In this document: positions 1 to 64,000 of the stretch, one piece after another
How positions within the stretch are numbered: the first letter of the stretch is position 1
How the letters are laid out: every line of letters begins with the position of its first letter
DNA from: a virus
Taxonomy: Duplodnaviria; Heunggongvirae; Uroviricota; Caudoviricetes
Direction: 5' to 3' (one strand)
Virus record (IMG/VR): IMGVR_UViG_3300003310_000099
Span: 298,295 to 362,294 of that record
Length of the DNA stretch: 64,000 bases
Made by a program: the position numbers and the translations under genes
Notes under the pieces: model-generated
The model's input: only the letters and a program-made list of their open reading frames with translations
What the model was told of the DNA's origin: nothing
Databases searched by the model: none

Positions 1-116
1 ATGGCGGCTGGAATCCCTACGACGATATGATTAAAGGGCAATGGGTACTCGTCGCACGACAATTCACCGCAACCATCCGTAAGAAAGCAGAAAACCTTAG
101 CTGTACCGAGTAAACC

Positions 117-324
117 ATGAAGACTAAAGAACACTACGAGTTTGGCGAATGCCCTGATTGCGGCGAAGATATCCCCCGATAATGCCGTAAGTGGCGAAGA
201 ATGCCATAACTGCGGCCATGTCTGGAATACCGTCTGCGATGATTGTGGCACTGAATTCAAATCCTTTATGAAAGAAACAAACTCAACCCTGGAGGAAGTT
301 TATGGCTGTCCGAAATGTTCTTAA
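117..324 (+). pseudogene. Multi-CxxC zinc-ribbon protein, frameshifted at a C5 tract
   Basis: Leaderless ATG at 117 gives MKTKEHYEFGECPDCGEDIP; the CHNC/CDDC/CPKC part continues in another frame after 173-177. Confidence 0.6.
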
Positions 325-826
325 TAAACTGCGTTGGTGGCTCTTTCATGCAAAACACCCCAATTATGCCCATGAACACTCTGTCTTTAACACCAATGGC
401 ATGAAAGATTTCCAGAAACTACTCGACAAAATTACCTTCCCTGGCTACACTTTCGAGCTAGGTGAACAAAATGGTAATATGTTCGTCCGTGTTAAATACA
501 ATGAACCCGATGTATTCACAGGCGTCAACGAAACTCAGTACGGACGGAAATGGTGGCTTGAACCCGAAAATGATGAAATGCAATTCATCCAAACCTGTTT
601 CAAAGCCCTACTAACGTCCCTCGAACATCGCGCCAGAGAAAATTTCAAGTACGATGGGCTGCCCATTAACTTCCCCCACCGTACCCTCAAAGAAGCCTGC
701 GAACAGGCTAAACGGGAAAAGTCAACCGTAAATATGCCCCCAATCGAATTCACCTTCAAAGATGAATTCAAACAACATCTGAGGGCACAGTTTAATAAGG
801 CAGTATATGAAACAAAAAATCCTTAA
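302..826 (+). CDS. hypothetical phage protein
   Basis: 174-aa ORF in a tightly packed + strand run. Confidence 0.7.
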   Translation: MAVRNVLNKLRWWLFHAKHPNYAHEHSVFNTNGMKDFQKLLDKITFPGYTFELGEQNGNMFVRVKYNEPDVFTGVNETQYGRKWWLEPENDEMQFIQTCFKALLTSLEHRARENFKYDGLPINFPHRTLKEACEQAKREKSTVNMPPIEFTFKDEFKQHLRAQFNKAVYETKNP

Positions 827-1058
827 TCTAGTCACCTTAGACCAATCGCTCCGCTCCAAAGTTGACTCCTGGGACGCCGAAGATGGGGAGCTAATTGACT
901 TAAATAAGGAAATTGGCCTGTCACGCTCCCTAAGTGTCCCATATTACCAAACTCCAATGCACGCCATTGGTGACGGGTGGCGGCTTATCGCCCCTCCCGT
1001 CTTTATCAAAAATTACATAAACGATATCAACGCCTATGAATGGTGGTTTGAAAAATGA
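807..1058 (+). CDS. hypothetical protein
   Basis: ORF overlapping upstream stop. Confidence 0.6.
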   Translation: MKQKILNLVTLDQSLRSKVDSWDAEDGELIDLNKEIGLSRSLSVPYYQTPMHAIGDGWRLIAPPVFIKNYINDINAYEWWFEK

Positions 1059-1220
1059 AAAATTATCACTACCATTGGCTCCATATCCCTACAGGGAAAT
1101 CAGGCACAAGCACAGTCGCTAATATCGACCGCCTAACATTCCTCGAATACCTCAATCGCTGGAACCAAAGCGGGTCCGATTGGAAGTATTGGGAGATACC
1201 TTAGCTGTACCAAGGATATC

Positions 1221-1397
1221 ATGTTCAAAATCCTAAAACGTACCGTCAAAAACAACACATTGGGCAATTGGTTCCCTATCTGGTCCTCCACTGATGGACA
1301 AGATACCGCCAATTACCTCAAACAATGCGTCGAAGCTCAACCCGATGCCCATTTCAAAATGGTGTTTGAATGTTTACCAACGAACAAGCCCAAGTAA
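1221..1397 (+). CDS. hypothetical protein (leaderless)
   Basis: ATG 21 nt after motif at 1200. Confidence 0.55.
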   Translation: MFKILKRTVKNNTLGNWFPIWSSTDGQDTANYLKQCVEAQPDAHFKMVFECLPTNKPK

Positions 1398-1690
1398 TCG
1401 CTGAATCAATCTACCAGTCTTGGAAATGGGGCGATACCTCCCTTGAACCTAATGACTGGTTCATGGTAAAAATGCCCCAGGATGTTCAAGACCTTTGCCA
1501 CGAAAGACTTGACAATGAAGTACACAAAATCACTGAATGAGGCTCTGCAAAATGCCCATCTTGAAGCTCTGTGTTTGAAAGCATGTGCCCTTACGTTGGA
1601 AGATGCCGATAGCCATAACCTTTTTCGGGAAATAGCAGATAAAATCAAACAGTGCAGAGAATTACTCAATAAACACGAATGGAAAACTAT

Positions 1691-1894
1691 ATGAAAGTCC
1701 ATGCAGATGATCTGTTCGCCGCCCTTGTAACCGCCATCGGCTACCAAACCGATAATGAAGTTAATTCCCAAAAACAACAAGGGCCGTTCCGTAAATCCCA
1801 ATTTCTCAAGAATTTAGAGAAAATGCTGGATGCCGTCAAACGTGGCGAACAACTACAACTGGTCTACCCCGATGACCTCAATGAATTAGGATAA
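1691..1894 (+). CDS. hypothetical protein
   Basis: ORF track, packed operon. Confidence 0.55.
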   Translation: MKVHADDLFAALVTAIGYQTDNEVNSQKQQGPFRKSQFLKNLEKMLDAVKRGEQLQLVYPDDLNELG

Positions 1895-1897
1895 ACT

Positions 1898-2254
1898 ATG
1901 AAACCAAACCAACTTAAATGGGACATGAACGACCCAACTACTGACCCAATGACCTATCTGCTCGATGCAGCAAATAGAAAACAAATGATCCAGGTAGATG
2001 CCTCTACTTTAGTCAAGTATCTTACCAAGGCTAAAGAGATTGCAGACAAAGCTACCAATATCGGCGGCGATCAAGCTGCACGCTTGAACTATCTCATGGA
2101 GGATGTTGTCAACTCCATTCCCCAAATGTTTCGCGTTATGGCCGATCCCCCCGATTACCTCGTTGGCATCGGCCCCGATCATGAATTCACCGTCACCGCA
2201 AGAACTCTGTCCAAAGAACGCGCAAAACAGATTGCGAACCTACTCAATGGCTAA
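1898..2254 (+). CDS. hypothetical protein
   Basis: 118-aa ORF with AGGA RBS. Confidence 0.65.
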   Translation: MKPNQLKWDMNDPTTDPMTYLLDAANRKQMIQVDASTLVKYLTKAKEIADKATNIGGDQAARLNYLMEDVVNSIPQMFRVMADPPDYLVGIGPDHEFTVTARTLSKERAKQIANLLNG

Positions 2255-2426
2255 AAAGAAATCCAAAAAAGATGAACTCGCCCAACTAGAACAATATGTC
2301 AGCTTCCTAAAGAACGCAATGGAGTCCGAAAACTTCAAGCAAAATGACCCCGAACGCTACGAAAAAGAAAAAGCTAAATACCAAAAAGCTAAATTCAGAC
2401 TGAAATGCCTGAAAGGGAAACCTTAG
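2247..2426 (+). CDS. small Lys-rich hypothetical protein
   Basis: MAKKKSKK start; stop is the TAG of the motif at 2422. Confidence 0.55.
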   Translation: MAKKKSKKDELAQLEQYVSFLKNAMESENFKQNDPERYEKEKAKYQKAKFRLKCLKGKP

Positions 2427-2464
2427 CTGTACCAAGTAAACTGCCCAAACCAAAGGAGATTATC

Positions 2465-2677
2465 ATGAACGCCGAAAATATGAACCCCGATGCCTGCGGC
2501 GAACTCTACCCCAAAGGCTACCTAACACTCATCGACACCATCGCTAATGATATCTGCGATAGTAGCGATAACCCCGATAACCCACACGAAAATGAAATCG
2601 AAGCCTACTTTGAAGCCCTCGTAGGTGATGTTAAAGACCTACTCGAACGCCGTAAACTTACCTCAAGTCAGGAGTAA
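2465..2677 (+). CDS. acidic hypothetical protein
   Basis: AAGGAG RBS after motif. Confidence 0.65.
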   Translation: MNAENMNPDACGELYPKGYLTLIDTIANDICDSSDNPDNPHENEIEAYFEALVGDVKDLLERRKLTSSQE

Positions 2678-3003
2678 AATGGTAGAATTATCCAAGGCCC
2701 AAGTCGATGCAGGGGAATTAAATAACTTTAACCCCGAACGCTATGACGCCAAATGGAACCCCGATGGCAGCGTTACCCTCTATCCGCTCCTCTGGTGGGA
2801 TGACCAAAGCTATATAAGATACCAAACCCAGGAGTAACCAATGGCGGCTAGTTTTCAATATCCCTGTCACCCCTTCATGGACCCCAAGAAACGCTACCGT
2901 GTCCCTGTTAGATTCGGACAAGATAAAATTAGACATAGCCGCTGTAAAACCTGTGGGAAACGATACTCAATCCAACTTTCACCCAATGGACCTATTATTA
3001 AAC

Positions 3004-3171
3004 ATGAACCAAACTCAATACGGTAAATCCATTGGCTATGAAGACGCCTACCGTGAAGGCTATGCAGCAAAATACGAAGAATGGTTAGTACGCACTAACC
3101 CCTACCCAGAAGATACCGAAGAATTCCGTGGCTATGAAGATGGCTATTGCGAAGCTGTCCTGTTCTCCTGA
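3004..3171 (+). CDS. small hypothetical protein with GYxxGY-like repeats
   Basis: GYEDAYREGY...NPY...GYEDGY pattern common in phage ORFs. Confidence 0.5.
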   Translation: MNQTQYGKSIGYEDAYREGYAAKYEEWLVRTNPYPEDTEEFRGYEDGYCEAVLFS

Positions 3172-3184
3172 GAGGTAATAACCT

Positions 3185-3379
3185 ATGTGGCACCAAGACG
3201 ATAAAGATAGTTATACCATCGAATCATCCATGATGCAAAATGGTAATTGCCCCAAATGTAATCTCCCTATAACCAAAACACACCTGACCAAAACCGATAC
3301 CGATGCAGCAGGTGAAGATGTTTATGGTTGGCGTTATTACCATCCCTGCGGGGCTTCCCTGTTAATCATCAATGATTAA
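3185..3379 (+). CDS. small CxxC hypothetical protein
   Basis: GAGG RBS; CPKC...HPC. Confidence 0.6.
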   Translation: MWHQDDKDSYTIESSMMQNGNCPKCNLPITKTHLTKTDTDAAGEDVYGWRYYHPCGASLLIIND

Positions 3380-3384
3380 CTAAA

Positions 3385-4260
3385 AGTTATTAACGTCACA
3401 AATCTGCATCACAAATTATCCAGCTTGTGATGCCTAATCCTGTGATGCGTATGCACATGTGCGCGAAATTCATGGTTGCGTTAAATGGTTGAAAAACAAT
3501 AATTAGGTTGTGAATGGGCTTGTGATGTGCGTGCGTATGCACATGAGGGGTCTAGCCCCTCCTCATATAAGCCCCGCAAATCATTGTATAAAGCTTTAAT
3601 GTCAATTAAATAAATGAAACTAAAGAAAAGTGACCCTAGCCCCGTCTGTAATCTTTTCCTATTCAAAATAATCATTAAATTGATATTTAGGAAAAGATTA
3701 CATTGTGATGGGTGCGTGTTGTGATGGCGTGTATCCGCGTGTTGTGATGCGTATGTGCGTATGTGCGTATACGCACACATGAGGGAGGGGGAATTAAGAT
3801 GAAATTAAGGTTCAAGGGAACTGATACTTATTTGAATCACGATGGGATTATAATTGAATTCACCGAGTTGGTGGCTGAATGGTTATGTAAAGATTTCCCT
3901 GACCTGGAAATCGTTTATCCTCACGATTATCAAATCTAGTTTTGTGACGCAGGCACGCTCACATGTGTACATACGCTCACATGTGCCCTCGCGGGAGCGT
4001 ATGTACACATAGCATAGGTACATAAAAATAGACCAGGAAGAACTTTCGTCCTTCGCTGGTCTATTGAGAACCAACTCTGTCGCCCATCAGGTTGGTCCTA
4101 CACTCTTATCCTACCACATCCTCCACCATTGTCAAGCCACTATCCCCATTTTCTCCCAATTCATGCCACACCTCAACTTTCATGGCGAATTGGGTGGTGG
4201 AGTGTACAGCGTATGGTAGGGGGTGGGTAACAATATAGATGTGTTAAAATTTGCGTCAAT
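3385..4260. repeat. Non-coding region with TGTGAYG iteron-like repeats; candidate replication origin
   Basis: About 9 TGTGAYG copies (2 inverted), purine-pyrimidine alternating tracts, AT-rich stretches, visible C-rich to G-rich skew switch. Confidence 0.5.
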
Positions 4261-4637
4261 TTAATTTAGCTTAGCTGTACCGAGTGGGTTGAGGCTCGAC
4301 GGAAATCTAACTGGAGGAAGCAGATGCGGGATATGGAGGGGAAGAGTTACGCTGACAGGGTTTACGCTACTGGTACGGCACAGAAGAGGAAGCGTGAGGC
4401 GGCAGACAAGGTGAGGGTGCGGCGTACCAGTAGGCGGAAGGCGAAAAATAAGCTTAGCTGTACCTAGTCGGTTGCGGTTTGACGCCGCAAGGTGGTGTCC
4501 CGTAACGTTTTGGGTCTTGGGGGCGGTTTATTCTGGACTAGAAAAACTGAAACTAGATTTACAAAACGTAGAATTGGGCTAGAATAAAGCTTAGCTGTAC
4601 TGAGTCGAGTGGGTCGAGAACACAACTTTTCAGGAGA

Positions 4638-5627
4638 ATGACAATGGTTGCAGCACTGGAACTGAACGCCAACGGGACCGCGAACATGGCTTATGTTGGT
4701 GAGACGCCGTGGCATCGTTTGGGTACGGTGGTGGATGAGGCGGCGGCGTATGACGCTGAGGGTTTCATCAAGGCGGCTGGTTTGGATTGGGAAGCGGAAA
4801 AGGTGCGGTTGCAGACGTGCGACACTCAGGAAGCGGTGGACGCCTATATGGTTCGTCGGACTTCGGACAAGAAGAAGTTGGCGGATTCGGTGGGCGCACG
4901 GTACACGATTCTTCAGAATCGGGATGCGTTCAAGTGGTTCCAACCGTGGCTGGACGAAAAGGCGGCTGCGTTGCACACTGCGGGCGCTCTGTTCGAGGGT
5001 AGTCGCATCTGGATTTTGGCCAAGTTGAACCGTGATCCGATGGAGATTGCGGCGGGCGACATTGTTGAGAAGTATGTGCTTCTCAGTCATTCGCACGACG
5101 GTACGTTGGCGATTCGGTGCGGTTTCACGCCGATTCGGGTGGTTTGTTGGAATACGTTGAGCATGGCTCATTCCAACGATGCGTCGAAGCTGATTCGGGT
5201 GAAGCACAGTAAGAACGTCATCACGAATTTGGAAAACATTCGTGAGACGATGAACTTGGTGAATGCCGAGTTCGAGGCGACTGCGGAGCAGTATCGCATG
5301 TTGGCTTCCAAGTCGATCAATCAGGCCGACTTGAAGAAGTACATCAAGAAGGTTTTCTCCCTGGACGGGGTTGAAGACAAGGACATTAGCACGCGGTCCA
5401 AGAACATCATGGATGAGGTGATCGGGCTTTGTGAGGCGGGCAAGGGCAACAATCTGCCCTCCGTTCGCGGAACCTACTGGTCCGCGTACAATGGCGTAAC
5501 TGAATACCTCAGTTACGTTTCGGGCCGCAACGAGTCCAACCGAATGGATTCGCTGTGGTTCGGGAAGGCGAACGGCACGAATGCCGACGCCTTGGCCTAC
5601 GCCGTGGAAATGGCGATGGCGGTTTAA
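4638..5627 (+). CDS. DUF932 family phage/plasmid protein (TIGR03299-like)
   Basis: MAYVGETPWHRLG, SHDG, TPIRVVCWNTL and GTYWSAYNGVTEY motifs. Confidence 0.9.
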   Translation: MTMVAALELNANGTANMAYVGETPWHRLGTVVDEAAAYDAEGFIKAAGLDWEAEKVRLQTCDTQEAVDAYMVRRTSDKKKLADSVGARYTILQNRDAFKWFQPWLDEKAAALHTAGALFEGSRIWILAKLNRDPMEIAAGDIVEKYVLLSHSHDGTLAIRCGFTPIRVVCWNTLSMAHSNDASKLIRVKHSKNVITNLENIRETMNLVNAEFEATAEQYRMLASKSINQADLKKYIKKVFSLDGVEDKDISTRSKNIMDEVIGLCEAGKGNNLPSVRGTYWSAYNGVTEYLSYVSGRNESNRMDSLWFGKANGTNADALAYAVEMAMAV

Positions 5628-5635
5628 GGGATGAG

Positions 5636-5669
5636 GTGAGGGGGAGTAAAATCTCCCTCACTTTTTTTT
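5636..5669 (+). terminator. Rho-independent terminator
   Basis: GTGAGGGGGA/TCTCCCTCAC stem followed by a T-run. Confidence 0.8.
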
Positions 5670-5714
5670 GGGTTTAACTCATTTATATCTTAGCTGTACC
5701 TACAGGAGATAGAG

Positions 5715-5948
5715 ATGACGACAATCCATTATGAATACCAATTGAGCATTCTTTCAAAATGCGGTTTAACGCAAGGGGCTTATGAGGCGGCGGTGACTGC
5801 ATTATTGACTCAACAGTATCCAGGGGCTACGATTGAAATAGCCATAGGCACTGACACCTATGGGACTTCGGACGAAATGAGGATATCGGACGCTGACATA
5901 ATTACAGTTGCTGACAATGCGATGGGTGAATTATGTTCGATACCTTAG
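5715..5948 (+). CDS. hypothetical protein
   Basis: AGGAG RBS after motif. Confidence 0.6.
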   Translation: MTTIHYEYQLSILSKCGLTQGAYEAAVTALLTQQYPGATIEIAIGTDTYGTSDEMRISDADIITVADNAMGELCSIP

Positions 5949-5964
5949 CTGTACTGAGTGAAGC

Positions 5965-6207
5965 ATGAAGACAGAACAAGCACTTTTGAAGAGGATTGAC
6001 GAATCGCCGCACAAGCGAACTTGTGTATTATGGGGATATCGGACACATCGCAAGAGGGGCAGTTATGGTAATCGTGAGTTCAACGCGATGATTAGGCTGC
6101 GGGATGCTGGGATTATTGAGATTATCAATAGTTCAAAGTATCAGGATTGCGGACGCACTTCGACTGACAACTGGCATGAGACGATTATACAAAGGAAGCC
6201 CATTTAG
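5965..6207 (+). CDS. hypothetical protein (leaderless)
   Basis: ATG at motif+21. Confidence 0.65.
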   Translation: MKTEQALLKRIDESPHKRTCVLWGYRTHRKRGSYGNREFNAMIRLRDAGIIEIINSSKYQDCGRTSTDNWHETIIQRKPI

Positions 6208-6360
6208 CTAAGCGCTTAGTTAGATTGGGTTTAGGGATAGCATACTCCCCTTTCAAGGGAGGGGTGGGGTGAAAGACCCTACGGGCCGAATGTGCCTAAT
6301 GGTGTAAAAATCCCCTTTGTATATCTTAGCTGTACCGAGTCAATTCTTTGGAGTTCAAAA

Positions 6361-6603
6361 ATGCTGACGGGCAAGGACTATCCTCATCTATGTTCGGCGT
6401 GTCAAGCTGCCATTGATGATATGGCAAGTTTGTATGGGGATGGTTTGATGGAAGACACGGACAATGAGGAAGCGGCTTGTGATGCCGTATACGATCATCG
6501 CATGTTTTGCGGTGGTGGGGAGTGTGTGAACAAGCCTATCAAGTATGTTCACGCACCTTATTGTCCAGGGCCGATGATGTGCAACTGTTACCCAACAAGG
6601 TGA
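6361..6603 (+). CDS. Cys-rich hypothetical protein
   Basis: GGAG RBS after motif 6325. Confidence 0.6.
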   Translation: MLTGKDYPHLCSACQAAIDDMASLYGDGLMEDTDNEEAACDAVYDHRMFCGGGECVNKPIKYVHAPYCPGPMMCNCYPTR

Positions 6604-6605
6604 AA

Positions 6606-6821
6606 ATGGAAAATCCAGTTTATCATGCGTGTCGGGTTGCGTTCAACTGCGGTACGGATGGGGTGCCGTGGCACATGGTATGTCACGCACTGAGGCAGGG
6701 TTTAGGATTGAAGTCTGCAATGACCTATACTCTTACTGAGAAGGACTTTGCAGCATATCCTGATTTACGGGAACTGGTGGATAGATTGGGCCAGACAGGT
6801 TTCGACAGCGACCCTAAGTGA
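6606..6821 (+). CDS. hypothetical protein, 3' end overlaps the tmRNA-like gene
   Basis: ATG just after upstream stop. Confidence 0.45.
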   Translation: MENPVYHACRVAFNCGTDGVPWHMVCHALRQGLGLKSAMTYTLTEKDFAAYPDLRELVDRLGQTGFDSDPK

Positions 6822-6924
6822 CAGGCTTGACCGTGGTAGGTCAGACGCGAAAAGATGCCTCAATTCAAGTAGCGTAGTTTGTCAGCAAGTCGTCTGGAAT
6901 CGGGTTCAAATCCCGACTGGTCCA
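6788..6924 (+). ncRNA. ssrA: Minimal tmRNA (137 nt), predicted tag (A)ASIQVA*
   Basis: 5' GGGCCAG-ACAGGTTTCGAC; acceptor GGGCCAG/CTGGTCC-A with G3.U70; T-arm TCGGG-TTCAAAT-CCCGA; helix 2 TGACAGGCT/AGTTTGTCA; resume context AAGAT-GCC. Confidence 0.8.
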
Positions 6925-7031
6925 CTTAAAGCTTAGCTGTACCAAGTGGTTTGTGTCGGGGAGGTGACTAAGGAAGTTTGCCAGTAACTCTCCAGTACCG
7001 ACATTAAATAAATTCACGGAAACTGGTATGC

Positions 7032-7116
7032 GGACACTGTTCCATACGTCCAGCTGTAACCTGGATGCCATTAAGATGTATGGTGGTGGCGGTGGGTTCG
7101 ATTCCTACAGTGTCCA
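7032..7116 (+). tRNA. tRNA-Tyr(GTA)-like RNA lacking a D-arm
   Basis: Acceptor GGACACT/AGTGTCC-A, anticodon arm TCCAG-CTGTAAC-CTGGA, T-arm GTGGG-TTCGATT-CCTAC; only 10 nt where the D-arm should be. Confidence 0.7.
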
Positions 7117-7143
7117 TTAAATCTTAGCTGTACCAAGGAGTTT

Positions 7144-7359
7144 GTGATGATGAAGGCATTGGCATTGGGCGTGGTGTGGGAGAGTGGCGAGAACAACTCG
7201 ATGGAGGTTGACGCCGACCTTGGTGCGCAGGAAGTTGCGGACCTCATGGAAAATGAATTTGGTTGTGAGTTTGACGACATTTTCATGGTGGTCAATGGGG
7301 ATGGTTGCCCTGATGTGGAGCATCATTGGCGGCGTGGCAAGCACTTTAACAGGGGATAG
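7144..7359 (+). CDS. acidic hypothetical protein
   Basis: GTG at motif+21. Confidence 0.55.
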   Translation: MMMKALALGVVWESGENNSMEVDADLGAQEVADLMENEFGCEFDDIFMVVNGDGCPDVEHHWRRGKHFNRG

Positions 7360-7586
7360 CAATGCAACAGTTTCGGGTTGAATTGGTGGTGACGGTGAAC
7401 ACTCTTGATACGGTGAGTGAGGCGGAAGTGCAGAGGCACTTGGAGGGCTACCTGGAAGATTTCGACATTGGGAATGCTGAGGTTCAGGAGTGTAAGGAAA
7501 TCTAAACCTTAGCTGTACCAAGTCAGTTGTGAGCTAAGCATGACGTGCTAAACATGCCGAGTACCGCCGCGTTAGTGCGGGCATTT

Positions 7587-7658
7587 GCCGCATTCGACTT
7601 CTAGTGAGGTCATCTGGCTTTCACCCAGAGTAGACGGGAGCGTAACCCGTATGCGGCA
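7587..7658 (+). tRNA. tRNA-Glu(TTC) with non-canonical T-loop
   Basis: Acceptor GCCGCAT/ATGCGGC-A, D-stem GACT/GGTC, anticodon arm TCTGG-CTTTCAC-CCAGA, T-arm ACGGG-AGCGTAA-CCCGT; no encoded CCA. Confidence 0.8.
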
Positions 7659-7714
7659 CTAAACCTTAGCTGTACCGAGTGAATTGTTACTTTTCTCTTT
7701 CTAAGGAGTTTGGA

Positions 7715-8158
7715 ATGGGTCGTTACAACAGCAGCAACATCGGTAACATGCTGGAAGAACTCATCAATGATGCGGTGGAAACCGCGATCAACGAGACGGA
7801 TTTCGAGGACAAGATCAACGATACGCTGCCCAATTTCGAGGACATGATCGAAAGGGCAGTCGATAACATCGACATTGACGACAAGGTGAACGACGCGGTT
7901 TCGGAAGCGTTGGACGAGTACGACATTTCCGAAAAGGTGGAGAAGGAAGTTGAGGCGGAACTGACCGCCCACCTCCACGAATACGTTGAGAACGAATTCG
8001 ATTCGTTCTCCAAGACCGACAAGTTCAAGGAACTGGTCATGGCGGAAGTGAATCGGGTATTGGACGCACGGGAAGCGGCGAAGCGTGCGAAGCTGGTGGA
8101 TTACGTCAAGTTTGGGCCGCTTCGTCGGTGGGTTGCGGCTTGGGGTAGCTGGTACTAA
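7715..8158 (+). CDS. highly acidic helical-repeat protein
   Basis: AAGGAG RBS; D/E-rich periodic sequence. Confidence 0.75.
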   Translation: MGRYNSSNIGNMLEELINDAVETAINETDFEDKINDTLPNFEDMIERAVDNIDIDDKVNDAVSEALDEYDISEKVEKEVEAELTAHLHEYVENEFDSFSKTDKFKELVMAEVNRVLDAREAAKRAKLVDYVKFGPLRRWVAAWGSWY

Positions 8159-8249
8159 GAAACAGGGAATCGCCCTCCCTGCTGGAAAGCTTAGCTGTAC
8201 TGAGTTAGTTGTGTCACTTACTTTTCTCTTTTTGAAAGGGTTTCGAGCA

Positions 8250-8558
8250 ATGGTCAAGAACGAACTGGTGCATGTTTGCGGCAACGAGACTTCCGAGGGT
8301 TTCAAGGTGCTTCCGCTGGTGGTTCGCAAGCCGCGTAAGGCCAAGGTGGTGAAGGCCAAGGGCAAGGCGGGTCGTCCGCGAGTGTACAACGGTACGCAAC
8401 GTCGCATCGTGGCGGCGGCGCTGAAGAAGCACGGTCTGACCAAGGGCTTGGAGTTCTTGGCCAAGGAACGCAAGCTCAAGGTGTCGATGACCTTGGCGAT
8501 TGCGGTTGCCAAGGAACACAAGATCGAGTTTCAGCGGGGCCGTCCCAAGGCCGCGTAA
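8250..8558 (+). CDS. basic protein with AT-hook-like GRPR/RGRPK motifs; putative DNA-binding
   Basis: Lys/Arg-rich, ends PKAA, followed by hairpin. Confidence 0.7.
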   Translation: MVKNELVHVCGNETSEGFKVLPLVVRKPRKAKVVKAKGKAGRPRVYNGTQRRIVAAALKKHGLTKGLEFLAKERKLKVSMTLAIAVAKEHKIEFQRGRPKAA

Positions 8559-8623
8559 GGGCTACAAGGGGGGACTGCAACCCCCTTGCCTGCGAGATTT
8601 CTAAATTCTAATTGGGGATTGCC

Positions 8624-8785
8624 ATGAACCGTGAACGCATGATTGACACGATTTGCCTTGACCTGGAGGGTTGGCTTGAGCGTGATCGTCAAGAGTTCCT
8701 GAATCATGTGGAGGAACTGGAGCGGGCTTATCTGAAAACGAAGTCCGACAAGGAACTGACGGAGATTTACGAGGCAAGCGTATAG
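8624..8785 (+). CDS. hypothetical protein
   Basis: 53-aa ORF with GGGG RBS ending at next motif. Confidence 0.55.
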   Translation: MNRERMIDTICLDLEGWLERDRQEFLNHVEELERAYLKTKSDKELTEIYEASV

Positions 8786-8837
8786 CTTAGCTGTACCGAG
8801 TGTGATGTAAGATTTCTTTTTCTCAAAGGGGATTTGA

Positions 8838-9080
8838 ATGGCTCGTCAGGAAACGACTGCTGGTTTCGAGGTTCTGCCGTTGCCGACGTATCGCACTTCT
8901 GCCAAGGAGTTTGCGGAGAAGGCCAAGGTCGATTATGCCGTGGCTCAGGGTTTCATCAAGTTCCTGGTCAGTCAGGGCATTGCGAAGGAAGTGGAGAAGC
9001 GTAAGGTTGTCGGTGCCAAGGGCAAGCCGACGAATGTGTATGAATTGCCGACTGAACTGCGGCTCAAGTTGGCGGCGTAA
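8838..9080 (+). CDS. winged-helix-like DNA-binding protein
   Basis: helix + LVSQGIAKEV + GKPTNVYEL wing; ends KLAA. Confidence 0.7.
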   Translation: MARQETTAGFEVLPLPTYRTSAKEFAEKAKVDYAVAQGFIKFLVSQGIAKEVEKRKVVGAKGKPTNVYELPTELRLKLAA

Positions 9081-9116
9081 GCCAAACAGGGGGGAACAAA
9101 CTGTTCCCCCCTTGAG

Positions 9117-9200
9117 GGCCGCGTGGTGGAATTGGCATACACAAGGGACTTAAAATCCCTCGCCTTTATCGGCTTATGGGTTCGAGTCCCATCGCGGCTA
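9117..9200 (+). tRNA. tRNA-Leu(TAA)
   Basis: Canonical cloverleaf: GTGGAATTGGCATACAC D-arm, AGGGA-CTTAAAA-TCCCT, long variable arm, GGTTCGAGTCC; no encoded CCA. Confidence 0.95.
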
Positions 9201-9239
9201 TTGCTTAGCTGTACTGAGTTCTTAAACGGAGGAATTTCG

Positions 9240-9428
9240 ATGTACGTTCTGAATGGGTGGAATCGGCGTGATGGTGAACTGGAGCAGAATTTCACCAAGA
9301 ATGAGGGTGAGACTGCTTTGGCGATTGCCCGAATTTGGCTGAGTAAGGGTTGGCGTCCTGTCTTGAAGTCTTACGTTGGCGGGATTCATCTCGTTCCTCT
9401 TTCTGTTCCGCTGCGTAAGGCTGCGTAG
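9240..9428 (+). CDS. hypothetical protein
   Basis: GGAGG RBS; ends RKAA. Confidence 0.65.
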   Translation: MYVLNGWNRRDGELEQNFTKNEGETALAIARIWLSKGWRPVLKSYVGGIHLVPLSVPLRKAA

Positions 9429-9483
9429 TGCCAGGGTAATCGCCCACCCTGCATAACCTTAGCTGTACCAAGGAGAGCATGAC

Positions 9484-9678
9484 ATGGAACCGCTGCCGAT
9501 TGGGACTGAGTATGATGGCAACGTAATTGTCGAAGTGGTCGATATGGACCCTTCTGACACTTATCAACCTTTCAGCTATCTCTTGGACAATGGTGAGATT
9601 GTTTGGATTCCTCAAGGGGAGGAACCGCAGTATATTATCACCGAACAAGGCAGGAATGTATTGCGTGCCAATCTGTAA
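9484..9678 (+). CDS. hypothetical protein
   Basis: ORF between two motif copies. Confidence 0.6.
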   Translation: MEPLPIGTEYDGNVIVEVVDMDPSDTYQPFSYLLDNGEIVWIPQGEEPQYIITEQGRNVLRANL

Positions 9679-9837
9679 CCTTAGCTGTACCAAGGAGCTT
9701 GTGATGTGGTGGAAAGTTTTCGCTGACGGCTCCGAGTACGACATTGTTTTCGCCGCAAGTGCCGAAGCAGCGATTGCTTACGCCAAGTGGAAGCATGGGG
9801 AAGCTGTTTGGACTGCACGTCTCTATTAGGAGCAGCA

Positions 9838-10071
9838 ATGCCGAAGATTGATTTCTGTTTTAGTGGTTGGGTGCGTGGCGTCAACGTCACGGAAGCGACG
9901 GACGATGAGGGCAACACGGTTGACGTATCCAAGATGGATGCAGGCGACCTTGCCAGGGACTTGGAGAATGGCAAGCTATTCATTTCCCTTGGCGATTATC
10001 TCTATCAGAATCGCAAAGGTGAAATTGAACTGACCGACTTCGAGGCGACTGACTATCCTCATTTACCTTAG
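9838..10071 (+). CDS. hypothetical protein
   Basis: AGGAG RBS; stop inside motif. Confidence 0.6.
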   Translation: MPKIDFCFSGWVRGVNVTEATDDEGNTVDVSKMDAGDLARDLENGKLFISLGDYLYQNRKGEIELTDFEATDYPHLP

Positions 10072-10207
10072 CTGTACCTAGTTCATTGCCCAATCATTCA
10101 GGAGTCAGTCATGGGTAATCCTGTTGTGACGCCAATGGACATTGCGTGGAACGGTGAAATCATGGAAGATGTTTACGGGTCGATGGAAGAGTATTGGGAG
10201 GAACAAG

Positions 10208-10408
10208 ATGACGTGGCGCAGCCTGATGCGGGAACTCAGTCGAATGAGCGACAACAAGCTGGACGGGCAGGCGATGATCTACCGCCCTTCTAGGGAGTTT
10301 GGGGCGGGTGAAGCCGAAGTTATTGCAATCAAAAGTCTTACGACCATTGACGGCGATATGGCTGAGGAATTCGATTTGGTGGATGGTGATCCAATTGGAT
10401 TAGCTTAG
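10208..10408 (+). CDS. hypothetical protein
   Basis: GAGG RBS; stop inside motif. Confidence 0.55.
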   Translation: MTWRSLMRELSRMSDNKLDGQAMIYRPSREFGAGEAEVIAIKSLTTIDGDMAEEFDLVDGDPIGLA

Positions 10409-10424
10409 CTGTACCAAGGTGGAT

Positions 10425-10688
10425 ATGAAAACACGCAAGTTCAAAATCACTGGAATGCCTTCTGAGCGTGAGTACAATGCTATGCCATTTGGCAGGCAGC
10501 TTGAGTTTGCTCAAAAGCTCAAGGACTTCAAGGCAACGGCCAAGTCAACGTGGCTGAGTCAGAAGCGACAGACGTACCAAAAGGCAATCAAGGAAGCGAT
10601 TGCGTTGCGAGACGTAAAGGAATACTACTGCGAGTTTTACAACGAACCGCAGTGCAAGGACGACGTTTTCGAGTTCTGGTATAAATAA
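10425..10688 (+). CDS. hypothetical protein (leaderless)
   Basis: ATG at motif+21. Confidence 0.65.
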   Translation: MKTRKFKITGMPSEREYNAMPFGRQLEFAQKLKDFKATAKSTWLSQKRQTYQKAIKEAIALRDVKEYYCEFYNEPQCKDDVFEFWYK

Positions 10689-10758
10689 CAAAGGAAACTA
10701 ACTATTAAGACCATACGAGCGCCGCCCGCAAGGGTATGAATTTACCACTTAATTAGAG

Positions 10759-10793
10759 GCAAGAGGGGAAAGTAAACCCTCTTGCTTTTTTTG
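10759..10793 (+). terminator. Rho-independent terminator
   Basis: GCAAGAGGG/CCCTCTTGC stem + T-run. Confidence 0.8.
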
Positions 10794-10864
10794 TCTTTTT
10801 AGAATAAGATTAGCTTAGCTGTACCGAGTGAGTTGTGTCAAGGATACAATTCATGGAGAGAAAC

Positions 10865-11254
10865 ATGACTCAACGCGAAGCGGTTTTTCAGGCGTGTGAG
10901 GATTTGGATGTGCGTTCGAGCGTGCCGACTTTGTTGAATGCGGCTGAGCGGATTTACGGTGGGGACATTACCTATCAGGCAGCGGTGAGTTATCGGTGCG
11001 AGTATCGCAAGCTGCACGGTATCAAGACGGACTGCCGCAAGAACGGGAAGAAGGGCCAATGGCGTCGGGACATGAAGAATGACCATACTGCTTCGTTGAA
11101 GCAGGTGAAGCGGCTGCATCACTTCCTCAAGTTGAAGCGGCCATCGGTGTCAAGTCTGGTGGCTTTGATGGGGGATGGCAGTGAAATGTTCCATAGCGTG
11201 GAACAGATCAAGAACGCGATTGCGGAATTCAACGAACTGCGAAAGGTTGCTTAA
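10865..11254 (+). CDS. hypothetical protein, paralogous to 15080..15547
   Basis: GGAG RBS; shared YxCxxRK...DCR motif. Confidence 0.65.
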   Translation: MTQREAVFQACEDLDVRSSVPTLLNAAERIYGGDITYQAAVSYRCEYRKLHGIKTDCRKNGKKGQWRRDMKNDHTASLKQVKRLHHFLKLKRPSVSSLVALMGDGSEMFHSVEQIKNAIAEFNELRKVA

Positions 11255-11291
11255 CCTTACAGGGTTCGCCCCCTGCTTTGGAGAATTTAAG

Positions 11292-12200
11292 ATGTGCAGT
11301 GTTAAGGGATGCGATAAGCCATGTGCTACAAATCGCAAGATGTGCGAACAGCATTTGGAAATATATCGTAATCGCTCAAAAAAAGTAATACAACAATATA
11401 TTGCAGATGGAAAATGCAGATATTGTCCTCAATTAAGGTTGCCTAATTTCCAAGTATGTGAAATGCACCTTTTGAAAAATAGGGCAAAATGTAAACTTCG
11501 TGGTGAAAAGCTAAGGCAAGAAGTTTTTGACCACTATGGAAAGCAATGTGTCTGTTGCGGCGAGTCAGAAATTAAGTTCTTGACCATCGACCATATCGGG
11601 AACGATGGCAGCACTCATCGTAAGAAGGAAAAGGTTGGGTCGGGAGGCAGTTTCTATGCTTGGTTAAAAAGAAATAATTTTCCTTCTGGCTTTCAAGTTC
11701 TTTGCTGGAATTGCAACGCGGCCAAGGGGCTATACGGTTCTTGCCCACATAACTTAGCTGTACCGAGTAAACATATGAACAATAAAATTCTCGTCATCAT
11801 GCAGGGGCACAGTGGTTCAGGTAAGTCTACCTTGGCGAAACAAATCGCCAAGGTAATTGACGCAGAAATCTTCTCCACGGATGAACTTTTCATTGTAAAC
11901 GGAGTTTATAAATTTGACCCTTCAAAATTAGGATTCTTCCACAAGAAGAACCTTGATAATTGCATTGCAGCAATGAAGAGGGGCGTGAATGTTGTGTGCG
12001 ACAACACAAACATTCGTCAATGGGAAGCTAAAGGGTATGTGGAAGCTGCCCTTGATTTGGGTTTTGAGGTTAAATTCATTCGAGCAACTGGAAACTTTCA
12101 GAACGTGCATGGCGTGCCGAATGACAAGGTTGAGCAGATGCGTGCGCGGCTGGAAGACTTGACGGTGGAAAGTGTCATGGCGAGCAAGAAGCCTTTTTAG
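11292..12200 (+). CDS. HNH endonuclease in frame with an AAA_33/N4BP2-like P-loop polynucleotide kinase (kinase has own start at 11775)
   Basis: CVCCG...LTIDHI...QVLCWNCNAAK; then GHSGSGKST, STD, DNTN, NVHGVP. Confidence 0.85.
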   Translation: MCSVKGCDKPCATNRKMCEQHLEIYRNRSKKVIQQYIADGKCRYCPQLRLPNFQVCEMHLLKNRAKCKLRGEKLRQEVFDHYGKQCVCCGESEIKFLTIDHIGNDGSTHRKKEKVGSGGSFYAWLKRNNFPSGFQVLCWNCNAAKGLYGSCPHNLAVPSKHMNNKILVIMQGHSGSGKSTLAKQIAKVIDAEIFSTDELFIVNGVYKFDPSKLGFFHKKNLDNCIAAMKRGVNVVCDNTNIRQWEAKGYVEAALDLGFEVKFIRATGNFQNVHGVPNDKVEQMRARLEDLTVESVMASKKPF

Positions 12201-12248
12201 CTTAGCTGTACCAAGTCAGTTGTGAGATTACTCTAACTGGAGCGACCG

Positions 12249-12587
12249 ATGAACGACCTGGAAAATGACGGGAACGAAAAAGACCTGTTGGATGAACTCA
12301 TGGAAGAGACGCCGACCAAGGGCGCGCTACTGCAATTCGATGACCTGGAAGCTGGTCAGTTGATTTGCGTCCACAGTATCAAGGGCAGCAATGATGCTGC
12401 TCCGATCATGGGGCAGGCGATGACGGTCAACGCCGTTTGCTTCCCGTTCTTCGTGGCGTCACTTTACGCGAATGGGGAAGTGCTGACGCTGGACGTGCGT
12501 TTCCTCAATCTCATGAAGTGCAACAAGGAATTCGCGGAAGCTCAGAAGAAGGCTGCAATGGCCCATAAGCGTGGGCCACAAGCCTAA
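12249..12587 (+). CDS. hypothetical protein
   Basis: GGAG RBS after motif. Confidence 0.7.
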   Translation: MNDLENDGNEKDLLDELMEETPTKGALLQFDDLEAGQLICVHSIKGSNDAAPIMGQAMTVNAVCFPFFVASLYANGEVLTLDVRFLNLMKCNKEFAEAQKKAAMAHKRGPQA

Positions 12588-12700
12588 ACCACATAGGCAT
12601 TTGTGTCCTGTGACCTTCATGGTCTATGGCACAATGTAAGACCTATTCTTGCTTATACCTTAGCTGTACTGAGTTGAGTGTAACTAAACTTGGGGGAGCT

Positions 12701-12844
12701 ATGGAAACGAACTTCTGCGATTACTGTCATCAGCCGTGTGGCCAACGTCGCTTCTGCGATGAAGTGTGCTATGAGGAGTATGAGAACGAGTACGCTGCAT
12801 TCATGGAATGCGTGCGGGAAGAGAATCACGACACTGACGATTGA
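12701..12844 (+). CDS. small zinc-finger-like protein (CxxC...FC...C)
   Basis: GGGGAG RBS. Confidence 0.55.
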   Translation: METNFCDYCHQPCGQRRFCDEVCYEEYENEYAAFMECVREENHDTDD

Positions 12845-12850
12845 ATCATG

Positions 12851-12982
12851 GTCCCTGTAGTGTAATGGTAGCACGGGTTTAACCGTTTTCTAATGGTGGC
12901 TATAGACGCCATGTAGAACGGCATAGTGCGCACTATGTTGCGAGGTGAAAACCAAGTGTGGCGTCGAAACCCACCAGGGGCA
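12851..12982 (+). ncRNA. tRNA-like RNA with a 68-nt structured region in place of the anticodon loop
   Basis: Acceptor GTCCCTG/CAGGGGC-A, D-arm GTGT-AATGGTA-GCAC, anticodon stem GGTTT/AAACC, degenerate T-arm. Confidence 0.7.
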
Positions 12983-13058
12983 GCCTATACCTTAGCTGTA
13001 CCAAGTCCATTGTAATCGCCCGCGTGTTGCTCCGAGCGAATCGGAGCCTATTTGGAGA

Positions 13059-13319
13059 ATGGCCATGCGGTACGCTGATCGTTTTTGTCAGTACACGGAA
13101 TCGTTCGAGAACGGTCACGTCTACATTTTCACTGGTCCGTGTGTGGTCACGGGCAAGCCTGTTACGGTCAAAGTGCCCGCCGAGGGGCTGTTTGCCTATC
13201 GGTCTGGTGCCCACATTCAGGACGCCTTCCCCACCCTATCCTCTGATGACCGTGAATTCCTCATGAGTGGGATAAGCAAGGAAGCGTGGGATGAGACTTT
13301 CAGTGGGGAAGAGGAGTAA
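13059..13319 (+). CDS. conserved hypothetical phage protein
   Basis: IQDAFPTLSSDDREFLMSGI motif recurrent in phage ORFs. Confidence 0.7.
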   Translation: MAMRYADRFCQYTESFENGHVYIFTGPCVVTGKPVTVKVPAEGLFAYRSGAHIQDAFPTLSSDDREFLMSGISKEAWDETFSGEEE

Positions 13320-13364
13320 TCCTTAGCTGTACCAAGTTCGTTAACTAAACTCTGGAGAACAGCT

Positions 13365-13592
13365 ATGTCAGTGATCGAAAAGATTCAGGCTGATTTCGCG
13401 GCTGCGGGCTATCAGTGGCAGGAACACATCTACAACGATGGTTTGCCTGGATGTAGCATCATGTTCACCAAGGACAAGAATCCTCACTATTTCGCTGAAC
13501 ACCCATGCGGTGATTTTGGGTGGGGCCGCTTTGAACGCTGGTGGGCATGGGCACAGGCTCATGAATGGTTGCTGAAAAGGCAAGCAGCATAG
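13365..13592 (+). CDS. hypothetical protein
   Basis: GGAG RBS; ends RQAA. Confidence 0.65.
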   Translation: MSVIEKIQADFAAAGYQWQEHIYNDGLPGCSIMFTKDKNPHYFAEHPCGDFGWGRFERWWAWAQAHEWLLKRQAA

Positions 13593-13637
13593 CTTAGCTG
13601 TACCAAGTCTTTTGTAATCACCTTTACTGGAGCAATC

Positions 13638-14081
13638 ATGTATCAGCAGTATCCGAGGGACTTGGTTGTTAGCACGCCGTTGGGTTCGGTCAAGGTGGCT
13701 ATCACTGATGATAAGCACGCCTACGTTGAAAGCAATGACGTGCTTATCATCAGTGGCAAGCCGATTCGGGTTACGCTGCACATTTTCCTACGGGATGGGC
13801 AGTGGACCGACAAGAACGAGAACGGGCGCAGCACGATCTACGCCAAAAAGCCCGACGTGTGGACCAATGATGAGGCAACGCCACTCCAAAAGGAAAAGGC
13901 AATCAAGGCAGTGGTGCCGACTGTGGGCAACTTCATCAATGCCAATGCCCATTTGCTGAAACAGGCACAAGCGGCACACGTTGCTAACGCTGTGGAAACG
14001 CTGGAAGGCCGCATTGCCGACAAGCGTAAGGAAATCGAAGAAATGGAAAAGGAAATCGCTGACCTGAAGGCGACTCTGTAA
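13638..14081 (+). CDS. hypothetical protein with C-terminal coiled coil
   Basis: GGAG RBS, cassette between motifs. Confidence 0.75.
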   Translation: MYQQYPRDLVVSTPLGSVKVAITDDKHAYVESNDVLIISGKPIRVTLHIFLRDGQWTDKNENGRSTIYAKKPDVWTNDEATPLQKEKAIKAVVPTVGNFINANAHLLKQAQAAHVANAVETLEGRIADKRKEIEEMEKEIADLKATL

Positions 14082-14129
14082 TAGCTTAGCTGTACTGAGT
14101 ACAGTGTAACCTTACTACGGAGAACGAAA

Positions 14130-14333
14130 ATGCAGGTCATCGACACTCCCGAAGGAATTCGTGCCTATCGTCTGTTGGCTTTGCGGGCCGCTTTGGGACT
14201 GGAAGTCAAGGGGCTGAAAGGGCGAGTGAACGCCTACGCCACAATCAAAAAGGAATTCGGCCTCAAGGGAACCAAGGCAAAGGTCTATGCCTTGTATGAG
14301 GCCAAGTTGCAGGAAATGGGGATTCTTAGCTGA
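14130..14333 (+). CDS. hypothetical phage protein
   Basis: GGAG RBS. Confidence 0.7.
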   Translation: MQVIDTPEGIRAYRLLALRAALGLEVKGLKGRVNAYATIKKEFGLKGTKAKVYALYEAKLQEMGILS

Positions 14334-14462
14334 GCGGAGGGCAGAAATCCTCCCAAGACGGGGAACCATAGGGTAAGAGCGGTGCTGGCTTAGGCCAAGA
14401 ACCTCTATGGTTCCCCGTAATTAGCTTAGCTGTACCAAGTAAAGCATAACCCTGGAGAAACC

Positions 14463-14648
14463 ATGTTGGAAAGCTGGATTCTGGCTCGTTACGATCTGAA
14501 TTACGAGATTGCTGTTGATGAGGGTCATCAGGAAGAGGCAAGCCGCATTGCTTGGGAGTGGACTGAGAAAGAGTACACTCGGATGTTTCATCGGGTCAAG
14601 GGCCAGAAACAGGCGCAGCAGCAGGAAGAAATCGCCCTCCGCGATTAG
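14463..14648 (+). CDS. hypothetical protein
   Basis: GGAG RBS. Confidence 0.6.
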   Translation: MLESWILARYDLNYEIAVDEGHQEEASRIAWEWTEKEYTRMFHRVKGQKQAQQQEEIALRD

Positions 14649-14688
14649 CTTAGCTGTACCAAGTTCATTGTAACCTACCTTTTGGAGA

Positions 14689-15003
14689 ATGGTCATGGAT
14701 ACGCTGGAACTTGCTTCGGCCCCCGTTGGTGAAGAGTGCGCTCAACTCGGTAGTCCCGACTATTACGAGCGGGCAAAGAAGGAATGCAACGCTTTCATTG
14801 GCCAACTTCGCCGTAAGTTCGGCAAAGAGCCAGTCGGCGCAAGGCTTTACGTCAAGGCCAACGCACATGACTTCGGGAGCTATTACGAAGTGGCGTGCAA
14901 ATTTGACGGAAGCAATCAAGAGGCAATCGAGTACGCTTTCGATCTTGAGGCCAATCTGCCCGAAAATTGGGACAAACAGGCCAAGAGCGAACTTGGGTTG
15001 TAG
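14689..15003 (+). CDS. conserved hypothetical phage protein
   Basis: PxxExCAQLG...HDFGSYYEV...LPENWD. Confidence 0.75.
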   Translation: MVMDTLELASAPVGEECAQLGSPDYYERAKKECNAFIGQLRRKFGKEPVGARLYVKANAHDFGSYYEVACKFDGSNQEAIEYAFDLEANLPENWDKQAKSELGL

Positions 15004-15079
15004 GGTTCAGGGTTCGCCCACCCTGCTTAACCTTAGCTGTACTGAGTTGGTTAAATCCCAAGGCTCGGAGTGTCTGGCG

Positions 15080-15547
15080 ATGATTAACACGGCGGAAGAA
15101 ATGATTCGGGTAGTTCTCGATGAAATCGGCCTTCAAAGCAGCTTAGCTGAGATTCGGAACCGAGTGGTCCAATCTCTGAACGAAATTAGAAAGAAATCGG
15201 CAACGGAAAGGATATTGCGTGAAATGGCTAAAGTTTGGGAGAGTTTTGCAAGAGGAGAACAGACATATGAGGCATGTCTGAAAAAAATCGAGCTATGGGC
15301 TGCGTTTATTTGGCAGGCCAATGACGACTCTGGGTATCTGTATGAGGGTTGCACATTAAACCCCGACCACATTTGGCATGAGTGGTGTGCCTGGATTTAT
15401 GTCGCAAATCCAGAAGGGTATAGTGTTGGTTATCCGAGTCTGGCATATTGTTGCCAGATCAGGAAGAAGGTGCAGAGGGAACGTGGCGAGGAATACGACT
15501 GCCGTACCTATGAAGGTCAACCCGACCGCAATATGATTCTGGTCTGA
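15080..15547 (+). CDS. hypothetical protein
   Basis: GGAG RBS after motif 15032. Confidence 0.65.
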   Translation: MINTAEEMIRVVLDEIGLQSSLAEIRNRVVQSLNEIRKKSATERILREMAKVWESFARGEQTYEACLKKIELWAAFIWQANDDSGYLYEGCTLNPDHIWHEWCAWIYVANPEGYSVGYPSLAYCCQIRKKVQRERGEEYDCRTYEGQPDRNMILV

Positions 15548-15600
15548 CCAACAGGGTTCGCCCACCCTGCTTTACAAACCTTAGCTGTACCGAGTACATC

Positions 15601-16695
15601 ATGAACACTCAAGAATATCTGCGTAACGGCAAGACGTTGGAAGACTTGACCTCTGAGTTTCACATCAACGTCACGAAGCACGATACGTTGCCGTTGGTCA
15701 TCCTGAACTACGATCAGATTGAGTCGCCTAAGACTCATCCGATTGTGCGGGAATGCCGTGGTTTGGTTCTCAACTCTGAGGACTATTCGCTGGTGGCGCG
15801 GGCTTTCGGACGGTTTTTCAATTGGGGTGAAGTGGCGGATGAGATGCCGTTGTTCGATTGGGATTCGTGCGTAGCTCACGAAAAGGTTGACGGTTCGCTG
15901 GTTCTCATCTACTACTTCGATGGACGTTGGCACGCGAATACGCGAGGCTCGTTCGCTGGTTGGCCGCTGTTCAACGATGAATATGTGGCGAAGTATTACG
16001 GTTTGCCGACGACGTTCAAGTGGTCCGATGGTTTCCTCAAGGCTTTAGGTGTCAATTCCCTTGAAGAGTTGAACCTTGACAAGTCGTTGACGTATGTATG
16101 CGAGTTTTGTTCGCTCTGGAACAAGGTAGTTCGGACGTACAATGAACCGTGTATGTATATGTTGACGCGGTTTGCGGGCATGGAGGAAATCGGGCCGACG
16201 TATCATCCGAACTTCAAGACGCTGGGGGCTTATCCGTTGAAGTCTGTACAGGATGTGCAGTCGTTTGTGATGGATCATCCCGAAGCGACTTTCGAGGGTG
16301 TAGTCGTCAAGGATGATGCGCACCGACGTTGGAAGTTGAAGAATCCGCGATACGTTGCGTTGCACCACATGAAGGGGAACGGTACGGAAATCTTCAAGCC
16401 TAAGAACTTGATGCCGTACATCCTCAAGAATGAGGGCGACGAATTGCTGACGTACTTCCCCGAAGTCAAGGATGTGTTTGCGGAGTACAAGGGCAAGGTT
16501 GACGATGCCTACAACGTCCTAGAAACGCTCTGGAAGGCGAATAAGGATATTCCCGTCCAAAAGGATTTTGCGTTGTCTATCGTGGGCAAGACGCCGTTTA
16601 CTTCAGTTCTGTTCAATCTCCGCAAGCAAGGGGGAACGTTGCGGGATGAATGGATGAAGCACGGGGATGGCATTCTGAAAGTGTTGTTCAAGTAG
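15601..16695 (+). CDS. RNA ligase, T4 Rnl1-like
   Basis: ECRGLVL, RFFNWGE, motif I EKVDGSL, motif IV EGVVV, motif V KLKNPRY; leaderless start. Confidence 0.9.
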   Translation: MNTQEYLRNGKTLEDLTSEFHINVTKHDTLPLVILNYDQIESPKTHPIVRECRGLVLNSEDYSLVARAFGRFFNWGEVADEMPLFDWDSCVAHEKVDGSLVLIYYFDGRWHANTRGSFAGWPLFNDEYVAKYYGLPTTFKWSDGFLKALGVNSLEELNLDKSLTYVCEFCSLWNKVVRTYNEPCMYMLTRFAGMEEIGPTYHPNFKTLGAYPLKSVQDVQSFVMDHPEATFEGVVVKDDAHRRWKLKNPRYVALHHMKGNGTEIFKPKNLMPYILKNEGDELLTYFPEVKDVFAEYKGKVDDAYNVLETLWKANKDIPVQKDFALSIVGKTPFTSVLFNLRKQGGTLRDEWMKHGDGILKVLFK

Positions 16696-16752
16696 TATCG
16701 AGGGCAGGGGAAAGCCAACCCTGCCCATTACCTTAGCTGTACCAAGGTGAAT

Positions 16753-16944
16753 ATGAAAACCAAAACAGTTTACGTCTGCGTCAAAGTCAAGGTGGAAATA
16801 CCCGACGTGCTTCCCGAAGACGTGGAGGATGCAGTCAACCTTGTAGTCAATGAACTTGACTACACCATGTCTTACGATCAGGATGGCATCAAGATCGTGG
16901 GCACGGAAATCATGGGCACGGTTGAGGCGGATTCAATTATCTAA
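16753..16944 (+). CDS. hypothetical protein (leaderless)
   Basis: ATG at motif+21. Confidence 0.6.
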   Translation: MKTKTVYVCVKVKVEIPDVLPEDVEDAVNLVVNELDYTMSYDQDGIKIVGTEIMGTVEADSII

Positions 16945-17017
16945 GTCAGGGTATCGCCCACCCTGCTTAACCTTAGCTGTACCAAGTCCAATGCAACCAA
17001 ACTCATTGGAGTCAAGT

Positions 17018-17230
17018 ATGTTTAACTTGATCGCAATCGCTGCCAGGTCACTTGGCCACCCGACCACTGGTGACTTCGCTTTCGCTCTATGGGAAATGTG
17101 CAGCGGCAACCGCCTGGACGTTCGGGACGCCAAGGCGTTGTATGAGGCGTGCGGTTATCTTCCTTTCAACGGGTATCCACTAACAAGGGCAACAAATGGG
17201 TTGGCAACGGAAACAGAACGACAAGCGTAA
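17018..17230 (+). CDS. hypothetical protein
   Basis: GGAG RBS. Confidence 0.55.
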   Translation: MFNLIAIAARSLGHPTTGDFAFALWEMCSGNRLDVRDAKALYEACGYLPFNGYPLTRATNGLATETERQA

Positions 17231-17529
17231 GCTGAACGGGCAAAAGGATTGGACGCGAGAACAAAAGGAACAGGTCAAGCGGTTTCTCAAACAGTATCCG
17301 CAAGGAGCGCAAGATGAACGACAGCAACGAAAAGCTGGATGATCTTTGGATTGACATTGGCGGCGAAGGCTAAATCTTAGCTGTACCAAGTAGAATGTAA
17401 CTCAAGTGAACCTTAATGAAAGGAAGCTATATTGCGTATAGTTTAGCCCAGAAGTAGCTCATTAGTTGGAAGTGGGACTAATGAGTGTGGGGCCTTACCA
17501 CTACTAGCTTTCTCTTACCTGGAGCAACC

Positions 17530-17706
17530 ATGTTGAAGATTTACACTCAGGACCACGGTTACAGTGGCATGATTGTTGCAGTCGCCAAGAATGAGGCGGA
17601 TGCAAGGAAGATCATGAAAGCTGCCGCCAACTACTATGAACATACGCCAGTTGAGGAACATGAAATCAAGGAAGGTTTCATGGAATACAATATGGGTGAC
17701 GGCTAA
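17530..17706 (+). CDS. hypothetical protein
   Basis: GGAG RBS; VAVAKNEADARKI. Confidence 0.6.
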   Translation: MLKIYTQDHGYSGMIVAVAKNEADARKIMKAAANYYEHTPVEEHEIKEGFMEYNMGDG

Positions 17707-17751
17707 ACCTTAGCTGTACCTAGTTAATTGTAACCTAACTGGAGCCAACAC

Positions 17752-17955
17752 ATGGCGAAGCTGACGAATGCGGAACGGGAACAGTGGATCAACAACGATG
17801 AGGGTCTGTATGACTGGAAACGGTCGTCAAGGCTCTCAATGCGGGAGTTCATCAAGCAGAACAAGGAAGAGATTGACCAGTGCATCAACAACGTGCTGGG
17901 CAACAAACAGCCTGCCCATTACCTCAAGTATGGGCGCTACCCTACATGGCGGTAG
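17752..17955 (+). CDS. hypothetical phage protein
   Basis: WINNDEGLYDW motif; GGAG RBS. Confidence 0.7.
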   Translation: MAKLTNAEREQWINNDEGLYDWKRSSRLSMREFIKQNKEEIDQCINNVLGNKQPAHYLKYGRYPTWR

Positions 17956-18203
17956 CATCAATCCCAACGCTTGGAGTTCATCCCGTGGAAAACGAATTCG
18001 ATCTTTACATCATCATGGCACACGCTGAACATTTGCGGCGTCAGTTGCTGAACAACGAAAAGCCCGATGCGTGGCGTATCAAGCGGCTGAGTGAATTGGC
18101 TCAAAACATCGAACGCGAGTACGATGAGCAATACCAAAAGTGGTGCGATGAGCAAGAGCTTAGCTGTACCGAGTGAGTTGTGATAACTCAAGCGGAGAGT
18201 ACC

Positions 18204-18428
18204 ATGAAGCTGGACCCGACTGGTTGCATCGACACGAACAACGGCAAGGGTTACTTTCAGGTCCGCGACAATTGGGAAGGCAACGGCTATCGCCTCTACT
18301 TCGGGGGCGATAGGTATGTCTCTCAGGTGGACGGTGAAATCAATGGCAAGGTTTACCGTACCATTAAGGCGGCAAAAGCTGATTGCTTCCGTCGCTTCAA
18401 GCTAGAAGCGAAGCGTGTCTATGACTGA
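18204..18428 (+). CDS. hypothetical protein
   Basis: GGAG RBS. Confidence 0.6.
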   Translation: MKLDPTGCIDTNNGKGYFQVRDNWEGNGYRLYFGGDRYVSQVDGEINGKVYRTIKAAKADCFRRFKLEAKRVYD

Positions 18429-18667
18429 TGCCTTCAAGTCTATAGATAAACTCTGTAGACTTTATGGCACTAACTTCTACATTCAAGTTTCCGAGTGTTC
18501 CATTGGCATCTACAACGTGCCAGATGATGACTTCCATATCTTCACTTGGAGCGAAAATCGCTATGTTCTGACCAACATACAAGACTATATCCCCAATTGG
18601 CTATCCAACAAAGTGGGGATATAGCCTAGCTGTACCAAGTCCATTGTAATTCAAATCACTTTGGAGA

Positions 18668-18925
18668 ATGGTCATGACTGACAGCGTTGCCAAGATTGCC
18701 CGTGTCAACCCGACCTTGGCCAACAAGATCAACGCACAATTCACCTTCCTCACCAATGAGGACATTGCCGAAGTCGAGAAAATCGACCGCATGATGATGG
18801 TGCTGGTGCGTTGCGGCAATGGCCGATTCGTCTGCCCCGTTCAGAACGCACTACACTTCTGCAACATCATCGACAAGGAAGGCACCGACTACGTTCGGGA
18901 TATGAGCTTCCCAAGTAATGGGTAG
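18668..18925 (+). CDS. hypothetical protein
   Basis: GGAG RBS. Confidence 0.65.
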   Translation: MVMTDSVAKIARVNPTLANKINAQFTFLTNEDIAEVEKIDRMMMVLVRCGNGRFVCPVQNALHFCNIIDKEGTDYVRDMSFPSNG

Positions 18926-18996
18926 AACAGGGTTCGCCCACCCTGCTTAAACCTTAGCTGTACTGAGTGTAATGTAACTCATTCAGGAGGACTTCA

Positions 18997-19212
18997 ATGG
19001 CTCAGTGCTGCGGCGAAGAAATGTACAAGGACTGCAACGGCCAACCGCGTTGTGAACAGTGCCAACCGCCGTGTCCGTGTTGCTATGATGGCGGCATGGA
19101 TGACCAAGAGGAAGAAGAAGAATTTTGGCTGACGTGTCTGGATGAGATGGATGCACGATACCGTAAAGGAACGAAAAATGGAAACTCCGCTCCAGAAGCT
19201 GCCATTCGATGA
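18997..19212 (+). CDS. Cys-rich acidic small protein
   Basis: AGGAGG RBS. Confidence 0.6.
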   Translation: MAQCCGEEMYKDCNGQPRCEQCQPPCPCCYDGGMDDQEEEEEFWLTCLDEMDARYRKGTKNGNSAPEAAIR

Positions 19213-19398
19213 AGCCCTGTACCAGACATTCAATTTCGTTAGCAAAATGTCTGAGTCAATGGATGCTACGTTTACTGATGATGAACGGGCAGCTGTCAAG
19301 ATCACTTCACGCATACTCGCCCAAATGGTTGTGGAAATGCACGACGATACCTTAGCTGTACCTAGTAAGTTGTAACCCAACCCCAAACGGAGAGTGCC

Positions 19399-19530
19399 AT
19401 GTACGAAGTCATCCACAAGGGTCGCAGCTTGTTCCGCAACGTCAGCATCGAGCGTTGCCGTCAGTTCATCGCACGGCACAATCTCAGTGGGGCTATCATT
19501 CAGCCCCTCAGTCAAATGTTGGCTGCTTAA
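19399..19530 (+). CDS. 43-aa protein ending QMLAA
   Basis: GGAG RBS; not in ORF track (<60 aa). Confidence 0.6.
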   Translation: MYEVIHKGRSLFRNVSIERCRQFIARHNLSGAIIQPLSQMLAA

Positions 19531-19576
19531 CTCCAGGGTTCGCCCCCCCTGCGCCACATCTATTAAGGAGCCAAAC

Positions 19577-19759
19577 ATGTATGAGGGTGAAGCCGATTAC
19601 GTTCCCTACTTCTGGGAACGCAAGACACCAGTGCAGACCGTTGGCAAGGTGCGTATCTACCTTGTCCAAGACGAAGCTGCACAATTCGATGATCTGATGG
19701 GACGAAGCCAACTCAACTTGGCCGAATGTTCCAACGGCAAGGTCATGGAAATAGCTTAG
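19577..19759 (+). CDS. hypothetical protein
   Basis: AAGGAG RBS. Confidence 0.6.
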   Translation: MYEGEADYVPYFWERKTPVQTVGKVRIYLVQDEAAQFDDLMGRSQLNLAECSNGKVMEIA

Positions 19760-19799
19760 CTGTACCTAGTTAATTGTAACCTTACTCTGGAGCAAACAC

Positions 19800-19991
19800 A
19801 TGCAGGTACATCTTTACGGCAAGCCTCTGGTTGAGGGGAAGACTGTGACGCTGGACCATACGGTTCAGAAGTTCGAGATTCTGATTCGCTCCATGAGTGG
19901 GGTTCATGCACAACGCTTGAAAGACCTCATTCAGAAGCAGTTTGAGGTCGTCAAGATCAAGGAAGTGGACAGCATTTCTTACGTCATCTAA
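19800..19991 (+). CDS. hypothetical protein
   Basis: GGAG RBS. Confidence 0.6.
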   Translation: MQVHLYGKPLVEGKTVTLDHTVQKFEILIRSMSGVHAQRLKDLIQKQFEVVKIKEVDSISYVI

Positions 19992-20260
19992 GGGGCAGGG
20001 TCGCCCACCCTGCTTAAACCTTACGGAGTCCTACCATGAAGATCATTGCTGCCTACAACAAGTACACCAAGGAAGCCTTGACCAACGAACAGCGGGAAGC
20101 TGACATGGAGGCACTACTTGAGGCACATGAAGAAGAAGTGAAAACCAACCCCACATGGAAGTATTTCGGGGGGCATCATCGAGCTAGGCGACCACGAATA
20201 CCAAGTGTGCTAAACCTTAGCTGTACTGAGTACAGTGTAACCCCAACACTTGGAGCAAAC

Positions 20261-20626
20261 ATGGACAAGCATTTGCAAGAGCGTATCGACCGTTTCGTGC
20301 AGGCCGCTGATCGGTGCGTGGAAACCTACTGGACGAACAGTGGCTACACCCACATGTCACCGCCCAAACATCGCGCCAACGAGATTAGCGACAAATGGGT
20401 GCGAGTTGTGACGGTCGAAGAACGCAATGGCGTTTGGCAGGATTCGAGCGTCTACGCCTTCATCTGCCTCAAGGACTATTCGACCAAGGCTTTAGGTCAA
20501 CTCAAGAAGGGCGACATTCACAAACCAGCGACCTACAAGGCCGCTGCGAAGCACGCAAGGGGCAACGTGTTCGACAACGATTTTGAGAAGTGCCTGACGC
20601 CGTGGGGTATCGTCTACTTGAAGTAA
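20261..20626 (+). CDS. conserved hypothetical phage protein
   Basis: SVYAFI...GDIHKPATYKAAAKHARGNV motif. Confidence 0.75.
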   Translation: MDKHLQERIDRFVQAADRCVETYWTNSGYTHMSPPKHRANEISDKWVRVVTVEERNGVWQDSSVYAFICLKDYSTKALGQLKKGDIHKPATYKAAAKHARGNVFDNDFEKCLTPWGIVYLK

Positions 20627-20675
20627 GGGGCAGGGTCGCCCACCCTGCTTAAACCTTAGCTGTACCGAGTAGAGT

Positions 20676-20954
20676 ATGAACAAACAAGAATACGCTGAGT
20701 ATGAGGCACGGGTAGCCGAGTTCTTCAGCCACGGTTTGGCTAACTTGTCAACCAAGTCGGATTGCCATGAACCGTTCTTTTCGTGGCGTCCGTGTCAGTG
20801 CTGCGGGACACACTTAGGCGGCAATCGCTATGAGTGTGACGGGTACAATGAGAAGACAAAGGAAGTCGAAGAGTACGACAACATTTGCGAAGACTGCGTA
20901 TATTACGCAGAATACGGGCAGCTTGACGATACCACTATGGCCAATCTGGAGTAA
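20676..20954 (+). CDS. Cys-containing hypothetical protein (leaderless)
   Basis: FSWRPCQCCG...GNRY; ATG at motif+21. Confidence 0.7.
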   Translation: MNKQEYAEYEARVAEFFSHGLANLSTKSDCHEPFFSWRPCQCCGTHLGGNRYECDGYNEKTKEVEEYDNICEDCVYYAEYGQLDDTTMANLE

Positions 20955-21360
20955 CCATGAAACTCAGCGAAGCTATCCACAAGCTGCAATATACGCTCAA
21001 TCTCCACGGCGATAAGGAAATGAAACAGTGGAAGTATAGCGACGGCAAGGTACAGTCTGTGCCCGTCAAGCTGGAAGTAGCCGAAAACCCCGAAGATGAT
21101 ACCATCGGCGTCATCCTCAGTGCCGAATAACCTTAGCTGTACCGAGTAAAGCATGAACACATCACTTGAAAAGAAGATCAATCATAAGCGGCGTTTGCGT
21201 GTGCTGCGTGAGAGACTTCGCAAGCTGCTGCTCCAATACTACGTTCATTCGGACGCGGGCAAGCTGGAGAAGCATGTTCGTGTGATGAACAAGCTCCGCA
21301 AGGCAATCAGAAAGCTTAGCTGTACCAAGTAGGTTGTAATCACCCTTACTGGAGTCAGCC

Positions 21361-21618
21361 ATGCAAGACCACGTTCTCGACAACTGCCTCATTCATCAGA
21401 AAGATGCCATTATCGACCTCATCGACAGTGGCAAGCACGATGAGGCGATAACGCTGCTCAAGTTCGTCAAGGAACTGTGGGAAGCCGCGAGCTACGACTA
21501 CAAGTACAGAGAACTCAAGGAGCGCGGCGTCAGAGCGGCGGATAACCGAGAGAACTGCCGCCACTGGAAGCACGTCCAGTCACTCACGGCCATTCAGAAC
21601 AAGTATCGTTCACTGTAA
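21361..21618 (+). CDS. hypothetical protein
   Basis: GGAG RBS. Confidence 0.65.
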   Translation: MQDHVLDNCLIHQKDAIIDLIDSGKHDEAITLLKFVKELWEAASYDYKYRELKERGVRAADNRENCRHWKHVQSLTAIQNKYRSL

Positions 21619-21706
21619 GGGGTGGATAGGGGAGAAAGCCAATCCCCTTATCCTGCTGATACCTTAGCTGTACCTAGTGCAGTATAACCCTTACTGGAGA
21701 AGACAC

Positions 21707-21883
21707 ATGAAGGTTTGCCAGAAGTGCGGGGATGAGATTGGCACCAAGGACGGGGACAACTATTGTGGCAAGTGCCACAAGAAGAAGGATGCGGCCAAGA
21801 GACGGAAGGAACGGGAAGACGTGTTGCGTAGTTGTGGGTTGGTGAAGGTGCGTGGGGCAATGGGTGGAACCTATTGGGAATAA
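21707..21883 (+). CDS. small zinc-finger protein
   Basis: CQKC...CGKC; ends VRGAMGGTYWE. Confidence 0.65.
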   Translation: MKVCQKCGDEIGTKDGDNYCGKCHKKKDAAKRRKEREDVLRSCGLVKVRGAMGGTYWE

Positions 21884-21960
21884 CCCAATAGGTCGCCCAA
21901 CCCAGCATAGCTTAGCTGTACCAAGTGCATTGTGACAGTCAAACCCCTGGAGTCAGTGCA

Positions 21961-22317
21961 ATGCGGTATTTCATCAAGTTGGCCAAGAAGAACGACCGTG
22001 GCGAACCCGTCAACACGGGTTGGTATGAAGAGGTGGATGAGTACACGTTCAAGAACGCCAAGTATGCGCTCAACGATTGCGGCGATGGTCCGCGTTACAC
22101 GAACGACGCTGTGATGGTGGACGGCGATGAGGTCACTGCACGGTTGGTCGCAGCCCCAATACGGGACTTGGCCATTCTGACGCGATACTTTCAGGCGTCG
22201 GAACCGAACAAGGTGGAAGGCGGTTTCGTCCGCGAGCAACCGAGTATCAAGTTCAACATTCGCGGCAAGATCAAGCTGCGTGAGAAGGACGGTAGCATCT
22301 GGAGCAAAGCAGCGTAA
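21961..22317 (+). CDS. hypothetical protein
   Basis: GGAG RBS; ends SKAA. Confidence 0.7.
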   Translation: MRYFIKLAKKNDRGEPVNTGWYEEVDEYTFKNAKYALNDCGDGPRYTNDAVMVDGDEVTARLVAAPIRDLAILTRYFQASEPNKVEGGFVREQPSIKFNIRGKIKLREKDGSIWSKAA

Positions 22318-22366
22318 ACCAACAGGGTCGCCCACCCTGCTTTACCTTAGCTGTACGGAGTGGAGT

Positions 22367-22543
22367 ATGAGCTACCTTCGTCACATGCGGACTACTGCTG
22401 AATGCCGCGCTGAAAGCGGGGCCGAAGAACAAGGCGTCAAGGTGCGTGCGAAGCGTAATCGCCGCAATATCCCCAACGCTTGGGACGACGTGCCTCATGC
22501 CCGTCGCCACAAGTGCGACCGCCACAAGGATCATCGTCGCTAA
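22367..22543 (+). CDS. small basic protein (leaderless)
   Basis: IPNAWDD motif; ATG at motif+21. Confidence 0.65.
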   Translation: MSYLRHMRTTAECRAESGAEEQGVKVRAKRNRRNIPNAWDDVPHARRHKCDRHKDHRR

Positions 22544-22970
22544 CGGGCGGGTGTACGGTCTGGCGGCGGGGGCCGTCAGCGTAAGGTAGGCAAACCTACA
22601 CCGTACACCTGCCCAAAAGTACAAAGCTTAGCTGTACCTAGTATAGTGTAATCACCCTTACTGGAGACAGCCATGCACGCTACCACCGAACGCAAGAAGT
22701 CCAACAAGAACGATTTCACCGTCACCACGACGGTCAAGGATCGCGCCATTCACATCCAGACCATCATTATGATGGCAGCAAGGTCCAACCGCGAACCCGA
22801 TAAGCGCCGCAAGCTGCGGGAACGCGACGACCGCCGCATGAGGGACTGATGAGCGAACAAGAAATTGCCGACTGGCTCGCAGAACTACGCGAGTCAGTCG
22901 GCACCAGACCCCAAGGATAGCTTAGCTGTACCAAGTAGGTTGTAACCAACACCCTTACTGGAGAGTACAC

Positions 22971-23354
22971 ATGACCGCTACCGTGTCCCTCAGCTGCGAA
23001 CGCTACTTCCCCGAAACCAACAAGCGGGGCAAGAATGGCAAGCTGCAACGCATTTGCATCGACGTGCGCAAGATGCAGATTCGCGGCGACTTCATCACCA
23101 CGACGGGCTTTGAGGTCAACTACCTCAAGCGGGGCGGCGAATTCCGCTTCTACGTCAAGAGCATCGTCAAGCCTGTCAAGTCGATATGGCAGGAATTGAA
23201 CACCCGTCCGCAACCCATTATCCCGAAGTGGGAGCGGGAAGGCAACTACAGTCGGGATGAATTCGTGGCGTGGCTCAAGGCACGCCGTATCCAAAACGCC
23301 GAAAGCCTTGTCATCGCTCTGATGACGATGCCCCCCGAAAACTTGGCAGCGTAG
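22971..23354 (+). CDS. hypothetical protein
   Basis: GGAG RBS; ends NLAA. Confidence 0.7.
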   Translation: MTATVSLSCERYFPETNKRGKNGKLQRICIDVRKMQIRGDFITTTGFEVNYLKRGGEFRFYVKSIVKPVKSIWQELNTRPQPIIPKWEREGNYSRDEFVAWLKARRIQNAESLVIALMTMPPENLAA

Positions 23355-23615
23355 CCAACAGGGTCGCCCACCCTGCATAGCCCATAGCTTAGCTGTACCA
23401 AGTAGAGTGTAACCAACACTCAGGAGTCAGCACATGCGGGCCAAACATCGTAACGACCACAATCATGGCAAGAGCGGTTGGGTCGGTGGCAATCCACGTT
23501 ATGGCCGTAAACGTGGCTTCCGCAAGTCCGATCAACCCAAAGACAAAGCCGCCTGGAAACGCGAAGTCAAGTAAGGGGTGAGACAGGGGACTGCCAACCC
23601 TGTCTTTTTTCGTTT

Positions 23616-23856
23616 CAACCTAAACTCAGTACAGCTAAGCTTTTACACCTCCATACTGTACAAAGTGCTTCACCTCTCAAATGCGATTAAATGCGTTTTA
23701 AGCCACTCTGAGGTCAAGGTGACTCTCGACCCACTTAACCCATTTGAATCGCTTCTAGGGCCATCCTAGCGTCAGCAAATGGCATCCGCGAATCCAATCC
23801 CGAATGTTCAAAGACCGCACCGAATCCTACCCTAATTAAGCTTAGCTGTACCGAGT
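23616..23856. repeat. ~240-bp non-coding element, copy 1, bounded by outward-facing motif copies
   Basis: Shares long blocks with 25945..26186. Confidence 0.85.
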
Positions 23857-23894
23857 ATATTGTTCTAAACCACCCCATACTGGAGAACACGAAC

Positions 23895-24095
23895 ATGCGT
23901 TGCGAAGATGCCCCGTGCTGCGGTTGCTGCCCGTCCTACTACGATCACGACGCCTACGATGACATGGAGCAGTACGACGACCGCGACGACGCACGGTACG
24001 ACGACGTTGAGGAAGACCACATCCTTGAGCAGCAGGAGCTTGAGGACTTCGAGCAGGCCGACGAATACTTCGGCCACTACAACGATTGGGAGTAG
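23895..24095 (+). CDS. very acidic small protein with CEDAPCCGCC start
   Basis: GGAG RBS; D/E/Y-rich. Confidence 0.7.
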   Translation: MRCEDAPCCGCCPSYYDHDAYDDMEQYDDRDDARYDDVEEDHILEQQELEDFEQADEYFGHYNDWE

Positions 24096-24179
24096 GGGGA
24101 AGGGGTCGCCCACCCCTTTATAATAAGTTTACCTTAGCTGTACCTAGTCCAGTGTAACGCTTCTTACTGGAGTGCAGCA

Positions 24180-24665
24180 ATGCTGACCGTCACCGAACTC
24201 CGCGACAATCTGATGGCCCTGAAGGGCGCAGCGATCATCACGATTGAGGCCGAGACGGAGCCTCAGATGCGCAAGACGGATAACCCCTACGTTGGCACCG
24301 TCAAGGTGTCAAGCGTCAACGGCGTCATCAACTGGATTTACGAGATTGCCGTCAACAACCAACGGCTGCGGGAAGACAAGGAAGCAGACTTCGTTGCCTT
24401 CCCCCGTAAGTGGGGCAAACGCATCAAGGGCACCCCACTGGTGGAACACAAAGGCAAGTTCTACCTTGAAATGAAGGTGCAGAGCGCCAAAGCCAAGTAC
24501 GTTCACGGCGATGCCGAGATTGCCGTAAGTGAGCTAATCCCCTACTTCTACGAACGGGGCAAGTCTCGTCAAGGCGTCGATAAGGAAGTCATCCTACGGG
24601 ACTACGCTCTTGAGAACATCAAGGGCATTCGCTGGGGTGGCGAACTCATCAAGGTAGGGGCATGA
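24180..24665 (+). CDS. conserved hypothetical phage protein
   Basis: MRKTDNPY...YEIAVNNQRLRE...WG...HKGKFYL. Confidence 0.8.
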   Translation: MLTVTELRDNLMALKGAAIITIEAETEPQMRKTDNPYVGTVKVSSVNGVINWIYEIAVNNQRLREDKEADFVAFPRKWGKRIKGTPLVEHKGKFYLEMKVQSAKAKYVHGDAEIAVSELIPYFYERGKSRQGVDKEVILRDYALENIKGIRWGGELIKVGA

Positions 24666-24727
24666 TGCCCTAATTAGGATAGCTTAGCTGTACCTAGTAC
24701 AGTGTTCCTCAACCCCTGGAGACGCAC

Positions 24728-24901
24728 ATGACTCTACACTGCATCCTCTGCGGCGAAGAAGCGGCCTTGACGCTGAATCTGCAAGATGGGGAAACCGTGT
24801 CTTGTCCCGAATGCGGGAACGACTTCACGACCGCCGACGTGAAGGAACGCATCGAAGAGTGGACGCAGGCGTTAGCCTGGATCAACAACATGCCCAAGTA
24901 A
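24728..24901 (+). CDS. small zinc-ribbon protein
   Basis: CILC...CPEC; GGAG RBS. Confidence 0.65.
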   Translation: MTLHCILCGEEAALTLNLQDGETVSCPECGNDFTTADVKERIEEWTQALAWINNMPK

Positions 24902-24980
24902 TGGGCATGGTCGCCCTAATTAGGATAGCTTAGCTGTACCTAGTAGAGTGTAATCACCACCACCTTACTGGAGAGTACAC

Positions 24981-25346
24981 ATGGGCGTCCGTCTCTACCC
25001 GAACACGACCAACGCGGCGAAGCTGGAGAAGTTGGCTGGTGTCCCCGAAGGGACGCACAAGCGGATGGAAGACATGGCAAAGCGGCACGCGGAGGAACGC
25101 GCTGCGGCCACCAACTGGAACGAGTACGAAGACGGCTACCGCCAATGGAAGGAACGGGACAACGACGGTCCTATTGGCGACTTGGACGCCTTCCTTACCT
25201 TCGGGTGGGGCAAGTTCCGCCCAATCGACGGCATCGGGGAGGATTACGCGGGCAACGAGAGCGACCCACAACGGGCCGCGAAGCTGCTCCGATACAACGG
25301 TATCGGGGTGGACGTGAGCCTAACGGAAGGCGTCCACTGGTGCTAG
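24981..25346 (+). CDS. hypothetical protein
   Basis: GGAG RBS, followed by terminator. Confidence 0.7.
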   Translation: MGVRLYPNTTNAAKLEKLAGVPEGTHKRMEDMAKRHAEERAAATNWNEYEDGYRQWKERDNDGPIGDLDAFLTFGWGKFRPIDGIGEDYAGNESDPQRAAKLLRYNGIGVDVSLTEGVHWC

Positions 25347-25665
25347 TGGACAGGGGGCGAAAGCCCCCTTTTCTTTTATACAACCATTACCTTAGCTGTA
25401 CCTAGTGGAGTGTCCCCCCTTCACTACTGGAGCCGCACGATGACGCTGAAACAGCAGCTGGAAAAGTTCGATGCGCAGGCCGACACCTACGCCAAGGCCA
25501 CGAAGGAGCCTTGGGAGTGCGAGAGCTACGCTGAATGGGTGGCTTCGCTGCCCGAAGAAGAACAACCTTATGAAAATGAGTAACACGGGCATCGCCCGCC
25601 CTAATTAGGATAGCTTAGCTGTACCTAGTAAGTTGTTCCAACCAACCCCATACGGAGACACGCAC

Positions 25666-25911
25666 ATGGCCACCGTCATCGCTTCCAACCTCACCGCCGT
25701 TGTCGTCTACCGCGTCGAGAAGACGCTGGGGCCGAATGGCCGCGTCAAGCAGCTGACCGACGTGACGATCAAGGCGGGGCCGCTCACGGTCGCCACCAAG
25801 ACGCTCTGGGGCCGCTACAGTCAGAGCAAGGCTCTGGTGGAGTTCAAGCGGAACCCCAAGGGCTGGACGGTGCTGGATGCCGCCGCGTCCAAGTTGCCGA
25901 TTGCGGCCTAA
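25666..25911 (+). CDS. hypothetical protein
   Basis: GGAG RBS; ends PIAA; terminator 25914-25940. Confidence 0.7.
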   Translation: MATVIASNLTAVVVYRVEKTLGPNGRVKQLTDVTIKAGPLTVATKTLWGRYSQSKALVEFKRNPKGWTVLDAAASKLPIAA

Positions 25912-25944
25912 CGAGAAGGGGGCTTCGGCCCCCTTTTTTTATTC

Positions 25945-26186
25945 CAACCTAAACTCGGTACAGCTAAGTTTTATGTAAAGATTACTGTACATAAGTGCTT
26001 CATGGCTAGAATGCGATTAAATGCGTTTTAAGCCACTCTAAGGTCAAGGTGACTCTCGACCCATTTGAGCAATCTAAACGCCTTCTAGGGCCATCCTAGT
26101 GTCAGCAAATGGCATTCGCAAAGGCAAACCCAAGAGGCAAACCGACTGGCCCAATCCTACCCTAATTAAGCTTAGCTGTACCTAGT
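25945..26186. repeat. ~240-bp non-coding element, copy 2
   Basis: Shared blocks AATGCGATTAAATGCGTTTTAAGCCACTCT, AGGTCAAGGTGACTCTCGACCCA, CTTCTAGGGCCATCCTAG, AATCCTACCCTAATTAAGCTTAGC. Confidence 0.85.
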
Positions 26187-26224
26187 AAGTTGTAAGATTC
26201 ACCCCCCTTACTGGAGAGACGGCC

Positions 26225-26548
26225 ATGCACACCAAGGAAAGCATTGCGGCGCTGTTGGCCACGAACGACAAGGCCGTGTATCGCGCTCTGGTGGTGCTGT
26301 TCGAGCGGCAGACCGCCGACGAACGCGACTCGGAGCAGACGAATCACCTCAACGGGATGGGCTTCAACGGGCGGGACGCCAAGTTCGGCACCTCGTTGGC
26401 CAAACAGGTCATCCGTTGGCAGGACGGGTTGACCAACTACCGAACGCCGTTGACGATGGCGCAGACGAGCGCCGCACGCAAGATGCTCCGCAAGTACGCG
26501 GGACAGTTGGCCAAAGTCGCCAACGAGAAGGCCGCAGTCGGGGTCTAA
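26225..26548 (+). CDS. conserved hypothetical phage protein
   Basis: RQTADE...NGMGFNGRDA...KYAGQL. Confidence 0.8.
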   Translation: MHTKESIAALLATNDKAVYRALVVLFERQTADERDSEQTNHLNGMGFNGRDAKFGTSLAKQVIRWQDGLTNYRTPLTMAQTSAARKMLRKYAGQLAKVANEKAAVGV

Positions 26549-26837
26549 GGGGAAGGGGGCTTCGGCCCCTTTTTCCTTTTATAAGGATTAGCTTAGCTGT
26601 ACCTAGTACAGTGTAACGACGACTGGTCTTCATCATATAGTGGCCCTTCCCTCACCCTGTTCTGGAGTCGGCAATGAAGTACGTCTATGGTGACTTGGTG
26701 CTGAGTGCGGTGCATGGCTGCTACGTCCGTGTCAAGGAACAACAGGGCTGCTACTTGGTTGTCATGGATCGCAATACGCTGGTCGAGTTGCCCGACCACA
26801 TCCACATATCGCAAGCCACGTTCGCCAAGTAGCATGA

Positions 26838-26876
26838 GATTAGCACTAAGCTATTAGGTATAGCTTAGTGCTAATC
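26838..26876. repeat. Perfect 17-bp inverted repeat at end of cassette region
   Basis: GATTAGCACTAAGCTAT-TAGGT-ATAGCTTAGTGCTAATC. Confidence 0.9.
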
Positions 26877-27169
26877 ATATTGAATAGCTTAGCTGTACCA
26901 AGTAAGGTGTAACATAATTAAGAATGGAGAAATTAATTTCAAAAAAGTTTGAAAAAAAGAAAATAAAAAGGAGGGGGCTACCCGCCATACGAGCCTTCTT
27001 ATACATGAAGACAAGAAAAAATTCCACAGGTAGGTTTTCAAATTTCAAATTATAGAAAAAAATTCCCAATTTCGTGTTTCAAAAATTGGGAATTTCAAAA
27101 TTTTCATTTTCCGTTATTAGCTCAAAACTTTACCAAAATCCGATTTCCAAAAATAGCATTGCTGGATTT

Positions 27170-27985
27170 TTAGCACTGGCCTTCAACCCATTTAAAAATC
27201 TCTATACCCTTATCAATTTCCAGTTTATACCATTCATTCTTTTTGTCTTGGAAGACCGCCGCAGGTTGTAATATGCTTTTCAAGAGATTTTCTGCCTTTG
27301 TGCGGTTATCAAATACTTTTGATTTATAATGTCTTTTATAATCTCTAAAAGGCGCGCCAGTTTGATAACTATCTACTCTTTCCTCATAATCAAGTGACTT
27401 ACCAACTTTAAAATATCCTGGCCATGCAGGATTAGTTAATAAATATAAATATCCTTTTTTAATACCACACTGTTTATTTTTCAATGTTGCCAGTATTGCA
27501 TCTCGTTCTTTTCTTATCTCATCTAATTCTTGGTCAAATTCTGTTATTTGTTTAGGAACTATTTTACTAGCAATAAAATTTCGGTCTTCGGCAGATAGAG
27601 GTAATACTACAGGCCGATCATAACAATTACTTACGTTTAATTTTGCACCCTTTCCAGTATCGTAAACCACTAACTTACCTTGGAATAATTTTATAGATGG
27701 AGATGCATCTGGATAGAGTTTTCGGAATTCCTCGACAGCAGGCACCATTGTATTCAAAAATGTCTGGTAGTCTATGCCGATAGATAACAAAGTATGCTTC
27801 ATTCTTCTCCAGCATTCCTTAACTCTACCTAGCACAGTTGAATAAAGTTGGCGGTAATTTTTCCTGTGGCATTCAAGACAAATACTGTCTCGGTCATAAC
27901 GGTGTCCATATCCAGTTGATTTTTTGAATTCATTGAGTAATTTTTCGTCCCCGCAATTTCTACATTTTATTTTTTCAGTAATCAT
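27170..27985 (-). CDS. T5orf172 / GIY-YIG-like nuclease domain protein with N-terminal zinc finger
   Basis: GYLYLLTNPAWPGYFKVGKS...RVDSYQTGAPFRDY...NEWY. Confidence 0.8.
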   Translation of the reverse strand: MITEKIKCRNCGDEKLLNEFKKSTGYGHRYDRDSICLECHRKNYRQLYSTVLGRVKECWRRMKHTLLSIGIDYQTFLNTMVPAVEEFRKLYPDASPSIKLFQGKLVVYDTGKGAKLNVSNCYDRPVVLPLSAEDRNFIASKIVPKQITEFDQELDEIRKERDAILATLKNKQCGIKKGYLYLLTNPAWPGYFKVGKSLDYEERVDSYQTGAPFRDYKRHYKSKVFDNRTKAENLLKSILQPAAVFQDKKNEWYKLEIDKGIEIFKWVEGQC

Positions 27986-28070
27986 AAATTTAACCCTTTG
28001 TTATTAATGTCATTTGTCATTATAGTATCTTGGTAACAAAAATCAATAAAATATTTTCATATATAACTTC

Positions 28071-29681
28071 ATGTTATTTAGTCAATGGTTAGAGACGGAG
28101 CTTAGTCAAGCTGAGCGAGAAATGCTTGGCAAGCCCAAAGTAGGTAAATCTGGCAAGCCGAGTGCATATAATTATCCGAGTGAGGAGGAATGGGGCAAGC
28201 TTCGTCCTTACTTGGTTAATAGAAGTAAGGCATCTAATCCAAATTTAGATCAAGATTTAACGGCATATACTCCTGGTGAAACTTTAACCATATTAAACAA
28301 TCCTAAGATTAGGGCATATCATGACAGGGTATCGCATTTCAGGGTGCCCGACAATTTTGATACGATAGTATTGGTGCCATGTGCGAAGAGTAAGCCGTGG
28401 GGTGCTGGGTGTAAGAGTAATTTTTACAAAGCGTATCATCAATTGATGGGTGATCCTGAGATGGGTAAAGTCTACATGGCGACTATATCGGAGCCATTGG
28501 GGGTAGTCCCTAGTTCGGATTGGGAGAATTTTCCTCAGTATGACAATCCTGGGTTATTTGATGATACGGCGATGCAGAGTAGTTTAATGACGAAGGATTG
28601 GGGTAAGACGCCTGTGGGGTCAAAGAGGATAATGCCATTTGATGTTAATTCGTACAATCAATCTATAGATGTATTGTCTAAGGTGATAGCATCATTTATG
28701 AAGGTGAATAGTGACAAGAGGTTTGTGGCATTTGTGGACGATCCGAGTGGGAAGTTGACGACGCATGGGGACATGTTGAATCGGGCATCAAGTTTAAGTG
28801 GGATACCGATTACTCGTTTTTCGAAGAAGCCAAAGACAGGTAGGGAGAAGGGGACGGTATATCCATACATGAAGAGTAATATTAGGTTTAAAGAGTGGTT
28901 GATTGAGCAGACGTTTAACGAATTTGAAAGATGGTTGCAGGTGAACAATATTGATATGGGGGATTTAATAAAGCAATTACAGAGTAAGGAACCAGACGGG
29001 CATGGGGGTAATGCGGTATTTTACAAGATACCAGGGACTCAATTTGGGGTAAAGATTATTAAGGGCACGAAGGGTATTGGTCAGTTGAGGGCGGCGGATG
29101 ATGAATTGGGGGATGAGAACTACGGGCAGGCGATTGCGCATTATGGTTCAAATATACAAATATTAAAATTGCAATCTGGGATTCCTGCGGGTCATCCTTA
29201 CAAATATGATAAGGATGATATGGAAGGTGCGAAGGCAAGGTATTTGGCAAATTTGGAGTCGGCTGCGGGGATGCCAGTGTCTGAATATGAGCGTTTATTT
29301 AGGAGTATAAAGAAGTTAAATGATAGGGGTTGGGTAATTGATCCGAGCAAGAGTGGGAATTTATTGATAGACAGGGGGCGGTTTAATTTGGTGGACATTA
29401 ATAAGCATGAGGGGGATTACAGGAACAATGCGGGTGAGGTGGTGAGTATGTTGATAGACAATTTTCATTTTGGCAAGTATTTTACGAATGACATGAGGGT
29501 AAAGGGGTTGGCGAAGCAGATAATAGAGAAGGCGGATGAGGCGGCGGCGAGGGTAGGATTTCCTTACAACAAGGAATCATCGACTTCGCAATATTCGCAT
29601 CAACATGCATATGGTCCAGTGGAGGAGCCTTGGAAAGCAGTGGTGAATAATGATAAGGAATTTGGTTGGGATCATGTATAA
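28071..29681 (+). CDS. DUF5591/ArcS-like domain fused to a protein-kinase-like domain
   Basis: VLVPCAKSKPW, SEPLGVVP, QYD; then GHGGNAVFY, VKI, DPSKSGNLLI, LVD. Confidence 0.6.
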   Translation: MLFSQWLETELSQAEREMLGKPKVGKSGKPSAYNYPSEEEWGKLRPYLVNRSKASNPNLDQDLTAYTPGETLTILNNPKIRAYHDRVSHFRVPDNFDTIVLVPCAKSKPWGAGCKSNFYKAYHQLMGDPEMGKVYMATISEPLGVVPSSDWENFPQYDNPGLFDDTAMQSSLMTKDWGKTPVGSKRIMPFDVNSYNQSIDVLSKVIASFMKVNSDKRFVAFVDDPSGKLTTHGDMLNRASSLSGIPITRFSKKPKTGREKGTVYPYMKSNIRFKEWLIEQTFNEFERWLQVNNIDMGDLIKQLQSKEPDGHGGNAVFYKIPGTQFGVKIIKGTKGIGQLRAADDELGDENYGQAIAHYGSNIQILKLQSGIPAGHPYKYDKDDMEGAKARYLANLESAAGMPVSEYERLFRSIKKLNDRGWVIDPSKSGNLLIDRGRFNLVDINKHEGDYRNNAGEVVSMLIDNFHFGKYFTNDMRVKGLAKQIIEKADEAAARVGFPYNKESSTSQYSHQHAYGPVEEPWKAVVNNDKEFGWDHV

Positions 29682-29737
29682 AATTGGTAGAAGTTAATAA
29701 AAACGGGATTTAGGTTAGGTAGGAGATATATAGGGTT

Positions 29738-30370
29738 ATGTATAAATTCAGAGAGTATGTTTCTAAAAGGGATGAGGTCAATTACAATCCTAATTTAGGG
29801 AAGGTATTGCCACAATCTGTTCGTGGGAACGTAGATTTTTCGATACCTACGGCAGCGATGAAGACAGGGGCGGCGGCATTACAGGGAGTTGGGACATTGG
29901 CTGGTGGTATGGTGGCGGCATTGAGTGGGGTGCCCGTAACGATTCAGGCGATGCAGGATGCGAAGACAAGGTTTGAGAGGGCACAGAGGTATATATTACC
30001 TTATTTGGCGAAGGATGAGGGAATGAGGGCTAGGGTATTACAAAAGGTAGATTCGGCATTGGCATTTTTGCAGAGTAATCAGGACAAGGGAGTTATTAGT
30101 GGTGGTGAGGGTTTGCCTGATGTAGGGATGGGTGGTGTACATGGTGGTGTTGGGTCGGCATTATGGAAGGGTTTGAGTGCTACTTTCAAGAATTTATATG
30201 ATACTTTATTAAACAGGAGTAACAGGGCTGGTCCGTTCTTGGAACAGTTTAAGGTTATGTTTGAGTCATTGGGGGAAATGACTAAGGAGGTAGCTTACGG
30301 CAAGTTACGGGCATTCAAGCAGGCTGCTGAGGTAGGCAGCACATATATTGATCCAGATACGATGAGATAA
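29738..30370 (+). CDS. hypothetical protein, probable internal head protein
   Basis: MYKFREYV N-terminus; TATATA upstream. Confidence 0.7.
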   Translation: MYKFREYVSKRDEVNYNPNLGKVLPQSVRGNVDFSIPTAAMKTGAAALQGVGTLAGGMVAALSGVPVTIQAMQDAKTRFERAQRYILPYLAKDEGMRARVLQKVDSALAFLQSNQDKGVISGGEGLPDVGMGGVHGGVGSALWKGLSATFKNLYDTLLNRSNRAGPFLEQFKVMFESLGEMTKEVAYGKLRAFKQAAEVGSTYIDPDTMR

Positions 30371-30383
30371 GGATATATAGGAT

Positions 30384-30578
30384 ATGATTACATTTACTAA
30401 TTGGTTAAAGATGAAGGAGGCATCTGCTTTTACGAGGAGTAGGACTGCTGCTGCTTTAGGTACAGGCCCAACGATTCCAGATGCACAGATTAATAGTCGT
30501 AGTACAGCAAGACCTTGGGAGGCCAAGGCTATCAAGAAGAGAAACAAGAAAAAGTGCAAACCAAAGAAGAAAATGTGA
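30384..30578 (+). CDS. small basic protein
   Basis: MITFTNWLKMKE N-terminus. Confidence 0.6.
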   Translation: MITFTNWLKMKEASAFTRSRTAAALGTGPTIPDAQINSRSTARPWEAKAIKKRNKKKCKPKKKM

Positions 30579-30595
30579 GGCTGATGGTTTATTGG

Positions 30596-30844
30596 TTAGT
30601 TTAGCCAATCCTCTGATTTATAATTTCCTAATTGGTCACTTTGTTCTAGTATTTCGATAGTGGAGAAATACAGATCATCATCACTATTAGAATCAAAGCC
30701 AGCTTCACTTACCATGACAATGGAACTTAAAGATGAAACTGGCTTATTTTCTAGCATTTTAAAAGCATCAATTGCTGCTTTTTTTGGAGTAGGTCGATCA
30801 ATAATTTGTTTAAAGTCGCCTGAAATAACATAATATTTTGCCAT
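30596..30844 (-). CDS. hypothetical protein
   Basis: MAKYYVISG...VSEAGF. Confidence 0.7.
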   Translation of the reverse strand: MAKYYVISGDFKQIIDRPTPKKAAIDAFKMLENKPVSSLSSIVMVSEAGFDSNSDDDLYFSTIEILEQSDQLGNYKSEDWLN

Positions 30845-31119
30845 TATTTATCATTCTCTGCTAATTGGTTGAAATGTGCTGCACCCATTTGGAGCAGTTC
30901 TGCGAGTTCGCTTTCTGGGATATTACGATAATTGATATCCCAACCTTTGTGTAAGGGGCTTTGTTCACCTTTTGCTTCTATATTAGAGTGGAAGATTACG
31001 CCTGCGAAGGTTGATCTTTCGATAATTTCTTCGATTAATTCTTTGGTTGAGTAAAATTCCAGCGCATTTGATCTTCGGACAATTTCATCGACTAATTCTT
31101 TGGTGGTATATTCGTTCAT
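30844..31119 (-). CDS. hypothetical protein with duplicated STKELxxEIxxR motif
   Basis: AGGAG RBS. Confidence 0.7.
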   Translation of the reverse strand: MNEYTTKELVDEIVRRSNALEFYSTKELIEEIIERSTFAGVIFHSNIEAKGEQSPLHKGWDINYRNIPESELAELLQMGAAHFNQLAENDK

Positions 31120-31128
31120 TATAAACTC

Positions 31129-31740
31129 CTATGCAAAATTATGTTCAACAGTTATTTTCAAGCTAATTTCTGGCAAGTGTATATGGTTACACAGTTTATG
31201 TTTTTTGGCTTCTTTTGCATTAAGGAACCATTCAGCGTGGCTTTTTTGGTGGATTAGGTCTAAGAAGTAGTTGGGTGGTTGGCCACAGTTTTTGGCTAGT
31301 AGTGAGAAAATATGTTTGTTAAGGCGTTCGGTTTGTCCTACATCGGCTTTAAGTTCTTCGATTTTGCCGTAGGTGAAGTTTGAAACGTCATGAAGCATGA
31401 TGGTAGCATGTTCAGACATAAATCGCAAGCCATGATTTCCGAACCCAAAGAGAATTGCGCCTGCGGACATTGCCTTGGATTCGCAGATAGTGGCAACTGG
31501 CAATTTGCAATTTTGGATTTCTGAAATCATGGACAGTAGTGCATAAACTTGTCCACCGTAGGAATCTACGACGATGGGTACGACGGTTTGTCCTGAATTG
31601 CAGGCTTTATTGATATCTTCTGAGAAATGTTTTGAGCCATCTTCGTCAAATTTGGTGATTCTAATTACGATAGGGAGGTCAATAAGGTCTTCAGCTGCTT
31701 TTATTTTAATTCTGGGATCGACTTCGATTCGTCTATGCAT
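31129..31740 (-). CDS. clpP: ClpP-family protease proteolytic subunit
   Basis: VDSYGGQV, catalytic AMSAGA, RFMSEHATIMLHD, WFLNAKEA. Confidence 0.85.
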   Translation of the reverse strand: MHRRIEVDPRIKIKAAEDLIDLPIVIRITKFDEDGSKHFSEDINKACNSGQTVVPIVVDSYGGQVYALLSMISEIQNCKLPVATICESKAMSAGAILFGFGNHGLRFMSEHATIMLHDVSNFTYGKIEELKADVGQTERLNKHIFSLLAKNCGQPPNYFLDLIHQKSHAEWFLNAKEAKKHKLCNHIHLPEISLKITVEHNFA

Positions 31741-32336
31741 TGTATTTCCTTTGCCAGCCAAATAATTCTATTTTTACGGATATAGGTAATACTACAATTG
31801 GTTATTTTACCTATACTTGATATACAATGAGTAATCTGAATAACATTTTGAATAAAATCCGTATGTGTAATCAGTATAGACTTTTCTGGGATGGAGTCAA
31901 GGGTTTTTACAAGTCTGTCGCAGAAATCTATTTCATTTTCTTGACGTTTGCTGAGGTTGTCATATGGAGCAAAATGTACTTTACAATTTTGTTCAATGAT
32001 TGCAGAAGTTTCTGCACATCTTTTATAGGGGGAATGGAGTCCCTGGAAGTTTTGGAGGTGCATGGTGGATAAAAAGTTTGCGACCTGGAGTGCTTGTTGG
32101 CGTCCACGCTCAGTGAGTGGGCCATTTTCTTGTTCTGTAGCTTCGCCATGACGTAGGATGATAATTTCTTTGAGGTAGATTACTTTATCTTCATCGGTGA
32201 TGAATTTATGGTTTTTGCAATCGAGGAAGCCAGAGATTAGTTTTCCATCTTTTTCGGTTTCATTTAGCTTACCGAAGGCTTCGCCGTGATGAGTGCCAGT
32301 AACAATTTTATCATCCGTTAAAATAGCTGGGACCAT
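31701..32336 (-). CDS. histidine phosphatase family protein
   Basis: LRHGE, LTERGRQQA, SPYKRCAET, ITH, NCS motifs. Confidence 0.85.
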   Translation of the reverse strand: MVPAILTDDKIVTGTHHGEAFGKLNETEKDGKLISGFLDCKNHKFITDEDKVIYLKEIIILRHGEATEQENGPLTERGRQQALQVANFLSTMHLQNFQGLHSPYKRCAETSAIIEQNCKVHFAPYDNLSKRQENEIDFCDRLVKTLDSIPEKSILITHTDFIQNVIQITHCISSIGKITNCSITYIRKNRIIWLAKEIQCIDESKSIPELK

Positions 32337-32357
32337 AGTAAAGCCTCCATTCTCTAT

Positions 32358-33185
32358 TTATTTCTCGGAAGATTTTTTATATGAAGTAATTACCTTGCCG
32401 ACATAATCCATTGCTTTGTTTGCGTTATACTTTAGGAGTATATCATATGGGTCGCCCATGCTGAAGATGATTGGCGGCTCAAAGCGGAACATGTTTTTAT
32501 TGAAATAAGGTGGTAGACCACGCTTGTAATGAATAAGGTGTTTCAGTTCATTATCCATCAAGGTATTTTCTATACCAACTGTCCCATAATACGTTAAATG
32601 TCCGTAATATTCAAGCATTGTTAATGCCCAGGCAGTTTTTTCCGCATCTTGCCAGCCTGGATGGGTTTTGGCTAGATAATCAGCTAGTTCAAGGACTCTT
32701 TTTACAAATTCATCTGGTAATTTTTCGAAACAGATTGTGGCTCCTAACGGGAGCCACAATTCATCTTCAATTTTTTTTGCATCCTTCACTGTTTTTACAA
32801 AATCTTCTGAACGACTTTTCTGTAATGTGAATTCTGGGTCCATCTGGAAGGTAATGTCGATAGACCTATTTTCTATAGGTTTCACCAGAATAGTATCAGG
32901 ATGAATGAGTGTGAAAGGTGGTTTGATTAAGCCTTTAGTGATGGCAACATAGAGTCCATAGACACGATTAAAATAAGGACAGCCTTTTTCCTTACCGATA
33001 TTGTCATGCACAAAGACATGTTTATGGGAACGAAGATTAACTGGTTCCGAATAGATTGGTTCGGTACTATCTGCAAGTCCTACGACAAGGGAATCTTGCA
33101 GGTTGTGCATTTTGAAACTTTCTATAAGGAGTTCCAATTGCCAGTGATGATAGGCTATGTTTTCTGCGCTTACGAAATACTGCAT
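32358..33185 (-). CDS. putative glycosyltransferase (HPAT/serine galactosyltransferase-like)
   Basis: YHHWQ, YFNR, HPDTILVKP, WxxE, IHY motifs in expected order. Confidence 0.5.
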   Translation of the reverse strand: MQYFVSAENIAYHHWQLELLIESFKMHNLQDSLVVGLADSTEPIYSEPVNLRSHKHVFVHDNIGKEKGCPYFNRVYGLYVAITKGLIKPPFTLIHPDTILVKPIENRSIDITFQMDPEFTLQKSRSEDFVKTVKDAKKIEDELWLPLGATICFEKLPDEFVKRVLELADYLAKTHPGWQDAEKTAWALTMLEYYGHLTYYGTVGIENTLMDNELKHLIHYKRGLPPYFNKNMFRFEPPIIFSMGDPYDILLKYNANKAMDYVGKVITSYKKSSEK

Positions 33186-33186
33186 T

Positions 33187-33492
33187 TTAATTCTCTATAA
33201 AGTTTTCTAAGAACAACCGATATACTTTACTATATGCTCGGCCCCAATTTGGTCCATGAACGTCAACATCCTTATCCCATGCAACGGCGTGGGCGACTTC
33301 ATGAATCATAACATCAATTGAGTAATTTTCTGACAAAATTCTGTTTATTTTAACGAGGAACACGTCATTCTTAATTTCACATTGGCCATCCAATGAAGCT
33401 TTCAACCTAACTCTTCTGATAACGATAGGTTTTTCAGCTAGATTGCTATTTTGGTAAAACTTTGCTACACGCCGATAGAGTTCGTAGTTCAA
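33187..33492 (-). CDS. SprT-like zinc metallopeptidase
   Basis: HEVAH...HGPNW. Confidence 0.75.
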   Translation of the reverse strand: MNYELYRRVAKFYQNSNLAEKPIVIRRVRLKASLDGQCEIKNDVFLVKINRILSENYSIDVMIHEVAHAVAWDKDVDVHGPNWGRAYSKVYRLFLENFIEN

Positions 33493-33527
33493 TGAACCCC
33501 CTGAAGTTGGATGTATGATTATTTAGC

Positions 33528-34178
33528 TTAAACTGAATAGTTTTTGTTACTACGAACGTCGTGGACTAATACAGCCTTTAAATTTGGCCAACTTTCCTTT
33601 AAATTTCTACCAAGTTCCAAAAATTTATTAACGTGGTCTGCTCTATCGTCAAATATCTCTACTGTTTCTATTTCTGGGGACATTAAACGCTTAATAATCA
33701 CGAAAGCCTTGTAATCAAACGTATCATTAGATTTGGGGTATTCTGGGTGTTTTGTTAAATCTTTTTGTCCTTTGAAGTAATATTCATCTGCATGGACGCC
33801 ATAATGGGCAAGAATATCTTTGACACTATCGCCCAAAGCGGCATGTCTGCCTGTCATGATAACTGTATGGGTTTGTGGATCATCGTGGAATGATTTTAAA
33901 GCGTTTGCCACATTTTGGTTAAGTTTTTCTGGAGTGCGGTCGAATTTTAGGGTTTCAGGTCTTCCCCACCATCCTGTTCTTCTGAATTTAGGATCGAATC
34001 CATGTTGAACGGCGGTTTCCTTATCTTTAATCATCCAGGGTTTGCCTGTAGTTTTTTCATATTCTGGGATACCCTGTTCAGGCGTTGGTGTATACACAAG
34101 CGTATCATCAAAGTCTATAATGGCGATACGTTTAATGCCTGTTGGGGCACTTTCCATAAATTGTTTAAAACTCAGCAT
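33528..34178 (-). CDS. HAD phosphatase, Swiss-Army-Knife RNA-repair-like
   Basis: DFDDTLVYTP, WW, MTGR, FDDRADH. Confidence 0.8.
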   Translation of the reverse strand: MLSFKQFMESAPTGIKRIAIIDFDDTLVYTPTPEQGIPEYEKTTGKPWMIKDKETAVQHGFDPKFRRTGWWGRPETLKFDRTPEKLNQNVANALKSFHDDPQTHTVIMTGRHAALGDSVKDILAHYGVHADEYYFKGQKDLTKHPEYPKSNDTFDYKAFVIIKRLMSPEIETVEIFDDRADHVNKFLELGRNLKESWPNLKAVLVHDVRSNKNYSV

Positions 34179-34347
34179 TTTAATTTATACCAAATATAAA
34201 ACCCTACAGCACTGGCTAGGCAACTCCAGTAATCGACATAACCTCCGTACCAAAACATACCTACGCCGATAGCGATGCTATTGACTAAGGCTAAAGTAAA
34301 AGCAATCCATGCTACAAAATTTCTAACTTCATGTTTGGGGCACATAT

Positions 34348-35865
34348 TTACTCTTGTTTGTTATTAAAAGACTTACGGAACTTATCAGTTTCAATATTCT
34401 TAATAGCACTACCGAACTCTTCACCTTGAGGGATTCTGCCGCCAAGGTGTTGTACGATTTCTGGGTTTACTACTCTTCTATCGCCATCCTGAACATAACC
34501 TCTTGTCTGCATATCGTGAGATATGAACTTGTTCATAACGTCGTCTGGAAGTTTATTCATCCTACCCCATTGCTTTGCCAAGCTTGGGACGATGCCTGTT
34601 TTGTGGAAATTTTTCTTCATATCATAGAACTTATCGAAGAACGCTTGTGGATTTTGTTCATGCGAAGAAACCCACTTAGCAAGTTCGATCAAGTGTGTGA
34701 TATCACGAATTTCGTCATTGGTCCAAGTGCCTTGACGAAGTGCTTTTTCAATTTTAAATGTTGGGTTGTTTCTCAACAGCCAAGCGATGGCTAATCTCTT
34801 TTCTTTTTTATCACTGAAGTCTTCAGGTGCATCTAGTTTGAATTCCAAGTCTGGGAATACAGTATTCAGCATACCCAATTCTTTGAATAGTTTTACATAG
34901 TGTGCTGGATCAACGTCTGGATGTTGTAGACCCTTCAAGAATTCATCCCTAATACGTTCACGGCTTACAGATGGCAAGTCCTTAATATCTGTAATTGCTT
35001 CCTTTACGTCATCTGGAATTTTGGTGTTCTTACCATGAGAAGCTACGAAGCGAAGGTAACGCATAGCTCTTAGCTGATCTTCTTCCAATCTTTCTCTTGC
35101 ATTGCCGACGAATTTTACTTCTCCGCTTCTGATGTGGTGAGCGCCACCGTGAGGATCAATAAGTTTAGCGTTTGCACCATCTGCGGTTGTAAGTGGGATA
35201 TACATAGAGTTCATGGTGAAGTCACGGCGTTGTGCATCATCATCGAGTCCAGCGAATTCCATGCGATCTGGTGTTCTCCCGTCACCGCTCTTGGAGTCTT
35301 TTCTGAAAGTTGCGATTTCAAATTCTTCGCCGTTGACTCTAGCGCCGATTACGAATTCTTTACCACTACGGTCCCAGCCCTTGGCATAGAAAATCTTGCT
35401 TTTATTACCAGCTTCTGGGTGTTTTTCATATTTCTTATCAATAGGCGCATTCTTTCCAGTCTGTGGTTTAGTTTCAGCGAAACCTGCACTTCTTAGAATT
35501 AATCTGATTTCATCTGGGGTTGCGTCTGTAGCCAGGTCATAGTCTTTAGGAGTTTTGCCTTTAAGATGATCCCTTACTGCACCGCCGACTAAGTATAGAC
35601 CTTTCTTTTTCAATTTAGGTGTGGTTTCACCTTTAGATGGGTCCATAGTTGTTAATTTTTGTGGATAGCCATCTGGACCAGGCAGACTAACTTGGCCACT
35701 ATCAAGGAATGCCTTGATGATGGTTCTTAGATTAGGATGACGTTCAGCGTCAACTGTAAATGGCTTGAAGTCACTGTCATCACCGAGTTTAACTTCGGAT
35801 GGTGCCTTCTTTCCACCTTCTACATTTTCTTTCAAGCTCAAGTATTCTAAAAAAGTTTTTCTCAT
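34348..35865 (-). CDS. cca: CCA-adding tRNA nucleotidyltransferase (class II)
   Basis: LVGGAVRD, DYDLAT, EIATFR, DAQRRDFTMN, EDQLRAMRYLRF, VSRERIRDEF. Confidence 0.9.
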   Translation of the reverse strand: MRKTFLEYLSLKENVEGGKKAPSEVKLGDDSDFKPFTVDAERHPNLRTIIKAFLDSGQVSLPGPDGYPQKLTTMDPSKGETTPKLKKKGLYLVGGAVRDHLKGKTPKDYDLATDATPDEIRLILRSAGFAETKPQTGKNAPIDKKYEKHPEAGNKSKIFYAKGWDRSGKEFVIGARVNGEEFEIATFRKDSKSGDGRTPDRMEFAGLDDDAQRRDFTMNSMYIPLTTADGANAKLIDPHGGAHHIRSGEVKFVGNARERLEEDQLRAMRYLRFVASHGKNTKIPDDVKEAITDIKDLPSVSRERIRDEFLKGLQHPDVDPAHYVKLFKELGMLNTVFPDLEFKLDAPEDFSDKKEKRLAIAWLLRNNPTFKIEKALRQGTWTNDEIRDITHLIELAKWVSSHEQNPQAFFDKFYDMKKNFHKTGIVPSLAKQWGRMNKLPDDVMNKFISHDMQTRGYVQDGDRRVVNPEIVQHLGGRIPQGEEFGSAIKNIETDKFRKSFNNKQE

Positions 35866-35906
35866 ATCTTTACCTTATTAACTATTTATGGTTGACACTC
35901 GGTTTT

Positions 35907-36308
35907 TCAAGGTTTGATTCCGAGCTTCCATAAAATAATAGCTCCAATTACAACAGTGGCAACTTTGTACAAGAAGTCTATGACATTTGCCCACTTATTA
36001 TCTTGTTGTCCAATACTCTTTTCCATCATATTTATATCTTGTTCTATCTTAATAGATTTACCAGATAAATATTCTACTTTTTCCTGTAAAGCAATGATAT
36101 CGCTCTTAATGCTATCCACATCACTATTGCCTTCAAGTATACTTAATCTAGCTACCAACGTGATTTGATTCTCGGATACTTTTTCAAATCGCGCTTTGAA
36201 TATGTTATTGTCTTCGACAAGAACTTTAACTCTTTCATCAATTCTTGCGGTAACGTCTGAAACGCTTTTAAGCGAGTTACTTAATTCTTTGTAGGCAATC
36301 TCATCCAT
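35907..36308 (-). CDS. coiled-coil protein with C-terminal TM helix (holin-like)
   Basis: ARIDERVK coiled coil, hydrophobic C-terminus. Confidence 0.6.
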   Translation of the reverse strand: MDEIAYKELSNSLKSVSDVTARIDERVKVLVEDNNIFKARFEKVSENQITLVARLSILEGNSDVDSIKSDIIALQEKVEYLSGKSIKIEQDINMMEKSIGQQDNKWANVIDFLYKVATVVIGAIILWKLGIKP

Positions 36309-36384
36309 GACTCTCCTTTAGAAATTATATAGACTTAATACAGATTGGTTCTATGAAAAACTCAAATTTACTCTAAATATAGAT

Positions 36385-36855
36385 ATGGAAAATGAAGAAT
36401 TAGAAAAGCTGTTACCACAAATTAACGTAACTGTTCCACAGCAACTACAGCAACTACAGCAGCAACAAGAAGAAAAAGCAAGTATTGTTCCTCCTGAAAT
36501 GCTTTTAGGCTTAATTTCTGAGGCTTTAGACGATATCAGAAAAGAAAAAGAACAAGTCGATGGCCTGATCGAAACCTTTAGTGATATGGTTTTTAACGAA
36601 GGAGATTCTACCACATCTAGCAAAGAAGCTCTAGTAAATTTGGTCAAAATCAAAACAGACACGACCAACAATAAGACAAAAATCATAGATTTAGCAACAA
36701 GAATCCACCTGAAGGAGAAGGACACCTTCCCAAGATATTTGAATTTACATGCTCAACAAACAAATAACATCGCTGGGCCTTCTGATAAGCGAGAGCTAAT
36801 CAAAGCGATAAACAAAATTAAAAAGAAGAAGGAATTGGAAAGTGGCAATTTATAA
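36385..36855 (+). CDS. hypothetical protein
   Basis: 156-aa ORF after TAAATA. Confidence 0.75.
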   Translation: MENEELEKLLPQINVTVPQQLQQLQQQQEEKASIVPPEMLLGLISEALDDIRKEKEQVDGLIETFSDMVFNEGDSTTSSKEALVNLVKIKTDTTNNKTKIIDLATRIHLKEKDTFPRYLNLHAQQTNNIAGPSDKRELIKAINKIKKKKELESGNL

Positions 36856-36870
36856 CATATATATTTCACA

Positions 36871-38163
36871 ATGACAGATATCATAAATTTAGAAGATTGG
36901 CTAGAGGCATATGGGACTGGTACTGACACTATTGATACTCCAGCGGGCACTCCCCCTGGCAATCCAGGCGGAATGAATCCTGCTGCTGCGCCCCAAGGTG
37001 ATCCAAATATTGCTAATATGCCGCCAGAAGAAATGGACAGTCATCCAGACGAGAATGATCCGTCTTCTGATCCTCAGACTCCAGACATGCCAGAAGAAAA
37101 AGAGCATCTGGACTATGAACAATGGAAAAAACAATTCCTACTTGCGTCCGTTAAGGGCGATGTTCAAGAGATGAAAGAACTGTTAAACGACGTTAAAGAC
37201 CGTGATCTTGACTCTTATCAAAGGAAATTTGTAGACGACAACATGCAGATTGTTGGACTTCGTGAATTTACGAATATTGAAAAAGCTTCGAAGGAAATCA
37301 AGAAGTTAATCAAGGACAACTTGGACCATAACAATCCAGGCACTTCTTTGGCAGAGTATATCACGCAGGTTTTGGATACGATTCCTTTATTGAATCCTAT
37401 TTTCATTAAATTGGCTGGTATGCATGGCATCAAAGCAGACTTACATCGTAAGTACATTGCTTCTTTAACAGGGTCTGTTCAGGTTGGTAGTGGCAGCAAT
37501 ACAGAAGACTTGATTTACAATGACAAAGATTATTCTATTCGCATTTCGACTAGAATGAATGCTAGATTTGGTGATGTTTATATTGGCAGTTGGAATTTAA
37601 GGGCTGATGACCCAGAGAGATATTTAAAGCCACCAGAGCTTCAGCGTCTTCATGAAGGCAGTCCAGAAGAAAAGGATGCTTTGAAGAAAAGAGTTATTAT
37701 CGAATCAATATCTGAAACATGGAAGACCAGGGCATTTATCATTAATGTGGTTGATACAGATGGTACTATTTACACGATTGGTTGGGACATTGCCACGGCT
37801 TTGAAATCTGCATTTACTGAAGGGAAGCTTTTAGTAAAGACTAAGAGTAACGATGGTTCTGAAGCTATGATTGATAAGGATGGTGCTATTGTATCGTTTG
37901 ATGATATGAAGATTGTGTATGTGAAGGACACTGGTGAGATAGACGAGGAAGGCAATACTTTCAAGAGAGAGTCTGAGTTTATCAACAAGAAGAATGGTCA
38001 GTTATATTTGACTGCTAATTTAGGGACGATTAAAGGTGCAGCATCTAGTTTCCCTGGCATGAAGGTAAAGGAAACACCTTGGCAGGGAAATCCAAGTGAC
38101 TTGAAAACCCTGCAAAGGTGTGTTCCATCTGCATCTGAAATTCTTATGAGAACTTGCGGTTAA
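36871..38163 (+). CDS. hypothetical protein, possible virion component
   Basis: 430-aa ORF; acidic Pro-rich N-terminus. Confidence 0.8.
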   Translation: MTDIINLEDWLEAYGTGTDTIDTPAGTPPGNPGGMNPAAAPQGDPNIANMPPEEMDSHPDENDPSSDPQTPDMPEEKEHLDYEQWKKQFLLASVKGDVQEMKELLNDVKDRDLDSYQRKFVDDNMQIVGLREFTNIEKASKEIKKLIKDNLDHNNPGTSLAEYITQVLDTIPLLNPIFIKLAGMHGIKADLHRKYIASLTGSVQVGSGSNTEDLIYNDKDYSIRISTRMNARFGDVYIGSWNLRADDPERYLKPPELQRLHEGSPEEKDALKKRVIIESISETWKTRAFIINVVDTDGTIYTIGWDIATALKSAFTEGKLLVKTKSNDGSEAMIDKDGAIVSFDDMKIVYVKDTGEIDEEGNTFKRESEFINKKNGQLYLTANLGTIKGAASSFPGMKVKETPWQGNPSDLKTLQRCVPSASEILMRTCG

Positions 38164-38756
38164 CGAATGCCTAGATATCCATATTCAATTTTAATTGAAT
38201 TGACCATATCTTTTGGTATTGTCATTGGTGCAAAAGACCCTAATTTTTCTAGGTCTTCATATGCAGCTACTGTCATAATGCCTCTATGGGCTTCCGTCTT
38301 TGTTTCAGGTGGTCGAGTATAAATCTTGTACAACTCACCTTTTTTTGAAACCTGATTAAGGTCAAGAACTTTGACAATTAACTCTCTAAGGTCTTTTGTG
38401 TGATATATTCCAAATTGGGCTTTTGTGATGAATTTGTTTTCTTCATACACCATAAGTTGTGCAATTAATTTGTCCTTAAACGCCCATCCAGACCCAATTG
38501 CGCCATTAGCCTTTGCCAATTCAAGCCAACTCGTATTTGGTGGAATACGGTTCTTTCTTGCTTTTACGTCGATTGGTCTGCCATCTAAGTAACCATCAGC
38601 CCCAGCGCAATCTTCTTTGAGACTGCTATTCAAGAAGTTTTGCTTACGCAAACGACACACTTCCTTGAATAAGTTTTCTGCAAATTCACCTTCCCGCCCA
38701 GCACCACGATTGTCGTACCTATGTCTCATAATACGATCCTCAACATATATTAACAA
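38160..38756 (-). CDS. PD-(D/E)XK nuclease-like protein
   Basis: E...DGYLDGRPIDVKARK...WLE. Confidence 0.65.
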   Translation of the reverse strand: MLIYVEDRIMRHRYDNRGAGREGEFAENLFKEVCRLRKQNFLNSSLKEDCAGADGYLDGRPIDVKARKNRIPPNTSWLELAKANGAIGSGWAFKDKLIAQLMVYEENKFITKAQFGIYHTKDLRELIVKVLDLNQVSKKGELYKIYTRPPETKTEAHRGIMTVAAYEDLEKLGSFAPMTIPKDMVNSIKIEYGYLGIR

Positions 38757-38873
38757 CCTATTCCTCCAATGGCATTGAAATGACGCATTTCAGTTTCATT
38801 TGATTTGTAGGTTACTAACGAAAGATATAGTATCTGATGCTAAAAAATAAGTCAATGTTACTAAATACTCTCA

Positions 38874-39362
38874 ATGTCAAAGTTTTTCGAATTTATTGAT
38901 AAGAAGGAAAGAGAAGCCAAGCATCAATTGAAGATAATTGAAAAAATCCTTGGTGGTCATGGTTTTGTGGTTAAGGACCACATTGGCAATGACGATCCGT
39001 ATGTTTTTGTTTACAACCCAAAGAAAAACACGTTTTTCGATGGGATTAGAATCTACAAAGTGGGGGATCAACTTTCTTTCCGTGTTCAAAAAGAAGAAAA
39101 GACTCATCCATTTGGAAAGGCATATCCATTGGCGATTGAGGATATGTTTACGGATTTGGTATCCGACTTTAAACCAGAAGAAGCTGGCAAGAAAATAATA
39201 GAAGCAGTTTTAACTGAGGTGAAGAAGTTTTTTGAAAAGAGTTCAGAAGCTGAAAAGGATATTAGAGACAAACAGTTTGATAAAGACCCATTCGGTAAGG
39301 TTCAGGTAAGGTCAAGTGATTATGGAATGGATTACAGTAATCTTACTTACATGAAGGCGTAA
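38874..39362 (+). CDS. hypothetical protein
   Basis: TAAATA upstream; MSKFFEFI start. Confidence 0.75.
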   Translation: MSKFFEFIDKKEREAKHQLKIIEKILGGHGFVVKDHIGNDDPYVFVYNPKKNTFFDGIRIYKVGDQLSFRVQKEEKTHPFGKAYPLAIEDMFTDLVSDFKPEEAGKKIIEAVLTEVKKFFEKSSEAEKDIRDKQFDKDPFGKVQVRSSDYGMDYSNLTYMKA

Positions 39363-39552
39363 TATTTCTGCCGAATGTCATATTTCTTTGTAATCTAATT
39401 TCGGGGTTTCTGAAGGACCAGCATTCGCCTGTTTCGTCAATGAACACAATCCAGATCATTTCATGTTCCTGCGAGTAGTCTAGTATGAAATGTGCAAAGC
39501 CTTTTCCTTTGGGTGTTTCAAGAGGGATTGTTGGGTTTAATTGAAGGATCAT
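39343..39552 (-). CDS. conserved small phage protein
   Basis: QLNPTIPLETPKG...DYSQEH...TGECW...N..IR. Confidence 0.75.
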   Translation of the reverse strand: MILQLNPTIPLETPKGKGFAHFILDYSQEHEMIWIVFIDETGECWSFRNPEIRLQRNMTFGRNITPSCK

Positions 39553-39566
39553 ATATATAATTTAGT

Positions 39567-40067
39567 ATGGCTGACATTCAATTACCGCCGAATATAAGTA
39601 AACTTTGGCAAGCTACAGAGTTCCCACAGAAGAACAGGACAAAAGTAGTTCATAAAGGAAGTGTGATTAACTTCTTTTATATGGGGCAAAGAAGAACACC
39701 AATTCATGATCCTTATCCTCTGGTATTGGTTTCGGATATTTTCACAGATGCAGTAAGAGGGGTTAATTTGAATTTACTAGATGCGCCATACGTTACATCA
39801 CTAATAAAAACTTATTTAGACACACCTTTTTCTTATGTTAATATAAAAACAGACAATTATATTACTAATGCATTTAGAACTTATAAAAGAAGTGGTATTA
39901 GTAGTTTGCGAATGATGGATGGTGATTTCTTGAAGGGGTTGGCGGCGGTAGCAAGGTCGCTTGATGTTAATGAGATTGAGCAGATTAGGAGTCAGATTGA
40001 AACTTTAATCAGGCAGGCATCGCAGCAACCTGTAGCAGAACCAGGAGAAATGGATTTTAATTCATAA
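39567..40067 (+). CDS. T4 gp2-like DNA end protector
   Basis: FFY...DPYPLVLV...GVNLNLL...FRTY; located before tail genes. Confidence 0.6.
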   Translation: MADIQLPPNISKLWQATEFPQKNRTKVVHKGSVINFFYMGQRRTPIHDPYPLVLVSDIFTDAVRGVNLNLLDAPYVTSLIKTYLDTPFSYVNIKTDNYITNAFRTYKRSGISSLRMMDGDFLKGLAAVARSLDVNEIEQIRSQIETLIRQASQQPVAEPGEMDFNS

Positions 40068-40089
40068 ATTTAATAATAGATAAGGTAAC

Positions 40090-43000
40090 ATGGCGCAAGA
40101 TATCTTCGGCAGAATAGTCAGCATTGATGATAATGTTTCAGCTATTAAGGCACAGTTATTACAGAGTGTTGGCGCAAAAACTGCCAATACAGGGAGTACA
40201 GACGATAAGCCTGTAGAGAAACTTATCAAGCAAATTGATACTATTACTGGCTATAATCTAGACCAAGAATTAAAGAAGTTCAAAGATTCGCTTGAAGATA
40301 TTAGAAAAATATATGACGACATGGCTGCAAAGAAGGCTCAAAGGAGAAGTTCGGGAAGTGCTGGCGTTACTTCCGCATCGGAGAGCTTGCAAAAAAGTTT
40401 GACCAAAGTGATTAAGCAGACAGAAGCTAGTCTTGTTGATTTTGGCACTAGAATAACTGAAGCATTAGATAAAGTGACAAAGCAAATTTCTAAGGCTGCT
40501 GAGACTGGCAAGATACCAGGCGCACCAGCGGCGGCTAAGAAAAGCACAAAAGATTTAGCTGATCGCATTTGTGAATGTCTCAAAGAACTAACAGGAGGTC
40601 GTGGTGGAAGAGGCAAAGGACGGGGACGTGGACTTGATGGTGATGATGATGGTTATGGTGGTCGAAGAGGCAGAAGGGGTTGGCGTCCACCACCAAATCG
40701 TGAATATGCAAGAAGACTAGACTTAGCCAAAGCTAAAGGTGATGAATATGACAGGGGTAGAGGCAAGGGGGGGTATCTCCCAGGCAGGGCTATGGCAGGA
40801 TATGATAGATTGCAAGCGTATTCAACTGATTCGGCAGAAGGTAAAAAAGCAATTGTCAACGACATAGTAACAGGTGTTAGTAAGGGCGTTGGTGGAGTAG
40901 TAGGCGGCTTAACAGCTTTACTTGCTGGACCTTTGGCGGGAGGTTTCGTTGGAGGATTTGCCGAAGGTCTAATCAGTCTTATTTTCAAACCATTGGCAGA
41001 GCAATTTGAGGCACTGAGTCAAAGAGCAACTTTGATTTATAGTCAAATCGGGTCAGACGCCGCAGATGCAGCATTAAAGCAAAAAGCATTACTGTTTGCT
41101 AATGAAGATGTTTTAGAGGTTGGTGTGTCTCTTAGTAAATTAGAGAAAACAAGGAACAAAAATGCTAAGAAGGGCATCACAGATGCAAAGGTACTAAGGG
41201 CTGTAACTAAAACTGGTTTACAGTTATCTTCACAAATAGGTTCAAACGCTGAAGAAACGGCTGATATGTTTGGTGTTTGGAATACGCAACTAGATTTAAG
41301 TGCTAATAAGCTTAATGTTATATCTCGTAATATGTTGACCGTTTCCAGGCAAACAGGTTTAACTGGAGATAATCTATTGAAAGTAGCACAGCAGTCTCAG
41401 AGCTTTATGACCAATATGAGAAATGCTGGTACATTTACCGCTAATGCTGCAAATAACATTATAGGTTTCTTGGCGCGTGCAGAGAAAACTGGCACAAGTG
41501 CGGGTGCGAGGAACATATTAGAGGTGTTGAAAGGTAGCGTTCTAAATGCTGGCGATCAAGATACTGCAAATTTATTACTACAAGCTGCTGGACGTGATAT
41601 GGACGTTCAAGACAAGCTTACAAAAGGAACAGCGCTTAATGATAAAAGGAGTCTGAAAGTATTGGGTAGTGGTATGCGCAACCTGTTGCAACAGGTTCTA
41701 GGAAGATTTGGCGCTACTAGCATGAAACAATTAACGCCTGAACAAGCAGGCGAAGCAGACCTTGTTATGAAGGGACTTACTAGAGGTAAATATGGTGCTA
41801 AGGAAATAGAACTTATTAGTGAACATTTAGAAGATTTAGGTAAGAACTTTGGTGAACAGATAAAGGATATTGAGAAGAGTAAAAAATTAACCGTAGGCGA
41901 GAAACAAACACAGATACAAGATTTAACATACAATGCAGCAGCGGCGGCTTTGAGTGATTTCACTGATATATTAGAAAGAAGGGGAGGTAATGTAAATGCT
42001 TCATTCGAAGAACTAAATCGAAGGTCTGCGGATTTAGCACCTTTGCTTAAAACCCTTGGTGTGGATGCTAACAAGAGTGGTGATGCTATCGGTGCGCTGA
42101 TTGATTTGCAACACAAACAGTTAATGGAGGATGCTAAGAAGTTTAAGTTAGAGAGTAAGTTTGGGGAGTTAGGCATAACAGATGAAGCGATTAAAAAGGC
42201 AAAAGGCGGGGACAGAGAAGCATTGTCAGCACTTCAAGAGGGTTTTAATGAAATCCAAAGAAGAATAGCTGAGGAAAAAAGAGCAACTACTGATCCCGCA
42301 TTCGCAGTACAAAGAAACTTAGAACTATTAAGGGCAACAATAGACAATGAAATTGCTAAAGTTCTTGCAGCAGAACTGCCAAAAATAAGTAAATGGCTTA
42401 CCGAGAAAATGCCTGAATTCCAAGAATGGATTAAGGCCAATGTTCCTAAAATTATTGATGGTATCGCTGAGTTAATCACTTGGGCAACCAAGAATTTTGA
42501 TGTTTTGGTCAATATAGCAAAAGCATTGGGCATTGCTTATGTCGCAACAAAGGTTGGAGGATTGGTTGGTGGCATGGGAGGTGGAGGTGTAGGTGGCGGA
42601 AAAGGTGCAGGAGGAAATCTGCGTGGTGCGGCTGGAGCAACGGCATTGACAGGATTAGCTTTAGTTATAGCAGATCAAACAATGAGCCTTATAGAGTTCA
42701 ATAAAGGCGTGGATGAGTGGCGTGGCAAAATTGATGAACAAACGAAAGCAACAATACAAAACACAGAGAATTTAATTAAAAATTCTGGCGCATTATTAAA
42801 GAAAAGTCCAGAAGAACTTCAGGCGGATATAGCCGCAGCAAAGAAACAACAAGAAGGTTTAAAACAAGCCCAAAAACAACTTAACGAAGCAGCAGATAGT
42901 GCAGTGGTACGCATTGCCGAAGTTTTACCGTGGACTGGCGATCCAGCAGCAACTCGAAAAGCGCTGCAAGCTCAAATAGACGCAGAACAAAACCTGGCAC

Positions 43001-44841
43001 GAACGAAGGAAATAGAAAATAGAAGGAATTTGGCTATTAAACAAGCCCAGGCCAGACCAATTGAAACAGAGAGGAGAATTACAAGCATTCAGTCAGGAAT
43101 AACAGATCAACAGACTAGAATGAAAAAAGAACAAGAAGCTATAGACAAACTAAAAGAACAATTCGAAGCAGAGAAAGAAAGATTGGGATGGCGAGTAGCA
43201 GACCCTGGTATTGTTTATTTTCCTAGCAAACTTTTCGAAAATTTGAAAAGAGAAATCTATCAAAGAGAATATGGTATGTCTACAGGGAAAAATGAAGCTG
43301 GAATTAAGAGCTATGGTGAACGTGAAGAAGATTTCCGACAATTAGCGATGGAAAAAGCTGCTTTAAAAAAGGCTAAAGCAGATGCGATATTTGAAATGAA
43401 CAAAGATAAAGTTCCTGAAAGATTTCATGAGACATTAAGAGTAGCAGCAGAAAAACTTGCAGATGTTGCGCCTAATTTCGATACCCTTGATGTAGTGAGT
43501 GGTAAAATTGCGGATGAGTTGTTGGAGTTCAATTCCAAGTTGTCCCAGATGGCTGGAAAAGCCATAAATTTAATGGATGCTAATAAAGACTTAGTATTTC
43601 AGGTTGCTGCTGCACAAAAGAAAATGGATATGAATACAGCATTAAAAAAAATGGCGAGTTCGGCAGCTAGCGATTTCATTGCCCATGCATCCCAGGCAAA
43701 AAGAAAAGAATTTGAAACATATATGAAAAGTGTATTGGGATTAAAGGCCGCGCCAGGAACAACTGATTTTGGTAAAGAGCTTAGTGAAGCAGACCCAGAA
43801 AAGTTCAGAGATGCTTTGAAAGGGTATATATCAGAATACAAAGATGATAGTTCGTTAAAACATGCATTAGCCGAATTAACAGAAGCAATTAAAAAAAGAA
43901 ATCAGCAGGAGACTGACCCAGCTATTATGTTCAAACAAGCTTCATTACAAAGGATAAATGATTGGTTTAAGAACAATGCAATGAATCCAAATGCTCCTGC
44001 TCAACAAAAAGCTTACAACAAAATTGCTAGAGGCGATGTTGCTGGCGAGACACTAGACCAAACACTACTAAGAAAAAGACTTGCTCTTACAAAGGAACAA
44101 CAAAGTCAACTAGGCATTACAGACAGTAGCAAATTAGATATGGGTTTATATAACGAGTTGGCTAACGTTTTATATTCTTGGGAACCAGGCGGTGAAGGCA
44201 CTAAAAAGTTCCTTGAAGAAAATGCAAAAAGGCTTGATGAAAACATAGTAAGAGAAATGTTTAAATCCTTTGGGCAAGTTTTACCAAAGACTTTAGAAGA
44301 TAAAATAAAAATTGAGCGTACAGCAGAGGAAAAAAGATTAGGTGCTGAATTACAAAAATTGGCACAAAATGGCAATAAAGGTGGGTCTATATTCACTCAT
44401 GACATGAATGTTGAAGAATCATTAGAGTGGATTTGGGAATCTATAGAAAGTATCAGCAGCAACTCAGCAGCTATCATTGAAAGATTAGATACAATGATAG
44501 AGTTGCAAAGTGAAATTGCAGCGGTGTCTGCTATGTTGCCTGGCATTGATGTAGAAGAGGAAATTAAAAAAAGGCAAATGAATGCAGGTACTGGAACAAG
44601 TGAAATTGTTGCTAACACTGGAGAGACGGCTGAAAACACTCGTAGGACTGCAATCTTGATGGGTGCCCTTCTAAACTGTTTTAGAAGGGCAGGCAGAGGT
44701 CGTGCTACAAATAATATTGCAGGTGAAAACCTAGATGAATCGCCATTTTTCGATCAATTTATAGATTGTGAATGGGTTGACACCACTGCAAGATCAACAG
44801 CATATGTATGGAAACAAGGTAATATAGGCAAGAAAAATTAA
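40090..44841 (+). CDS. tail tape measure protein
   Basis: 1583 aa, Ala/Gly/Lys-rich helical, precedes baseplate genes. Confidence 0.8.
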   Translation: MAQDIFGRIVSIDDNVSAIKAQLLQSVGAKTANTGSTDDKPVEKLIKQIDTITGYNLDQELKKFKDSLEDIRKIYDDMAAKKAQRRSSGSAGVTSASESLQKSLTKVIKQTEASLVDFGTRITEALDKVTKQISKAAETGKIPGAPAAAKKSTKDLADRICECLKELTGGRGGRGKGRGRGLDGDDDGYGGRRGRRGWRPPPNREYARRLDLAKAKGDEYDRGRGKGGYLPGRAMAGYDRLQAYSTDSAEGKKAIVNDIVTGVSKGVGGVVGGLTALLAGPLAGGFVGGFAEGLISLIFKPLAEQFEALSQRATLIYSQIGSDAADAALKQKALLFANEDVLEVGVSLSKLEKTRNKNAKKGITDAKVLRAVTKTGLQLSSQIGSNAEETADMFGVWNTQLDLSANKLNVISRNMLTVSRQTGLTGDNLLKVAQQSQSFMTNMRNAGTFTANAANNIIGFLARAEKTGTSAGARNILEVLKGSVLNAGDQDTANLLLQAAGRDMDVQDKLTKGTALNDKRSLKVLGSGMRNLLQQVLGRFGATSMKQLTPEQAGEADLVMKGLTRGKYGAKEIELISEHLEDLGKNFGEQIKDIEKSKKLTVGEKQTQIQDLTYNAAAAALSDFTDILERRGGNVNASFEELNRRSADLAPLLKTLGVDANKSGDAIGALIDLQHKQLMEDAKKFKLESKFGELGITDEAIKKAKGGDREALSALQEGFNEIQRRIAEEKRATTDPAFAVQRNLELLRATIDNEIAKVLAAELPKISKWLTEKMPEFQEWIKANVPKIIDGIAELITWATKNFDVLVNIAKALGIAYVATKVGGLVGGMGGGGVGGGKGAGGNLRGAAGATALTGLALVIADQTMSLIEFNKGVDEWRGKIDEQTKATIQNTENLIKNSGALLKKSPEELQADIAAAKKQQEGLKQAQKQLNEAADSAVVRIAEVLPWTGDPAATRKALQAQIDAEQNLARTKEIENRRNLAIKQAQARPIETERRITSIQSGITDQQTRMKKEQEAIDKLKEQFEAEKERLGWRVADPGIVYFPSKLFENLKREIYQREYGMSTGKNEAGIKSYGEREEDFRQLAMEKAALKKAKADAIFEMNKDKVPERFHETLRVAAEKLADVAPNFDTLDVVSGKIADELLEFNSKLSQMAGKAINLMDANKDLVFQVAAAQKKMDMNTALKKMASSAASDFIAHASQAKRKEFETYMKSVLGLKAAPGTTDFGKELSEADPEKFRDALKGYISEYKDDSSLKHALAELTEAIKKRNQQETDPAIMFKQASLQRINDWFKNNAMNPNAPAQQKAYNKIARGDVAGETLDQTLLRKRLALTKEQQSQLGITDSSKLDMGLYNELANVLYSWEPGGEGTKKFLEENAKRLDENIVREMFKSFGQVLPKTLEDKIKIERTAEEKRLGAELQKLAQNGNKGGSIFTHDMNVEESLEWIWESIESISSNSAAIIERLDTMIELQSEIAAVSAMLPGIDVEEEIKKRQMNAGTGTSEIVANTGETAENTRRTAILMGALLNCFRRAGRGRATNNIAGENLDESPFFDQFIDCEWVDTTARSTAYVWKQGNIGKKN

Positions 44842-44849
44842 GGAGATTG

Positions 44850-45479
44850 ATGCCAAGAGGTACAGAGAATGATGGGCGTTTAGCAGTATTAAGTAAGTGT
44901 AAGATCATTACGCCTTGTGGTACAATTTGTTTAAGAATATTACCAGATATTTCTGACAGTAAAGCCGCACATTATGCTCCAGAAAACGCAATAGGAAGAA
45001 GTAATCCGTTGATTACATATGCCTATTCTGAGCCAAGAATGATTAACACTGAACTACACTTCATGACAACAAAAACAGACGACATTAATGATAATTGGAG
45101 GGCATTAAGAATAATACAAAGTTTAGTATATCCTGGCACTGCTCTTTTAGATGGTGCTGTGCCGTTTACGCCACCGCCTGTGGTAAAATTTATATGTGGT
45201 GATTTATTAGATGGCCCTAATGGATTGTGTTTGATATTAAAAAGTTACAACACAAGGTATCCAACTAATGTTGCATGGGACGAGCAGACCTATTTGCCTT
45301 ATCAATTTTCAATAAGTTGTAATTGGGAAGTGGTCTACGCTTGTAAGAATTTGCCATCAAATAATTGTGTGCCTAGTAATCCATGTGGACAAAGTGGCCC
45401 GCAATCTTGTCAACCAGTCACGGGCGTCGGTATTCCTTATGTTTCACAAGGCAGCAATCTTAAACCTGTAACTGGATAA
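44850..45479 (+). CDS. tail tube initiator / CIS tube-like baseplate protein
   Basis: IGRSNP..Y..S..R, LVYP, PPPVVKF motifs; synteny. Confidence 0.65.
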   Translation: MPRGTENDGRLAVLSKCKIITPCGTICLRILPDISDSKAAHYAPENAIGRSNPLITYAYSEPRMINTELHFMTTKTDDINDNWRALRIIQSLVYPGTALLDGAVPFTPPPVVKFICGDLLDGPNGLCLILKSYNTRYPTNVAWDEQTYLPYQFSISCNWEVVYACKNLPSNNCVPSNPCGQSGPQSCQPVTGVGIPYVSQGSNLKPVTG

Positions 45480-45484
45480 ATATT

Positions 45485-45811
45485 ATGGCAAATGAAATAA
45501 GTTATACTAATTATGGTACTCAAAACCTAGTGGCTTCCACTAGTCGTTATGCATCCAGAAATGTTATTCACTACGGTAGTGATAAAAAAGCTGCTTTTAC
45601 GGTTAATAGCAAGAAAGTTATTGGTATTGTGCCAGGGGACAAATTCTATGAAATCCAAAAAGACATGGAGTTTAGACCAGATTTAGTGTCAAACCATTTT
45701 TTTGGAATGCCAGATTTATGGTGGCGAATTATGGAAATTAACGGAATGAAAGATATCATGGAATTTAGATCGGGAAGAAATATAAGAATACCTAATAGCT
45801 TTTTAATGTAA
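45485..45811 (+). CDS. LysM-like baseplate protein (gp53/tail X-like)
   Basis: RPDLVSNHFFGMPDLWWRIMEING...IRIP. Confidence 0.75.
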   Translation: MANEISYTNYGTQNLVASTSRYASRNVIHYGSDKKAAFTVNSKKVIGIVPGDKFYEIQKDMEFRPDLVSNHFFGMPDLWWRIMEINGMKDIMEFRSGRNIRIPNSFLM

Positions 45812-45819
45812 GGAGTAAA

Positions 45820-48800
45820 ATGGGAGCATGTCCTGGTATAAGTGGTGGGATAGATGTATTTACACAATGCTCAAGTGTTCCAGTAAATGCCGATAACATG
45901 TATTGTTGTTCTGGCATAGAAAATAAATTCATCAATTATGATGATCCTTATCTATTTGTTGCTGCGCCTAGTTGTGTAAATTTCAGTTTTTATTATAAAA
46001 ATGATGACAATCAGCCGATGTTGAAATCCCCTTTAAACGGCACTTCACAATCCCCTTGGGTAAGGGTAGCTTTTCAGGAATATTGTGTTGAGGGCAATCG
46101 TTCTATTGGTGCTACGAATCAAACTATTATCACTACTGGAAATGTATCACAGTATGGTGGCGACAATGCCGAAAAATGTACCGCCGCAATTAAAGCATTC
46201 CAATATGGTTGGGGAACCGTTGACTCTGGGAACCGTTGTAGAATAACAATTATTGACGAAGAAGGTGGCGGTTTTGAGACGTGGGCCAGAAGAATGGCAA
46301 CCAACGCAGAAGGCGCATCAGCACCAGTAAAAGGACAGTATAAGATGAAGGTGCAATGGGGCTGGTACATTGCAGGAGGAGGTCCAAACGATCAGTGTGG
46401 GCAAGGTGCGGCCCCACCTCCAACTGGAAACAACACATCTGACCCACCTCCTGGGCAAAATACTTCATATAGTATATGCAGCCCAACCTCATGGTTTTTG
46501 CCAGATGCAATCACAGTAAATTGGGAAAATGGCAAGTTTATATACACTTTAGAGGGCGTTGATTTACTAGTTAGAGGGCAAGAGCAAAGATTGAATAGAG
46601 TATTTGGGCAAGATGGCGGTAGCAATAACCCTTTTAATGTGCCGATGTTTTTTACGGATGCGGTCAAACTTTTAGGCACTTACTCAATGCCTCCTTTCAG
46701 ACCAAGGTTTTTATCCTTAAATGCTAGCGGCAAATTAGTCAGCATGAAATTCGCAAGAAGAAAAGGTCCATTGTTAGATGACGAGTGTAAAGGTCCATTT
46801 GCACAATGGCCAACAAGTGAGCTACCGCCCCTGGATATAATAAGAAGGTGGCTTAATGATTTTCCAGTATTGGCGATAGATCAAACAGGTAATATAGAAT
46901 CGCCAGACAAAAAAATAGGCATCACATTAAATTATGACTCTATATTGGACCTTACAAGCTCAACTGGTAAATTTCCAGTAGATAGTTGTGAAAAAGATAT
47001 ACAAGGATGCGGCAGCGACGACCCTACGTCATGTTGCGATCCTAAACTGCCAGAAGTGGGTTCTTTAATTTTGTGGGCTTCTAATGGCGTACCTCATTGT
47101 CAATCGAATGTAACTGGCTTAGATGACAGAATGAAAGCAGTTTATATTGTTAATGGGGGAAATTGCGTAAATGGAAGTAGTGAAATATTGACAGAAGATG
47201 GATGGCAAAGAATAAACAATATTGTTAAAAATAAATATGATGGAAAAGTAGCATGTTTAAATCAAAGTAATGAACTTACTTGGTCAAAAATAAACAATTG
47301 GTACAGAAATAAAATCAACGATAGAAAATTAATAAAAGTTCATTTACATAATAGTCGTCAAAGAAAAGGTAGCATTAGTGGAGCTATTTTCACTGATGAC
47401 CATCCAATACTAACTGACAGAGGTTATGTAGAAGTAAGACATTTGAACTTAGTAGAACATAAAATCAATTCTGGTACTTATCAGCCTTCAAAGGAAGTAC
47501 ACCAAGCAATATTAGGCATGATGTTAGGTGATGGATATATTCGTAATAAAAGTTACAGTTTTCATTGTGCCCATAGTGAAAAACAAAGAGCATACATTGA
47601 GCATAAAGCGACTATGCTTGACTTAAAAGTAATAAACAAGCCTACAAAATATCCTACTGTTAAAATTACATCCAAGTCATCTCCTTATTGGAGGTCATTA
47701 AGAAAGTTATTTTATCCTAATGGCACCAAGATAATTAATGGATATGTGTTAAAAGATTTTAGCATTATATCTTTAGCTTATCTTTTCATGGATGATGGGC
47801 ATTTGAAACTAAACAAAAAACTAGCAGAAATAGCGACTTGTGGATTTACGAACGAAGAAGTTGATTTATTAATGGATAAAATCCATGAATTGGGTATTAA
47901 ATGTTATAGAAGAAAGGGCAGCAAGTATCCAAGAATTCATTTTAGTGTAGATCAAACTAAAGTGTTGTCAGAAAAGATTGCTCCATATGTGATTGAGTCA
48001 ATGAATTATAAAATACTAGACCAACATAGATTTGTCAAGAAATTTAAACTAGATACAAAGCAAGAAATATTTTATGATACTTTTGATTTAGTAAGATGTG
48101 AAAAACTAGAAAAGGCAACAAAATTAGTTTATTGTATAGATGTAGACGATCATCATAATTTTATAACTCATTCTGGGGTTGTGCATAATTGTTCGCCAGT
48201 TCTTTCATTCAATCCAGTAGTCAGATGGCATTTCTTGTTAGGTCTGAAAGCTGGTGGTGTATCATTGCCAATATCTGGTAAACAAAGAAAGCAAACAGAA
48301 GGGTTGGCGGGAACTGGTTGTAATGTTCAAGGTGGACGAAGCGCACTGAGTCAACCTAATCCAAGTCAAGCTGTTGTTGGAACAATGGATCAGCCTGAAC
48401 AGCAAGTTGCTGTAGCAAGAGTTTTGCATACGGCAGGCAATTTGATGGTACACGCTATTGAGGCAGAATTAAGGGTACAGGGTGATCCTAGTGCTTGGCT
48501 ATGCTCACCTATTTCTGGGTTTGGCAAATGTGTGGGCATTATATTTATTAATCCATTTTTCTTAAAAGAAGATGCAATAGAGGGAAATTGTCCTGCTTTT
48601 AAACAAACTACTGCTAATGTATGCAATAATTTTTTAACAAATAAGGGGTGGTTCATAAAAGGTGTAGAGCATCAAGTTAAAGAAGGTAGTTATATTACTA
48701 CTATAAAATTAGCTTTGCCTGCGCCTGGGGCGGAATTAAAATTCAGTAGTGATGGTGGTGTAATTACTGGTGTTGGTGGATGGCCAGGTGGCGCTAAAAT

Positions 48801-48978
48801 GAATTTTGGTGGAACAAACGCAACTATTAAGCAATACCCACAAGGAGATGTGGCGGCTAATTGGCAAACAGTGCCATACGATAATCCTGGTCCTGATTGC
48901 CCAACCGTATGTTATCAGGGCGGCGGTTCAGGCATACAGCCTCCAAATGTTGATTGTCCAGAACCTGTCGGAGGATAA
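45820..48978 (+). CDS. baseplate hub protein (gp27/gpD-like) containing an intein
   Basis: Synteny; AELRVQGDP and GWFIKGVEHQVKEGSYITTIKL C-terminal hub signature. Confidence 0.7.
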   Translation: MGACPGISGGIDVFTQCSSVPVNADNMYCCSGIENKFINYDDPYLFVAAPSCVNFSFYYKNDDNQPMLKSPLNGTSQSPWVRVAFQEYCVEGNRSIGATNQTIITTGNVSQYGGDNAEKCTAAIKAFQYGWGTVDSGNRCRITIIDEEGGGFETWARRMATNAEGASAPVKGQYKMKVQWGWYIAGGGPNDQCGQGAAPPPTGNNTSDPPPGQNTSYSICSPTSWFLPDAITVNWENGKFIYTLEGVDLLVRGQEQRLNRVFGQDGGSNNPFNVPMFFTDAVKLLGTYSMPPFRPRFLSLNASGKLVSMKFARRKGPLLDDECKGPFAQWPTSELPPLDIIRRWLNDFPVLAIDQTGNIESPDKKIGITLNYDSILDLTSSTGKFPVDSCEKDIQGCGSDDPTSCCDPKLPEVGSLILWASNGVPHCQSNVTGLDDRMKAVYIVNGGNCVNGSSEILTEDGWQRINNIVKNKYDGKVACLNQSNELTWSKINNWYRNKINDRKLIKVHLHNSRQRKGSISGAIFTDDHPILTDRGYVEVRHLNLVEHKINSGTYQPSKEVHQAILGMMLGDGYIRNKSYSFHCAHSEKQRAYIEHKATMLDLKVINKPTKYPTVKITSKSSPYWRSLRKLFYPNGTKIINGYVLKDFSIISLAYLFMDDGHLKLNKKLAEIATCGFTNEEVDLLMDKIHELGIKCYRRKGSKYPRIHFSVDQTKVLSEKIAPYVIESMNYKILDQHRFVKKFKLDTKQEIFYDTFDLVRCEKLEKATKLVYCIDVDDHHNFITHSGVVHNCSPVLSFNPVVRWHFLLGLKAGGVSLPISGKQRKQTEGLAGTGCNVQGGRSALSQPNPSQAVVGTMDQPEQQVAVARVLHTAGNLMVHAIEAELRVQGDPSAWLCSPISGFGKCVGIIFINPFFLKEDAIEGNCPAFKQTTANVCNNFLTNKGWFIKGVEHQVKEGSYITTIKLALPAPGAELKFSSDGGVITGVGGWPGGAKMNFGGTNATIKQYPQGDVAANWQTVPYDNPGPDCPTVCYQGGGSGIQPPNVDCPEPVGG
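47164..48189 (+). mobile_element. Intein with LAGLIDADG homing endonuclease (342 aa)
   Basis: N|CVNGSSEILT start, TDDHPILT block B, LGMMLGDG and YLFMDDG blocks, VYCIDVDDHHNF...VHN|C end. Confidence 0.95.
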
Positions 48979-51179
48979 TGATAAAAGAATCTTTAGAAAA
49001 AATATGGAAGATGATTAATCGTCATGAGCAACGATTAAAAGAAATGAACTTCAATGAACAGTTTAATGCTCTGTTCAATAAAAAATTCAACATTTTACAG
49101 CAAATGAACAGCTATTATGGCGTTCATTTAGCTCTTTGTATTGATACGCGCGATCCTTTCAAACAAAATCGAGTAAAATATTTTAGTCCTGTGTTACATA
49201 CCCCGCTTGAATTTAGCGGACTTGGTTTGCCAGGAGGTGGTACTGGACCTAGCCAAGTTACTAAGATATCAGAATTAGAATGGGCTTGGCCGATTTCTTC
49301 TATGGGTGGCTTTGATGACTGTGGTTTGAATTGGGTGCCACCTCCAGGCTCTATGCTAGCTATTATGTTCCTTAATGGCGATGCCAATCAAGCATACTAT
49401 ATCGGTACTACATGGTATAGAGATAAAGGCCCAATACAACACGATAATTGGAACTATCAAATACCCGAATATTACAAAGTATATGAAGGTCATCGTCAAG
49501 GTTACATGGTTGGTAAGAATGATGAGTCACAAGTTTTCCCACCACAGAACACTGACAATTACCAAGGTTTTGATGTAGAAGGCAATATAGATATAGATGT
49601 AAACCCTGACCCAAGTATATTAACAACTTATCCACACATCTACAGCATCAATACACCAGAAAAACATCGTGTAATAATGGACGATGGCGATCCAAAATGT
49701 AATCGTAGGTGGAAAAGACTTGAAATAATTTCCAGTATGGGCAATCTATTTTTGATGAAAGATGACCCATATCATCATTGTGGGGAATGGTTAAATCCGC
49801 AGTGCTTCATACCAGCAGTAGATATTATCCCAGAAGTGTGCCAAATATCCATTACAACATACGTTCCCGATGGTGGTGCAATATCTAATATTATTACTTT
49901 TGAACCTCAAGGCAGTCAATATCCTTGCCCGCAAGGACCAGATAACTGCCCAAGACTTGGCGGTGATGATGGTAGTGGTTTACCAGATTATACTTTAGAT
50001 CAAGAATACCTTGGCACTGAGTTCCTGTGTCCTTCTAAAACGCCATTCCCAGAAGTAGTGCTGCCTCAAATACCAGAAGATTGTTTAAACGGCATTATCA
50101 ATGGTTTAACGGATATTTGTTTCACTTTTAACAACCTTGGTAAGAACAAATATCAAAAACATAGACAACAATGTTTCCCATATTATTGTCAAGATTGTGG
50201 TCTATTACAGTCTGGTATTCAAATACGCTCACGTTCTGGGGCAACATTGGTCATGGATGATTCGGTAGAAGAACCAAGAGAAAGAACTGAATGGGAAAGA
50301 ACACTTAAAGAATTTGATATGGATGGCTGCACAGGCAACTTCAAGGGCAGAACTTACTGGAAGTCTGCAACTGGACATTATATAGAGATGGCAGATATAG
50401 AAGTTCAACCATCACTGAGAAGTGAAAGAAACGGCATTAATATAGTGACTGCTTGTGGCAACAAAATTTGTTTAAATGACCACACTAAGCCTGGTTGTAT
50501 CGCTGGAGAATTGCGTGGGATTCACATAGAAAGTACATCTAAACATCAGATTGACCTCTGCGACAATACGAACAAGCAGTGTAGTGATATTAGAAGAGGG
50601 TGCGAGAAGGGCGGGCCTTATGCTAAGAAGGCATTTGTTAGGATTAGAAGTGGTTATGGTTTGACAATGACTTTTGCTGATGCTGACGATCAGACCAAGA
50701 CAGATCAGCAATACATTCAAATTATGTCTCCTCAAAAGGATAATTTGATTAGGGGTCCACACGTTTTCCACATGCAAGAGAAGGCAGATGGACCTGGGCA
50801 GGTGTTTTTAAGAGCGGGTGGTGATTACATTGTTTACTCGTATGACCAATTTGTTGAGGTTGTAGGTGAGGAAAAAGACAATCCATCTGATAAGATGGAA
50901 TTCATTTCTCGTAACAAGTTGGTTAGTGTAAGAAATGTTTATTACAACAAATCGGGCACGCATGTATTCTGGGCGGATGACTATATATTCTTATTAGCGG
51001 GCAGGGATATTCCAAATGGCCCTGTGGGTAAAGGCGATCCTGTAATATATCCTGTTTGCGTTGCTTACGAACAAATTCCTGAATATGTTTCACATGTGAC
51101 TGGTATTAAGGCTAGTGAACATGTATTCGCTTCGGCTTTGAAGGAACCTGAAGAATGTGAAGGAATTGCAAGTGATTAA
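48978..51179 (+). CDS. baseplate spike, gp5/VgrG OB-fold protein
   Basis: DPFKQNRVK, WAWP, VPPPGS...FLNGD...YYIG; repeated SG/TGHxIxxxD beta-helix units. Confidence 0.8.
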   Translation: MIKESLEKIWKMINRHEQRLKEMNFNEQFNALFNKKFNILQQMNSYYGVHLALCIDTRDPFKQNRVKYFSPVLHTPLEFSGLGLPGGGTGPSQVTKISELEWAWPISSMGGFDDCGLNWVPPPGSMLAIMFLNGDANQAYYIGTTWYRDKGPIQHDNWNYQIPEYYKVYEGHRQGYMVGKNDESQVFPPQNTDNYQGFDVEGNIDIDVNPDPSILTTYPHIYSINTPEKHRVIMDDGDPKCNRRWKRLEIISSMGNLFLMKDDPYHHCGEWLNPQCFIPAVDIIPEVCQISITTYVPDGGAISNIITFEPQGSQYPCPQGPDNCPRLGGDDGSGLPDYTLDQEYLGTEFLCPSKTPFPEVVLPQIPEDCLNGIINGLTDICFTFNNLGKNKYQKHRQQCFPYYCQDCGLLQSGIQIRSRSGATLVMDDSVEEPRERTEWERTLKEFDMDGCTGNFKGRTYWKSATGHYIEMADIEVQPSLRSERNGINIVTACGNKICLNDHTKPGCIAGELRGIHIESTSKHQIDLCDNTNKQCSDIRRGCEKGGPYAKKAFVRIRSGYGLTMTFADADDQTKTDQQYIQIMSPQKDNLIRGPHVFHMQEKADGPGQVFLRAGGDYIVYSYDQFVEVVGEEKDNPSDKMEFISRNKLVSVRNVYYNKSGTHVFWADDYIFLLAGRDIPNGPVGKGDPVIYPVCVAYEQIPEYVSHVTGIKASEHVFASALKEPEECEGIASD

Positions 51180-51190
51180 TAAGGAAATCC

Positions 51191-51604
51191 ATGCTTAAAT
51201 ATAAAGGAATAGTATATCCATTAAGCAAACACCACCAAGGTTTCTTGCATAACGCAAGCTCTGACTTGGAGCAACTGAAATGCAATATGGCTACTATTAT
51301 TTTAACAGAGCCTGGGGAAAGGGTTTGTGAACCTTATTTTGGTACTGTCCTGCTTAGGGTTAATTTAAACCGTCCTGAAGAAGTTGTTAAAGATTCATTT
51401 AGACAAAATGTTGCATATGCTTTGAAACAGTGGGAAAAGCGAGTGCAGGTTCAAGATGTTAAGATTAATCTAAATGTATATGAAAATAATTTGATAGTTA
51501 TGGTAAGTGTATATTTCATCAATCCTTTCAATTTGAAAGATATAGAGGAATTACACATTCAGAAATCTCTTGGAGGAATTGATGGCCGACCTATGCCCTT
51601 TTGA
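51191..51604 (+). CDS. baseplate wedge gp25-like protein
   Basis: ILTEPGERVCEPYFGT...WEKRV. Confidence 0.9.
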   Translation: MLKYKGIVYPLSKHHQGFLHNASSDLEQLKCNMATIILTEPGERVCEPYFGTVLLRVNLNRPEEVVKDSFRQNVAYALKQWEKRVQVQDVKINLNVYENNLIVMVSVYFINPFNLKDIEELHIQKSLGGIDGRPMPF

Positions 51605-53150
51605 TGTAACACCATTGGCAGTGTCAAAAATGATAACACAAACTCCAGTTTATAACTTAAACTATACGAGTCAGGATTATCATTCAATGAAAGCAAGAAT
51701 GCTAGAACTTATGCATAGTAATTTTGGCAATGAGTTTAACGATTTTGCTGAGTCAAGTATGGCAGTGATGCTCATTGAATGCTGGGCTTGGTTGGCTGAT
51801 CTACTGTCATTCAAAATAGACCAGATTGCTAGAGAATTGTTCATTGACACAGTTACAGAACCTGAAAATGCTTTTAGACTAGCAAAACTGCTAGGTTTTA
51901 GACCACAGCCACCATTACCAGCTAGAGCTATGTTCATGGCATCCAAAAATAGCCCACACTCTTTGGACATTTCAATACCGACACCCGCAGTAGTGATATT
52001 GGAGACAGATGCTAATGAAATACGTTATGAATTATTTGCAGCAGACGTAAACAACAACCCTATTTTTGGGCAAAACATAATTATACCCGCTGGGCGTACA
52101 TTCAACAATTCGATAGTCGGATTAGAAGGTTCGAGTCATAACATCAGGCATGTAAGTACAGGCAAAGCAAATCAAGTTGTGAGTCTGCCATATGCATCTG
52201 TTTTTTATAACTCCATAAGTATAACTTCAAAAGATATTATTTGGGAACAAGTTGAAAACTTCACGGAATCAAGAGCTAAGCCAGAGTATATTGTCGAGTA
52301 TGATGCAGACTATAAACCAACCATAATATTTGGCAATGGCAGAACGGGTATGATACCACCGCAAAACATGGAGCTAAAAATAAGTTTCAGAATTGCGAAT
52401 AGAACTACGACTGAAATTATTACTGGTGCTTTTGAGAACAAGTCTTTTATCACTGTGCCTGGGATTCCTTATGGGATAACAATAGATTTTAAAAACTATA
52501 CTAAAAGTGATTACGGATATCCAGGTGACTCTATCAATGAAATCAGAAGGAAGTTGCCAGAGTTTTTGCGGACACAAAACAGAGGTGTAACAGGTGCCGA
52601 TTATAAAAATTTAGCTAATGGTTTTATGTCTCCATATAATGGTTCAATAGGCAAGGCTACAGCCGTACTAAGAAATCATGGATGTGCAGGCAATATCGTT
52701 GACATTATAGTATTATCGCAAACTGGTAATTACAAACTAGTGAAGGCCAATGATAATTTAAAAACGGAACTTATTGAACACTTAAATAATAAGAAGATGT
52801 TTACAGATTATTTATGTGTGAAAGATGGAGAAATAATCTTAGTAGATATTCATCTGGACGTTGTGTTAAATAAGATTAACAAGAAAGCAGAGGATGCCAT
52901 CAGGAGAAAAATAATAGATATACTGGATTGGTTTTTTGATTTACCTAATTGGGAGTTTGGCCAGTCGCTTAAAGACACAGACGTAATAAAGGCTTTATCC
53001 GAAGTACAAGAAGCAACAAGTTTCGGCGTTACTTTTATTACACCACAAAATATCGACATGTTGGATAATGCAGTAAACCCTAAATATAACGAGATAGTAA
53101 GGCCAGATAACATCAATATAAATTTCAATTATAAATCTTCTGGAGAATAA
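51582..53150 (+). CDS. baseplate wedge gp6 / baseplate J-like protein
   Basis: NYTSQDY, NDFAESS, FGNGRTGMIPP, QNRGVTGADY. Confidence 0.9.
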   Translation: MADLCPFDVTPLAVSKMITQTPVYNLNYTSQDYHSMKARMLELMHSNFGNEFNDFAESSMAVMLIECWAWLADLLSFKIDQIARELFIDTVTEPENAFRLAKLLGFRPQPPLPARAMFMASKNSPHSLDISIPTPAVVILETDANEIRYELFAADVNNNPIFGQNIIIPAGRTFNNSIVGLEGSSHNIRHVSTGKANQVVSLPYASVFYNSISITSKDIIWEQVENFTESRAKPEYIVEYDADYKPTIIFGNGRTGMIPPQNMELKISFRIANRTTTEIITGAFENKSFITVPGIPYGITIDFKNYTKSDYGYPGDSINEIRRKLPEFLRTQNRGVTGADYKNLANGFMSPYNGSIGKATAVLRNHGCAGNIVDIIVLSQTGNYKLVKANDNLKTELIEHLNNKKMFTDYLCVKDGEIILVDIHLDVVLNKINKKAEDAIRRKIIDILDWFFDLPNWEFGQSLKDTDVIKALSEVQEATSFGVTFITPQNIDMLDNAVNPKYNEIVRPDNININFNYKSSGE

Positions 53151-54980
53151 ATGGGAATTAAAAAGTATACGGATAATCCCACTATAAATGATACCATTAT
53201 TTTCGATCTGACCACAGAGAGTGATGATGGTATGTATGCAGACCCATTCTCCGTTGAAAAAATAACAATATTTTACTTAGAAAAGAGAGCAAATAACAAT
53301 AAGAGAAAAATAGAAAAGAAATTCTACAATCCAGACCTGCAAAAAAACTACGAGGAATTTAAAGAAATAGCTTTAAATGATCCTTCACATGGTAATATAA
53401 AATTACTGAAAGATATTAAAACAAAGCTTGATACGACTGCTACAAGTACAGACATTTATTATAGAGAAGCACAGTTTGTCATGTCAACGCTTGCTCCGAT
53501 CTGGACGGCAGATGGCAAAGTAAGAAATATTGTTAATATTACAGATAAGAATAAAAATCCTATTCCTGGCAGGTTCTTTTTTGCATGGATGCCTAAAGGC
53601 ATGAGAGAAGGCGATTATATTATTAGATGGGAATGGTTTAATGAAAACAATGGCAATATAAAATCGGCAGAAAAAGTGTTTAGTATAAGTCCAAGTCAAG
53701 AAATATCAACAAACAATGTGAACTTGGTGCCTAGAGACAAATACGATTTTTTGTTAAGGAAATATATTCCAGCGATGTATTTCGTCAAAACCAAAGTAAA
53801 CGATTTAACCCCAAATGTTTTGGAAAAACTGAACAAAACAATTGGGCAATGTTTTATTGAAATCGAGGACATGGTAAGTAATCTTTTTACGCTGTCCGAT
53901 GCAAACTCCATCAAGGCAGATTTTTTGCCGTTGTTAGCTAACAATTTCGGCCTCACCTTAAGGTCAGATAGCACAGATGCTTGGAGAAATCAAATAAGAT
54001 TTGCCTCTAGATTATACAAAAAGAAAGGCACTTATGAAGGTCTAAAACAGGCTTTAGACAAAGCTGGGATTACTCTTCTGAAGCTTACTAATCTTTGGCA
54101 AGTCGTTTCTAAGTGCAATTGGATGGACGGATTTTTAATAGATAAAGACATAAACTTAGACACACAGATTATAGGATATTTGTCTAAAAAGCCTATTAAT
54201 GACGATATAAGTATTGATATTAGGTCTTCTGATAGTGATGAGTATCTTGTGCTTCCTAAAGACATTATTAGTTTTCAAGAGGTGCAGGCACCTGAAACAA
54301 AGACAGCAATTGTTTGGCAGGGCGGCTACACAGACCCACAGATACCCTTGATTAAGGGTGATATTATCAGGATCAAATACCAATATAACAGGGTTTCAGA
54401 CAATGACTTAGCTATTGAAAAATATATAGAAGGGCTATCCTTAGCCGACCAAAGAAATGAACTGGAAGTAAAATACCCACTCAAAAACTGGAATATAAAG
54501 CTCATAGAGGAAGACGATCCTTTGTTCGATTTATTGGTAAAAGAAAGAAATCCTTTCTATCCACAAACTGTGTTTGGCAAGATCAGAACCACGTTTCTTT
54601 ATAGTGAAAAAGTATTCAATATGGACACCTATAATGGTAGTTTATACAACTCCAATAATCCGTGTGATATTGACAAAGATTTCGTAGATACTTGCAGTGG
54701 TGGACGAAGTAGTAAATTTAATGTATATCTAGAATTCGATAAAGTGACTGACGATAAAATTAAAGAAGCAAAAGAAATCATTATAGATTATTCGCCATTC
54801 CATGCTATTTTACATAATATAATCATAAGCAGCAAAACAACCGATTATGTTTTGCCACCTGTTGAGTCAATCAAAAACGATATCAAAGAAGATAAGAAGA
54901 AAGAAAAAATAAGTTTTGGTGAGGCTATTAACTGCAAAATAAAATACAAAGATGGAAGGGAATTGGAGGGAATAATATGA
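53151..54980 (+). CDS. baseplate/tail protein (P2 gpI / gp7-like)
   Basis: FLPLLANNFG...WRNQI...YKKKGTYEGL; PFH near C-terminus. Confidence 0.75.
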   Translation: MGIKKYTDNPTINDTIIFDLTTESDDGMYADPFSVEKITIFYLEKRANNNKRKIEKKFYNPDLQKNYEEFKEIALNDPSHGNIKLLKDIKTKLDTTATSTDIYYREAQFVMSTLAPIWTADGKVRNIVNITDKNKNPIPGRFFFAWMPKGMREGDYIIRWEWFNENNGNIKSAEKVFSISPSQEISTNNVNLVPRDKYDFLLRKYIPAMYFVKTKVNDLTPNVLEKLNKTIGQCFIEIEDMVSNLFTLSDANSIKADFLPLLANNFGLTLRSDSTDAWRNQIRFASRLYKKKGTYEGLKQALDKAGITLLKLTNLWQVVSKCNWMDGFLIDKDINLDTQIIGYLSKKPINDDISIDIRSSDSDEYLVLPKDIISFQEVQAPETKTAIVWQGGYTDPQIPLIKGDIIRIKYQYNRVSDNDLAIEKYIEGLSLADQRNELEVKYPLKNWNIKLIEEDDPLFDLLVKERNPFYPQTVFGKIRTTFLYSEKVFNMDTYNGSLYNSNNPCDIDKDFVDTCSGGRSSKFNVYLEFDKVTDDKIKEAKEIIIDYSPFHAILHNIIISSKTTDYVLPPVESIKNDIKEDKKKEKISFGEAINCKIKYKDGRELEGII

Positions 54981-55441
54981 ATGAATTATTAGTACCTAAA
55001 GGATACATTCAGGCTAGAATAAAATACAAAAATGACAAAATTGAAATATTGAGGTTTAAAAACCAAGTATTAAATAACGGGAAGAGTTTTCTGGCGAGAT
55101 GTTTGCTAGAAGAAAATAAAAGCACTGTTCATGTCGCAAACATGCTTTTTGGAGATGGCGGCACTGTAAACGGTAATCCAAAAGAAGTTTCTCCAAGTGC
55201 GCAACATTTAAATGGTGTGACCAGGATTAAGAAGTCAGTGGTTTCACAAATTGATCCTGAGTCACCAATGCAGGCTATTTTTACAGTCATTATTGGCGAA
55301 GAAGAAGGTAATGATTTCACCATGAATGAAATGGGCCTTGAGCTTAGTGATGAAAGTCTTTTTAGCTTATCAACTTTTGCAGATTTCAACAAAACAGACC
55401 AAATGGAAATTACTTGGAGTTGGTCCATCGCATTCATGTAA
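54977..55441 (+). CDS. tail-collar/baseplate-associated protein
   Basis: NQVLNNGK, FGDGG, NEMGL, KT..MEI.W.W. Confidence 0.65.
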   Translation: MNELLVPKGYIQARIKYKNDKIEILRFKNQVLNNGKSFLARCLLEENKSTVHVANMLFGDGGTVNGNPKEVSPSAQHLNGVTRIKKSVVSQIDPESPMQAIFTVIIGEEEGNDFTMNEMGLELSDESLFSLSTFADFNKTDQMEITWSWSIAFM

Positions 55442-55449
55442 GAGGTAGA

Positions 55450-55968
55450 ATGTATAAATTATATAAATACAAGCCCATAAAAATAGGGTTTGTAATCCTG
55501 TGTCAAAATTGCAATTTTGCACACCTTAAAAACACATTAAATTCAATAAATGTCTATTATCCTACTGCCAAAACAACCTTGGTTGTCCAAGATAAATGTG
55601 AAGGCTACCCAAAAGCCATAAAGGGTGGGGACACACTGATATCTATGATGAACAAAGGTTTGAAAGAACTGTCTGCCGAATGGAATTTAATTGTATATGC
55701 AGATGGATGGATTAAGGATCGGTTGGATATTAAGTATTCTTATTTCATAGAATCAAATAAAGACATTCTCTACCCAATATCAAAAAGCAGAAGCACTAAT
55801 TACAATTTTATATCCCATGATAAAGGAATGATGATACATAAAAAAGCATTTGCAGATATAGGAGAATTCCCAGATGAATCTACGGAAATAAGTAGATTGG
55901 CGTGGGCGGCATCAGCTTTGGATAAAGGGTACAAATTTAAAGGGGTGGTTGGCGGCAGGTTTTTTTAA
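55450..55968 (+). CDS. glycosyltransferase-like protein (GT-A, degenerate)
   Basis: GFVIL...TLNSI...MNKGLK...MIHKKAFADIGEF. Confidence 0.5.
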   Translation: MYKLYKYKPIKIGFVILCQNCNFAHLKNTLNSINVYYPTAKTTLVVQDKCEGYPKAIKGGDTLISMMNKGLKELSAEWNLIVYADGWIKDRLDIKYSYFIESNKDILYPISKSRSTNYNFISHDKGMMIHKKAFADIGEFPDESTEISRLAWAASALDKGYKFKGVVGGRFF

Positions 55969-56004
55969 GTTTAAAATTGATAGCATAACAACTATTATAT
56001 CTTT

Positions 56005-56436
56005 ATGCCAAATATAATTCAAGATTTTACTAATAGTATTGGAATTGCCATTACTTTAGACAGTTTAGCGAACGGTAGTTCAGCTGTTTCATCCGCCATT
56101 AATAATAGCACAACTAGATATCTTTCAGGAAATATTCAGGTCAAAATCAGAACAGGTATTGGCACATCTGCAACTGGTACTGTAACCATCTACATTTTGA
56201 GAAGCGTAGATGGCGGTGTAACTTATGATGATACTAATGCTAATGCTGAAATCATGGGTGTATTTAATGCTAATGTAGACGCTACGGATTATAGGTTCAG
56301 TGTTGATACTAACGTTGTAGGCAGTTTACCTGATTATTGGAAGCTCGCTGTAACTAATAATAGTGGTGCCGCATTTGATGCTACACCTGCTAATTTCAGT
56401 GTAACCATGTTGGCTAAATCACTATTAATTGTATAA
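56005..56436 (+). CDS. hypothetical beta-rich virion protein
   Basis: 143-aa Thr/Asn/Ser-rich ORF. Confidence 0.75.
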   Translation: MPNIIQDFTNSIGIAITLDSLANGSSAVSSAINNSTTRYLSGNIQVKIRTGIGTSATGTVTIYILRSVDGGVTYDDTNANAEIMGVFNANVDATDYRFSVDTNVVGSLPDYWKLAVTNNSGAAFDATPANFSVTMLAKSLLIV

Positions 56437-56446
56437 AAAAGGAAGC

Positions 56447-58159
56447 ATGATTGGGATAGAGCCAAATTCTATTTATCTGGGAAAAAATACGTCAGATGGT
56501 ACACCTGTCAGACTTCTTCCTTTTAAACCATCTCCTGGGCGCACTAATCAAGGACGCAAGTTATTTAAGGCTTTAAATAACAATGCTTTAGTTGTAGCAG
56601 ATCAAGCTGGGACTCCATACCAATTTAGTTTTATAATTTCTTTAGCTAATGCTATAGGTGCTGTAAGCCTATACAACAATACTAATGCTAATATAACTTT
56701 TGATGCTACGCTTGATGCAGGCGGCACAATAACCTTTGATGTGACAGATGTAAACGGTACTACCAGCATAACTACTACCCAGGTTTTAGAAGTAGGATGG
56801 AGTTATGAACTCACGTTTCAATATACTTATAATGGCGAAATAGGTTTTAATCGTTCCGATTTCATGAGAATCTTCATAAATGGGACATTGACAACTTGGG
56901 TTATAAATTTTGATGGTTTAGCTTCAGTTGCTCCCACCTTAGCCGCATCTACTTTGACTATTACCAGCAGTGCAAACACTTATGTTGCGGCAATCGCTCA
57001 GTGGTGGTATGCATGGTGGGTTTCAGCGGGCGTTGCTTTTGCATGGTGGTGGTGGTACTACTGGTGGTATGCATGGTGGAGAAGTTGGTGGTGGTCTTAT
57101 TGGTACTACTGGTGGTGGTGGTATGTCTGGTGGGATTGTGTTATAACTGGTTGTGATCCAAATGATTGCGGGCCAAACGCTTGCCATCCAGCCGCGCCAT
57201 TTGACACAATATATCATTATGAAACCCGTAGGGGTGATATAGATTTTGTATTGGCTGGAGCGGGTATAAGAGATTTTGACACTAATACAACTCCAGCGGA
57301 GATAAACATAACAGTGCCTGGGCCTGTTGTTAAAGCTTATCTTTATTGGAATACTATAGGTGGACCTACGCCGCCGTGCCCCGATACTGCAATTTTTAAT
57401 GGCGATTCTGGTGCTGGTGAAATTATTGGGTGTTGTGGGAACACTTGCTGGTCTGTTTATTGTGTTAACAGTGGCCAAGACACGGATAACACTGTGCCAG
57501 ATCAAAACCTGTTAAACAAGGTTTGGTTCAGAGATGTGACCAGTCTTGTAACTGGTAGTGGTATGTACACTGTTTCAATTCCAAATGTTGTTCCAGGTGA
57601 TTTTATAGCATACGCTGCGTCTGATTCACCGTACTATCCTGGGTGTCAAGGCGGGCAAGGCGTAGCTCTATTGGTTATTTATGAAACAGAACCACAGATA
57701 GTTACCAGGCAACGTTATCATTGCTGTAAACCAATTGGCGAAGAAACGGTGCTTGAAAGAAAATCAAGAGAAATTATCATATATCATGGTGCTAAGCTTC
57801 TTTCTTTCCAGCCACCTGAGCCACCTACAACTGGTGGTAGTAGCAGTCATAGTATTACATTTCAAACAAAATATTCATTTGAAGGCAAATTAGCCAATGG
57901 TGTTGGTGATGCACAAAGTTCATATGCGGATAGTTTTTCGTTTAATGGTGTAGCACTTCCACCATTCCCAAGTTATTTTAACCCAGATGCAGGTAATTTA
58001 TTACATGTGAGAACAGAATACTTGCCTAAGCACTCAATAAAATGTGGATGTGGCCCAAATGGTTACAACAATACAGTCACAGCATCAACTCCAGACGATT
58101 GTTTGTGTTGGTTCTTGTTTGTATTCTCTGGCGCACAAATATGCGTTACTAAATTATAA
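56447..58159 (+). CDS. putative virion/receptor-binding protein with Trp/Tyr tract
   Basis: Beta-sandwich-like N-part, 22-Trp tract, then VVKAYLYW...DVTSLV...LLVIYE domain. Confidence 0.7.
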   Translation: MIGIEPNSIYLGKNTSDGTPVRLLPFKPSPGRTNQGRKLFKALNNNALVVADQAGTPYQFSFIISLANAIGAVSLYNNTNANITFDATLDAGGTITFDVTDVNGTTSITTTQVLEVGWSYELTFQYTYNGEIGFNRSDFMRIFINGTLTTWVINFDGLASVAPTLAASTLTITSSANTYVAAIAQWWYAWWVSAGVAFAWWWWYYWWYAWWRSWWWSYWYYWWWWYVWWDCVITGCDPNDCGPNACHPAAPFDTIYHYETRRGDIDFVLAGAGIRDFDTNTTPAEINITVPGPVVKAYLYWNTIGGPTPPCPDTAIFNGDSGAGEIIGCCGNTCWSVYCVNSGQDTDNTVPDQNLLNKVWFRDVTSLVTGSGMYTVSIPNVVPGDFIAYAASDSPYYPGCQGGQGVALLVIYETEPQIVTRQRYHCCKPIGEETVLERKSREIIIYHGAKLLSFQPPEPPTTGGSSSHSITFQTKYSFEGKLANGVGDAQSSYADSFSFNGVALPPFPSYFNPDAGNLLHVRTEYLPKHSIKCGCGPNGYNNTVTASTPDDCLCWFLFVFSGAQICVTKL

Positions 58160-58672
58160 TTAAATTAGACCATAAACATACGACCAACGATTGTTATGCA
58201 TGTGTTTACCAGCATTTACTTCTCTTAGATACTCATATAAATAATCCCAACTGTCAAACATGAATTCATGTGGAATAAATCCGTAGTACCACAATGGGAC
58301 AAATTGTTTCCCTTGTGGGCAAACCAATAAGGTGGGTTTCTTTGCATTATTGCTATTAATTATTTCATGGTGTGAACCACAAGTTGGGACTTTATAAGGC
58401 AAATTGGCAAAAACAATATCCGCACGATCCACCATAGACAAGTCTTTTCTGACAAATCCTTTGGCTATCCTGGTAATCGTTTCAAAATTCCTTGAATCTC
58501 TTGCTTCTAGCAGTTCGCTGGTAAGAGTTTGTTTTGGGTCTGCAAAAGGATCAAACACATTGATGCCAAATTCTTCTGTCAGAATTCTTTTAGGTTCAGT
58601 ACGCCAATTATGTCCAGAATCATCATGTTCGATAGGGCCAGACATGTAGCCACGCTTATCTTTAGTATACAT
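58160..58672 (-). CDS. nucleoside 2-deoxyribosyltransferase-like protein
   Basis: YMSGPI, WR, DP, DLSMVDRADIV, GSHHEI. Confidence 0.8.
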   Translation of the reverse strand: MYTKDKRGYMSGPIEHDDSGHNWRTEPKRILTEEFGINVFDPFADPKQTLTSELLEARDSRNFETITRIAKGFVRKDLSMVDRADIVFANLPYKVPTCGSHHEIINSNNAKKPTLLVCPQGKQFVPLWYYGFIPHEFMFDSWDYLYEYLREVNAGKHMHNNRWSYVYGLI

Positions 58673-58687
58673 TATTAAGACCTCACT

Positions 58688-58697
58688 ATTATAAATA
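58688..58697 (+). promoter_or_regulatory. T4-type late promoter TATAAATA
   Basis: Exact T4 late consensus; related TAAATA/TATATA boxes lie just before 29738, 30384, 36385, 36871, 38874, 39567, 62559. Confidence 0.55.
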
Positions 58698-58713
58698 ACA
58701 AAGGAGAAAGTAA

Positions 58714-59442
58714 ATGTCAAATACAGAGTTTCAAGAAAAAATGGACAGATTGGTAGAAAAGGCCCCAGAAAATAGGCATAGTTATTACCAGTTGAAATAT
58801 TTTGTCATAGGTAAGCAGCCTACCACACAATCACAATTATGGCAATGCTTAACTGAATTACAATCAAGAAAAGAAACAATAGATAACATTCAGATGCAGG
58901 TTGAAGATTTGGAAGATGAGTTGCAAATTCTTGACCTGCAAGAGTTAAAAGATACTGCGACTGAAAAGAACATCAGGCACGCTTCCGAAGAACTTGAAGA
59001 AATATTTCAAAAAGAGAAGGATATTAAAATAAAGAGGTTAAAAAGGAAAAAGGAATCAATAAATAAGAATATAATTAAATTAGAAAAACAATTAAATTTC
59101 GTAATCCAAGAAGCAAGATTTTTCGTGCAGGCTTTTGAAGCTTTAGAGAAAGTAGAGCCATTAAAGGATTTTGATGACTATGAAGCTCAGAAGGAACTAT
59201 GGGAAGCTAAAGTTTCAGAGGAAATTAATTTGAGGCTTCTTTTCCACCAGCCATTAAGTCCAGACACTTTAAAAACAGCACTTTCTCTGCATGATAATTC
59301 TATGGTTAAACAAGAAGTCATAAAGATGATGGGCAACTTAGAAAAGGCTAATGTGAAGATGATAGAAGAAAACAAACTTAAAATGCTAGAGAATCAGGTG
59401 CCAAGACTTTCAAAGAACAGGATGCAAGAAGGAGTAAAATGA
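58714..59442 (+). CDS. coiled-coil hypothetical protein
   Basis: TATAAATA and AAGGAG upstream. Confidence 0.8.
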   Translation: MSNTEFQEKMDRLVEKAPENRHSYYQLKYFVIGKQPTTQSQLWQCLTELQSRKETIDNIQMQVEDLEDELQILDLQELKDTATEKNIRHASEELEEIFQKEKDIKIKRLKRKKESINKNIIKLEKQLNFVIQEARFFVQAFEALEKVEPLKDFDDYEAQKELWEAKVSEEINLRLLFHQPLSPDTLKTALSLHDNSMVKQEVIKMMGNLEKANVKMIEENKLKMLENQVPRLSKNRMQEGVK

Positions 59443-60431
59443 AAAATAAATTTTCCTTGGACAAATTGCACAAGGACGGCACGCTGTCCGTATTCCCAAA
59501 AGGAAAAGATTCTAAATTAAGTCTGCACGAAGCTAAAAACAATGCTGAAGATAAATTAAGACAGACACTGGCCATTAATGGAAAGTATATCATACTTCAT
59601 GATGCAAGTAAATTTCCTGATAGCGGTATTATAAAAATAACTCCAAGCAATTCAACTAATCTTCTCGATTCTTTTGAGGTTATTTTCTATGCAAAAAAGA
59701 GTGGCAACCACCTGATTATGTTGCAAAGAGGCTATGGTGGTTCGCCAATCAACACTTGGCCATCTGGCAGTAAAGTTTCTTGTCCATTAATGGCCGAACA
59801 CCACAATGCACTAAAAGACGCAATTATACAAATCGAAAAAAAGATTGGTTTGGAAAAAAATCCTTCTGCTGATTCGATTAACGGAATATTAAATTACTTG
59901 GAAAACAAATGGCTATCGCCTAAACCAGTTTTTAGAGCTTACCCAAGGATGGGGCCGTCACCTTTAACTGTAACTTTTCATAACTTTTCTACTGGTTATG
60001 GTGGTAGATACCTGTGGGATTTTGGGGATGGCACAACGAGTACAGAAAAGAACCCAATTCACACTTATCAAGATGAAGGCAAATACGCAATAAGACTTAC
60101 AGTCATTTCCACAAATGGTTCACAAGGATTGACTGAAAAAGCCGATTACATAGAGGTGAATAACGAACAACTTCCTTCGTTTTTTTATGTCACGCCATTA
60201 CAAGGCTCAACAGAAACTGATTTTGAATTTGTGGATCAAAGTGACGGTGATATAGCAGAAAGACATTGGTTTTTTGGAGACGGCACAGATGCAACTGTGA
60301 GTAACCCAAATATTCATACAATAACACATCGTTATGGGCAAGCTGGCAATTATATCCCATCATTGATGATAAGACTCACTAACAACAAGACAAGAAGAGT
60401 ACATTTGCCAGAAGGAATTACAGTAATATGA
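59439..60431 (+). CDS. PKD-domain virion protein
   Basis: YLWDFGDGTTSTEKNPIHTY and HWFFGDG. Confidence 0.85.
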   Translation: MKNKFSLDKLHKDGTLSVFPKGKDSKLSLHEAKNNAEDKLRQTLAINGKYIILHDASKFPDSGIIKITPSNSTNLLDSFEVIFYAKKSGNHLIMLQRGYGGSPINTWPSGSKVSCPLMAEHHNALKDAIIQIEKKIGLEKNPSADSINGILNYLENKWLSPKPVFRAYPRMGPSPLTVTFHNFSTGYGGRYLWDFGDGTTSTEKNPIHTYQDEGKYAIRLTVISTNGSQGLTEKADYIEVNNEQLPSFFYVTPLQGSTETDFEFVDQSDGDIAERHWFFGDGTDATVSNPNIHTITHRYGQAGNYIPSLMIRLTNNKTRRVHLPEGITVI

Positions 60432-62530
60432 GCAATTATCCTGCGACGTTTGACACAAACAATAACCTATACTTGGTAAGAGATGCTTTAAAAATTCCAT
60501 TAGGAATGGATCATCATCCAGGGCAAAACGTTATTATTGCAGATGGAGATATTAGTAATTTCCCATCAAATGGCATTATTACTCTTGTGGATCAAGATAG
60601 TCCAGCACACGAACGAGCAGTATCATTCCATTATAACCGTAGAACCAATAGAGAATTTTTGGACTTAGAACTACTGAATAGCTCTATAGATTGCTTTAAG
60701 CCTAAAAGACTTACATTTATTACAATGCAGGTAATGTCTGACCATCGTGAAGCTTTAAAAGAAGCAATCATGTCTATAGAAAAATTCTTGGGGCCTAAGC
60801 ATATAGTAGACAATCATCCTCACGGTGAAACTATCTTTGGAAGGATAAATTTTTTAAGAAAGATTTTGTTTGAACCAAAAGCTTGGTTTGAAGCAGATAG
60901 AACTACTGGAGCTTCGCCATTTACAGTCAATTTCACATTCACTGGTACTGGCAATACTGGTCCAGTTGGTGAAGTCGAATATACATGGAAATTTGGTGAT
61001 GAAGATGAATTAAAAACAACAGAACCGACTATACAAAAATTGTTCTTAGACCCTGGCAATAAAACAGTTTCCCTAACAGTGAAAAATCAATATGGGGAAG
61101 ATTCTGTATCATTCCCAAATATGATTAAAGTAAAAGGACAAGCGCCAGAACAAGCACTCATTAGATTCTCCCCACAACAACAGCAACTTGGGTTCATGCA
61201 AAATGATGTAATGCCTAAAATCAGGGCACAAGTAAGACAGCCAATAGCAATAGAAATACCACAGAAAATGGTCAGTGAGAAAAGAACATTTGCTGGAGAG
61301 CGGATTGACCCAAATACTTCACGAACCAATGATGTTATTACCAACTATACATGGAATCTAGGAGACGATTTGCCACATGCCAATTCCCCAAAAACAAAAG
61401 CTATTTATAGCGTGGGCGGATTATATGATTTGGTTGTAAGAACCGATACGGCGTCAGGCACACATAGGACTACCGTTTACCCTAATGCAATTGATGTTAT
61501 TGAACCAGTAAACGTTTGGTTGTGGACAATAAACGACAAGCAGATCAGATCATATGAATTTGGTTTATTGAGTGAAGTTTTCAAGACTTCCAGCAACACG
61601 ACTGAACTTGATATCAATGATTCCTTTATTGATGACAATCATAAAAGAGAAAAATTTGAATTCTGGCGTAACAACAACTCTGCCAAAAAAGGAGACATTA
61701 AATCTGGGCAAGGTGGCGATTTGTTAATGTTTTGGGCAAGCGGCAAAAGTGAAAATTCAGTAGGTGAAAGAATTAATTTCAACGAATACAATGGATTCTC
61801 TGATACATATACATCTAAAGACTCAATAGCTGGCAGACCTTGGAATTGGGCTTCATTAGCAAATAACAGTAAAATATATTTCGCTTTTGGCAATAACAAC
61901 GATGGGCCATTACCAACATTGTCAATGACGAATCAGACCAAGATTACTTACGACATAGGTAGTTCTGCAATCTCCTATGATGAAATAGAATACAGGAATT
62001 ATAAGAATGGAGCGCATAATCTTATCCAGAACCCTGATGTTTTCGATAAAGATTATAATGCAGAAGATGGTCATTTTTCAGCTTATAGAACAGTTTGGAA
62101 AAACAACACTGGATACATACTTAGAAATGCATTTTTAGGAGACGATTTTTCTTTCCAACATTTCTATAGGACGGAAGGTACGGTGGGGCAGCCATTTTTA
62201 AACCTTGTGAGGTTGCCAGACTTGCCTGGCGAGAATCACAAGGATGGAGATTTAGCTGCACTAAGTAATGGGGTATATTTCTTCAACAACTCAGGCATGA
62301 CATACTGTTATGGTAGTTCTACTGGAACTTGGGAATTAATAACGCCACACAATAAGGTCGCCATCAATGATTTGGATGGTCTAATGGCAACCTCTGATTC
62401 GGATACAAAAGCCTACCTAACCTTGGATGGCATGAACAATGGTTTTATTAGATTCAACGAACTAGATATGTCTTACACGACATTGAATCAGAAACCAGCA
62501 GGCAAACAATGGCATATAACACTTTTTTAA
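60428..62530 (+). CDS. PKD-domain virion protein
   Basis: YTWKFGD, YTWNLGD; N-domain shared with neighbours. Confidence 0.8.
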   Translation: MSNYPATFDTNNNLYLVRDALKIPLGMDHHPGQNVIIADGDISNFPSNGIITLVDQDSPAHERAVSFHYNRRTNREFLDLELLNSSIDCFKPKRLTFITMQVMSDHREALKEAIMSIEKFLGPKHIVDNHPHGETIFGRINFLRKILFEPKAWFEADRTTGASPFTVNFTFTGTGNTGPVGEVEYTWKFGDEDELKTTEPTIQKLFLDPGNKTVSLTVKNQYGEDSVSFPNMIKVKGQAPEQALIRFSPQQQQLGFMQNDVMPKIRAQVRQPIAIEIPQKMVSEKRTFAGERIDPNTSRTNDVITNYTWNLGDDLPHANSPKTKAIYSVGGLYDLVVRTDTASGTHRTTVYPNAIDVIEPVNVWLWTINDKQIRSYEFGLLSEVFKTSSNTTELDINDSFIDDNHKREKFEFWRNNNSAKKGDIKSGQGGDLLMFWASGKSENSVGERINFNEYNGFSDTYTSKDSIAGRPWNWASLANNSKIYFAFGNNNDGPLPTLSMTNQTKITYDIGSSAISYDEIEYRNYKNGAHNLIQNPDVFDKDYNAEDGHFSAYRTVWKNNTGYILRNAFLGDDFSFQHFYRTEGTVGQPFLNLVRLPDLPGENHKDGDLAALSNGVYFFNNSGMTYCYGSSTGTWELITPHNKVAINDLDGLMATSDSDTKAYLTLDGMNNGFIRFNELDMSYTTLNQKPAGKQWHITLF

Positions 62531-62558
62531 GTTGGCTATATAATAGATAAAGGAGAAA

Positions 62559-64000
62559 ATGCCAAAGGCGATCCCAAAACCAGTATATCCAATAGCTTTA
62601 GATTCTAATTACACTCTATTTAGCACAAATAACAGTGCGCAAACCGCATTATCTGCGGACTTAGACAAAACAAGCGATGTAATTGAAGTCTATCCTAAAT
62701 TTGCAAATAATTCTGATATCTGGGCGGATAACGGGTTTGTTACCATCGAAAAAGAAATAATCTATTACGATAGCGTAACCAAAAATAAAGATAACAAAGT
62801 AACCCAATTAAAAGACTGTATCAGGGGCGTCGAAGGGGAAGCACAATCCTATCCTGCTGGAACACCTGTATGTGCCAATGTTGTAGCACAACTGCACAAT
62901 CAGCTAGTTGATGCAATTGTTGCTATCGAAAATACCATTGGTGATATCTCTGATATGCTAAAGGTTGGTACAAATCTCAAGGCACAGCAAAATGTAAGAA
63001 AAAACCTTGTGCCTAAAAACAACGCAATGACTGCTGTGGATACAGCCTTCACAGCGTCTCTGCACCAAAACTTAACGACAATGTTAGGATGTGCGCCAGC
63101 CCCTGATGACGCTTGCCCTGATGTTGAATTTGAGTTTAATATTCTAGGAGCTACGGCAGAATATTGTGTAAGAATCTTCGGAAGTTATACTGCATTCCAA
63201 GTAGATTTTGGCGACGGTAATTTCACCAATACACAACTGTCTGGCACAATACAATATAATGGAGGCAATCCAACAGTCACAGTAACAACCCCGACTTGTA
63301 CTTTAGTGCAAATGCCAACAACTCCTAACGAAGGTTGTGAGGCACCGACATTACCAAATCCTTCTATCCCGTTTGTAATTGCTGTGCCTGAAGTACCAGA
63401 ATGGCCAGGTTTTATACCACAAAAGAACATATGCCCTGGACCATTATTGAATCTGCCACCTATAATATTTCCTGAATCCAGGTTATGCCCAGCAACTTCA
63501 ACGGTGCCATCTTGTTGTATGCCGAGCATTATAATCTCAGTTATTGAGGCATGTAAAACTCCGCAGATCATAAGGGTCATAAGCCCATGTAGAATAAGCA
63601 TCATATCATTGGTAGGATGCGAACTACCGAGCCAAATATCCCTTATTGGGTGCTGCCCACCAAGCATAATTAGTATAGTAGCCCCAAGCTTAGAATGCAT
63701 AAGATTCTGTGACCCGCCAAGCTTCCAGTGCATAAGCTTCTGTCCTGTGCCAAGCTTTGATGTTATTAGTTTCAGCAAACCACCAAGCTTCGACTTAATT
63801 AGTTTTGCCCCATTCCCAAGTATAGGCAAAGTATCATTTGATGTTGGTGTAGCTTTAAGCCTAAGTCCTGTGTGTTTCTGTGAACCACCTAGTTTTGCAC
63901 CAATTAGTTTTGCAGCAGTACCAAGTATTGGCAGAGTATCTTTTGATGTTTTAGTAAACCTAAGCCTAAGTCCTGTAAGCTTTACTTCACCACCGAGTTT
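62559..64000 (+). CDS. virion protein with Cys/Pro-rich 11-aa repeats, truncated at window end
   Basis: AAGGAG RBS; MPKAIPKPVYPIALDSNYTLF...; PSFxxISFxxx repeats from about 63660. Confidence 0.8.
   Translation, partial: MPKAIPKPVYPIALDSNYTLFSTNNSAQTALSADLDKTSDVIEVYPKFANNSDIWADNGFVTIEKEIIYYDSVTKNKDNKVTQLKDCIRGVEGEAQSYPAGTPVCANVVAQLHNQLVDAIVAIENTIGDISDMLKVGTNLKAQQNVRKNLVPKNNAMTAVDTAFTASLHQNLTTMLGCAPAPDDACPDVEFEFNILGATAEYCVRIFGSYTAFQVDFGDGNFTNTQLSGTIQYNGGNPTVTVTTPTCTLVQMPTTPNEGCEAPTLPNPSIPFVIAVPEVPEWPGFIPQKNICPGPLLNLPPIIFPESRLCPATSTVPSCCMPSIIISVIEACKTPQIIRVISPCRISIISLVGCELPSQISLIGCCPPSIISIVAPSLECIRFCDPPSFQCISFCPVPSFDVISFSKPPSFDLISFAPFPSIGKVSFDVGVALSLSPVCFCEPPSFAPISFAAVPSIGRVSFDVLVNLSLSPVSFTSPPS

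What the first reader, a model, noticed from the sequence alone, without database searches (positions are those of the whole stretch)
8250..25911. Early proteins carry built-in ssrA-like -AA C-termini
Seen: at least eight small cassette proteins end in Ala-Ala: PKAA (8558), KLAA (9080), RKAA (9428), RQAA (13592), MLAA (19530), SKAA (22317), NLAA (23354), PIAA (25911). RKVA (11254) ends in VA like the mini-tmRNA tag. None of the ORFs called after 27 kb ends in AA. Established: C-terminal AA/LAA is the ClpX recognition degron of ssrA tags. Inference: early proteins are programmed for fast ClpXP turnover (a timer), or they collectively titrate host ClpXP.
Basis: partly seen in the sequence, partly recalled or inferred. 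Interest (0 to 1): 0.75.

Follow-up and report, generated by a model that had tools for sequence, protein, structure and literature searches.

The report
Ala-Ala tails on huge-phage accessory proteins
About a sixth of the small proteins in one GC-rich gene island of a 373-kb phage end in Ala-Ala, the bacterial "degrade me" signal; related phages conserve these endings and carry their own ClpX unfoldase, so the phage probably programmes these proteins for rapid destruction.

Summary
All eight Ala-Ala (AA) termini are present. That is 8 of 54 cassette ORFs against about 0.4 expected (P about 1e-8 to 4e-7), while ORFs in other frames and on the other strand show 2%.

The Ala codons differ between genes and between orthologs, so selection acts on the amino acids. 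AA is conserved in relatives: 64 of 66 homologs of one family and 12 of 12 of another. It stays at the very C-terminus even when residues are inserted before it.

Three other genomes of this huge-phage clade show the same enrichment in their matching GC-rich islands. Pooled over three genomes, 32 of 172 island ORFs end in AA against 12 of 1801 elsewhere. At least 22 unrelated families are involved.

The enrichment is limited to the GC-rich island. It is not a property of all genes behind the phage promoter, and "early" timing is unproven.

The phage also encodes a true ClpX outside the window. It keeps all six residues that contact the ssrA Ala-Ala-COO- in E. coli ClpX, plus the IGF loop. The phage also has a ClpP-like protease and a mini-tmRNA.

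Best reading, at about 0.55: these are ssrA-like C-terminal degrons read by host and/or phage ClpX. No degradation data exist. The scan had not reported this AA pattern on other DNA in the notes I saw.

The parts
4249..26920 (+). GC-rich (about 50% against 41% genome-wide) island of about 54 small promoter-RBS-ORF-hairpin cassettes. This is the only part of the genome where AA termini are enriched.
   Evidence: Composition. There are 57 + strand copies of TAGCTGTAC here. Curated ORFs.
8250..8558 (+). 102-aa protein ending RGRPKAA. It has two AT-hook-like GRP motifs flanking a three-helix core and is probably DNA-binding.
   Evidence: 64 of 66 homologs end in AA and 2 end in VA. The spacing from RGRP to AA varies. 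AF2 gives a core at 48-89 and a flexible tail at 90-102.
8838..9080 (+). 80-aa protein ending KLAA.
   Evidence: Orthologs end KLAA, KKAA, AEAA and PVAA; one ends QVA.
9240..9428 (+). 62-aa protein ending RKAA.
   Evidence: Orthologs end RKAA, RAAA and RRAA; all four genomes keep AA.
13365..13592 (+). 75-aa protein ending RQAA. Its TAG stop lies in the next promoter's upstream flank.
   Evidence: The ortholog in G002 ends QKAA; the one in G001 has lost AA (ends DASC).
19399..19530 (+). 43-aa protein ending MLAA.
   Evidence: The G001 ortholog ends MLAA with different Ala codons.
21961..22317 (+). 118-aa protein ending SKAA.
   Evidence: Orthologs end SKAA (L015) and KSVA (G001).
22971..23354 (+). 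127-aa protein ending ENLAA.
   Evidence: All 12 database homologs end in AA (ENLAA, ENLEAA, ENLAAA, ENMAA). Loci give KAAA and KIAA. The last six residues have pLDDT below 50.
25666..25911 (+). 81-aa protein ending PIAA.
   Evidence: Orthologs end LPAA, ALAA and CAAA in the three other genomes.
10865..11254 (+). 129-aa protein ending RKVA here. Its orthologs end RKAA and QKAA, so the family is AA-type.
31129..31761 (-). ClpP-like serine protease (210 aa), 5 kb beyond the island. It is either a possible partner of the phage ClpX or the prohead protease.
   Evidence: PF00574 at 73 bits. It scores below the ClpP equivalog cut-offs and is also near the ClpP-related head-maturation protease model. 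Ser and His align with the ClpP catalytic residues. It is 64-81% identical in G001-G003.
6788..6927 (+). Mini-tmRNA gene inside the island (context only). Its possible tag frame reads ASIQVA-stop.
   Evidence: Rfam RF00023 at 49.8 bits. A 95% identical copy in G002 reads ASTQVA-stop.

Best explanation
The terminal Ala-Ala-COO- is a built-in ssrA-like C-terminal degron on 15-25% of the small accessory proteins in the GC-rich cassette island of this huge-phage clade. A ClpX-type unfoldase would recognise it. That could be the host's ClpX, the phage's own ClpX, or both, feeding host ClpP or possibly the phage ClpP-like protein. The tagged proteins would then be short-lived, and their levels would follow transcription closely.

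Shown here:
- the enrichment;
- its conservation at amino-acid level and its anchoring to the C-terminus;
- recurrence in at least 22 unrelated families and four genomes;
- flexible tails in two models;
- a phage ClpX with intact ssrA-contact residues.

Inferred:
- that recognition leads to degradation;
- that the biological purpose is timing.
For: (1) 8 of 54 ORFs against 0.4 expected, with clean frame and strand controls.

(2) Eight different Ala codon pairs are used, and four of five G000/G001 ortholog pairs differ by synonymous changes.

(3) 64 of 66 homologs and 12 of 12 homologs keep AA. Insertions before it (RGRPAA, RGRPKAA, RGRPKIAA, RGRPKQKKAA; ENLAA, ENLEAA, ENLAAA) leave AA at the very end.

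(4) The enrichment repeats in other genomes: G001 11 of 64 against 6 of 641; G002 13 of 52 against 0 of 510; LR756511.1 7 of about 50 against 0 of 54. Pooled over three genomes it is 32 of 172 against 12 of 1801, odds ratio 34, P 6e-26. 22 of 152 island families have an AA member.

(5) The phage ClpX scores 561 bits on NF003745 (cut-off 359). It has the zinc finger, GYVG, ITRDV, RKH and IGF motifs, so Y153, V154, T199, V202, R228 and H230 of E. coli ClpX are all conserved. It is also present in G001 (85% identity) and LR756511.1 (72%).

(6) From the literature: Ala-Ala-COO- is the main determinant for ClpXP and contacts exactly those residues (PMC7652416). In an unbiased E. coli screen, 91% of the top 100 C-terminal degrons ended in Ala-Ala, and Arg at position 2 of the five-residue tag (-4 from the C-terminus) was favourable (PMC10862746). 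Here positions -3 and -4 are mostly K, L or R.

(7) The tails are predicted to be flexible.
Against: - There is no measurement of stability.
- The host is unknown.
- In the E. coli screen a terminal AA was necessary but not sufficient. Pro, Gly, His and short polar residues at position 3 of the five-residue tag (-3 from the C-terminus) weakened tags (PMC10862746), and several tails here are PAA, EAA or QAA.
- AA is absent from the many genes behind the same promoter outside the GC-rich island, so it is not a general 'early gene' device.
- The ClpP-like gene may simply be the prohead protease; no other prohead protease family was found.
- Some AA-ended proteins outside the island are large enzymes, including ClpX itself (ends EAA), for which rapid turnover is not obviously useful.
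- The four genomes are relatives, so the replicates are not fully independent.
Confidence: 0.55

Rival explanations
1. Decoy or titration. The AA-ended proteins are made in bulk to saturate host ClpXP. This would protect other phage proteins or block turnover of host ssrA-tagged proteins. The mini-tmRNA would interfere with the same pathway.
For: Many AA-ended ORFs sit behind strong-looking promoter copies in one block. A mini-tmRNA lies in the same island.
Against: A decoy needs one abundant tagged protein. It does not need at least 22 unrelated families, each keeping its own fold and its own AA over 30-50% sequence divergence. The phage adds ClpX capacity instead of removing it.
Confidence: 0.12
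2. The AA-COO- tail is a recognition handle but not a degradation signal. The phage ClpX, or another phage or host factor, would bind it to unfold, remodel, localise or load these proteins. MuA remodelling by ClpX is a precedent, as are the translocase or assembly roles proposed for jumbo-phage ClpX.
For: The phage ClpX is conserved in three genomes. Its partner peptidase is uncertain. PMC7824862 proposes chaperone or translocase roles for jumbo-phage ClpX and ClpA. ClpX itself and a RuvB-like ATPase end in EAA.
Against: The IGF loop that docks ClpX on ClpP is intact. Every well-studied Ala-Ala-COO- tag leads to proteolysis (PMC7652416, PMC10862746).
Confidence: 0.15
3. A translational reason. 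Ala-Ala before the stop codon would be selected for clean termination, or to avoid stalling and read-through, in a phage that carries a UAG suppressor tRNA, a Pth-like gene and a mini-tmRNA.
For: The island uses TAG often (19 of 54 stops), and the genome has a tRNA with anticodon CTA.
Against: AA genes use TAA and TAG in the same proportion as the island as a whole (5:3 against 27:19). Highly expressed structural genes outside the island show no such preference. Ala is enriched only at -1 and -2, and together.
Confidence: 0.05
4. By-product of composition, of the adjacent hairpin or promoter sequence, or of paralogy. No function.
For: The island is more GC-rich and Ala-rich than the rest of the genome (8-9% against 6%). 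Two AA proteins, c8250 and c8838, share weak similarity.
Against: Composition predicts 0.4 cases, not 8. Off-frame and antisense ORFs show 2%. Codons and flanking bases differ between genes. Apart from one weak pair, the eight proteins are unrelated. AA is conserved across synonymous changes and indels.
Confidence: 0.02

Closest known systems
ssrA (tmRNA) tag and 'C-motif 1' native ClpX degrons ending in Ala-Ala (Flynn et al. 2001, 2003, as cited in PMC7652416; screen in PMC10862746)
   Same: Terminal Ala-Ala-COO- on a flexible tail. L, K or R is frequent just upstream. A ClpX carrying the six contact residues is available.
   Different: The tails are genome-encoded on native phage proteins, not added by trans-translation. 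Position -3 is variable (K, L, P, A, E, Q). There is no SspB-binding part. Degradation is untested.
Integration-dependent immunity of mycobacteriophages: ssrA-like C-terminal tags on Int and on the viral form of the repressor (Broussard et al. 2013, as described in PMC9635641)
   Same: Phage proteins carry native ssrA-like C-terminal tags, so that proteolysis (for example by ClpXP) sets their level and acts as a regulatory device.
   Different: There it concerns two proteins of a lysogeny switch, and the tag is removed by integration at an attP site inside the gene. Here it is a fifth of an accessory island in a huge phage, with no Int or attP logic seen, and the phage brings its own ClpX.
ClpX, ClpP and ClpS genes of jumbo phages (Atu_ph07, PMC6102473; survey, PMC7824862)
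   Same: A jumbo or huge phage encodes a full-length ClpX and a ClpP-family protein.
   Different: No substrates or recognition signals were proposed for those phage Clp proteins. Here a candidate substrate set is visible in the genome.
Host-ClpX substrates of classical phages (lambda O and MuA; textbook knowledge, partly cited in PMC6102473)
   Same: Phage regulatory or replication proteins are controlled by ClpX.
   Different: Lambda O uses an N-terminal signal and MuA uses a basic C-terminal tail (RRKKAI, from memory). Neither is part of a multi-family Ala-Ala set.
PeSL-type promoter/stem-loop gene cassettes of T4-like phages (named in the earlier scan notes)
   Same: Small accessory ORFs are each framed by a phage promoter and a hairpin, in a plastic region.
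   Different: No shared C-terminal signal has been reported for PeSL cassettes, to my knowledge.

Membership tests
ssrA-like C-terminal ClpX degron | Last two residues are Ala-Ala with a free carboxylate | tested here: met
   Eight ORFs in the window. Conserved in 64 of 66 and 12 of 12 homologs.
ssrA-like C-terminal ClpX degron | Favourable upstream residues (Leu at -3; Leu, Ala or Arg at -4; not Pro, Gly, His or short polar at -3), per PMC10862746 | tested here: inconclusive
   Pooled over 32 island tails, -3 is K 8, L 8, P 4, A 4 and -4 is K 9, R 6. Some tails fit (KLAA, MLAA, NLAA) and some are predicted to be weak (RPAA, LEAA).
ssrA-like C-terminal ClpX degron | The tag lies on an accessible, unstructured tail | tested here: met
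   Tested in two proteins only. In c8250 the tail at 90-102 is non-helical and pLDDT falls from about 75 (residues 91-100) to 57 (last two). In c22971 the last six residues have pLDDT below 50. The second model has low overall confidence.
ssrA-like C-terminal ClpX degron | ClpXP-dependent degradation that is abolished by changing AA to DD | not testable with these tools
   Needs in vivo or in vitro degradation assays.
ClpX (NCBIfam NF003745 / TIGR00382) | Score above the equivalog cut-off, with the zinc-finger, AAA+ and D2-small architecture | tested here: met
   G000:155108-156412, 434 aa. Scores 561 and 535 bits against cut-offs of 359 and 371. Pfam finds zf-C4_ClpX, AAA_2 and ClpB_D2-small.
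ClpX (NCBIfam NF003745 / TIGR00382) | ssrA-contact residues Y153, V154, T199, V202, R228 and H230, and the IGF loop for ClpP docking | tested here: met
   Alignment to the 424-residue chain 8e91_A, which I take from memory to be E. coli ClpX. The motifs GYVG, ITRDV, RKH and IGF are present in all three phage ClpX proteins.
ClpP (TIGR00493 / NF001368) | Score above the curated cut-off, with a Ser-His-Asp triad | tested here: inconclusive
   Window 31129-31761(-). It scores 52-68 bits against cut-offs of 249-309, and 52 bits against 120 for the ClpP-related head maturation protease. Ser and His align; the Asp position aligns with Glu.
Mycobacteriophage integration-dependent immunity | attP inside the repressor gene, so that integration removes the tag, with a tagged integrase next to it | not tested
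   No integrase or repressor was identified among the eight proteins (no Pfam or PHROG hits). I do not file this finding under that system.

The most novel reading that the evidence does not exclude
This huge-phage clade runs a self-contained proteolysis programme. Its own ClpX would work with host ClpP or with the phage ClpP-like protein. It would be switched on after the island genes and would clear the Ala-Ala-tagged island proteins as a set. The phage mini-tmRNA would reduce competition from host ssrA-tagged proteins. ClpX's own EAA end would give feedback on the unfoldase. That would be a virus-encoded degron, unfoldase and rescue-RNA module acting as an infection clock.
Probability: 0.22. 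Interest if true: 0.85.

Novelty: new variant of a known kind. Interest (0 to 1): 0.74.

Why it matters
Phage gene expression is usually described at the level of transcription. Programmed protein removal is known for only a few proteins, such as lambda O, the Mu repressor, and mycobacteriophage Int and Rep.

Here a whole block of accessory proteins, in at least 22 families and four genomes, carries the same conserved two-residue signal. The same phages carry the matching unfoldase. This gives three things:
- a candidate function for the unexplained clpX genes of jumbo phages;
- a ready list of candidate substrates;
- a simple, testable hypothesis (AA against DD) for how huge phages time or limit their host-takeover proteins.

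It also provides a cheap genomic marker, C-terminal AA enrichment by region, that can be scanned across viral catalogues.

Tried and rejected
I could not fetch the contigs of the 66 homologs and used the search for related loci, the fetch from genomes and the fetch of an annotated region instead.

Searches that found little or nothing:
- Megablast of the island and of the late region against cultured phages gave only a tRNA match and one uncultured huge phage.
- The genome-contig scan with the c8250 family found nothing, so there is no host clue.
- Pfam and PHROGs give nothing above threshold for any of the eight AA proteins or for the two xA proteins tested. The only Pfam hit is a sub-threshold DIX match for 22971-23354 (17.5 bits against a cut-off of 22.2).
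- Foldseek on the c8250 model gave no significant match, only weak three-helix DNA-binding domains.
- The phage has no S41 tail-specific protease, SspB or ClpS.
- No S77 or S78 prohead protease was found (the S77 control rang nowhere). The role of the ClpP-like gene therefore stays open.

Ideas considered and rejected:
- A nucleotide-level cause (a shared junction, hairpin or promoter flank): codons and flanks differ and off-frame controls are flat.
- One expanded paralog family: only c8250 and c8838 are weakly alike.
- A link with leaderless against SD-led mRNAs: all eight are SD-led, but the numbers are too small to test.
- A link with stop-codon choice: none.

Steps not run:
- I did not run complex prediction. 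A ClpX hexamer exceeds its size limit, and enzyme-substrate pairs are not suited to it.
- I did not use sequencing-run tools, since RNA data cannot show protein stability.


Full report
**Setting**

The window is bases 298,295-362,294 of a single 373,404-bp virus record with 41% GC. Window 4-27 kb is a distinct island of about 50% GC.

The island is built from about 54 short cassettes. Each has a copy of the motif CTTAGCTGTACC, then either a GGAG ribosome site or an ATG right after the motif, then a small ORF, and often a GC hairpin such as CAGGGTTCGCCCACCCTGC. The nine-base core TAGCTGTAC of the motif occurs 111 times on the + strand of the genome and 3 times on the - strand. Earlier notes of this scan read the motif as a phage-specific promoter.

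The island also holds a mini-tmRNA (6788-6927, Rfam 49.8 bits), a tRNA-Leu (9117-9200) and an odd tRNA-like gene (7566-7659).

**The observation**

I curated one ORF per cassette from the promoter and ribosome-site geometry.

- 8 of 54 ORFs end in AA. With 8.9% Ala, 0.43 are expected (P = 1e-8). With the internal AA dipeptide frequency of 1.26%, P = 4e-7.
- Ala is enriched at -1 (12 of 54) and -2 (11 of 54) only.
- AA is the only C-terminal dipeptide seen more than twice.
- Non-called + strand ORFs of the island end in AA in 2 of 104 cases, and minus-strand ORFs in 3 of 160. GCNGCN precedes 1-2% of all stop triplets.

This is therefore not a nucleotide artefact. The eight genes use eight different Ala codon pairs and have different bases after the stop. 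Apart from a weak similarity between 8250-8558 and 8838-9080, the eight proteins are unrelated to each other. None has a Pfam or PHROG family above threshold; the only hit is a sub-threshold DIX match for 22971-23354.

**Genome-wide contrast**

I used a simple two-model ORF caller that recovers 49 of the 54 curated stops. It finds AA ends in 8 of 56 island ORFs and in 6 of 650 elsewhere. No ORF in window 27-64 kb ends in AA.

The promoter motif is also abundant in genome 244-302 kb, which is not GC-rich, and none of the roughly 200 small ORFs there ends in AA. The trait therefore belongs to the GC-rich island and not to the promoter class. I found no evidence on timing.

**Conservation**

The 102-aa protein at 8250-8558 has 66 database homologs down to 48% identity. 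64 end in AA and 2 end in VA. The family has two AT-hook-like GRP motifs around a three-helix core.

Its tail occurs as RGRPAA, RGRPKAA, RGRPKIAA, RGRPVAA and RGRPKQKKAA. AA therefore stays at the very end while its distance from the conserved RGRP changes. That is the signature of a signal read together with the free C-terminus.

The 127-aa protein at 22971-23354 has 12 homologs, and all end in AA (ENLAA, ENLEAA, ENLAAA, ENMAA).

tblastn of all 54 cassette proteins against relatives' loci gave these endings:

| Gene (ending here) | Endings in relatives |
|---|---|
| 8838 (KLAA) | KLAA, KKAA, AEAA, PVAA; one QVA |
| 9240 (RKAA) | RKAA, RAAA, RRAA |
| 13365 (RQAA) | QKAA; lost once |
| 19399 (MLAA) | MLAA |
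| 21961 (SKAA) | SKAA, KSVA |
| 25666 (PIAA) | LPAA |
| 10865 (RKVA) | RKAA, QKAA |

Families without AA keep their own different ends, such as KKPF, FWYK and WEK. Four of the five G000/G001 ortholog pairs that keep AA differ by synonymous changes in the Ala codons.

**Replication in other genomes**

I fetched two relatives whole and one in part. Each has a GC-rich island with its own variant of the promoter.

| Genome | Size | AA ends in island | AA ends elsewhere |
|---|---|---|---|
| G001 | 390 kb | 11 of 64 | 6 of 641 |
| G002 | 341 kb, 68% complete | 13 of 52 | 0 of 510 |
| LR756511.1 | 595 kb | 7 of about 50 | 0 of 54 in the flanking 35 kb |

Pooled over the three whole records (G000, G001 and G002), 32 of 172 island ORFs end in AA against 12 of 1801 elsewhere. 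The odds ratio is 34 and Fisher P is 6e-26. The last residue is Ala in 30% of island ORFs against 6.8% elsewhere.

Several AA-ended ORFs of G001 have no homolog in G000. Clustering the 228 island ORFs of the four genomes gives 152 families, of which 22 have an AA-ended member. Four families present in all four genomes are AA in every one. Upstream of AA, position -3 is mostly K or L and position -4 is mostly K or R.

**A matching machine in the same genomes**

Searching the phage's own genome for protease families gave an unexpected result.

G000:155108-156412, which is 143 kb upstream of the window, encodes a 434-aa protein that meets both NCBIfam ClpX equivalogs (561 and 535 bits against cut-offs of 359 and 371). 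It has the ClpX zinc finger, AAA_2 and D2-small domains.

I aligned it to the full-length 424-residue chain 8e91_A, which I take from memory to be E. coli ClpX. It keeps GYVG (Y153, V154), ITRDV (T199, V202), RKH (R228, H230) and the IGF loop. According to PMC7652416, exactly these six residues contact the Ala-Ala-COO- of the ssrA tag. Human ClpX lacks T199 and H230 and does not degrade ssrA substrates.

The gene is 85% identical in G001 and 72% identical in LR756511.1, with the same motifs. G002 is incomplete and shows no copy. All three phage ClpX proteins themselves end in EAA.

A ClpP-family protein (window 31129-31761, - strand) lies 5 kb beyond the island and is conserved in G001-G003. 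It scores far below the ClpP equivalog cut-offs and about as well on the ClpP-related head-maturation model. No other prohead protease family was found. It may therefore be the capsid protease and not a ClpX partner.

No SspB, ClpS or S41 protease is encoded.

**Accessibility**

AlphaFold2 models place the AA tail on a flexible end.
- In the 8250 protein the core helices are at 48-89 with pLDDT about 90. The tail at 90-102 is non-helical and drops to about 57 at the last residues.
- In the 22971 protein the last six residues have pLDDT below 50, but the model as a whole is weak (mean 59).

**Interpretation**

The simplest mechanism that explains all of this is an ssrA-like degron read by ClpX. 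It accounts for:
- a two-residue motif fixed to the free C-terminus;
- its presence on unrelated small proteins with flexible tails;
- conservation at the amino-acid level;
- co-occurrence with a ClpX that keeps the Ala-Ala-COO- pocket.

Literature support is strong for the signal itself. Ala-Ala-COO- is the key determinant (PMC7652416). In an unbiased E. coli screen, 91% of the top 100 C-terminal degrons ended in Ala-Ala and depended on ClpXP, and Arg at position 2 of the five-residue tag (-4 from the C-terminus) was favourable (PMC10862746).

The same screen warns that AA alone is not sufficient and that Pro, Gly, His or short polar residues at position 3 (-3 from the C-terminus) weaken the tag. 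Tails such as RPAA or LEAA may therefore be weak or tuned degrons.

I put this reading at about 0.55. Nor can I decide whether the purpose is a timer. The rival readings (titration of ClpXP, non-proteolytic handling by ClpX, a termination effect, chance) are set out with their evidence in the Rival explanations section. Chance or composition is effectively excluded.

**Comparison with what is known**

Native ssrA-like tags on phage proteins are known from the integration-dependent immunity systems of mycobacteriophages, on Int and the viral repressor (described in PMC9635641). ClpX control of lambda O and MuA is classical.

ClpX, ClpP and ClpS genes have been noted in jumbo phages without known substrates (PMC6102473, PMC7824862).

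What is new here is the scale and the pairing. A fifth of an accessory island, in many unrelated families, carries the signal in a clade that brings its own ClpX and a mini-tmRNA. Three literature searches turned up no description of such a set. I class the finding as a new variant of a known kind.

**Limits**

- ORF calls outside the curated island come from my own simple caller.
- The relatives share ancestry, so the replicates are not fully independent.
- The host, the timing and the protein half-lives are unknown.

Noticed in passing
G000:155108-156412 (143 kb upstream of the window); L022:1120-2424: Full-length phage ClpX (434 aa) with a 12-residue insertion in the zinc finger. All ssrA-contact residues and the IGF loop are intact. 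It ends in EAA in three genomes of the clade.
   Followed up: yes
window 4000-27000; the matching islands in G001 (293-317 kb), G002 and LR756511.1 (1-20 kb): The cassette island is about 50% GC against 41% for the genome in all four phages. Each phage has its own promoter variant (CTTAGCTGTACC, CTTAGTTGTACC, TTGCAATTGTACCA, TAAAGCTGTACT). The reason for the GC shift is unexplained.
   Followed up: partly
window 8250-8558: The protein family has two AT-hook-like GRP motifs around a three-helix core and is probably a small DNA-binding protein. JGI labels some members 'transposase', which the sequence does not support.
   Followed up: partly
window 4644-5627: A 327-aa protein (phrog_1221, unknown function) keeps a C-terminal ..AV (MAMAV, GVAV, GLAV, ALAV, GIAV) in five relatives. 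This is a second conserved small hydrophobic C-terminus.
   Followed up: no
window 6788-6927: The mini-tmRNA has the possible tag frame ASIQVA-stop. A 95% identical copy in G002 reads ASTQVA-stop. blastn found no copy in G001 and only the 3' end in LR756511.1.
   Followed up: partly
window 4-27 kb; G000:167507-167581: TAG is a frequent stop in the island (19 of 54), and the genome carries a tRNA with anticodon CTA. Read-through of TAG-terminated AA genes (RKAA, RQAA, NLAA) would bury the tail. I did not examine this.
   Followed up: no
window 7566-7659: ARAGORN calls a 94-nt tRNA-like gene with an abnormal two-base anticodon. It lies between two promoter copies.
   Followed up: no
window 23604-23643, 25933-25972, 23663-23801, 25993-26131: There are two inverted copies of the promoter motif. 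Each is followed by a copy of a 139-nt repeat (85% identical).
   Followed up: no
window 15601-16695 and 34348-35865(-): A T4 Rnl1-like RNA ligase (phrog_562) lies inside the island and a CCA-adding tRNA nucleotidyltransferase lies nearby. The genome has 56 tRNA genes.
   Followed up: no
window 45820-48978: A 1052-aa protein carries a LAGLIDADG homing-endonuclease segment at residues 557-735. This could be an intein or an inserted endonuclease.
   Followed up: no
G000:105756-106574(-), 159616-161205, 198457-199638: Outside the island, three larger proteins keep AA ends in G001 as well: a 272-aa protein (KKAA), a 529-aa protein (EFAA) and a RuvB-like AAA+ protein (KEAA).
   Followed up: partly
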